This document shows, in pieces, positions 1 through 64,000 of a DNA stretch of 64,000 nt. Position 1 is the stretch's first letter; every line of letters starts with the position of its first letter. The stretch comes from Haliotis rubra. Lineage: Eukaryota. The position numbers and the translations under genes are program-made. The stretch covers positions 744,001-808,000 of the forward strand of contig NW_025766970.1 in assembly GCF_003918875.1 (NCBI RefSeq), written 5' to 3'. The notes below the pieces were generated by a model. That model searched no databases, had not been told where the DNA came from, and worked only from the letters and a program-made list of their open reading frames with translations.

Positions 1-567
1 ACTCGGATGGAGAGTCCCAACTCACAACTCGAGTTGTGAGCCGGAAACACAACAGTTCTACCATTAAATAAATTTTATATCAATACACGTAAGCACCCAA
101 GTCATTTGAAAATAGCGGGCATAGTGAGTGTTAACATACTCTTTTAAGAACATAAACTACGAAACATTAATGTGAATGATATATCAGAGTTCTGAATGTT
201 ACAGTTAAGTTAGCTGTTGGTTTTAAAGATGATGCAATGAAGTTTTCGTCACTGTAGGACTGGATAACTTGAGGGAGGAACACCGGAAGCGATACTATGA
301 AGTAACAAAGGCTTACCACTTTGTAGAATCACGAACTTGGTTTTGTGCACACACACCTAGAGACATGTTGATAATGGCGAGAATTGAAACCTGGCAGGTC
401 TTAGAGACACACATATGTTCAGTATCGCATTTCTTTCAAACACATATAATCTGTACATTGTCCTTGCAGAATATTGATCTCTCATCTATATTTTTGAGAC
501 ATACCTATTTTTTTTAAATTTCGAAATGCTGCATCCAAATGTTATTGCAAACAAAGTGTATATTAAC

Positions 568-3500
568 CCTGTATACGGAGACGAGAAATCCGGCAGGTCC
601 ATGGCCACCGCCATGAAAGTGTTCTTCATCCTGTCGTTAGGGACGAAGCCGTAGTCAGCTGTCTGGTGCCACCGAATGTCTGTGAAGCCTGTAGTAATGG
701 TGTCATTGTTTTCCCATGGAGCAAGCTGGATGTTTAAAGTAAAAGAGACAACTAACGTCATATTGCTAGACTTGTAACTTCCGGTAACCCCGTTTCGTTC
801 TCAGACAGCGGACCATTTACAGACAGATAAACCTATATCCTTTTGAAATGTGGTGCAGCTAAATCTACAGTTGGGTCACATAAACCAACATCACGTTTAT
901 CCCGTCATTACGGTATGTATGCTATCAAAGATTACCTGGACAAAGCCAAATGGAAACATATCTGATGTCTGAGATTCCGATCCTAGAGAGAACTTCAGTC
1001 TCCAATCGTCGATCATGGCGGGGAAAGTACAGTCATAGATAGCCACACCGGTGTTGTCATGGCGATTTGATTCTCCTGAAATATTGGCTTTTTGAGTCTG
1101 CTGAAGACAAATACTGACAAGTACAGTAGGTTAGTAATCATTTATATGACTTCAACCTAAAGATTCAGGACACCCGTCTGTTTCAGACTGAAAGAGACAG
1201 TATGTGTCGAATGTATTTTCATTTTACTGAACCCACGTGTGCCTGCACATCCGGTTCTATAACGTTTAAAAAGACTAACATTCACATTTTATCAAAACAA
1301 ACAAACAAACAAACAAATTAATAAATAAATAAATAAATAAATGGTCACAATATAATAGAACCTTGTGCTGAAACAGTTCTGAGCTGCTGTTAACTCACCT
1401 TGATACCAAATGGTACCGTATATTGTCATGTTGACCAGCGGTCGGACCATTGCGTTCCAAAGTGAAGAGAAACCCATGGCATCAATGTCTTTCCTTGCAT
1501 TTGTACCGACCCTGCTATCACAAACTTATATTGTGTATGTTTCAACGTAACCATTTATGTCTAGGGATATGGTGATGAAATTGAATTCTTTAATGATATG
1601 TTGAATGAGATCTGTGCATCTACCATGACCCGTCTAACATGAGTGACATCGAATTTTCAAGTTTACTATCCAGTTTACACTATCCAGCAGTAACTGTTCC
1701 ACTAACATGAGACTGGTAGTATCTGTTATCGGTATATCGTTGCTATCTCCATGAGCCGCACAGAATGTATAGTACAAACTGTACGGCAATGTGATGTCTG
1801 ATGACACTTCCATGTCATGACCAACCTGACACGTGAAGAACTGGTCTTCAGCAACCCATGCTTGTCGTAAGAAGCGGTGGGTGGTCAGGCTTGCTGACCT
1901 GGTTGACACATGTAATCGGATCCCATTTGCGCAGATCGATGCTCATGTTGTAGATCACTGGATTATCTGGTCCAGTCTGAATTATTAACAGACCGCCGCC
2001 ATACAGCTCGAATATTGCTGAGAGTGGCGTAAAACTAAACTCACTCACTCATGACCAACCTGAGCGGGTCGCCGTCCATGTTACACTGTTTAAGAGCATC
2101 CGGAGACGACCACAGCTCTACACGTGTCCCACCATAAGACGTTGCTAGGAGACCAACGGGATAGTTCAGAGTGGAGGAAAGGTATTTTCCATACAACCAG
2201 CACACAGCAGAGAAGTACGACCAAGGGGAATGGCCAAGGCTGTCTGCAAACATACAACATAATCCTAGCAATGTGAAGTAATTCAACGGCCATTGTGAGA
2301 TGAAGAATATACATGAAACGCACTGTGGTGATAAAAACACAATTAACAGTTATATAAGCGTTCTAATTTATCCAGATTCATAATAACCGTATGTTGTTAA
2401 GAGGTTACAGCATTACTTGCCATTAGATGGTAAGGTCCACGCCTCCTCCACAGACAGCAAGTCGTACTGAGGAGTACTCGAGCCACCAAGCGTTACAGTG
2501 AACACTCGGATATTGGGATAGTTCACGGCGTCAGCCATCTCTTCAGAAGCATTGAAAGCCTGTCAAGTAGCACGTGAAGTGTGTCGGGTTCACAATGGAA
2601 ATGTATATGCATATGATTGAGCTGCTTCAAATATACCAGCGAGTGGAACTAGTGTTTTCCCGTAAGGGCCATCGGGCGATTATAGAATGACAATGTCATC
2701 AAACAATACGCCGTACAATCACATAAGTTTTAAATACTGACTCAAATGTTTTATTATATGTTTTACTATACAGTTAACGCATATGCTTAAAAAATGAAGA
2801 CATACACACTCGAATGTAGGAAGTTTTACTGTAGGTATTTAAGAATATTTTTTTCAAAAAAGAACTAGCCTGTCGCCATTATGGCGGACCTAAATCAATT
2901 TGCTCTTAAGTGATCGTCTTTTTCCTGTGTTTGGCTGACAATTTTCCGGACATGGCATTCTCTTGCTTGGCTAATCCATCTTACCATATTCAACGTAAAC
3001 TGCATGTTGCTCTGCCCTGAACAGATCCACACATCGCCGAACATTACATCAGACAGGGTTATCTTTTCTTGACTGGTTTCTGCAGTTAGTGTATGGGGTC
3101 CACCGGCCGCCGTTTCCGGAAGTTGGAATGACCAAACACTGGTCCCAGGCGAAGGGCCTATCCTACTACTTGTCGTTCCGAGTGGTGTTCCATCAAGAGA
3201 GATGCGCACAGTATCCGAGTACGTGGATGCATAACCCCAGATATTGGCTCTCTTGGGGGCCTTTTGCAAAACCATGTGGTCGCCATAGTAACTGGCGAAA
3301 CTCAAGTTTCGGTGAGGATACCGTTCCGATACTACCTCAGAAAAAATGACTTCATTTTATGACGATTGTTTAAAATATGCAACATATCTGACATATTAAA
3401 AAAATCAATGGAAGATAAATCTTTAGATTCCACATTGCATAAAATAGGTGTGAAAATCTGAGGGTTGGAATTGTTAAAATCAGTGATGATATCAGATGAT

Positions 3501-5678
3501 CACGAAAAGGTTTAGCCCTATCGGTAACACCCTCCATTTACACAGTTAGTAAGATAGCACGGTTTTCTTGACGCACCAGTACTTCTCTCACAAGACGGCA
3601 ACATGAAAGCAAACAAGACAAACAAGAGAATCAAGGGAATGAATCATGCCTGTTCACAATGCAACATGTTGCAAGACAATCAAGTGAATGCAAGTTTACA
3701 ATGCAACATGAATGCACAATGCCTGTTCACAATGCAACATGATGCAAGACAATCAAGTGAATGCACAATGCCTGTTCACAATGCAACATGTTGCAAGACA
3801 ATCAAGTGAATGCACAATGCCTGTTTACAATGCAACATGTTTTGCAAGACAATCAAGGGACTGCATAATGCCTGTTCACAATGCAACATGTTGCAAGACA
3901 ATCAAGTGAATGCATAATGCCTGTTCACAATGCAACATGTTGCAAGACAATCAAGTGAATGCATAATGCCTGTTCACAATGCAACATGTTGCGAGACAAT
4001 CAAGTGAGGGCATAATGCCTGTTCACAATGTAACATGCTGCAAGACAATCAAGTGAGGGCATAATGCCTGTTCACAATGCAACATGTTGCAAGACAATCA
4101 AGTGAATGCATAATGCCTGTGCACAATGCAACATGTTGCGAGACAATCAAGTGAGGGCATAATGCCTGTTCACAATGTAACATGTTGCAAGACAATCAAG
4201 TGAGGGCATATGCCTGTTCACAATGTAACATGTTGCAAGACAATCAAGGGATCAATGGAAGAGGAAACTACAGTGAAGGGGTAGCGCAAATTAGCGCAAA
4301 GATTCTGATGCATGTAAGTAAAGAAATACGTATATGAAATATATTTGTTTTGCAACACCGTAAATTTCATAATGTCATGATTCAAATTAGTTTTGGACTT
4401 GTCTACATCACCTTGCTTTAATGTTGATTGCAGATGATTACAGGACACGGTTTGAGTTGACTTCCCAAGGCTTATTTGAAACCAATACTGGCATGTTCGA
4501 ATCATTGTTCCTGATAATTATACGTATAGGTTTGTCAACATTATACGATGCTCGTGGGTTTGAACAACGCGCAGTGAGATTGATAACTATTGCATAATCC
4601 TTTATGCAAAGGATCGATTTATGGTCATCGGTGAGTAAGTGAGCAATGGTTAAGGTAGTCTGTCTCACAGTCCATGAACCACATTATTTTCCCTACAGCC
4701 AAGCAATCCCGGCAGTGCTAAAGCCCTATATGAAGCAAGTCTAGATTACCCCAGGTTCTGAGTCTCTGGTCTCCCTGGGCTCGTTTTCAATCTAAATGGG
4801 TTTATGTGTTATAACAAAATTATATATATTCAGAGACTAAGCGTAAGTCTATGGTTAAGGTTATGTGGTTAATATTTGCTTTATGAAACACTGTGCGCAA
4901 AATCGGCAGGTAGTGGAAGTGGTTGATGGGTTGAAGCCACAAGGCATCTGGCCAAACCCTCGCTATCTCTATGCTAATACTGTCCTTGTGTTTGTCTTTG
5001 GAGCAGGGACTACATACCCAAGGTTGTCTCAAATGGATTAACAACAGTAATTAATGGGTGTCATTTGTCATTCGGTATTGCTGACAGTCAATGTTTAATA
5101 CAGTGGGGATAAACTACGGGATTAGCGTCCTTTAAACAATGGCAGTTAAGTGATTGAGACATATACATGTCATGGTTACTTGGAAATTACTCATGATATT
5201 AAATGTTCATTTGGACAATGGTTGTCCTAAATTGGCCCCTGTGAAAATAGATTACTAAATACCAACTCTAACTACGACTGCAATTCTCCAAACATTCCTG
5301 GTGTCCTGATTCGGTGACTCTTTGCCAATGATATCAACAATGACTGATTGTTTCAAATGTCATGGAATCGTCTCGGTTAATGACATCAGTCCGTATGTGA
5401 CCTCGGAGTGAGGTTGTCTTAGATCAGTCGCTCTGACAGTTCCACCGAAATGGTAAACCGTCAGCAGCTCACCAGGCTTTACTCACAAGTTTCGCACTGC
5501 GATAATAATGTCCAAAATACTTTTCCAAGCGGCGCTCGGCACAATATTCTTTGACTAACTAAAATAAACATAAGCCATAATATCTCTCCATTGTATCATA
5601 ACATAAATACTTACAAGCACCAGTACGTCCAATGCATGCTGGAAAAGCCAACAAAAAGAATAACACGTATTTTTTCAT
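568..5678 (-). CDS. SIAE: SIAE-like sialate O-acetylesterase, copy 1 (divergent; 3' end lies beyond window start)
   Basis: Exons 5678-5615 (signal peptide MKKYVLFFLLAFPACIGRTGA), 3331-2985 (FASYYGDHMVLQ...GDVWICSGQSNMQ), 2559-2421 (GC donor), 2243-2060 (FSAVCW...YGGTRVE), 1511-1399 (LWNAM...WYQG), 1075-936 (ESN...FPAMIDDWR...PFGFVQ), 725-568 (LAPW...IRWHQTAD...MAVAMDL). Phases are compatible; last two exons not in window. Confidence 0.9.
1294..1341. repeat. Compound (CAAA)n(TAAA)n microsatellite
   Basis: Directly visible. Confidence 0.85.
1830..2050 (+). mobile_element. SINE-like retroposon family A, (ACTC)n tail, 15-bp TSD
   Basis: Matches copies at 10792, 14316, 16655, 32885, 33724; ends gcgtaaaactaaactcactcactc; TSD tcatgaccaacctga at 1815-1829 and 2049-2063. 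Confidence 0.85.
3647..4250. repeat. Minisatellite, ~49-bp unit, ~12 copies, in intron 1 of copy 1
   Basis: Unit atgcctgttcacaatgcaacatgttgcaagacaatcaagtgaatgcata repeated head to tail. Confidence 0.95.
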
Positions 5679-6600
5679 GTCTACAACGAAGTCAACTGAC
5701 GCCAGATGGCGACCAAGAGATAACGACCGTTCTCATACCGTAATGGTTGTTCAAAATACTGAAATATCAGATTGACTGCCTATAACAAGATATAACATTT
5801 TCCGATAATATGATTAAATCTTGTACATGTACATTTCTCTAACAGACAGTTTATATGAACATGATTTAAGTATAGTGAACACAATTCCAGCAAGCATGTT
5901 CCAGGAGAAATGAAGGTGAAATCGAATGTATTGTAATGTATGTCAACATGTAGAAACAAATTATGCTTATAACTATGATGGTGGTCATTTCCTGGATGGT
6001 TTCGATGGCGAATTGACTCATCCCTTGTTGGCTTAAGTATAACCTGTAACGAACTCTGTTGTGACGTGAGAAGAGATCCACACAGGGTCAATGAATAATC
6101 AACAAATTGTTCTGGAACACATAGGGTTTAGGTCAACTCTCAGGAAGGCAATACAGTGAGTCAGTATAGATACACTGATCTAAGTACTTACAGCAGGGAG
6201 TTATGCAATATGTAGCGTACATATAAAGTTTTGGGTGCAGGTTATCTGTGCCAAATATCCAGGAGATGATACAGCAGTTTTACAGTCTGTGGAATGTTTT
6301 TCCTCTGCTCAAAACAAACTTCACATAGATATCTACGCTGGTGTTTCGTGGAGGGGAATGCCCACTGCAGGTTTATATGGTTCTATTTGGCTGCTACTGC
6401 ACCATTATTGAACAAGTAAGTGAAACCATGTGTTTTGTTGCCTATATACACGGAAACACGTGTCAGAGAATGAACAGGTTTATTGAAGCTTTGAAGGATA
6501 ATCCAGTCAATAGTATGGTGTCAGAGTGAATCTTTAGTACCAAAAATATAGTTTCAAGATAATCTTGGTAGGAGTGTCTATGTCTATGAACGCTGAAGTT

Positions 6601-7220
6601 TGGGGATATGCTGCAAAACAAGGGGAGGCAATCACAGTGAGCATGAGTGGTAAGGGACAGGTGACTATAACGTCCTTTATTGGACCTCTCCCATCAACCC
6701 CTGTGTGGTCCGTTCAACAGCAAAATGCACGTTTCCAACTTGACCCTCGAGAGCTTCCGTCCACCTTGTGCACTACCATCTAATCTCATCAACCATTTGA
6801 ACCCACTAGGTCTGCCCCAAGCAGATATGATCAGATCATTTCTATTTGCTGGTGTCACATTGATCAGATGGTCTTGATGATTCCCAACATTGCCTACTTT
6901 CTTGGCATGGTATGCATTCTTGGGCTTGAAACTAATTTGCAATATGCGATCCATGGCAGCCATATATTGTCAAAACAAATTATTTTTGCAGACTTTTTAA
7001 TTTCAAAAGCTATATTTTCTAAATATCTTTTCCAGACTGCGTGCAAACATATATCCGTACGTACACCTACAGTCTCTGAAGATATCAGCTGGTTCCCGCT
7101 TCCGATCGCATAAAGAGACCGTCAACTACAGCCATGTATGTCCGTGGTCTAATATGCTAACGATGCACGATCTACAACAAAGAAAGTAGATACCCAGCAT
7201 CACCATCTATCAAAGATACA
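6601..7220 (+). pseudogene. Collapsed SIAE-like relic (exon-2 fragment plus decayed last exon)
   Basis: 6601-6718 encodes WGYAAKQGEAITVSMSGKGQVT...PVWSVQ; 7036-7220 resembles terminal exon (SEDISWFPLPIA*...NYS...YNKES) with stops/indels; intervening exons absent. Confidence 0.75.
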
Positions 7221-7531
7221 TATAACCATATTGTGTAAAATGTCATATATGTTAAATGAATGTGGCACCTGTGATGACAGTTTTATGACATTAGACACAA
7301 CATCGCAAATGAACACTGGAAGATCTTTCATGCATAGAATTACCAGTTGCTGACACGATCAATATACATTTGTGTGGGGTGGGATGTACTGTAACGGTAG
7401 TTATATTTATCCACTTCTTAGACAGTCGTATATTTGAAAAAACGTACAAAAACGAAATCCATCTTTAATGACGTTTATTGCTCACAGCTTCCTTTTCTCT
7501 ACTTATACATCTGTGTAACTACTTTAGACAT

Positions 7532-7643
7532 GACAGACAACATTACAGAGATGGATGACCCGGACGTTGCCGATGACTTTGCCTTACTCGCCCGCAGTCG
7601 ACACCAAATGCAAGACAAGACGAGGAGTGCCAGGCCTAAGTAA
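7532..7643 (+). mobile_element. Short RTE-clade LINE fragment with 17-bp TSD
   Basis: Encodes DDPDVADDFALLARSRHQMQDKT (RTE RT LDFADDLALL-like region), ends in (TAAG)n; TSD gtaactactttagacat at 7515-7531 and 7644-7660. Confidence 0.75.
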
Positions 7644-9038
7644 GTAACTACTTTAGACATACGTCTGTGAGAGTTGCATCTGAATTGTGTTGAGGCTATT
7701 TTAATCTGACCGTTGTGTCGAATTTGAATGTGTCGAACCTAATGATCTCTCAAGTTTGGTCCCTATGTGTTCCGTATTTTTGCATCATTTTCGGTTGTGT
7801 CGAGCCTCTGACACCTGAAGTATTGACTTCAACTTCGACACAGTGTTTGACTGTAGGATTCCGTTGAAATATGTCTCCAGAAGCTTAAAATACGTCCATG
7901 TTTCTGAAATGAAAAACTGCGGATGTAAACCATATGCCCAGACATGAAATCTATGTTTTCGCACAATCAAAGTTTAATCGATTTGCTTAGTAATCTCTCA
8001 AGACGTTCTTTTTTAAACAAAGCTGGATAACTGACTGATTGAAATATAGTCATCCTACAGTCTATGCAAAAATACGCCAACATACCCCAGCTACATTTTG
8101 ATCACGATCTTGGGAAACAGACAATGTTTTACAGTGTACAGTGTAATAATTCTGAATTCAGATGTGGTCATATGAATGAAATCTGTACCAGAACGTCTCA
8201 CGGAATGAAATCTGTACCAGAACGTCTCACGCAATAAAAACAAAGTTGTAAATCACGATTCCGGCCTGTATACATTCCTTTTACCGGGTCCGTAAATACC
8301 ATTTGGAAATGTTATGTGCCACGACACTGCAATTGCTGTGCAAAATTCACGAATTCCTGGGTGCCGTTCCACTAACCGATCTTAGCCCTATGCCAATCGT
8401 AAACCCCTAAAATCCCAATCTTAGCGTGACGTTACGATCGGCGTACCGTTCCACTAACCAATCTTACCTAAGTCAATCGTCAAGTTAAGATTCAAAGTCT
8501 AAGTTGCTCATGACCAACTTAGGATAGCTAAAATCAATCGTAGAGAAACCAAAATGGTGGCTTTCCTATTCTATATGAAATATAAGAGCGAGCATTTCAC
8601 CGTGAGCGTCCCCTAAAATCCCCCATGAAATGAATTTGTATATTTCTGTGATATAAACAAACACTGCACTGAAGCCTTACAAATGTCAGGCCAGTCTGAC
8701 CACTGTCGTCATGGGAACACAACCGAGCGAGTCGGTGTAACACATTTGTACAACAATATTGCAACGTCATGGTTAAGAATAACGACAGCCGTGAAGTGAA
8801 CAATGTTCTGAAACAAAAAGATACAAATATGTTTGATTTCATGTGCGCTTATTTGGTGGGGAATATTCTAAAGGGCGGCCGCGTGTTATTCAAGACCACT
8901 GACAGATTCTACATACGTTATAGAGGATGCCTCGTCACGCCTTGTTTATTCTGATTGACAAGGTTCAGGCACATATTAAAAGCTCTGACACAATTGACAT
9001 TTTTAAGTCCAGACTTAAAACCTGTTCTCAGTATAGTA

Positions 9039-10565
9039 AACTCTGTCAAAAAAGAAACGCAACCCCTGTATTTTAGAGATTTTGATCTGAAGTTTTAAGA
9101 CGACACAGCATTTTTATTATTTAAGACAGAAGTCTGAAATTTGGCAGAATAATAACCAAGATGGGCATGTTTAAAATTGTCATTTCAAAAGTCATCTCAC
9201 AGACACCAGTTTGTCACCAGGGGGGCGTCTTTCTCAGTATCTCGTATGAGCACCACGAGCTGCAATCACTGCACGGCATCTCCTTGGACAAGAACGGATA
9301 AGACGCCGGATTCTTTCCTGGGAATGGCTTCCACTCCTCCTGCAGTGCAACGCCGAGTTGTTGCAGCGTCTGTGGCGGCGGCTGACGTTGACGTACGCGT
9401 CGACCCAGAGTATCCCACAGGTGTTCAATAGGTTGAGGTCTGGTGATTTAGAGGGCTATGGCAAGACATTGACGTTGGAATTCTGCAGAAAGTTCATTGT
9501 TGCACGTGCAGTATGAGGCCGGGCGTTGTCTGGTTGAAAAATCTGTGTCTGTTGGTCAATAATCGGGAGAAGGTGAGGCTGTAATACGTGGTTGATGTAA
9601 CGTTGGGCTGTCAGGTTCCTTCAACGATCACCAAGTCTGATTTCTGGTTGTATGAGATGGATCCCCAAACCATAACGCTTTCTCCGCCAAATCTGTCCCC
9701 TGTCGGACGCAGATGGGCGCAAAACGTTCATGACGTCTCCTATACACACGTTTTCTTCCGTCGTGATGTTGCAAAGAAAACGGGATTCATCAGAAAACCA
9801 GATGCGCCTCCAGTTTTGTAAAGTCCATATCCTTACGTTGTTGCACCACCTGAGTCGTCGGCGGAGATGTAGGGGCGTAGTACAGGTCCAACAACTGGTC
9901 TACAGGCACGTAAACCCGCTTCTTTCAGACGGTTCCTAATCGTTTGAGCTGACACTCTCCTCAAACCTGGTATTTGTGTGGCAGTCACGGTTGGTAGGGC
10001 ATGCCGATTACGCAGGTGATGGACCCGGATGTACCGATCTTGAAGGGGGGTCGTGATTCTTGGCCTTCCACTTCTCGGGCGATCGTTGGTCAAATTGAAG
10101 TTGTTGTAGCGGCTCCAAAGTCGGGATATCGTTGTTTTGTGAACATTTAGGTGCCGTGCAACAGTTCCAAAACTTTCTCCGGCTTGAACACGACCAATGG
10201 CGATATTTCGGTCGGCAGCACTCAATCGTGGCATTTTTCACACAGCTTTTTCATGCGACAAATGAATGAATATAATACGAAAGCACATGGGCTTTTTATA
10301 CACCCCTACATTAACTGCCATTTTCATGATTTGCATGTGGTTTTTTTTGTGCGAAGTCACCATGAGGGTCATTTCATGCGTTGTGACGGAATAAGCAATA
10401 AAATACACTTATGCGTACAAATGCAGTTGTTTGGATGGTAATCTTCATTAATTACGTGTATCATTTCAATACATTCGAATAACATTTAGTTTGGAAGCAG
10501 TAACTTCATTCAAACGAATTTTTCATATCTGAGGACAGGGGTTGCGTTTCTTTTTTGACAGAGTT
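9039..10565 (-). mobile_element. Full-length Tc1/mariner element
   Basis: TIR aactctgtcaaaaaagaaacgcaacccctgt, TA TSD at 9037-9038 and 10566-10567, internal transposase. Confidence 0.92.
9234..10234 (-). pseudogene. Tc1-family DDE transposase, frameshifted
   Basis: Paired-like HTH (MPRLS...VARHLNVHKTTISRLW...RSGRPRITT), WFSDESRF, DNARPH, PSKSPDLN motifs spread over different frames with stops. Confidence 0.9.
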
Positions 10566-10791
10566 TACTTATAATCTCGGCTGTAAATACTCTCGTGTAA
10601 ATTATCTGTACATAGCGCTTTGAGCATGCCCCAGGATGTGGAATAGGCGGATTATAAATATGCATTTATTATTATTATATTATGCCTGATACCCAGCGTT
10701 CACAAGCACTTGCACCTGAAACCAAGGTGCTCACTACCCTAATATTTTGCTCTAGGGTTTTTTGTCCACGTTTACACTTGGTTGGAAAAAT

Positions 10792-11041
10792 ACCCATGAA
10801 GGCCCGGGTTAGAATATTGAACTTCAATAACCCATGCTTGTCTTAAGAGGCCACTAACGGGATCGGGTGGTCAGGCTCGCTGACTTGGTTGACACATGTC
10901 ATCGGTTCCCATTTGCGCAGATCGATGCTCAGGCTGTTGATCACTGGATTGTCTGGTCCAGACTCGATTATTTACAGACCGCCGCCATATAGCTGGACTA
11001 TTGCTGAGTGCGGCGTAAATCTAAACTCACTCACTCACTCA
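10792..11041 (+). mobile_element. SINE family A, near full length
   Basis: Same sequence and (ACTC)n tail as other copies. Confidence 0.85.
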
Positions 11042-12101
11042 GTTGGTTCGTAAACTACTTCCATCATTTGCTAGACTATGCAAAGGGAGATAACTCGTGC
11101 CTCGCATTCCTCTATCTCTCGCACGAAAGAGTCTCGATCTAAGCTTGGATCGGATCGTAAGATCGGTACCGGCTACGATCGGCCTAAAATCGGGTAGTGG
11201 AACGGGTGTAACTTTTAGCTAAGACGATTGTAAAATTGGCGTAACTTGCTAAGATTGATCTTAGGTAAGATCGGTTAGTGGAACGGCACCCTGGACTTTG
11301 TTTTTATAACTGGGTGAGGGTTGTGTTATCGGATCAACTTTCACTTGAGGCTGATGCTGGCAGTTGGCAAGGACATGGTCAGATGGATAATCACTAGGTT
11401 GTAAGTTAGCAGTGACAAGCTGTAGAATTTAGCTAGTATTGTCGCCGTGACCAGCCCAATTATTTCTCATTTACCACAAAGCCACACTTATTCTGTTTCC
11501 AACGACTGCAATGTTTTAAATGTCAGCAGAATAACCACCAGCTCTGCTGTTATCCGATGTGCGTGGTCCCGATACACAGTCCGTTTGGACAGGGGGCGAG
11601 GTACGACATTCTTGATGCAATTGCTGTATGGAAAGGATCTCTCACTTGCAATTGTCGTATGAGACGAGTTTCTCACCTATCAAATCACCTGAACAAATCA
11701 GCCCCTGCTTTGATACCTATATCACCCACAGGCGTCCTATCCCCACCGAACATATTTCCACCAGACTGGAACTCAGAGAGCCCGGGACCACTGTCCTCGT
11801 GTCTGTCATTGCAAGCATTTGTGTTAACCTGTTCTTTTGCTTATTTATACGTTATAGAAAATCGAGTTTTCGCTGCCCCAAAATAAATGCTATTGATTTC
11901 ACGCGTTGTCTTGGATCTGAACGTCAACGACTGTATATTTCAAACAACGTCGTTACTGAAATACCGATCATTTACATTTCTCCACATTAATTTGTAATTT
12001 TGGGGATTTTTGTCATATCTAACATAACAGGCAAAAGAAGAACTTTAGCTCATTCTCTTAACTATCTTTAACTTTCTGAAAGAAATTGTCACCCTACAAC
12101 T

Positions 12102-12146
12102 CTTATCTGAGATCAAAAGGACAAAGTTCAAGCTGGAGGAGATAAG
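12102..12146 (+). promoter_or_regulatory. Putative GATA / nuclear-receptor DR1 (HNF4-like) / GATA module upstream of copy 2
   Basis: ttatct, aggacaaagttca (12118-12130), agataag; conserved upstream of copy 3 (20571-20583), DR1 mutated upstream of pseudogene copy 4. Confidence 0.45.
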
Positions 12147-12187
12147 GCAGCAATCGATAACACCGTGTACCTCGTGTTGTCTTGTAG

Positions 12188-15100
12188 ATGGCGGCTGAAA
12201 TGGAATCAGTTGTATGGAAATTCATTTGGACGGTCATTTATGTGACAGCATTAGCAGCATATTCTGGAAGAGGTAATATTTCTGTCATAGAACACTCTTT
12301 GATTTCAAGCCTTCGATATTATTTAGGCTGTGTCGTATACGTGATGTCTGGCAACAACCATTTTAACTTTGGATTCAGTTCAAGAAATACAATTTAGCCA
12401 ACAAAATAAGAAATACGAACATCAAATGAATGTGTTAAAATTAATATTTATGAAGTATGTACAGGAATGATAGAGCATTGTAAATTGGTAAAGGAACTAA
12501 GAGCATTGCCTTTTTGTTGAGTGATGATTAAATTGTTATTGTGCCTCATTATTTCAAAACCGGCACAGGCAGATAGAGGTGTGTACATCCATACGTCAAA
12601 ACCAATTAAACGACCCATTTACCAGTAGCTTCAGTTTTCTCGGTTTACTATATAAATCTGTTCTTCTGAATTCTCCTTATACCTCTATGATCCCCAGGGA
12701 CCACGGCGCAAAAGCCATTTGCCTTTGCCAGTTACTATGGTAACCACATGGTTCTTCAAAAGGCTCCCCAAAGGACAACTATATGGGGCTATGCTGCAAA
12801 GGAAGGGGAGACAATCACATTGAGCATTAGCGGTAAGGGTCAGGTGACTACAACGTCCTTTATAGGACCTATGGTATCAATGCCTGTGTGGTCAGTTCAA
12901 CTTCCTGCCATTGATGCCGGGGGCCCTTACAACATCACAGCGACATCTAGCGAGGGCAGCATCAACCTAACAGATGTGTTGTTTGGGGATGTCTGGATAT
13001 GTTCAGGTCAGAGCAACATGCAGTTTACAGTCTCCATGGTAAGTTGCCTCAACATAGAGTAGTCTTGCTTTAAATGGAACACGGTGTTGCGGTGTTGATG
13101 TCTGGCTGCTTCCTACTCACATAAGCACCGTGTGTGCTTATAATTAGCAAGTGTCTCTTCTTCTAATGAAATTCCTGCAGTTAATTCTGAAACATGAACG
13201 AACGATTCGAGTTATAGTTTAGTTGGGTCTTGTGGTGCTGTCACAACCAACAGTTCTCCTAAGCGTAAAACCCAGAATGGCCTGCAGCCAACTGGTCTAA
13301 CTACAGCTAACTGTTACTGATGTCTTCTGAGTGGGGGTCATCTCTAATATGTTCTACCCAAGTGTTAAAGGTTTTTTAAAAGAACTAGTGTCATTTTGGG
13401 CTCCAATCACACTATTAGCTCACTCTCCTGTTCTAAGTGACCCAAATACAACTCTTTCACCCCTCTCTTAGAGTTTCGGTTCTAAATCAGTTGTTTATAT
13501 TGCTTCTCCAGGGTCTTAATGCCTCGGAAGAAGAGTTAGATGCAGCTAACCATCCCAACATCCGGGTATTTACAGTTGCCCTGGGAGGGTCTCCTTTTGA
13601 TGAATATGATCTGTTGGGTATCAGTGAACCCTGGTCTGTTCCTAGTGCAGGTACACACATGACATTGAGATTTCTTACGCTTACTCAATATATCAACATT
13701 ATTTAAACGTTCTCTTGATGCTCACAACATGATGCTTCTGTGACATGATTTATAACGTTTACAACGAACAATAACAATATGACGGACATAACGAACTGGG
13801 ATTTTTTGGTCGAAAAACGTACAACGAGCTACGGTTATAACGAACTAAAACATCTGGTCCCTTGAGGTCGTCATAATCGTATTTCTAATAAATGTCAATA
13901 TTTTACACGAATCGTGTTCTTCTCTGTTGCTCGTCGATTATTCCTCCATCATTCTGACGAGTATATCTCCGAAGTTCAATTTTTATTTTCTCTCTCTTTT
14001 CATCTTGCTTCATCAAGACAGCATTGGTGGCTCCCCTTGGTCGTACTTTTCGGCAGTCTGTTGGTTATATGGCAAGTACCTGTCGTCGCATCTCAAATAC
14101 CCCATCGGCCTCATAGCATCATCATACGGAGGAACCCGAGTGGAGGCGTGGTCAGCTCCCAGTGTTCTCAAGAAATGTGATATAACCGATGTAGCCGACG
14201 TAAACGATGCTACAGATGTTTCTGGTGTTGATCCAAATGCTGCTTCTGTTTTGTGGAACGCCATGATACGACCGTTCCTGAACATGACCATATATGGAGC
14301 CATATGGTATCAAGGTGAAGGTCCGGGTTAGAATATTGATCTTCAGTAAACCATGCTTGTCGTAAGAGGCGACTAACGGGATCGGGTGGTCAGGCTCGCT
14401 GACTTGGTTGACACATGTCATCGGTTCCCATCGGATCGATGCTCAGGCTGTTGATCACTGGATTGTCTGGTCCAGACTCGATTATTTACAGACCGCCGCC
14501 ATAAAGCTGGAATATTGCTGAGTGCGGCGTAAAACTAAACTCACTCACTCACTCACTCAAGGTTAAACGACATCAAACCTGTCTTTTTTAGATATATTTA
14601 TCCTCCAAAATGCTAAACCTCAAAATCGAGTTCAAGAGCAGAAATTTTCAAAATAGAAACGTAAACGAGATGAGTCGATCTGTGTGTCATGCAGCATTCA
14701 ATACACATACAATATTTTGCATTTAATGTTGTTTGTAACATGTACCACAATGTAATGAGCAATCATGAGTAGTGACAATAACTATAAAAGATCAAACGTA
14801 AATCAGCAGGTCGTCAAATTTTTCCCCTCTAATTGGAAGAGGGAATGGTGCGACTGAATACTTCCAATCGCTACATCGTCATAGTAACAGTATGGATGTA
14901 CACACCTCTATCTGCCAGTGCCCACAAACTAACAGTCACACACAGCACCATATCTGGTGTATGGGATCGGTATACCCTCCTCAGTTCAACACAAGAGTGT
15001 ATACGTGTGTCTTTGAACTGGCTTAATCTCATGTGTAACACATGCAAGAAACACACCGTCGATGACAACCAACTCTATTCCTAAAACAGTCCTAACAATA

Positions 15101-18100
15101 TGTGTTCCAGGCGAGTCCAATGCGACACCACCCACAACAATGAACCAGTACAACTGTACGTTCCCCGCCATGATTGATGACTGGAGAGACAGGTTCCATG
15201 ACGGCTCCCTTGGTCAAACCGATCCACTGTTCCCGTTTGGATTTGTACAGGTTAGGCTATTCCTTTGTCTTCATATTTATGCAATGATGCTATCTTCTAG
15301 GAATTGTACATCAGGAAATGAATGTTTTTTTCCAGGCATCCACCCTCATAATTCCCGACAAAAGAATTAGAGTTAAATGTTGGCAATACCGGAAATATTT
15401 CCTCTTATCCGATCAGAAAGGTCCAGTTTAACCGTCTTTCTGATGAACTGTATAGTTCCGCACAGGAATAAAATGAATGCCCTTCACCGCTTTTAAACAT
15501 GAGATGATTTATCGTGATGTTACAAGTGTAAATTGGTAAGAAATGTTAAATGAAGAAAACAACCTGTCCCTTACATTAATAACACACTCATACATTCATA
15601 AGAAATATTTTCAGTCATACATCTGTGTGTACCGATATCACCTGTTATGTTACAACGCTTATCGGAAAGTGACCATTTTGGTCATTTACTTAAAATGATA
15701 TGAAGGCAAGAATTTTATGGATGTCAACTTCTTTATTTTGACAATACAGAAGCTGAAATCCATAAATTCTTGCCTTTATATGTATCACTTCTAAATGCCA
15801 TTCAGAGACTCAAATGATATGCAAATTATACATCCTTTGTTTACAAAGAAATACAGGGTCGGAATTGTTTGTTGGCTTTTCAGTCAGAATTTATCAAAGG
15901 GGATTTGGATAATTTCTGAGAGTGTTAGCACTATCCAATTAAGTGTTCACAATAGTGATAGGCAGTGTCTGACATGGCCATTGGATGGTGAAATGATTTG
16001 CAAAACCAAGCTGCCAACACACCTCTGCATCTTATGGTATTTTCTCGAATGTACAGCAGATCGTGCATCACACTTACCAAATGGGCAGAAGGTGTCCGAC
16101 ATTTACTCCTTATTTCCCTTTAATTTATTGCTGCGTGGAACATCTGACTGCAGTTTGTAACGTTGGGACTGATAAACAAAGTGACATCTTCGGACAAGGG
16201 TAGCTTCCATGTAACACAGGACTATAACGGGGTGACTGGTGGATTGGTAATAGGATCATGAAACGGAATTATAAAGCGTTTGTGACTAGTGTTTAAGAAT
16301 TATATTATATGAGGCTAACGCCTTTGTGTGTCGTGGTAAATATTCTGTATCAGACACCACTCGCTAAATGTAATATTAAACATAATGTCCACGTGAATGT
16401 GTATTCACTCACTCACTCCTTCCTTCCATTTTCTGTATGTGATTTTACCCTGAAATATGGGGATAAATTCTGAATTGTTTGCAGCTTGCTCCATGGAGAA
16501 ACACTGACGTCATTACAACAGGTTTCACAGACATTCGGTGGCACCAGACAGCTGACTACGGCTTCGTCCCTAACGCACGGATGAAGAACACCTTCATGGC
16601 AGTGGCCATGGACCTGCCGGATTTCTCGTCTCCTTGGCAAAGGTATCAGAAATAGTTTGTTTGTTGTTTAAAGCCACACTCTGACGGCGGTCTGTAAATA
16701 ATCGAGTCCGGACCAGACAATCCAGTGATCAACATCATGAACATCGATCTACGCAATATGGTTACGATGACATTTGTCAACCAAGTCAGTGAACCTGACC
16801 ACCTGATCCCGTTAGTAGCCTCTTACGATCCTGATCTTCACGGGTTTTTCAGAATAATTTAAAACCAAAATGACTTTGGTCTTTGATTTGTCCCTGCCAA
16901 TCTTTCTGGAAGTCTCTTTACACATATCTCTTGGGAATGAGACTTTACATGTAACAAACATGTACTTTCAGTATCCATCCCCGGGACAAGCAGGATGTGT
17001 CTATGCGTCTGTGTACAGCTGGACTTGCTGTGGCCTACAACCAAACTCAATACTCCACCCTCAGTGGTCCCTACCCTTCTAGTTTTACTATCTTGGCGCA
17101 GGAAGAATCCGTACAGATAACATATGACAAGGTTCTGGAAATTAGATCGAAATCAGGCTTTGAGGTCAGTGGCCATTGCTACTGCTATGTTTAAAAGTTG
17201 TGTCAACAAAACAATTGTTATGTTCTTTCTTCTATTTCCGTTGAGATTTTCTTTAGTTCTTATGTCGCTGGTCGTAGGTTTTTCCAGGGGTAGATAGCGT
17301 GAGTTTTTGTGCACTGTATAATGAAATGGAATCTTTAGTAAAATAGCATGTATTTCTGGTGACAAAGATGAGTGGCAGTATACATTATATCGGTTACGTT
17401 GTCAGTTTATTGCAAATATGTATCATTATTTAATTATTTAATATGACCGTGTATTGTTCAAATGATCTTAAAGGTTTTAGACATTTCGACTCCAAAGGCA
17501 ATATCTATGCACACACATTTAGATCGAAATAGAATCTGTTGTATGAAAACTCCGAGTTAAGATATTTTGAAATCATGGAAAGATGTGTAATAATGTTATA
17601 TGCAGTATCCGACAGCTTTTAGTTATTCAAAACTTAACTGACCCCTCTTCCAATTAAATTTTGCAAGGTTTTTCTTGCTAATGATCAAGTGTAGCAAATA
17701 TATATGAGCGGAGAAGTGCATTTCCTCAAACTCCAGAGACCATTTAACTCATTTTTCGAGCAAATCCGTGACTTACGAAGATTTTGTTACCACGTGTTTG
17801 TTCTGTTTTGATCTGTATACCCTGAAAATAAACTTGGGTCAATGACTGCAAATGTTTAGATATTTAAAGTGACAATCGCTCAAATCAGCTCGCGAAAGGT
17901 GAAGGATAAACTGTTCTAATCCAAGACCTTATGATTCTGTTTATTGTTTTTCTTTGCCTTCAGGTGACATGTGTCCCCGCCAACAGTTCATCAGGACCAC
18001 ATGACAATTCAGTGTGGTTCCCCTTGCCTATGACGTCACATGATAACACATCAGTTACCCTTAACTACAGCCAACTATGTCTTCGGTCTAGAGACATGGT

Positions 18101-18218
18101 GGTGTCTGCCATACGTTATGCCTGGCGAGAGTCGCCGTGTCCCTTTAAACAGTGTGCGGTCTACAACAAGGATAGTGGCTACCCTGGGCCACCATTCATT
18201 CGATTTGTTAGGCAATAA
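12188..18218 (+). CDS. SIAE: SIAE-like sialate O-acetylesterase, copy 2 (8 exons, apparently intact)
   Basis: Exons 12188-12272, 12698-13038, 13512-13650, 14018-14314, 15111-15250, 16485-16642, 16972-17164, 17964-18218; signal peptide, GQSNM, YGGT, WYQGESN, DL...IHP, RYAW motifs; GT-AG, phases consistent. Confidence 0.93.
14316..14556 (+). mobile_element. SINE family A inserted at exon-4 donor of copy 2
   Basis: Family match; TSD tcaaggt spans the splice donor. Confidence 0.85.
16655..16845 (-). mobile_element. SINE family A, antisense, start of intron 6 of copy 2
   Basis: Reverse complement of family; approximate TSD tcagaaatagttt/tcagaataattt; absent at the equivalent site in copy 3. Confidence 0.8.
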
Positions 18219-19151
18219 GATGAGAAGTATTAAAATTCTGAAATAAAACGGATACAAAATAAATGTTATGTTTGATTTTGAGTATCATCTTGAGACATCC
18301 GTAAGGCCATCTTGGTAATGAAGATGAGCCATTCTTTTAAAGACGTTAACCAAACAATGTTAATTATATACTGCCAACTTTAAACATAGGCCTGTGAGAA
18401 CTGCATCTGAATTGTGCTAAGACTTTGATAATCTTTTGAAATTGTAAACGTTGTGTCAATCTTGGATGTCTTGAAGCAAAAGTTCGGTCTCTACGGGTCC
18501 CTTTATGCATCAGTTTCGCTTATGAAATGTTTACTTCAACTTCGACTGTAGGATTCTGGGGACATATATGTCTTAAAAAAAGCTTGCAATACGTCGATCT
18601 TTCTGAAATGATTTTTTTGCAAGTAGATACCCTTAAATTTACCGTACAGAAAATACAAACGAATCAGGAGTATTTTGTACTCACCGATTATGCTAATTAT
18701 GTGCATTTCGGCATATGTTGAATGAGGATTTAAATCAAATGCCCAGAGATGAAATCCATTTTTTTCATGCAATAAACGCGTTCGATTTTCTTGGTAATAT
18801 ATCGAGAGATTTTTCAAGATTACGCCAAATGCAAACATAGGTGAGAATCAGACAAATTCACTGTTGAACATTTCACAGTGTACACTGTAATAACTCAGAT
18901 GCAGTTGTACGGTGCAAAACCAAACTCACGAACTCGTGGACTTCGTGTGAATCACAATTCAAGCCTGTATACATTCCTTTTACAGGGTCCGTAAATACCA
19001 TTTGGAAATGTTAAGTGCCACGACACTGCATTTGCTGTGCAAAACCCAAATCACGAATTCCTGGACTTAACATCTCCAAATGGTATTTACGGACCCTGTA
19101 AAAGGAATGAAGACAGGCTTGAGTTGTGATTTACAACTTTGTTGTCATTGC

Positions 19152-19353
19152 GTGAGACGTTCTGGTACAGATATCATTCCGTGAGACGTTCTGGTACAGA
19201 TTTCATGCCGTGAGACGTTCTGGTACAGATTTCATTCCGTGAGACGTTCTGGTACAGATTTCATTCCGTGAGACGTTCTGGTACAGATTTCATTCCGTGA
19301 GACGTTCTGGTACAGATTTCATTCCGTGAGACGTTCTGGTACAGATTTCATTC
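19152..19353. repeat. 29-bp tandem repeat x7
   Basis: gtgagacgttctggtacagatttcattcc; two copies of the reverse complement at ~8175-8232. Confidence 0.9.
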
Positions 19354-20640
19354 ATATGACCAGACATCCTAAACGTTCTGGTCAGAATTATTGACCACAT
19401 CTAAATTCAGAATTATTACACTGTACACTGTAAAACATTGTCTGTTTCCCAAGATCATGATCAACATGTAGCTGGCGTATTTTTGCAAAGGCCGTAGGAT
19501 GACTATATTTCAATCAGTCAGTTATCAAGCTTTGTTTAAAAAATATAAAATACGTCTTGAGAGATTACTAAGCAAATCGATTATATGTTTATTGTGCGAA
19601 AACACAGATTTCATGTCTGGGCATATGATTTACATCCGCAGTTTTTCATGTCAGAAAAATGGACGTATTTTAAGCTTCTGGAGACACATATTTCCACGGA
19701 ATCCTACAGTCAAACACTGTGTCGAAGTTGGAGTCAATACTTCAGGTGCCAGAGGCACAACTGGGTGAGGGTTGTGTTATGAACTCAACTTTCACTTGCG
19801 ACTGATGCTGGCAGTTTGCAAGGACATGGTCAGATGGATAATCACTGGGTTGAAACTTGGCAATGATAAGCTGTGGGAGTTAGGTAGTATTGTCTGAAGT
19901 GATCAGCCCAAGTATTTTTTCAGTTACCACAAAGCCACACTTATTTTGTTTCAAGTGACTACAGTGGTTTTAAATGTCAGCAGAATAACCCCCACTCCGT
20001 ATCCAATAAGCTGTTCGGCAAATACCTACCAGCTCTGCTGTTAACCCACTAGCGTGATCCCAGTAAACGGGGGGGAAGGTACGACATTCTTGATGCAAAT
20101 GCCGTACGAGACTCTCACCTATCACATCACCTGAACAAATTAGCCCCTGCTTGGATATTTACATCACCCATAGGCACCTTATCCTCAACGAACTTATTTC
20201 GGCAAGACGGGAAATAAATACGTATAAAACCGGTATCCTCGTTTCTGTCATTGCTTATAATTTATGTTATAAAATTATTTTGCTTGTCTATCGTTATAGT
20301 CAATCGAGTTACCACTGCTCCTAAATATATGCTTTTGATTCCATGCATTGTCTTGGATCTGAGCGACCACGACTATAAATTTCACACAGCATCGTTACTG
20401 AAATACCGTTCGTTTACTATCAGGTAAATTCTGGATGTGGTCTCCACATTAGTTTGTTATTCAGTATATTTGCCATATTCAACAGAACAGTCGATGGTCG
20501 AAGAACTATAATTCTATTTTTTAACTTTCTGAAAGGAAGTGTCACCCTACAACACTTATCTGCGATGATAAGGACAAAGTTCAGGCTGAAGGAGATAAGG
20601 CAGCGATCGATCACACCGTGTAGCTCGTGTAGTCTTGTAG

Positions 20641-23600
20641 ATGGCGGCTGAAATGGAATCAGTTGTACGGAAATTCATTTGGACCTTAATTTATGTGACA
20701 GCATTAGCAGCATATTCAGGAAGAGGTAATATTTAATGTTTTATAGAGCCTTCTGTGACTGCATCATATACAACATGTTTGACAACACACTGTGACTTCA
20801 AAGGTTTCATATTATTAAGTCTGTATCGTATGAAGGATGTATAACAACAACCATTTTAACTTTGAATTCATTTTAAAAATTACAACTGTGCCCCCGCATT
20901 AACTAGAAATACAAATGCTGAGTTGTTGGATTAAAATACATGTATGCAGTACTGGTACATGGAACAATGAATGTACCGGCCCACTAGAGCATTGTAAACC
21001 CTGTTAAACAGCCCATCTGTTGGTAGATTCAGATGTCTTGATTTACCATACAGATGTATTGTCCTTCACATCTCTTTTCCTCTTCAAATATCTGAGATTT
21101 TTGTTTCAGGGACCACGGCGCAAAAGCCATTTGCCTTTGCCAGTTACTATGGTAACCACATGGTTCTTCAAAAAGCTCCTCAAAAGACGAACATTTGGGG
21201 CTATGCTGCAAAGGAAGGGGAGTCAATCACTTTAAGCATTAGCGGTAAGGGTCAGGTGACTACAACGTCTTTTATTGGACCTATACCATCAACTCCTGTG
21301 TGGTCAGTTCAACTTCCTGCCATTGATGCTGGGGGCCCTTACAACATAACAGCGACATCTAGCGAGGGCAGCATCAACCTAACAGACGTGTTGTTTGGGG
21401 ATGTCTGGATATGTTCGGGTCAGAGCAACATGCAGTTTACAGTTTCCATGGTAAGTTGCATCAACATAGATATCGAATAGTAGTCTTGATTTACATGGAC
21501 TGCAGTCTGCCTGCTTCCTACTTCAACGAAATATCAACATGGACTAAATTCCTGGTCATAATGGAGACATCCTCCCATCTAACACACAACGTTTTCGCAA
21601 CGTTGTGGATTGGTAATGTCATGACACACTGTTGTCACAACATTAGTATTACGTCATTTTACAACGTTATGTCACAACGTAATACCAACGTTATAAATTT
21701 ACGTTGAGGAAACGTTATGCTTTGGGCTCCTCACAACGTCATAACAACGTTATAACAACGTTTCGTATAACTTGGTGTCACAGAGTTTTCTGTAAAACTT
21801 TTCACTTTGAGATTCTTTCTTCACTATTCAGCTACAGCTTCAGAAAACACACGACTAAAACAACATGCAAATTGACGAATAAACGTTGAAGTGAATTTCT
21901 GCTTTGTTTCCTAGTACTGTTAACTCCTGGGGAAACTAGTCAACTATTACCGTTAAATAGAAGGTTAAAGACAACGTAATAAACCTTAGCATCAAATAAC
22001 TTAACCTGATAGAGACGTAAAAATGACGTATCAAAACGTCAGGCCACAACGTTGTGACAACGTAAATGGGAGTCGACAGAATAACGTTGTAACAAGTACT
22101 AACAACGAAAGCATAATGTTGTGAACGTGTGAGCTGTGTTGGTCTCCGATCCTGAGACAGAGTTGCTATCCCTTTGTGCTTATAATCAACAAGTCTTTCT
22201 TTTACTTATGAAATTACTGCAGGTAGTTCTGAAACATGAATCAACGATTCGAGTAATAGTTTACAGTTGGGTCATATTAATTTTATATTAATTTGCCATA
22301 GCCCTTGTTCTCCAAACCCCTAAATCAGACTGACCTGTAACCGATGACTCTAGCTACAGCTAACTATTACTGATGTCTTGTGAGTGTGGATCAGCTCTAG
22401 GTGGTTGTAGCTGTTGTGTAAATCAGTTGCTTCTGACAGGCTTTGAACGCCACGGAAGAGGAGTTCGATGCATCTAACCATCCCAACATCCGGGTATTTA
22501 CAGTTGCCCTGGGAGGGTCGCCTTTTGAAGAATATGACTTGTTGGGTATCAGTGAACCCTGGTCTGTTCCTAATGCAGGTACACAAATGACATTGAGATT
22601 TCTTACGCATACTCAATATATCAACATTATTTAAACGTTCTCTTGATGCTCACAACACATTCATCTGTGACATTTTTTTACCACGTTCCTAACGAAAACG
22701 TTTTTTACGACCTCTGGTGGACATAACGAACTGTTTTTGGTCGTAACGAACTACAGTCATGACGAACTAAAACACGTGATTGTGATCCCTTTGAGGCCGT
22801 CATATTCGTATTTCCAATTGATGTCAATATTTTACATCTGTCGAGTTCTCTTCTGTTGTTCCTAGATTATGTCTCCTAAGTTCAAACACTTATTTATTTC
22901 TCTCTCGTCATCTTGCTTCATCAAGATAGCATTGGTGGCTCCCCTTGGTCGTACTTTTCGGCAGTGTGTTGGTTATATGGCAAGTACCTGTCGTCGCATC
23001 TCAAATACCCCATCGGCCTCATAGCATCATCATACGAAGGAACCCGAGTGGAGGCGTGGTCAGCTCCCAATGTTCTCAAGAAATGTGGTGTAACCGATGT
23101 AGCCGACATAAACGATGGTAGTGATGTTTCTGGTGTTGATCCAAATGCTGCCTCTGTCTTGTGGAATGCCATGATACGACCGTTCCTGAACATGACCATA
23201 TATGGAGCCATATGGTATCAAGGTCAGAGAAAAACGATTTCAAAGTTATCAAGGTTAGCCTATAAGTTTCCTTTTTGAAAGGTGTATATTCATGTCTTTA
23301 AATTAACTAAATCTCAACTACAGCATATGCAAGAAACACATGGGCAGTTTCATATGCACCGTCCACTACAATCGGCTCTGTTTCTAAAAGAGTCCTATAA
23401 ATATGTGTTCCAGGTGAGTCCAATGCTGCACCATCCAAGACAATGAACCAGTACAACTGTACGTTCCCCGCCATGATTGATGACTGGAGAGACAGATTCC
23501 ATGACGGCTCCCTTGGTGAAAGCGACCCACTGTTCCCGTTTGGATTTGTACAGGTTAGGGTATCTTCTTTGTCTTCCATATATTTTTGTACATCATGACA

Positions 23601-26600
23601 TGAATGTAACAAGAAGAATGTATGTTTCCAAGCATCGACGCTTAATATAATTCCCAGTCAGAGAAACCACTGGGCCCACTTCGGGTCAATGTTGGCAATG
23701 CTGAGTAATATTTCCTCAGAAAGGCCTCATTTAACCGTCTTTCAATAAATTGTACGCTGGAACAAAGTGAATGCCCTTCGCCATTTATAACACATGAAAT
23801 GATTTATCATGAAGTTATGCCATGCTTAAAACATATTGCTAAACAGACACTGTGCTCCGCTATCATTCATAAGAAATATTATATTTTGGGTGGCACTTGT
23901 CTATTGGCTTTCGTGCAAGAATTTGTTATAAGGGATCTAGACCAAAATCAAACTCTGCTGCTTGTAGTCTGTTCTCTGATCTAACGCAGTTTACTTTTTC
24001 TTGCAAGCATGGCGTCTGAAAACAAACTTTGAAACCGTTACTTAAGGGGAAAATCGTGTATCACAATCAAATGAACCGGCATTAACACCGCTTTTCTATT
24101 TATTTTTTTGCATATGACTGTAGTGACCAGGTAGACTAATAAATCAAGTGACGTCTTCCGATAAGGGTAGCGTAAAAAAGGACAACAACTCGCGCCACTG
24201 TCTAAAAATAATCATGTATGTAACATGTTAGAGAAACCTAATTACAAACCGTTTATGACTATTGTATCTAAGAATGACATCATATTATGATGTCAACGCT
24301 CTTGCGTGTGTAAAATCCTGTATAAGACACTCTCGATAAATGCATTGTTAAACGTAATGTCCATGTGAAATGTGTATTCACTCACTCGTTCCTTCTTCCT
24401 CAGCTTGCTCCATTTAGAGACAATGACACCATTACTACAGGCTACACAGACATTCGGTGGCACCAGACAGCTGACTATGGCTATGTCCCTAACGACAGAA
24501 TGAAGAACACCTTCATGTCGGTGGCCATGGACCTGCCGGATTTCTCGTCTCCTTGGCAAATGTATCAGAAATAGTTTAAACCCAGTATAGCACGTTTTTA
24601 AAAAGGAGAAATGCAAAACAACATATAATCAACATTATTTTACAACCGTTACTTCATTCTCTGTAAGCAAACCCACAGGCAATTTTGACTCGTCCCTGCC
24701 AGTCCTTGTGGAAGTTTCTTTGGCCATATCTTCTAGGAATGGGACTTTACATGTAACAATCAGAAAAAATACTGTGTGGTGTTCCATATACTTTCAGTAT
24801 CCATCCCCGGGACAAGCAGGATGTGTCTATGCGTCTGTGTACAGCTGGACTTGCTGTGGCCTACAACCAAACTCAGTACTCCACCCTCAATGGCCCCTAC
24901 CCTTCTAGTGTTACTGTGGGGGAAGATGGAACCGTACAGATAACATATGACAAGGTTCTGGAAATTAGATCGAAATCAGGCTTTGAGGTCAGTGGCCATT
25001 GCTACTTCATATGTTTAAAAGTTTTACTCAACAAAGCAGTTGTTACTTTCTTGCTTCTATATCCTTTGAGACGATCTGATTTTTGTTGAAGAGTGTTTTG
25101 TCAGAGGGGAGATGGTTCCTCACGTCGTGAGTATTTAATGCACAGCATAACGAAGGGGAATCCTTAGTAACATAGCATGCATTTATCATTAAGTGACAAA
25201 CATGAGTGGCGGTATATATCACATCGGTTAAAGTGGTGAGAGTATTATGCCATCAGTTTATGGCAAATATGTAAAATTCTGTCATTATTTAATATGTCTA
25301 TGTATTTTCCAAATGAACTTAAAGGTACACAAAATGTTTAGACATGTCCTCTCTAAAGGCAATGTTTATGCAGAAACATTAACATTGATATAGAATCTGT
25401 TGTAGGAAAACGACGACAAAAGATATTGGTTCTTAGCTTGCAGGTGTGAAAGTTATGGAAAGTCACTGTATCTAAGGTGATGCTGGTAACGCACGTTACC
25501 AACATCACAACATGGCGGCAGACAAGATCGCTTGGCGATTATTCCCTTCGAATAAGCAGTCTTCCACGTGTATACAATCAACATTAGTTAGCACACTGAT
25601 AAACTTTGATGGTGCGAATGCATTGAATGCACTGAATTTGCTTATTAATGTCTATGTGTTGAAAAATAAGCATTTTTAAAATGGCGCGAGGATGTCGGTA
25701 ACTCAAAGTCTGGATGTCGGTAACGTGCAATGAATGATGCTGGTAACACATACTGTCCTGCTTTAGTCGGTAAACAGAAATTGTCGGTAAATAGACATAC
25801 ACAGGAGATACTAATATCAGTTCTTATGTTTTACACAGATGTGTACTGCTGCGTAGATACATTAACAGTATGAGCGACTTTTTCTGTGCACCGGTGTGTT
25901 TATTAATAATAGGGTCCTGAGGTCACGGAGAAACATGAAGGTATATGTCAACACTTTTACACTGAAACAAATAACCAAAGAAATACTGGCAAAATATGCA
26001 GTCCCTAAAGTTAGGTTGACAGACCATATAACTTTATAAATTCAGCCCTACCCAATAAACGCACGCTGTAAAATGTACTTTAAACGTCAACATTGCAACG
26101 AAATCAACATGTCAAATATGTCCGAATTGAGGAGGGACAGAGAAAGAGCTCTCAGCGTAATGGACAATGGGCACACACATCTAAATCCGTTCAAGTTCAA
26201 CGAAACGCCACATAAATAGTGTGATTAAACACACCCTGCTTCAAGGCAAGCAACAACTCTCCAGTGCACAGAAAAAGTCGCCCATACTGTTAATGTAGCA
26301 GCAGTACACATCTGTGTAAAACATAAGAACTGATATTAGTATCTAGGGGTGGGCGATAATACCGGTTAACCGGTATATTGCAATTCGAACTTCACAATAC
26401 AATATATTGCGGTACACTTTTTAGCGAACCGGTTCACCCGATACGATCGGTAATTTCCGTGACCATCATCGGTAATTTTCCTGATGATGTATATCCTTAA
26501 TATTATTATACATTAATAGTTTTGAGAGTGTTTATTGGCCATATAATTGCATTTGCGTGACTTTTAAAGCATATAGATTGGTACCGGCATTCGTTGATAA

Positions 26601-27874
26601 ACAAACCAAAATGGGGGACGCCGCTGCAGACGCTTTTTCTCGAGTTGCAAACTTTAGAGTGAAGTCTTCAATTTGGAAACATTTTCAATTGATCTCTTGT
26701 ACAATCACATCTTAGCCCTGACAGTGACCAGTGGCATTGTTTCAAAAGAAAGGAAACAATAATTTCATTACCTTAACCCAGGTGTACACTTTCACAATAC
26801 GGAAATTTTGGCAATACTCAACCCTATTAGTATCTCCTTTGTATTTCTATTTACCGACAATTTCTGTTTACCGACTAAAGCAGGACAGTATGTGTTACCA
26901 GCATCATTCATTGTACGTTACCGACATCCAGACTTTGAGTTACCGACATCCTCGCGCCATTTTAAAAATGCATATTCTTCAACACATAGACATTTATAAG
27001 CAAATTCAGTGCATTCAGTGTATTCGCACCATCAAAGTTTATCAGTGTGCTAACTAATGTTGATTGTATACACGTGGAAGACTGCTTATTCGAAGGGAAT
27101 AATCGCCAAGCGATCTTGTCTGCCGCCATGTTGTGATGTTGGTAACGCACGTTACCAGCATCACCTTAGATACAGTGAAAGTGTGTAATGAGGTTATGAA
27201 CAGTTTCAGACAGTTTCCAATAGTTCACAACGTAACTGGCATTTTTGTCTATCAAAGTTTGCAAGGTTTTGTTTGCTAATGATCAAGTATGGCGATTGTG
27301 AGCGAAGGAAATTTCCAACATCAAGACATCATTTAACTCCTTTTTCGATCAAGTCCGTGACTTTTTCTTGCCACACGTTTATTCTGTATTGATCTGTATG
27401 CCCTACGATAATCAACCTGGGTCAATGATTGGCTTATGTTTTGATATTCAGACTGGCAATCGCCATACACGGCCTTTGCGAAACATTTTACCTCATGTTC
27501 ACAAGTTTGACAATGTTCATATCAACACATGCTTGTTTAGGAAGGACAAACTGTTTGGATCTTGTAATACTTAGTGATTCAGTTCTGTTCGCCTGTCTAT
27601 TGTTTTTGTTCGCCTTCAGGTGACATGTGTCCCCGCCAACAGTTCATCAGGACCAGATGACAATTCAGTGTGGTTCCCCTTGCCTATGACGTCACATGAC
27701 AACACGTCAGTGACTCTCAACTACAGCCAACTATGTCTTCGGTCTAGAGAAATGGTGGTGTCTGCCATACGTTATGCCTGGCGAGAGTCGCCGTGTCCCT
27801 TTAAACAGTGTGCCGTCTACAACAAGGATAGTGGCTACCCTGGGCCACCATTCATTCGATTTGTTAGGCAATAA
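20641..27874 (+). CDS. SIAE: SIAE-like sialate O-acetylesterase, copy 3 (8 exons, open frame)
   Basis: Exons 20641-20725, 21110-21450, 22440-22578, 22926-23222, 23414-23553, 24404-24561, 24798-24987, 27620-27874; closest to copy 2; YGGT changed to YEGT. Confidence 0.92.
21574..22138. mobile_element. Degenerate non-autonomous DNA element with many ACAACGTT subterminal repeats (EnSpm/CMC-like)
   Basis: Starts cccatctaacacacaacgtt; dense aacgtt repeats at both ends; absent from copy 2 intron 2. Confidence 0.5.
25464..27177. mobile_element. Non-autonomous long-TIR DNA transposon, CAC...GTG termini, 5-bp TSD (Transib/RAG-like)
   Basis: cactgtatctaaggtgatgctgg...ccagcatcaccttagatacagtg; TSD aaagt at 25459-25463 and 27178-27182; ~430-bp inverted arms; absent from copy 2 intron 7. 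Confidence 0.75.
26344..26826 (+). mobile_element. hAT deletion derivative nested in right arm of long-TIR element
   Basis: TAGGG...CCCTA termini, 8-bp TSD ttagtatc; retains MGDAAADAFSRVANFRVKSSIWKHF (BED zinc-finger start) from 26611. Confidence 0.8.
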
Positions 27875-29117
27875 GATGAGAAGTATTACAATTCTGAAAT
27901 AAATCGGATACAAAATACATATAATGTTTGATTTTGAGTACCATCTTGAGACATCAGTGATGTCATCTTGGTGATGAAGATGAGCCTTCCTTAAAAAAGG
28001 TTAACAACTCCATGTTAACTTTAGGGAACGTCAGCACTCGGTGATCATAGACCTATCGACGTTGGGCTAATGTCACTTTTTCTTCTGAAGCCAGGTTCAT
28101 TCTCGACTTCCATGACCGAGTATGGAGATTTCGAGATTATAATAATATAAACGTTAACATAAAGCAGCATGATTCATTTAGGGGAGAGTCAATAATATAT
28201 ATAGTATCACAATGACTGGAAATGTGCTCCATATTGTCCACGGTAGGGTCCAGGTCAACACTATCAAGACAATATCTTTGCCCTATTGCTCACAGCTTCC
28301 TTTTTCTAAATCGCTCTATACATTTCTGTGTGCCTATTTTTTACATCTGAATTATGCTTAGACTATTTTGATCTCACCGTTGTGTCGAACCTAATGATTT
28401 CTCAATGATCACAGTTTAGGCACTGTGTGTTCCTTCTTTTTTCATCAGTTCCGTTTATGTTGAGCCTCTGACACCTGAAGTATTGACTTCAACTTCGACA
28501 CAGTGTTTGAAGGATTCCGTGGAAATGTGTGTCTAAATAAGCTTGATATACGTTCATGATGCTACGTTTAGACGGCGGAGCGAGGTACAACATGCAATTG
28601 TAGTATAGATCGAGTCTCTCATTCATCAAGTCACCTGAACAAATCAGCCCCTGCTTTGATACTTAGATCACCCATAGACGTCCTGTCTTCAACGAACATA
28701 CTTCGATCAGACTGGAACTCAGAAAGTCCGGGACCACTGTCCACGTCTCTGTCATTGCATAGATTTGTGGTAATCTGTTATTTTGCTTACATGTCGTAAT
28801 AGAAAATCGAGTTTCCGCCGCTCCAAAATAAATGCTATTCATTTCATACATTGTCTTGGATCTGAGCGTCAGCGACTTTAAATTTCAGACGACGTCGTTA
28901 CTGAAATACCGATCATTTACATTTCTAGACATTAGTTTTTTATTAAGTAGTTTTGTCATATCTAACAGAACAGTCAACAGAAGCACATTAGCTAATTCTC
29001 GTGACTATTTTTAACTTTCTGGAAGAAATTGTCACCCGACAACACCTATCTGAGATCATAAGGACAAAGTTAAATCTAAAGGAGATAAGGCACCGTGTAC
29101 GTCGTGCAGTCTTGTAG

Positions 29118-29800
29118 ATGGCGGCTGAAATGGAATCAGTTGTATGGAAATTCATTTGGACATTCGTCTATGTGACAGCATTAGCAGCATATTCTGGAAG
29201 AGGTAAAATACATGATGTCTGGCAGCAACCATTCAAAATTAGGAAAAGATCTAAGAGCATTGTCTTTTTGTTATTAGTAAGTGATGGCTAAATTGTTATT
29301 GTACCTCATTATTTCAAATTGGTAGTTTGTGGAAGCAGGCAGACATCGAGCACTCTTGAACGCGACGTAAAATCCTATCAAACATGTACATGTACTTCTT
29401 GATTTAGCACAGAGATGTATTCTACTGCATTCTCTTCATACTTCTCTAATCCTCTTCAGGGGCCACGGCGCAAAAGCCAGTTGCCTTTGCCAGTTACTAT
29501 GGTGACCACATGGTTCTTTAAAAGGCTCCCCAAAAAAACAAACATCTGGGGCTATGCTGCAAAGGAAGGGGAGACAATCACTTTAAGCGTTAGTGGTAAG
29601 GGGCAGGTGACTACAGCATCCTTTATTGGACCTATCCCATCAACTACTGTGTGGTCAGTTCAACTTCCTGCCATTGATGCTGGGGGCCCTTACAACATCA
29701 CAGCAACATCTAGCGAGTGCAGCATCAACCTAACAGATGTCCTGCTTGGGGATGTCTGATATGCTCGGGTCAGAGCAACATGCAGTGTACAGTTTCCGAG
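29118..29800 (+). pseudogene. SIAE-like truncated pseudogene, copy 4 (exons 1-2 only)
   Basis: Exon 1 29118-29202 near-identical to copy 2; exon 2 29460-29800 has CAA>TAA, +1 frameshift and TGG>TGA; intron-2 homology ends ~30250. Confidence 0.9.
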
Positions 29801-32800
29801 GTAGGTTGCGTCAACATAGATATTGAAGAGTAGTCTTGCTTTACATGGAACACAGTGTTGTGGTGTTGATGTCTGCTGCTTCCTACTTCCTACTTCAACG
29901 GAATATCAACATGGAGTAAAATTTCTTAATCCTAACTCGTGTCAGAGACTATAATTTAAATGGTTTTTCCGGAGTTGTCACCCGTTTGTGCTTATAATAC
30001 GCAAATGCCTCTTCTTCTTACGAAATTCCTGCAGGTAGTTGAACGATTTGAGTTGTAGTTTAGTTGGGCCTTTCTGGTTCACTGCCCACGATTCTCCTAA
30101 CTGTACAACCCAGAATGGCCTGCAGCCGACTGGTCTAACTACAGTTAACTGTTACTGATGTCTTATGAGTCAATCTGAGTGGGGGTTATCTCTGTTCTAC
30201 CCAAGTGGTAAAGGTTTAAGAACTAGTGCCACACTCCATCCTGTTCTGGGTGATGAAAGATCATGAGATGACTCTGTTATTGGTTTGCAGAATAAACTTA
30301 ATTTGTTAAAAACGTATTGTTGCAAATGGGGCTCACACGTTAACTTGGATAAATATATAGGTATAATCTTCTCATCAAGACTTGCCTGGCCTAAAGGCTT
30401 GTGGAACGTTAGCCCTTCAATCTAAAAAGGCCTACTTTTCCATTGAGTGAGTAATTGGTTTATTCAATAAAGGGGCCACCGGCCCATTATACAGTTACAT
30501 AAGTCATATCATGCAAGTTGAATTCTGTAGCGCCATAACACCGTACAAGGTCAATAAACATACACTTAATGGGTTGTACCAGTTTTGTTAAGGTAAGTGT
30601 TACATTGTTTAAATGCAAGGAACAAAAACTTCGCTAAATGATTTAAAATACCTGAATCGTGTGATGTGCAAAGTAACACAAGTTTATCATATTACTCGCC
30701 TCGCTACTTTATAACAAATACGTTAATACGTTGGATAGTTAGCCTTTCGCCAGACAGACCCCATGCTCGCTCAAAAGGCAATATTTCAGAAACCGTTACA
30801 CCGATTTTCGTGAAGTTTTACATGCACATCAACCAGAAGTATACACATTAGCGGAACGGGATTAGGGACTTAACAAAGGCTTAATTTGGAAAATTAAGCC
30901 TTTGGAAGGACCCGATGCCGTACCCCTATTGTGCATACTACTTGGCAAGTTCAAAATAGGGAACTGCATCAGCCATAATTCTGACAATAATGCGACAAAT
31001 TGTACAGCATCCTCCGCATGTGATCCATGAAGAAATGTATGAAATCTTCGTTGAATGAGTTTTCTCATTTATCCTAAAAACATGTAAATAAATGTAGATG
31101 CTGGAGTATTTCTCGGCATGAACGGAAGTTGACTATTGGAAAGTTCACAAGGTTTCCGTTTGTCTCGGTTCTGCTTTCAGAATACAAGAATGTTTTGACG
31201 CACGTACTGCATTATTATTCTGTCGCAAACAACAATTCACGGCCCCATAACTCTGACCCTCTTGACTAAAAATATTGACAATAATACTTCACATTCTTAA
31301 CCATACGAAGGAATATTTTCTTAAAAATAATATTTTTAAGTACAAGTAGTTTAACATAGACAGTAGAGATATGATAGAGGTAGACTGTGTCCTGATTGTA
31401 TTGTACAGCCATTACTCAAACAGTCCGGCATACATGGGGCCAACTGTCTCGACATTTCTCCTGGTTACCGTAACCGTTCACGTTGCAGGAGCAGGTATGT
31501 GTTCTAGAGATTATGTTTGTTCAGACACCTTTATCGGATCTCATGATAAATTCATATTAAGAATCTGTGCATCCAGTGATATTAGAAATTCCCACTTTCG
31601 CCCATGGATACCAGCATGACACGAATGTTGGGCTTCTGTAGAGAAACTGCTCTTCAGCTGATGTTTGAATTGTGGCATGCATCAGCTCTATTTCTGGTCA
31701 TACTTTAATCCCAGTTACTGAAACAGGAGAAGTTGTCATAGTCAAACACATTTGTGTCGAACTTTAATGTGTCGAATTTAAGTCTGTCTCCAAGTGAAAA
31801 CAGTCTATTCCTTGTTTGGTAATCATTTTACATTTTGTGTCGAAGTATATACTTGGGTCCCTTCACATTCGACATAGCGGTGTCTCACTGTATTATGTCC
31901 ATATCACTCTACAGGCCAAAATGGTTAGTTCCTGGGCAGCAGAATAGTTTGGGTGAGCAAATTAATCAGTCATCATTAACATTCAATCATTAAATGTGAA
32001 ACAATTCTAGTGAACATAACTAAGTAAATTCTAAGTCAGTCAATTTAATGAGCAAATTAAACAGTGATCACTGTTGATAACGACTAATAATGTGAAAATA
32101 AGTTATTGCCATATTTCCAGTGAACAGAACTCAATTACTCATAACTCAAAGCTCACAGAAAAATCAATTCTCATTTCGCTTCACATTCCAGATTTTTACA
32201 CCACCCAGTGTTTTAATGCCTTGAAATCACAGTGTAATCACGCAGGTGTTTGCTGTACTGACAATGTTGTCTGCTTGGGTCACTATGCGACACGGACACA
32301 TATTCATTATCTCCTCGCTTATCTGGAAGTTTGATCTACATTGTAGTTCAGGGAACATAGTGATTAAAGCATTCTCTTTTGCAAGTTACCATGGAAACCA
32401 CGTGTCTCTCAAAAAGCACCCAAAGAGAAATATATTTTTGGTTTTGCTGAACAACAAACACATTGGTATTTTATTGTAGAGGCCATAAAAGCGAAACCCT
32501 TTGCCTTTGCAAGTTACTATGGTGACCACATGGTTCTTCAACAAGCGCCAAAGAAAGCTACAATATGGGGCTATGCTGCTAAACAAGGGGAGACAATCAC
32601 TGTAAGCGTTAGCGGTAAGGGACAGGTGAATACAACATCCTTTTTTGGACCTGTCCCATCAACCCCTGTGTGGTCAGTACAACTTCCTGCCATCGATTTT
32701 TTGGGCCCTTACAACATCACAGCGACATCTAGCGAGGGCAGCATCAACCTAACAGATGTGTTGTTTGGGGATGTCTGGATATGCTCGGGTGAGAGCAACA

Positions 32801-32884
32801 TGCAGTTTACACTTTCCATGGTAGGTTGTATTAGATATTGAATAGTCAATTGAACATTCAGTAGTCGTATTGATTTACAATGTT

Positions 32885-33082
32885 TCGTAAGAGGCGACTA
32901 ACGGGATGGGGTGGTCAGGCCCTCTGACTTGGTTGACACATGTCATGGGGTCCCAATTGCGCAGATCGATGCTCACCCTGTTGATCACTGGATTGTCTGG
33001 TCCAGACTCGATTATTTACAGACCGCCGCCATATAACTGGAATATTGCTGAGTGCGGCGTAAAACTAAACTCACTCACTCAC
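32885..33082 (+). mobile_element. SINE family A, 5'-truncated
   Basis: Family match; TSD tacaatgtttcgt. Confidence 0.85.
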
Positions 33083-33723
33083 TACAATGTTTCGTGTTTT
33101 CAAAATATGGAATGGATATCAAAGAACAAAACGCAAACCTGGTCTTTGACATGCAGCCAATCGAAAGATTCTGACTTCACAAATAGAGCAACTTAATGAA
33201 TGTCTCTGCTGACGATACGTCAAGAACTTCAGCTATGCTTGTAGTTGATGATATCTGATATTTCGTCCATTTATAATATCCTTGATCATGGTTCAACAGA
33301 GCATTATGTTTAACTGAATACACTCTGCGCAGGCTTTCGATGCAACGAAGGAGGCAGCAGATGCTGTTAACTATCCCTACATCCGGGTGTTTACAGTTGG
33401 TGAGGGTGGGTCTGCGGTGGGGGAATATGATCTGCTGAACATCAGTCAACCATGGTCTGTTCCTAGTGCAGGTAGAGTGATCAGCTTTGACATTGTCACC
33501 CAGTCATGCACAATCATTATTTGTCAGCACTCAATATCAACCGGTTGCTTCAAAGTGTGTTTCCAGAGGTCAACATTGCTGCTCTCTTACAGATGCAACA
33601 GGTTTAAAGAGATCCCTTATTGTGAAATCTAAAAAGCATTTGACTATAAAAGTTCCACCAACGTGTTTACATTGATATTATTATTGTGTAGTATTACAGG
33701 TTAATTATGTCCATTTACGTTAG

Positions 33724-33964
33724 ACACGTGAAGATCCGGGTTAGAATTGATTTTTGGTAACCCATGCTTGTCTTAAGAGGTGACTAACGGGATCGGCTGA
33801 TCAGACTCGCTGTCTTGGTTGACACATGTCACCGTGTCCGAATTGAGTAGAACGATGCTCATGATGTCGATCACTGGATTGTTTGGTCCATACTTGATTA
33901 TTTACAGACCGCCACCATATAGCTGGAATATTGCTGAGTGCGGCGTAAAACTAAACTCACTCAC
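33724..33964 (+). mobile_element. SINE family A
   Basis: Family match; TSD ccatttacg. Confidence 0.85.
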
Positions 33965-34834
33965 CATTTACGCTATATTTTGGTGTACTTTTATCCATCA
34001 TAACATATTTCCTAACATCAAGCTACAATTGGTGGTCCGGATTGGTCGTACTTCTCGGCAGTCTGTTGGCTATACGCCAAGTACGTGTCGACATACCTCG
34101 AATGGCCAATCGGCCTCATATCGGCGTCATACGGAGGAACACGAGTGGAGGCGTGGTCAGCTACCCAATGTACTCAGGAAATGTGGTGTCAGCGATGTAG
34201 CCAATGTAAGCGATTCTACTGATGTTTCTGGTGTTGATCCAAATGCTGCCTCTGTCTTGTGGAATGCCATGATACGACCGTTCCTCAACATGACCATATA
34301 TGGAGTCCTTTGGTATCAAGGTAAGCATAAGTTCGCATTACACCCGGTTATCCATCTATTTTAGTGAAACAATGTCTTGCCAAAATGATATTTGAAGCGC
34401 TGAGTCTGAGTACAGGTAACATTCTTACTGACTAAAAAGACACTTCTCAAATGAATGTGCCCACACTGACCTCAGCATGCAGTGTATCGTGCATTCGAGA
34501 AAATGGGGAGCTTAATTCAAGATAAAACAAAAATATTCCTCTCCTCGGAATTGTAACAGCAGACCACTGACATGTTGAGGCAGCTGAATAATGAATCGAT
34601 CACTGAAACATTTATCGGGGAAAATGTATCTATCAATAGCGTATGGTGCTCTTGGAATGGTCGTTGATATGACGCATAGTACAGACATAAGATTCTAAAC
34701 AGAATGCGAGAAGACAACCAGGTTTCCGAATATAACGAAAAGTGAGTTTTTGAACGTGATGGTGTCACAATTGGCCGCAAGTGTGTACATCTGAGAATGA
34801 CAACGTACTTCAATGAGATCACAATTCTATTTTG

Positions 34835-34937
34835 TGTGACTGAGTATAGTTTTACGCTGCATGTTGGCAATGTTCCAGCAATATCACGGCGGGGGACACC
34901 AGGAATGGGCCTCACACATTGTACCCATGTAGGGAAT
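34835..34937 (-). mobile_element. SINE family B fragment
   Basis: Reverse complement of the 3' part of the element at 51640. Confidence 0.7.
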
Positions 34938-35227
34938 GCTATTTTGATATAATGGATATAAATCGTAGAGTCTGGATACGCACCAAAATATGTCAGATGT
35001 ACTTAATCAACAAAGTTTGGAATCGAGGAATAATTCCTTCATCGCTTCATCGCTTTTAAGAGGGGCATATTCAAAGGTCACCAATAAGTTTACGAGTTGA
35101 ATATTTCCCCCACAACCAATTAAGCCCAGTACCATACTATCTTATACATTCACTGAACTAAAACAAGTGCGTATACATTGTCATGTCAGAGACAAGGACG
35201 AGGTGGATGACTCACAGCGGACCATAG

Positions 35228-35990
35228 AGAATACTACACGAGGTCTCATAACATACGAATTATACGAAACGAGTGTCCTTCCTATGGTATCTGACCGAGC
35301 GAAAGCGAGGTCAGAAACCATAGGAAGGTCACGAGTTTCGTATAATTCGTATGTTATGAGACCTCGTGTGGTATTTTATTCATCACCCACGTCTTACATG
35401 CTTTAAACTGACAAAATAGCGTATTTTTGTTATTTTTATGGTTTCAAACCGAAACCGGTTTCATAAAGAGGTTGCGGAAGAATGTTGTTCTGTAGTACAC
35501 TTTTTGCATGACGTGACACTGTAATGACTACGCCTTGCTCGTCTGCCCCCTTGGTAACCGACGTCACGATGCATGTCAGTTGTCATCGCCTTGTACAGCC
35601 GCCTACATTAAACTACTCCTAGTACCCCGTTTTTTAGTTTGCAGTTGCTTCACTCGGCTAACATCACTTGTGGAAACATTGCGTTTATGTTTTTCGACGG
35701 ATATAATGTCTCAGTTCGACTCAAAATTAAACAGCGATACGGCAACGTTCGCAATGATTACATTCCCACAATGCATTTAAGTTGTAGAATGAATGAATTC
35801 ACGTGTTTGTTATGAATGAAAAAGTAGTTCCGTCACAACGTGACCTAATTGAGAGGTCATCGGTTATCCAATCAAATCGTTAGAATCTCAGGTCAAGTCG
35901 TTACGACACAGGTGAACGCGATACGACACTCGTGTGACGTACGAGATTAGTATGCAACTACCCATACGTATTACCACGTGGGTAATAAAC
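35228..35990. mobile_element. Non-coding element with long terminal hairpin and subterminal inverted repeat (possibly Crypton-like)
   Basis: ~67-bp-arm palindrome 35230-35375, followed by ttattcatcacccacgt that pairs with acgtgggtaataaa at ~35976-35989. Confidence 0.5.
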
Positions 35991-38900
35991 GTGTAGACCA
36001 AACAATGAACCTGAATACTGTGTCACATTTATGTATCTCAATATTCTGTGACCAGGTGAAGCCAATGCTGGGTCTCCAACAATGAACCAGTACAACTGTA
36101 CATTCCCCGCCATGATTGTCGACTGGAGAGACAGATTCCATCAAGCATCATTAGGACAAACATACCAAGTCTTTCCTTTTGGTTTTGTACAGGTAAGATT
36201 CAATACTACTATCACAAACACCACAACAATGCTTGAAGCGCAGCGTTAATAGCATGACAAAACATAACATGTTGCAGTGGTGATAGGTGTTCTATTACTC
36301 TAAGCATGCAAAGCATCCTATTTACATAATAGACATCAGACAACCCGTCCATGTGATGTTTGGTATGTTAAGATAACTGAAAATGCCTGTTGTCGATTTG
36401 ATAAAATTGTTCAATAAAAGCAATATAGCACTTAATGTCAGCTCCCTTCCCCTGATTTACTTGCCTGAACCAGGAATGTAAGCGGGCAGTAAAACAGCCT
36501 TAACAGTTATAAATTTTGATCAATGCCTAAAGATTGAGTGATAAAAATGTTCACAATTATTTTTACAATATACATGACTTCAATGACTTCATTATCGTCA
36601 ACGTTCAAGTAATGTTCCAGTAACGTGATCAACGTCACAAAATGCAAGGCGTGAGCAAAGCTTTGAAAAAGTACTTTGGTAGACAGATGGACGACATTTC
36701 CACATTTAACTTGTCCCATGCAATTTCTTTATTGGGCTTGTATTCATATATGTTCCCGTGTTCTATTTTTCAAATATATGATATCATCATTATGCGACAG
36801 TGCTTTATAAACACATCCTCATGATATAATCGGAACAATGGACTAAGTTTTCCGCAAAGATGTGTTATGACCAAGAGACTATGGAAATGTTTTGGTCGTT
36901 TTTATGATTGCTTAGAATGTAGGTCAAACTATTCCTTATAACACGCAAACGGTCGATACGTACAGGTATTGACACATTATCCTTGCATATTTCATCGCTG
37001 GTTTTGAGAATTATACATTCACACAAAATGTGAACAAGTTCCCTTAAATTTGGTTATCCTGGAAAGATTCCTACATATTTCTAATTTTCAAGATATCTAA
37101 ATATGTTTATAAACCTTGTTCAATGAAAAGACAATAAATCAAATTGATCAATATTCACAGTATTCATTATTTGTAAGTTCGGACAATATTATAGGCCCTT
37201 CTGTTGTATAAATGAACAATTAATTCTATTCATTGTCTGCATGAGATTTTACCCTAAAATCTGGAGATAAATTCTGAATTGTCTGCAGCTTGCTCCCTGG
37301 AGAGACAATGACACCATTACTACAGGCTTCACAGACATTCGGTGGCACCAGACAGCTGACTTCGGCTTCGTCCCTAACGACAGAATGAACAACACCTTCA
37401 TGGCGGTGGCCATGGATCTGCCTGACTTTACCTCTCCATTCACAGGGTATGACAGTATATTTTTGTACAGTACTTGTATTGTATATCAATGTATTCTGAC
37501 AAAAGAATTTCAAACTAATATTCAATCCTTCGGAAATGTCCATTTTATACTGTTGTATGTACTTTCAGTATCCATCCCAGGGACAAGCAGGATATAGGTC
37601 ATCGTCTGTGTACAGCTGCACTTGCGGTGGCCTACAACCAAAGTCAGTTTACTTTTAGCGACGGACCTTTTCCTCAATATTTCCTAGTCTCCCAAAACCA
37701 AAGAACAATGGAGATAGACTATGACGCAGCCCTCGACATTAGATCAACAAACGGCTTTGAGGTCAGAGACCACTGCTGTCTATTTAGTACAAATTATATT
37801 TTGAATGTTTTTAATTTTGTCAATGTCGTCCAGAAGCTATAGGGCCAAAACAAAGTTGGAAGAGTTGTTGAATTCCATCCAAACACTGAAGCATGGTTGG
37901 GTGTATAACGACTCCCTGGAGAGCACCTAGGGGGGCAGCTACAGATGATGCGCCAACGGACGTTTCTGACCTTCGTGAGGGTCCAGATGGAGAGTAGATC
38001 TGACTGGATGTTTGGAGATGATGGTGTGTGCGATTTTGGCGTGACCTGACCAATGCTAGTGTTCTTTTCACACAATAATTCACACACGTAAACTGGCAGC
38101 GTGTCGGAACGTTCAGTTTTCAAACAGCGGCAGATTAACACTGTACAAGAGGTGAAGTTTCAGACAACAGAAAGTTGATGTTAGTATCCGCATATTGTGA
38201 ATCCATAAGTCAGCTGTTTAAGTAAAGATGTTTAGATTTACAATGTATTGCAGTGAGAAGTGATTCTGGTGATAGTTCATACATTTAAGTCTGCGTCTGT
38301 ATACCTTCAGGTGACATGCAGAAATATTTCATCTCCGACCGAAGACTCAGTGTGGTTCCCCTTGCCTATTGCGTCACACGGATACGAATCAGTGACCTTC
38401 AACTTCAGCCAAATATGTCTGCAGTCTGAAAACAAGGTGATCTCTACAATACGCTATGCTTGGAGAGAGTCACCATGTCCCTTTAAACAGTGTGCAGTCC
38501 ACAACATTAACGGGGGCTACCCTGCGCCACCTTTTATCCAACGTATTCTCCATGGTATGCCAAATGTTAAAATTGTACAATAAAATATGCAAGGAATGAA
38601 AGGCTGACATATGTTTGTTTGTTACTTATACATATGTGATGAGAGGCTCAAAGTTTCTGAGCTCACAATAAATCAAGTATAGTACACCCTTCACAGTTTG
38701 CATGCATTGCGTGTAACACGTGCCCAGCTTACAGACTGCGTTTGATTCAGAACACAATCAGGTATAACATATTTCTGCAGGCCTCAAAGTGCCTAGATTG
38801 TATTCTCTGTTGATACTAGTCTCACGCGTCATGAAGCTTCTCAAACTGAGAGGGTTTAAGGAGTATTAAACGGTCCTTCCTCTGTCACTATCAAGAACAT

Positions 38901-40321
38901 GGCAGAGGAGCTCCAAGTGGAAGGAGCGCCCTGAAGATGAACAAGATCATTACCTGCCACCACAAGGGGAAAAGTAGATAGAATATAGATGATCGCGACT
39001 CACCACACAACGCATGGCCAATGCATTGAGAACTTGCTGAGAAATGAACTAGGCGTGACACAAGTTTCTCCTATCTGGTGATGATGTTCTGGTGTGTTCC
39101 GGGTTCACCTTTATCAGTCTCTTTGATGAAGTAAAAGTCTCTTCTATCAATTGGCAAAGTGATGCCATCGATTTCACGGGTTCCAACAAATCTTACTGTT
39201 GGACTACCTCCATGAATGTCAGAACATTAATGCCCGCTAATCTGTTCAGGTAATTCGTGAGAGTATAAATTGTGTGTATATATATAAGTATATATATGCA
39301 AATTTTACTAAGGTGAGTGATACTACCAGGGAAATGCATCGTTGCATAGGTCTGTTGTCACCGTGGCTACAATGCATGACTGTGACTTTGACCTTACTAA
39401 AGTGCTCCACATTCAACATAGCCGACACCGCCCGAATGCCGTCTCTTCTCAAACTTGAAGAACGGACTCTCTACCAAGCAATGTGGAAATGATGTTGATG
39501 TAATTTATGCCGTGGAGGAACAGGAAGCATTCTACAACAGTGGGATCCTGAGTCGTCAGAAATGTGTGCACCTCACGGAGATCTACGCTGAACAATATTA
39601 GCAAACAAATCAATTCAGCATAGTACCGCTCAGATCTTGGCAGCTACTCTATACGGAAGCCTAATGGTGCCAAATATTTTGTAGAAATTGTAATTTCTTG
39701 TTGTTTTAATCATAAGTGTATTTCTTGGAATATTCGAAACGAGTTTTTCTTGTTAATGAAAAAAATATTTGCAGTATTATATAAATAAGAAAATAAGGCA
39801 AAATCGTATAATTAGAATTACGAGAAATAGTGAAATTACGAGAAATTGGATGACGTAATGAGATACAGAAAATTAAACAACCAGAACAATTCTACATTCA
39901 GTAGCATGTATATGGGTCTGGGTGGTAGCCCACTTTTCAGTAAGATCATTGTCGGTTTCCTGTAGAGTTTTTGGACAGGGCTTCGTAAGAGAGCGATCTG
40001 CAGTTTACCACCAACCCAAGGTCCACGTACACATCCAGAATGCCACTCTGCAGCTCACACCTGTCATTGTGTCCATCATGAAGATTGGTCCTTGGAGCTC
40101 GACTGACCCCAACCAAAATTGATTGAGCCTCCATGTCCGACTTGGTAGGAATTCTGAAATCGTTTTGATTATCTACGCCCGTCTGAGGCACCTCAATATT
40201 TGAAATCTGGACAGTGTCTGGCACATCTGTATAACGTTCTTGAGGCCAGCCCTGGCCTGCCCAATTGACGTCATCTTCAATCCCGACAGACATACCTGTC
40301 TCTTTTGTCGGCTCAGCGAGA

Positions 40322-40430
40322 AGCGGTATGCTTGCAAAGAGTCCCTTCAAACAGTATAGTATTTGCGAAAGCATTATGGCTATCCTGCTCCACCTTCGTC
40401 CATTGTATTATATATGCCATGTCCAAATTT
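40322..40430 (+). pseudogene. Decayed SIAE terminal-exon relic
   Basis: RYAC-KES-PFKQ...YGYPAPP resembles RYAWRESPCPFKQ...GYPAPPF, followed by aataaa. Confidence 0.55.
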
Positions 40431-41340
40431 GATTTCAAATGAATAAAATGTTGATATATGTTATTGCTATTACTTCATATACGAAGGGTGGCTCGACATT
40501 TCTGAGCCCTTTTTGCAAGTGGTATAGTACATCCAATCTTATGGCTTAAATGCATTCAGCTGTACCATTCATCAGAGGCAAATGTTGCTGTGCTCCACGA
40601 TAATGATGTGCAACAGTTCTGCCACGTAACATCCACACACAGAAACCATGTACACATGGTACGCATGGCGTCATGACTGTCAGTTTATCTTAAAATTTAT
40701 GCACAGTGATATTTCAAAAAACATTTCGGTGTATTATTTTTTTATATGATCAAAACATTTGCAAACCTTGAGTAGTGTACCTGCTTGGGTAGAGTATGCT
40801 GGGTTTATAGATGAGTGTGAATGTGAATGGTTGTTTATTTCATGAAACGCCACTGACCCAGATAATTACAGAAGGTGTTGACAAATGATAAACAAAATAC
40901 ATTGGTATTGACGGTAGATGGTAAGATATATTCTGTAATACCTAGGCTAGGTGTATATACTATTTCCTTACTTTCAGTAATGGACAGATAGTTGGGAAAC
41001 ACCATCTTGTAAAGTGAATCATCTGTATCACAGTACGTAAGTTGACGTGACTCGGGTTATGGACCTCTATACTCTGGTACCATGAATATCCTTAGGTATG
41101 ATAGTGAATACTGGAAAATTTTGGATTTGGCTCCTCGTGTAGCAGATCCTAGGTATTCAAAGGAGGTCTTCCCAACACCACTGGACTGATGGTTCGCTAT
41201 GTCCCCACTGTATTTCATTTGACAAATAATGACCTTTCTTGTTGACAAATGTTTACGATAACTAGGTACCACGTGCATAATAATGAGGTTTTCTTCTCTG
41301 GAGAAGCTACTGTTTCAAGAGATAATACATTTGGTTTACT

Positions 41341-41383
41341 GGGTTAGAGATAAGATATACGAAGATAATGCCTTCTATAAATA
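41341..41383 (+). promoter_or_regulatory. Putative GATA + TATA core promoter of copy 6
   Basis: ggttagagataagata...ctataaata ~35 bp before ATG; same arrangement before copy 7 although flanks differ. Confidence 0.55.
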
Positions 41384-41414
41384 CACAGGTTCTGACTTTG
41401 GAGAGGCCACAGAA

Positions 41415-44400
41415 ATGGAACGGACTGCCTGGCTAGTTCTCCTGATTGCCATCAGTTGGGTTGTACCGGCAGCTCATACAGCAGATGGTAGGTTTACCAT
41501 CATTATTAACACGTCTGGGTGAGCAACCGCACAAACGCGATTGAGCAATTTCCGGTTTCAATGTATGAATGCACTGCTTTGAAAGATGAAGGCTCTTATA
41601 CATGCCACTACAAATGAAACATTAAAACTTTTGGAACCTAAAGGATGTCAGCCCTGAATTATGTTTGAATTTCTTGATTTTAAATGATCCATTCCGAAAA
41701 GTTTTACGATTGCCTTTTTCACCAGATGGAATCTGTTTCGGAGGATAATCCAAACTCAATGAAAATCGGTCGATGTTAAGCCGTAGATATAGACCCCAGG
41801 ATGTTGTTTACATGTGTAGAACGGCAAGTAATGTAGCGGGTGTTAAAAGTGATTTGTTTTATTGACATACTTCTCTGTTACACCTCCTTCGTTCAGGCCA
41901 AATCAAACAATCACGTAACATTTTATCATTCATCCATTTCAGGGACAGGGGCGGTTAAACCTTTTTCCTTTGCCAGTTACTATGGTGACCACATGGTTCT
42001 TCAAAAGGCTCCCCAAAGGACAACTATATGGGGCTATGCTGCAAAGGAAGGGGAGACAATCACATTGACCATTAGTGGTAATGGTCAGGTGACTACAACG
42101 TCCTTTATAGGCCCTATCCTATCAACTCCTGTGTGGTCAGTTCAACTTCCTGCCATTGATGCCGGGGGCCCTTACAACATCACAGCGACATCTAGCGAGG
42201 GCAGCATCAATCTAACAGATGTGTTGTTTGGGGATGTCTGGATATGCTCGGGTCAGAGCAACATGCAGTTTACACTTTCCATGGTAAGTTGCATCAGAGG
42301 TTCGTGATGTTTGAGACTGATCTGACAAACCCATGAGGAATGAGATATCAATGTCCGAAGATTGCTTATTATTGTTTATTGTTTATAGTGGTTGTCACTT
42401 GAAACCAGTGAAAATCTTATATTGAATATTTGAAAGTCACAATCAATACAATTTAAAACTGTGTGAAATCTGTGTTTGGAATCTTTAAAGTGGTAACACA
42501 GTGGTGTATCTCCTGATTTTGGTATCATCCATGCAGGCCTTCAATGCTACGAAAGAGGTGGCAGAAGCCGCCAACTATCCCAACATCCGGGTGTTTACCG
42601 TTGCTCTGGGAGGGTCTCCGGTAGAGGAATATGATCTGCTGAACATCAGCCAACCTTGGTCTGTTCCGAGTGCAGGTAGAAGCAGCGGCTTCAGTGTTCA
42701 TCTTCATTAGAAGTCGTTATCTGTCAGCACCTTTCTAAACATATCATTGCCCGAAACATATTGTTTTAATAGGTTACCTTTGCTGTTGTCTTAAAGGGTG
42801 TCACGAGATCCATTCTTGCATGATTTCACTTATTATATATGAAACATAATATTCCTCCCATAAACTGACTATTCAGGTTGCACACCTCATACACAATGAT
42901 ATTCTGTGGACATTGTCCATCACAAGCTTCCTTGAGCTTTATACTGTGATTGTCAAAATAGGTAAGTATAGACTAACATTGAAAACTTTTACTGTGTTCA
43001 AATAACTGTGCATATTTCGTGCACTTTGATTGATACAAGGATGACACGAAGCACGTTCACGGTCACATGTTCTGAAGATGTAGTTTCAATGCTGGTGTTC
43101 CTGCCACAAAACGCTATGGCCACGAGTGGGGCGTTCCGATCTGTAGCTAGTGTGGTCACTCTGTGTTGTTTTCAAACCTTGGCACGAGATGGTCTATGGC
43201 CTCCACTACAAAAGAAATAAAGGTTGACCTGACTGGCGTGCTAAAACCTTGGCACAGATTGATACGCCAATGTCCATTCAAACCATCTTTGTGTTTTTAA
43301 CCTACAAATTGCAAAGTAAATGTCTAAAACAGTATTTTCCTGCTATCAAGCTACTATTGGCGGTCCGGACTGGTCTTACTTTTCGGGAGTATGTTGGTTA
43401 TATGGCAAGTACCTGTCGTCGCATCTCAAATACCCCATCGGCCTCATAGCATCATCATACGGAGGAACCCGAGTGGAAGCGTGGTCAGCTCCCAATGTCC
43501 TCAAGAAATGTGGTGTAAGCGAGGCTAAGGAAGTGTCGAGTGTGAACCCTAATGCTGCTTCTGTTCTGTGGAATGCCATGATGCGACCCTTCGTCAACAT
43601 GACCATATATGGAGCCCTCTGGTATCAAGGTACAAAACAGATTTTTTAACATAAATTAATTAGATTTTTATACGGTTGAAGGAATACATGTTAAAAATTT
43701 CCATTTCACATCTCATTGCTACCTTACAGAGAAGAAATGAATATGCATATGTTGATCCAATGTGTTCATGGAATCGAGGATATTATTTAAAGAGAAGGAG
43801 GTGAGTGTGTTTTGGATAGATCACTGTCAGGGCTTATACTACAGGAGAGTAACCTGGACTCTGAATCCAGGAGGCCACCTGATACAAGAACATACCAACG
43901 TCAAGGTTGTAGCACCCAGATATGAAAAACCTGAATCCATGTGACCATGTCACTATCGGTCGCAATGAAGAGAAACCATGGACCACGTGAAGACCAGGCA
44001 AAGAACTATAGAGTAACTATATGGAATGAATCAATAGTCCAACAGGACACAATGAATCAGTATATCACTCTTCTGTGTCCAGGAGAAGCCAGTGGATCAC
44101 AGAGCAACGTGGTCGATGACCCAAAAGAGTCAATGGAATACCTATAGACCGAACAATGAATTAGTGTGTGTTTTACCGTTTGCGAATATTTCAATATTCT
44201 GTGACCAGGTGAAGCCAATGCTCGGTCTCCAACAATGAACCAGTACAACTGTACGTTCCCCGCCATGATAGATGACTGGAGAGACAGGTTTCATCAAGCA
44301 TCAGGAGGACAAACAGACCCAGTCTTTCCTTTTGGATTTGTACAGGTGAGATACATTAATATTGTACAAGATACTTGAGGGTGGTGACAGGTCATAACAG

Positions 44401-46065
44401 TTTTGATCTATGTGCTGTTAAGCTCAGCGTTCACAGTTACATATATCCTAACAAAGACAACAGACGGTCAGTCTGTGTGAACTTCAACATGTTATTATAA
44501 CTGATATTTCTGTCGTCTATGATCTAATAATGTTCAGATATGGTCATATAGCCATCTATAAGTCCCCTCCATTGCTTTACGAACCAGAACTAGAAGTAAA
44601 AGAATAGTTGGAATCGGGCAATAGACATATCTAGCGATATCTTATGATTATTTGGTTTTGTCCCATTTATCTGTATTTTTTTAGAAGGTCAAACATTTCC
44701 TTGTAACACATAGGAGGTTGAGACATTCACACATTATTGTTGTATATTCATCAGGTGTTCTTTTAAATTACTGCCATTGTATACATGAACAGTTCATTTT
44801 AGCCACTGGTTGGACGTGATGAAGATTTTAATGTGAATTATGGGGATATAACGTCTGATATGTTTGTATGCAGCTTGCTCCATGGAGGGACAATGACACC
44901 ATTACTACAGGCTTCACAGATATTCGGTGGCACCAGACAGCTGACTACGGCTACGTCCCCAACGACAGGATGAAGAACACCTTCATGGCGGTGGCCATGG
45001 ATCTGCCTGACTTTACCTCTCCATACACAGGGTATATCGTTTTACTTGTTTAAAGTCTTGCAATTATCGTTAGTGTCTTTAAGAAACGTGCAGTTCACAC
45101 TGTTGTATGTACTTTCAGTGTCCATCCCCGTGACAAAGAGGATGTGTCTATGCGTCTGTGTACAGCTGGACTTGCTGTGGCCTACAACCAAAGTCAGTTT
45201 TCTGTACTCGACGGACCAATCCCTGGTCTGTTCATAATCTACACCGAACAAAGAACCATGGCGATAGAGTTTTACAAACCCCTTGATATCAGATCAACAA
45301 CAGGCTTTGAGGTCAGTGACAACTACTATTTCAGTTTGGGCTTGGTCAACACATTTCAGCTGAGCCAATGCTGGACCGGGGATTGAACCTGTAACCAGCT
45401 AGAAAGCTTAGAAATGTGATGTATCCAACCTCGCTACTGACTAAGCAACAAGGGGTTTTGATATACAATGTCCAGCGACATTTTGATGTATTTTGAAATT
45501 AGTTTTGCCCGGTAAACTTCCACTTTGATATATGTACATAACTAAACGTTAGGAATATTCTCAGTGTCCAGGTCAAGGATGAATCTGACTGGATGTTTGG
45601 AGATATAGTTGGTTTACAAGTAGGAGGATCATATGGTTGAGAAAAGAAAGTTGAGATTAATATCCACCTGCTGTGAATCAGTCGATACACGGGCTGTTTT
45701 AATACCAGATAATATGATTTACAATACATTGCAGTCGGCAAAGTGATCTGGTGATCATCTATAAATGTACGTTTGCGTCTATATAACTTAGGTGACATGC
45801 AGAAACAGTTCCTCTCCGTCCACGGATGCGTCAGAGTGGTTCCCCTTGCCTATTACGTCACATGACAACACATCAGTGACCCTCAACTACAGCCAAATAT
45901 GTCTGGAATCTGAAAACAAGGTTGTGTCTGCTATACGCTATGCTGGAGAGAGTCACCATGTCCCTTTAAACAGTGTGCAGTCTACAACAGCCAGAGTGGC
46001 TATCCTGCGCCACCGTTTATCGAAACTTTTGTTGATGATATGGCAAATGTTAAAATTGTGAAATA
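41415..46065 (+). CDS. SIAE: SIAE-like copy 6 (8 exons; 1-nt deletion in last exon alters C-terminus)
   Basis: Exons 41415-41487, 41943-42283, 42537-42675, 43351-43629, 44209-44345, 44874-45031, 45119-45311, 45792-46061 (46065 if frame restored); RYAW motif broken at ~45944. Confidence 0.85.
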
Positions 46066-46139
46066 AAATGTATTATAAGAAAAAATATGTTGACATATGT
46101 TTTGGTTGATAAGGCTTAGATGAAGAGTGCCTCGTAATA

Positions 46140-46671
46140 CAGTCAAATCCCGATGAGTCGAATGCCGGTGTCTCGAATATTATGCATAACTCGAAGTACC
46201 TGTCGGTCCCGACCATTCCCTGTTATAGTTGTCATCATTTGATTTTCGGTTACACGAATTCGTCTCATAAATACACACGATGACTCGAGAAGGAACTTTG
46301 GTCCCATGAGATTCAAACAACAGCAATCGTGTATACATAAGCCGAAGTCAGTCAACGAGAAGTTGATTGGTGTAGCAAACTGATCCAATTAACAAACCAG
46401 CGCGGCTCACACCTTTCCACCATTGACGGGTGAGTTCAAAAGGCAGATTAGTGATTTTACGGAAATCACTGCCTGTGCTAATCAGACTGGAACTGATAAG
46501 GTGCCCCTATAAGTGATAGGGAAATCATTAGATAAACAAATGCTTAGGTGGAGGAATTAGGACTGGATCAACTTTTTTTCTACCCTCATAGACATACTTA
46601 TGTCTCGAATTCATCGATAAGTCGAATGTATTACTTGGTCCCCACCGATTCGACTCATCGGGATTTGACTG
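46140..46671. mobile_element. pogo/Tigger-type MITE
   Basis: TIR cagtcaaatcccgatgagtcgaat, TA TSD both sides, non-coding 532 bp. Confidence 0.85.
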
Positions 46672-47175
46672 TATATATCTGAGTCCACCATAAATCATGT
46701 AAAGGACCCTTTCAACAATTTGCATGAATTGTGGTTAATGCTTGTGTTTGTAGGCTGCATTTGAATCAGGACATAAGAATGTAATATTTCTGCAGGCATC
46801 AAAGTGACTGTAATCTTTGCTGGAACGTGGCTCCTGCGCTGCCATAAAATAGCTTCAAGTAGTCTAGGGGTGATATGAGGCTCCTTGCAGCATCTATCCA
46901 GCGGAGTTCCAGAGGGAAGGGAGTGCCGCCAACATGGTCCAAGATCGAGAAACCGTTAACTGTCACCACTTAGGAAAGTGTTGCTGAAACACGTGACCAC
47001 TATCACCACACGCCATGTAGCCAATACTGTTGAGACTGTGGTTAAGGAATGAACTGTGTCTCACAAAGGTTTCACAACGCAGGGCTCCGAGGCTTCTGAC
47101 CACAAACATTCATCATCTCGCGAGAGAGTCACGTCATTTGAAGCAAACCCAGCATCTGGCATTTTATAAAGTGAT

Positions 47176-47390
47176 CAGGGGCAGGATCAACGGAAACGTT
47201 TTTTATATAGTCTTTTCTACCATTATTTTTATTTTTACATTTTATGGAAGTGTGACGCTACGCTATTGAGAAAAAGGGGAGGGCACACTTCATTCCCGCC
47301 CGAGGCTCAATGGTCATTTAACAAACCCTCTGGATAAAAGGAGGGAGGGGGACGCATCCCAACCCCAACCCCCCTCTGGATCCGCCTATG
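47176..47390. mobile_element. Degenerate small MITE (caggggc.ggatc...ggatccgcctatg)
   Basis: Imperfect short TIRs, G/C-run interior; not seen in paralogous spacer near 39160. Confidence 0.4.
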
Positions 47391-48008
47391 GTGATGTCAT
47401 CGATTTCACGGTAGGTTTTCTCGTTGGTACCTTCACTGTACAATAACCGTATCTAATTACAAGTCAATGTGTTCTGAGAGAGTGATAAAACACCAACAGT
47501 AGTCTGAGGGTTTTGACAGTTCCTGCCAATTACCTTTCCCATTTCCTCTCGTTATATCAGTTTGTAAACATGAACATTGCTCTCATCGAATGCTGCTCCA
47601 ATCTCTTATTGACCTTGCAGAGTTAATGACTGGTTCAACACATGTGTCTACTTGGGTTTAACACCACTTTAAACAGTACTTCACCTGTATCAGGTAAACT
47701 AAGGTGATCAAATATTTGAAGGGCATTTGATGGAATTCATAAAAAAAAGCATGATTTGTGGATGTCAGCTTCTCTTTTGTGAATAACACGACGTTTCGGA
47801 GTGTATGCTTGCTCATGATATCAAACAAAATAATCATCACCTGTTGAAGGAGCAATTATACACTCAGAAAAGTCGTGTTATACACAATAAAGAAGTTGAC
47901 ATCCATATATCTTGCTTTTCCTAAGGTGATGCAGTTTCATACTTTTTTACTTTTACTTTGGTAACACCCATATACGTAGCTATAGGTAGGTAACACACTT
48001 TGTTTCTA

Positions 48009-48055
48009 GGTTACAGATAAGATACGGGTAGGAAGGCAATATCCCCTATAAATAG
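48009..48055 (+). promoter_or_regulatory. Putative GATA + TATA core promoter of copy 7
   Basis: ggttacagataagatacg...ctataaatag ~45 bp before ATG. Confidence 0.55.
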
Positions 48056-48099
48056 TATGCGTCCTTGCCCTTTGAAACAGTTCAGTATCATCGGCAGAA

Positions 48100-51000
48100 A
48101 TGGGACGAGCTGGTTGGATCGTTCTCCTGGTTGTTCTAGTGGTTTCTGTAGAAGGTAGGTTTGTTCTTACATCAAAGAAACATCTCATCACCTTCAGAAT
48201 CGAACATTTAAAAATTCAAAGTAGGACATTGTAGAAAACATTCTAGAAAACAGCTTTGCTCTTACTCTTAGAAACGTGAAGGCAGTCTACGTGGGACTGC
48301 TTGGACGATATTTAGTACTAGTACTGATTAATATTTTCAGGGCTCCATTCATGCAATTTTCAACACAATGTGGTCATATTACGTCCAATAAAATCAGCTT
48401 CAGTATAAAATCGAGACTGGTCATTCCCTGTAGTTGACGTTTTAATTCCTGTCCTGCATTCATTCTCGCTGCCAGGAAACACGCTAAGATGAACTAAAAC
48501 ATCAGTATCGAACAGAAAAAAATAGTCCAAGCTCCACTTTTATACTTTAAAGAGGATTGTTAAAGTTGCAGGAAAAATTGCTTGTTGTAATTTTGATACT
48601 TTAGACAACCTGTACATGTCATCAGTTTTAAATTTTTCTGTCAGAATCTTACAAGACCCAACCCATGTTTTAAACCCTTGTTATGCACTTTTACTATCTG
48701 GCTGTAGGTATCTTTTACTAAATGTAAAGTCAAAGAGAAGTAAACACTCTTTTATACCAGTTAGCATATCCTTCTTAAACAAGTCTTAAACATTATTCTC
48801 TTAGTATATTTATTGGTAGATGTTTGTCTTATAAATAATGTTGTTTACTATGCATTCAATGACATTGTTGCTGCTCGTGTCTTAAATGTTGTTTTCTTAT
48901 GTCTCTGAACTCTGATGTACACAAAATTCCCTTTCGGGCAATAAAGCATTATCGTATCTTATCTTATTTTATCATAAGTCGATGTTAAGCTGTGGAAATG
49001 ATGACTTTAATCAATATTGGGATATGCCTTAGATAAGTACGGTTGCTTTGAATGAACTGACCTACCAAGGATTGTGTCAGGGTAGGTTATGTTGCGGCAT
49101 ACGTTTTGACAACCTTGTCTGATATTACTTCAAGTTTTATCATATATCTATTTCAGGGACAACAGCAGTCAAACCTTTTTCCTTTGCCAGTTACTATGGT
49201 GACCACATGGTTCTTCAAAAGGCTCCCCAAAGGACAACTATATGGGGTTATGCTTCAAAGGAAGGGGAGACAATCACATTGACCATTAGTGGTAAGGGTC
49301 AGGTGAATACAACATCCTTTATTGGACCTATCCCATCAACTCCTGTGTGGTCAGTTCAACTTCCTGCCATTGATGCCGGGGGCCCTTACAACATCACAGC
49401 GACATCTAGCGAGGGCAGCATCAATCTAACAGATGTGTTGTTTGGGGATGTCTGGATATGTTCGGGTCAGAGCAACATGCAGTTTACACTTTCTATGGTA
49501 AGTTGCATCAGAGGTTCGTGATGTTGGAGACATTCCGCTGTAAAGGTTCATAAAGTACTGATATGTCACACTCTTAGCGAATAAAACAGGAATATTGCTA
49601 GATATTGTTTATCACGATAACTTGTTGGCACCGTAAACTAGTGAGAAACTGACATTGAATATATAAAATACTTTCACTCACAATCAATACCGTTTATCTC
49701 CTGGTGTGGTTTATTCATGCAGGCCTTCAATGCCACGGAAGAGGAGGCGGAAGCCGTTAACTATCCCAACATCCGGGTGTTTACAGTTGCCCTTGGAGGT
49801 TCTCCGGTAGAAGAATATGATCTGCTGAACATCAGCCAACCTTGGTCTGTTCCTAGTGCAGGTAGAACCATCAGCTTCAGTGTTCAGCTTTATTAGCAAT
49901 CGTTATGCGTCAGCACCTCTAAACATATCATTGCTCTAAAAGTATCGTTTCAACAGTTCTATTTTGCAGCTGTCTTCGCGATTATTTAAAACAGTGTTAT
50001 CCTTATCGCCTTATGGTTACACATCACATTCAAAATGTAATTAGATAGGCTTATGACGAGGTTCGCCATACCATGCCAACAGTGATTGCCATACAGATTT
50101 CTTAATCAGAAGATAATGTCTTAGGTTTTTGCTCCAAAGTTCCAAATAATATTTGGCTAAAACATCGTTTTCTTGCTGTCAAGATACTGTTGCCGGTTCA
50201 GATGTGTCGGGCTTTTCGGCAGTATGTTGGTTATATGTTAAGTACCTGTCGTCGCATCTCAAATACCCCATCGGCCTCATAGCATCATCATACGGAGGAA
50301 CCCGAGTGGAGGCGTGGTCAGCTCCCAATGTCCTCAAGAAATGTGGTGTGAGCGAGGCTAGGAAGATGTCGAGTGTGAACCCTAATGCTGCTTCTGTTCT
50401 GTGGAACGCCATGATGCGACCCTTCGTCAACATGACCGTATATGGAGCCCTCTGGTATCAAGGTAAAAGTAGTTAAGATTGGACTTGGTGCCGTCTCTGT
50501 CCGTTTTTATTGAAACATTATTCTGAAAAGTATTAAACATGTTGGTGGGACCGTTCATGAAATTTATTCTCAAAATATTACATGTTAAGGGACCGTTCAT
50601 AAGTTTATGGTGGGGGTGGGGGTGGGGAGGGCATAATTTAAAATATTCTCTTAAATCATCATAAAAATGTTACTCGCTTGTAAGCGGGGAACACTGAAAA
50701 TAATAGAAGAGCGCTCAGCCAATCAGAAAACGACAATTATGTGTCAAGTAAGATAGGTCCACATATTCACCTCAGCATCCGGTGTATCATGAAAACGGAG
50801 AGATTGGCTAAGATAAACCAACATTTGTCTATAGAACCAGTTTACACCAAACACATATCATTCTTTAGTTTCCTAGGTAGGAAATAGGCATGTACGAAAC
50901 TGAGCTGACAAGTGTTCCCGCCGTTCTTCTTCTTGAAAACCATGTAAATGTAGAGATAGACCAGAATCTGTGTGGGCAACCCTGATTTAAGCCTTTCAAA

Positions 51001-52016
51001 CAGAACTCTTTAATTTCCCAGAAAATATTTCTGTACTCGGAAGTGCGAGTAGCAACCAATCACATTTATAAGTTAAACATTTTACCTCGAAAATGCATTT
51101 GATAATAAATCAAAATAAATAAAATGTTGACTCTCGGTGCAACAGTAGAGAGGAAGATGTAACAGGAGTATGTAAACCTAGTTGAAAGAAAAACGTGTTG
51201 CAACCATTGTAAGTACAGATATAACAGTAGAGTATAACCAAACCTGACCTAGCGCGACGTCTTGAGTCCCTGTCCGACATTTTGATTTAAGATGGGCTTA
51301 TTTCAATATTTGCAGCTGTAATGGGTGAATCAAAGGAGAAACATACCACCTGTAGACCAAACAGTGAACCAGATCATAGTGGAAGATGACTCTGAAAGAA
51401 CGAACGAAATGGTAAACAATTTAATATGTGTACCACTGTTCTGTGCCCAGGTGAAGCCAATGCCGGATCTCCAACAATGAACCAGTACAACTGTACGTTC
51501 CCCGCCATGATAGATGACTGGAGAGACAGGTTTCATCAAGCATCAGGAGGACAAACAGACCCAGTGTTTCCTTTTGGTTTTGTACAGGTATGATTCATCA
51601 CTACTGCTACTACAAACGCCACAACAATCCTTGGCGATGCGGGGCGGTGGGGTAGCCAAGTGGTTAAAGCATTCGCTTGTCACGCCGAAGACCCGGGTTC
51701 AATTTCCTACATGGGTACAATATTTGAAGATCATTTCTGGTATCCCCCACCGTGATATTGCTGGAATATTGCTAAAAGCAGCATTGAACTAAATTCACTC
51801 TTACTCTTACTCACCTTGACGATGCAATGCCACATATATTTCAAAGCAATTTGTTAATATTAACTACAGCAAAGGAACATTTCTGCTACAAATTCCCCTG
51901 ACAGAATAAGATAGGTAACACACAAACAGTAAATATGATCCTCAGTATGACATAACCATTACTGGAAAGTACTGATGTCAATGAGTAGTAATAGAGGATG
52001 TGTTTGTGTTTGTGTT

Positions 52017-52070
<54 letters not shown>

Positions 52071-63978: not shown

Positions 63979-64000
63979 CCCATGAAAAGCGGTTTTAGCA

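What the first reader, a model, noticed from the sequence alone, without database searches (positions are those of the whole stretch)
568..63255. Birth-and-death array of secreted SIAE-like esterases
Seen: at least six full or near-full copies plus pseudogenes and relics in 64 kb, all with signal-peptide first exons. Known: SIAE is typically single-copy in vertebrates, and SASA/SGNH enzymes are carbohydrate O-acetylesterases. Inference: in a protostome, where sialic acids are generally scarce, this expansion may serve another substrate such as dietary algal or microbial O-acetylated glycans, making it a candidate undescribed digestive or mucosal enzyme family.
Basis: partly seen in the sequence, partly recalled or inferred. 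Interest (0 to 1): 0.7.

Follow-up and report, generated by a model that had tools for sequence, protein, structure and literature searches.

The report
Abalone tandem array of SIAE-like esterases
This stretch of the blacklip abalone genome holds a real, still-changing tandem cluster of six genes (plus dead fragments) for secreted sugar-deacetylating enzymes of the sialic-acid-esterase type. The enzyme family and several of these genes are already annotated, but what the enzymes act on in an animal thought to lack sialic acid is unknown.

Summary
Observation confirmed. The window is Haliotis rubra contig QXJH01000300.1, about 744001-808000. It carries six SIAE-like (CAZy CE20; Pfam SASA + SIAE_C) genes of eight coding exons each.

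- Z (minus strand) runs off the left edge.
- A, B and E have open reading frames.
- C has a 1-nt insertion in exon 4.
- D has a 1-nt deletion in exon 8 that removes the conserved C-terminus.
- There is also a truncated copy (C'), a gutted relic, and a duplicated exon pair inside E.
- Every copy has its own signal-peptide-like first exon.

Catalytic Ser (GQSNMQFT) and His (HPRDK) motifs are kept. The protein of copy E aligns end to end with solved vertebrate SIAE (E = 5e-126). H. cracherodii has the same array in the same order with its own gains and losses, so this is not an assembly artefact. Ortholog dN/dS of 0.11-0.19 indicates working enzymes.

The "birth-and-death array of secreted SIAE-like esterases" is therefore supported. 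"Undescribed family" is not: B (partial), D and E are RefSeq "sialate O-acetylesterase-like" proteins, and multi-copy sets occur in many molluscs. The non-sialic substrate idea is untested, but it fits literature that lophotrochozoans lost sialic-acid pathways and that CE20 includes polysaccharide deacetylases. Moderate interest.

The parts
568..5678 (-). Gene Z, partial: exons 7-8 lie beyond the window start. Exons: E1 5615-5678, E2 2985-3331, E3 2421-2559 (GC donor), E4a 2060-2243, E4b 1399-1511, E5 936-1075, E6 568-725. Catalytic Ser codon at 3009-3011.
   Evidence: It is 90% identical to H. cracherodii P0159 and has no stop codons. An extra intron splits exon 4, as in P0159.
6241..7152 (+). 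Relic of a lost gene, the ortholog of H. cracherodii P0158. It keeps an exon-1-region remnant (6241-6475), 40 codons of exon 2 (6598-6717) and a 3'-end remnant (7026-7152). About 6 kb of the gene has been deleted.
   Evidence: It sits in the same position and orientation as P0158, next to the Z ortholog.
12188..18218 (+). Gene A: 8 exons, open frame of 1608 nt. Exons: E1 12188-12272, E2 12698-13038, E3 13512-13650, E4 14018-14314, E5 15111-15250, E6 16485-16642, E7 16972-17164, E8 17964-18218. Ser codon 13012-13014; His codon 16976-16978.
   Evidence: No protein for it was found in the databases searched. A SINE-like insert abuts the exon-4 donor.
20641..27874 (+). Gene B: 8 exons, open frame of 1605 nt. 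Exons: E1 20641-20725, E2 21110-21450, E3 22440-22578, E4 22926-23222, E5 23414-23553, E6 24404-24561, E7 24798-24987, E8 27620-27874. Ser codon 21424-21426; His codon 24802-24804. It has SYEGT in place of SYGGT (23036-23038).
   Evidence: RefSeq XP_046574639 (P0269, 399 aa) is a partial model that starts at an internal Met in exon 2.
29118..29810 (+). C': a truncated dead copy. It consists of exon 1 (29118-29202) plus exon 2 with an in-frame stop and frameshifts. Exons 3-8 are absent.
31434..38583 (+). Gene C, probably a young pseudogene. Exons: E1 31434-31494, E2 32480-32820 (GESNM instead of GQSNM), E3 33333-33471, E4 34023-34320, E5 36056-36192, E6 37289-37446, E7 37569-37761, E8 38311-38583. 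E4 is 298 nt where A and B have 297. The extra A near 34163 causes a frameshift and 2 stop codons. A partial duplicate of the exon-2 5' end lies at 32348-32431.
   Evidence: No gene is called there in the record's annotation. It is the ortholog of an intact 526-aa gene in H. cracherodii. dN/dS against that gene is 0.35.
41415..46061 (+). Gene D = RefSeq XP_046574663 (P0163, 529 aa). Exons: E1 41415-41487, E2 41943-42283, E3 42537-42675, E4 43351-43629, E5 44209-44345, E6 44874-45031, E7 45119-45311, E8 45792-46061. A 1-nt deletion in E8 (near 45941-45944) replaces the conserved C-terminus. The gene is a mosaic: exons 2-6 are closest to E, and exon 7 is closest to C.
   Evidence: The H. asinina ortholog P0323 keeps the canonical C-terminus.
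48100..63255 (+). Gene E = RefSeq XP_046574661/2 (P0322/P0161, 533 aa). Exons: E1 48100-48154, E2 49157-49497, E3 49723-49861, E4 50184-50462, E5 51451-51587, E6 60171-60328, E7 60421-60622, E8 62965-63255. Ser codon 49471-49473; His codon 60425-60427.
   Evidence: It aligns end to end with 8F9Q at E = 4.7e-126. dN/dS against the H. cracherodii ortholog P0157 is 0.14.
57728..58280 (+). Duplicate exon pair of gene E: E6' 57728-57885 and E7' 58079-58280. RefSeq isoform X1 uses this pair in place of 60171-60622. It is part of a ~2.3-kb tandem duplication (56791-59100 versus 59152-61368). A partial E7 5' piece lies at 57956-58042.

Best explanation
Shown. This is a genuine, lineage-specific tandem array of sialate-O-acetylesterase-like genes in the blacklip abalone Haliotis rubra. 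The family is eukaryotic-type CAZy CE20: an N-terminal beta-sandwich, an SGNH/SASA catalytic domain and an SIAE_C domain. The array evolves by birth and death.

Shown, births:
- A and B are younger than the H. rubra / H. cracherodii split (dS 0.15 against 0.34-0.52).
- D is an E-5'/C-3' mosaic lying between C and E, as unequal crossing-over would produce.
- Exons 6-7 of E are tandemly duplicated, and RefSeq models them as alternative pairs.

Shown, deaths:
- The P0158 ortholog is gutted to a relic.
- C' is truncated.
- C is frameshifted.
- D has lost its C-terminus.

Inferred. The open copies (A, B, E, Z) encode secretory-pathway glycoproteins. Each has a signal-peptide-like exon 1; A, B and E carry 10-12 N-X-S/T sequons, and Z has 4 in its in-window exons. 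They work as Ser-His SGNH esterases. The Ser of GQSNMQFT attacks an O-acetyl ester, the His of HPRDK acts as the base, and the block II Gly and block III Asn form the oxyanion hole. The result is removal of O-acetyl groups from carbohydrates.

Inferred, weaker. Lophotrochozoans are reported to lack sialic-acid synthesis and uptake. The substrates are therefore more likely exogenous O-acetylated glycans (food algae, biofilm or microbial polysaccharides and nonulosonic acids) than endogenous sialoglycans. The paralogs may have diverged in substrate or in site of expression.
For: Array and gene models.

Genome identity: D and E exons are 100% identical to H. rubra RefSeq proteins, and the locus was fetched.

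Family: single exons hit 8F9O-R at 4e-22 and 1e-28. P0161 aligns with 8F9Q at 4.7e-126 over residues 26-527, with all motifs aligned. Pfam SASA + SIAE_C is on record for P0161 and P0163.

Catalytic residues: the codons were located in every copy. Their roles come from PMC8319020 (human S127, T132, H377) and PMC12313940 (GQSNM block I; eukaryotic SIAE is CE20 with a Ser-His dyad).

Not an artefact: the H. cracherodii chromosome has the same order and orientation. It reads P0159(-), P0158, a frameshifted unannotated copy, P0162, a 526-aa gene, P0157, then a 570-aa gene, and colinearity extends into introns.

Selection: dN/dS is 0.14 (E), 0.11 (Z) and 0.18-0.19 (A, B) against orthologs.

Phylogeny: the window genes fall in a Haliotis-only clade of 16 proteins (support 99). 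That clade is separate from three older Haliotis SIAE lineages.

Substrate premise: PMC5811610 and PMC6994554. CE20 members that deacetylate xyloglucan or xylan: PMC12313940.
Against: - There is no expression, tissue or enzymatic evidence of any kind here.
- No assembled transcript matching these genes turned up in the protein searches.
- RefSeq gives no protein for A or C, and only a truncated model for B. That model lacks the catalytic Ser exon.
- B and its H. cracherodii ortholog carry Glu in place of the first Gly of the GGT motif, which may alter catalysis.
- The indels in C and D could be assembly errors. The D deletion shortens a CC dinucleotide, so the number of 'dead' copies may be overstated.
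- Signal peptides were judged by eye only.
- Purifying selection shows that the proteins matter. It does not show what they act on.
- The sequence motifs are those of bona fide sialate esterases.
Confidence: 0.8

Rival explanations
1. The enzymes are true sialate (or other nonulosonate) O-acetylesterases, like vertebrate SIAE. They act on sialic or related nonulosonic acids that the abalone meets in food or microbes, or makes in trace amounts. The expansion tunes specificity for different O-acetyl positions or linkages.
For: - Alignment with vertebrate SIAE structures is full-length and colinear, with every catalytic motif and the C-terminal Cys-containing motif conserved.
- Identity to fish and frog SIAE is 47-52%.
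- Amphioxus, which does have sialic acids (PMC6994554), also carries several copies.
Against: - Lophotrochozoa are reported to have lost sialic-acid synthesis and uptake (PMC5811610).
- Claims of sialic acid in such animals are treated with caution (PMC6994554).
- A clade of about 16 members for a substrate the animal does not make is hard to explain.
- CE20 relatives act on plant polysaccharides (PMC12313940).
Confidence: 0.25
2. The array is an immune or surface-defence family. The secreted esterases would strip O-acetyl groups from microbial capsules, peptidoglycan or parasite glycans. They would diversify under host-pathogen pressure, as many tandem immune gene families do.
For: - Rapid turnover with gains, losses and gene conversion.
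- A sialic acid acetylesterase transcript was listed among immune-challenge-responsive candidates in the snail Biomphalaria (PMC3299671).
- First exons are divergent, and paralog dN/dS (0.25-0.33) is higher than ortholog dN/dS.
Against: - There is no sign of positive selection. All dN/dS values are well below 1.
- No expression data exist for abalone.
- The Biomphalaria authors themselves say that no immune role is documented.
Confidence: 0.15
3. The array is mostly decaying DNA. Only one or two copies (for example E) are functional, and the others are unexpressed or on the way to pseudogenes. The expansion would then have no adaptive meaning.
For: - C', the relic, C and D carry disabling or truncating lesions.
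- A has no protein in the databases, and B has only a partial model.
- H. cracherodii also has a frameshifted copy.
Against: - A, B, E and Z have open frames and canonical splice sites.
- dN/dS against H. cracherodii orthologs is 0.11-0.19 over dS 0.34-0.52, which means long-term constraint.
- Distinct orthologs of A/B, C, D, E and Z are annotated as intact genes in H. asinina and H. cracherodii.
Confidence: 0.1
4. The array is an assembly artefact: a single gene or a few genes falsely expanded by mis-assembly of haplotypes or repeats.
For: The contig comes from a draft assembly. Two copies carry single-base indels of the kind that assemblies produce.
Against: - The copies are far too diverged to be haplotypes. 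The closest pair, A-B, has dS 0.15, and the others 0.24-0.57.
- Each copy has different introns and repeat insertions.
- The same ordered array exists in an independent chromosome-level assembly of H. cracherodii.
Confidence: 0.02

Closest known systems
Vertebrate sialate O-acetylesterase SIAE (solved structures 8F9O-8F9R; 8F9O is dog SIAE)
   Same: - Same length class (about 530 aa) and the same domain order.
- End-to-end alignment (E = 4.7e-126).
- The GQSNMQxT Ser/Thr motif, the GGT motif, WYQGE(S/A)N, the (S/G)IHPRDK His motif and the C-terminal RYAW..PC..KQC..PAPPF motif are all conserved.
- A signal peptide and many N-glycosylation sequons.
   Different: - About 45-50% identity.
- At least 12 genes in H. 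rubra, with six in this array, against generally one in vertebrates.
- The host belongs to a clade reported to lack sialic-acid pathways.
- One lineage (B / P0162) has Glu in the GGT motif.
- Activity is untested.
[quoted passage not shown]
   Same: The N-terminal beta-sandwich plus SGNH core and the GQSNM block I are shared. Exon 2 and exon 4 hit these chains at 1e-10 to 1e-14. The whole protein hits them at about 1e-45.
   Different: - The bacterial enzymes carry an inserted ancillary beta-sandwich domain and use a water-mediated Ser-His-(H2O-Asp/Asn) triad.
- Eukaryotic SIAE-type proteins lack the insert and use a Ser-His dyad (PMC12313940).
- The abalone proteins align colinearly with the insert-less vertebrate type.
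The orthologous SIAE-like array of Haliotis cracherodii (JAJLRC010000003.1, 40.835-40.897 Mb), and annotated paralog sets in H. asinina, Patella, Liolophura, Sinanodonta and Branchiostoma
   Same: - Same gene order and orientation, starting with a head-to-head Z/P0159 gene.
- Colinear introns for C, E and Z.
- All are named 'sialate O-acetylesterase-like'.
   Different: Relative to H. cracherodii, H. rubra has:
- lost the P0158 ortholog (now a relic);
- gained or retained D and C';
- a frameshifted C where H. cracherodii has an intact 526-aa gene;
- an intron 5 of E expanded from 1.5 to 8.6 kb.
H. cracherodii has its own frameshifted copy.
Birth-and-death multigene families in general (tandem arrays with turnover, pseudogenes and occasional gene conversion)
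   Same: - Tandem same-strand copies.
- Lineage-specific gains and losses against a sister species.
- Pseudogenes and relics.
- Mosaic copies.
- Exon 2 homogenised among paralogs.
   Different: Nothing unusual for the class. The point of interest is the enzyme family and the host.

Membership tests
SIAE / eukaryotic-type CAZy CE20 (Pfam SASA PF03629 + SIAE_C PF28112) | Block I GQSNM motif with the nucleophilic Ser, and a Thr five residues later (human S127 and T132) | tested here: met
   GQSNMQFT is present in Z, A, B, D and E. C has GESNMQFT, with Ser and Thr kept. Residue roles come from PMC8319020 and PMC12313940.
SIAE / eukaryotic-type CAZy CE20 (Pfam SASA PF03629 + SIAE_C PF28112) | Catalytic His in block V (human H377) | tested here: met
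   (S/G/I)(I/V)HPRDK sits at the start of exon 7 in A, B, C, D, E and the duplicate exon of E. It aligns to SIHPRDK of 8F9Q. Exon 7 of Z lies outside the window.
SIAE / eukaryotic-type CAZy CE20 (Pfam SASA PF03629 + SIAE_C PF28112) | Oxyanion-hole residues: block II Gly and block III Asn | tested here: met
   SYGGT and WYQ-G-E(S/A)N are present in all copies. The exception is B, with SYEGT, a change shared by its H. cracherodii ortholog. Which Gly is the oxyanion residue was not checked on a structure.
SIAE / eukaryotic-type CAZy CE20 (Pfam SASA PF03629 + SIAE_C PF28112) | Significant full-length similarity to characterised or solved SIAE, and matching Pfam domain hits | tested here: met
   P0161 (= gene E) aligns with 8F9Q at 4.7e-126 over residues 26-527 versus 13-503. 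SASA + SIAE_C are precomputed for P0161 and P0163. Single exons reach only sub-threshold SASA scores (19.6-22.7 bits against a cutoff of 24.8), as expected for fragments.
SIAE / eukaryotic-type CAZy CE20 (Pfam SASA PF03629 + SIAE_C PF28112) | No ancillary beta-sandwich inserted in the SGNH domain (eukaryotic type) | tested here: met
   The alignment with about 500-aa vertebrate SIAE is colinear with no large insert. Bacterial 636-644-aa CE20 chains match in two separate stretches.
SIAE / eukaryotic-type CAZy CE20 (Pfam SASA PF03629 + SIAE_C PF28112) | Esterase activity on 9-O- or 4-O-acetylated sialic acid | not testable with these tools
   This needs recombinant protein and substrate assays.
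Secreted / secretory-pathway protein | Cleavable N-terminal signal peptide | tested here: inconclusive
   Exon-1 peptides of 18-28 residues have a short, mostly basic N-terminal region (A, B and C' begin with an acidic MAAEME stretch), a 10-14-residue hydrophobic core and small residues near the end. This holds for Z, A, B, C', C, D and E. No predictor was available. In A, B and C' the hydrophobic core is preceded by an acidic stretch and could act as a signal anchor.
Birth-and-death tandem gene family | Tandem paralogs with pseudogenes, plus lineage-specific gain and loss relative to a related species | tested here: met
   The evidence is the relic of the P0158 ortholog, C', the frameshifted C, the truncated D, the young A/B pair, the mosaic D, and the independent frameshifted copy in H. 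cracherodii.

The most novel reading that the evidence does not exclude
The Haliotis-only clade of about 16 SIAE-type CE20 genes, to which this array belongs, has left sialic acid behind. It would then be an animal-encoded set of secreted polysaccharide de-O-acetylases that helps a seaweed grazer digest O-acetylated algal or biofilm glycans. The paralogs, and the mutually exclusive exon-6/7 pairs of gene E, would provide different specificities.
Probability: 0.25. Interest if true: 0.65.

Novelty: new member of a known kind. Interest (0 to 1): 0.4.

Why it matters
SIAE is studied almost only as the vertebrate enzyme that edits O-acetyl sialic acids in B-cell tolerance, gut mucus and virus receptors.

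Here the same fold sits in a constrained, actively turning-over array. That array is part of a roughly 16-gene abalone-specific clade, in an animal group reported to have lost sialic-acid metabolism. This makes a concrete question testable: what do SIAE-type CE20 esterases do where there is no endogenous sialic acid?

If the answer is deacetylation of dietary polysaccharide, it would add carbohydrate esterases to the endogenous seaweed-digesting enzymes of abalone. Those already include cellulases, and abalone is an aquaculture species. It would also widen the known substrate range of eukaryotic CE20.

If the enzymes are strict sialate esterases, that argues for a role against exogenous or microbial nonulosonic acids.

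As it stands, this is a well-documented but ordinary kind of genomic object: a tandem gene family, already partly annotated.

Tried and rejected
- Pfam on single ORFs and exons gave only sub-threshold SASA hits. Identity had to come from PDB sequence searches and full-length database proteins.
- The representative-library search with one exon returned mostly fragments and fused models at 50% clustering. It was useful only as a source of reference proteins.
- Literature searches for abalone or Haliotis plus acetylesterase, and for SIAE gene-family expansion, found no paper describing this array. The paper describing the 8F9O-R structures is not in the library, so substrate-binding residues could not be compared.
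- Rfam and tRNA scans of the window were empty, so the SINE-like repeat could not be tied to a tRNA or 7SL head.
- ORFs in the 5.4-kb insert of E's intron 5, and other long ORFs, have no Pfam match.
- I considered whether the lesions in C and D are assembly errors. The C insertion is not in a homopolymer. The D deletion shortens a CC pair. This is unresolved.
- A simple 1:1 orthology of A and B with the two H. cracherodii copies was rejected. Non-coding matches go both ways, and A-B dS is below ortholog dS. The cause is either independent duplication or gene conversion.
- Spliced protein models of A, B, C and Z were deliberately not joined. All searches on them were exon by exon, by reference, and dN/dS counts were summed over per-exon alignments. 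For D and E, the identical RefSeq proteins P0163 and P0161 stood in for the spliced products.
- No contig taken for human was met.
Full report
**Observation.** The window has no N runs and about 40% G+C. DNA self-comparison and clustering of six-frame stop-free segments show seven peptide families that recur in the same order along the plus strand, and once on the minus strand at the left edge. Two of these segments hit solved 'sialic acid acetylesterase' chains 8F9O-8F9R at 4e-22 and 1e-28, and bacterial CE20 esterases more weakly. Pfam sees only a sub-threshold SASA match on single exons.

**Source and annotation.** A one-exon search of the representative library supplied reference proteins. 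Word searches with two of them returned many 'sialate O-acetylesterase-like' proteins from Haliotis and other molluscs.

- Exons of copy D are 100% identical to H. rubra XP_046574663 (P0163).
- Exons of copy E are 100% identical to XP_046574662 (P0161).
- Exons 3-8 of copy B match XP_046574639 (P0269). This is a 399-aa model that starts at an internal Met.
- The fetched locus places the window at about 744001-808000 of QXJH01000300.1, assembly GCA_003918875.1.
- No gene is called over copy C in that record. No protein matching copy A was found.

**Gene models.** I derived exon boundaries for each copy from conserved AG/GT sites and from alignment to the RefSeq proteins and orthologs. Those copies were searched exon by exon by reference, and the RefSeq proteins P0161 and P0163 stood in for the spliced products of E and D. 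Each gene has eight coding exons.

- A (12188-18218, 1608 nt), B (20641-27874, 1605 nt) and E (48100-63255, 1602 nt) are open with canonical splice sites.
- Z (minus strand, 5678->568) is open through exon 6 and then leaves the window. It has a GC donor after exon 3 and an extra intron in exon 4. Its H. cracherodii ortholog shares that intron.
- C (31434-38583) has a 1-nt insertion in exon 4, not in a homopolymer, which creates two stop codons. It also reads GESNM for GQSNM.
- D (41415-46061) lacks 1 nt in exon 8 relative to every other copy. The RefSeq model reads on in the wrong frame. The H. asinina ortholog P0323 keeps the canonical RYAWRESPCPFKQC... C-terminus.
- C' (29118-29810) is exon 1 plus a broken exon 2 only.
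- The relic at 6241-7152 keeps traces of exon 1, 40 codons of exon 2 and the 3' end of a gene.
- Every copy with a 5' end has its own signal-peptide-like first exon. This was judged by composition only.

**Family and mechanism.**
- P0161 aligns with vertebrate SIAE 8F9Q over residues 26-527 (E = 4.7e-126). GQSNMQ(F/M)T, GGT, WYQGE(A/S)N, (G/S)IHPRDK and the C-terminal Cys-containing motif are all in register.
- In human SIAE, S127, T132 and H377 are essential (PMC8319020).
- Eukaryotic SIAE is assigned to CAZy CE20. It lacks the ancillary domain of the bacterial members and uses a Ser-His dyad (PMC12313940).
- The corresponding codons are present in all copies.
- B and its H. cracherodii ortholog have SYEGT instead of SYGGT.
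- A, B, D and E carry 10-12 N-X-S/T sequons and 7-9 Cys.
- The most likely mechanism is therefore that of an SGNH O-acetylesterase in the secretory pathway. This is inferred from sequence, not shown.

**Reality of the array, and birth and death.** Four look-ups place the H. cracherodii relatives on one chromosome in this order:

- P0159 (minus strand)
- P0158
- a 13.5-kb stretch with no annotated gene
- P0162
- a 526-aa gene
- P0157
- a 570-aa gene

blastn of the window against this 65-kb region gives these matches:

- Colinear matches, extending into introns, for Z-P0159, C-526-aa gene and E-P0157.
- Two-way matches of A and B to P0162 and to an unannotated copy in the 'gap'. That copy has a frameshift in exon 7.
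- The window's relic lies exactly where P0158 lies.

Per-exon Nei-Gojobori counts, summed without joining sequences, give these values:

| Pair | dN/dS | dS |
|---|---|---|
| E vs ortholog | 0.14 | 0.34 |
| Z vs ortholog | 0.11 | 0.52 |
| A, B vs P0162 | 0.18-0.19 | about 0.4 |
| C vs ortholog | 0.35 | 0.42 |

- A versus B has dS 0.15, below the ortholog values.
- D versus E has dS 0.12-0.33 in exons 2-6 but 0.77 in exon 7. In exon 7, D is nearer to C (dS 0.37).
- D is thus an E-5'/C-3' mosaic lying between C and E, which is the product expected of unequal crossing-over.
- D has a >=90% identical ortholog in H. asinina, so it is not brand new.
- Exon 2 is homogenised among A-E.
- Inside E, a 2.3-kb tandem duplication doubled exons 6-7. 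RefSeq isoforms X1 and X2 each use one pair and differ at four residues.

**Wider context.** A tree of 48 annotated proteins puts the window genes in a Haliotis-only clade of 16 (support 99). That clade holds the Z/P0159 lineage, a second seven-member subclade found elsewhere in the genome, and the A-E subclade. Haliotis also has three older SIAE lineages shared with other gastropods. H. rubra has at least eight annotated SIAE-like genes on four contigs, plus the copies here that have no protein on record. H. cracherodii and H. asinina each have about ten on one chromosome. Neighbouring locus tags in Patella caerulea and Sinanodonta, and several genes per chromosome in Liolophura and amphioxus, show that multi-copy SIAE-like sets are common outside vertebrates.

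**Interpretation.**
- The literature in the library says that sialic-acid synthesis and uptake were lost in Lophotrochozoa (PMC5811610).
- It also says that sialic acids are absent from most invertebrates, and that contrary reports need mass-spectrometric proof (PMC6994554).
- CE20 includes xyloglucan- and xylan-associated deacetylases (PMC12313940).
- Together with purifying selection, this makes a non-endogenous, possibly non-sialic substrate a reasonable inference. Nothing here tests it, and no tissue or expression evidence was obtainable.
- Snail and earthworm papers mention SIAE homologues only as differentially expressed candidates (PMC3299671, PMC11184841, PMC6160089).
- No paper found describes the abalone array.

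**Verdict.** The 'birth-and-death' reading is well supported. The family is known and partly annotated, so this is a new (undescribed in print) member set of a known kind. The open and testable point is the substrate of SIAE-type esterases in an animal thought to lack sialic acid.

Noticed in passing
window 14316-14555 (also 1838-2051, 10797-11041, 32885-33083, 33729-33964, 16649-16822 minus strand): A SINE-like repeat of about 240 bp that ends in (ACTC)n. One copy landed exactly on the exon-4 splice donor of gene A. Its TCAAGGT target-site duplication regenerates a GT donor, now GTGAAG. Another copy lies inside the extra intron that splits exon 4 of gene Z, within 10 nt of that intron's donor. 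There is no Rfam or tRNA match.
   Followed up: partly
window 56791-61368: A tandem 2.3-kb duplication inside gene E doubled exons 6 and 7. RefSeq isoforms X1 and X2 each use one pair and differ at four amino acids, one of them five residues after the catalytic His. This looks like mutually exclusive exon pairs born by tandem exon duplication. A perfect 45-bp x 2.9 repeat (59551-59680) sits at the duplication junction. The left unit's 57707-58044 is 94% identical to gene C (37270-37610), which suggests gene conversion.
   Followed up: partly
window 52077-57439: A 5.4-kb insert with higher G+C (0.43-0.47) lies in intron 5 of gene E. It is bounded by 61-nt inverted repeats (82% complementary) and begins next to a (TG)40 run. 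It is absent from the H. cracherodii ortholog, whose intron is 1.5 kb. Its ORFs have no Pfam match. It is possibly a non-autonomous DNA transposon.
   Followed up: partly
window 9833-10234 (minus strand): An ORF with HTH_38 / HTH_Tnp_Tc3_2 matches. It is a remnant of the DNA-binding domain of a Tc1/mariner-type transposase, lying between the relic and gene A.
   Followed up: no
window 3709-4248; 19145-19353 and 8174-8239; 25463-25816 / 26825-27178: Three repeat features. A 49-bp x 11 minisatellite lies in intron 1 of gene Z. A 29-bp tandem repeat between A and B has an inverted short partner 11 kb away, and the flanks (7804-8239 versus 19288-19756) are also inverted copies. A pair of 354-bp inverted repeats (97% identical) lies in intron 7 of gene B and is likely the ends of a 1.7-kb element.
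   Followed up: no
L002/L005 (H. cracherodii JAJLRC010000003.1, about 40849400-40856200): An unannotated eighth SIAE-like copy lies between P0158 and P0162 in H. cracherodii. It has a frameshift in exon 7 and an altered start codon, so it is an independent pseudogene in the sister array.
   Followed up: partly
window 23036-23038 (gene B) and H. cracherodii P0162: The first Gly of the conserved S-x-GGT motif is Glu in gene B and in its H. cracherodii ortholog. In B only, the residue two positions before the catalytic His is Ile instead of Ser. The lineage is nevertheless under purifying selection (dN/dS 0.19), which hints at altered catalysis or specificity rather than decay.
   Followed up: no
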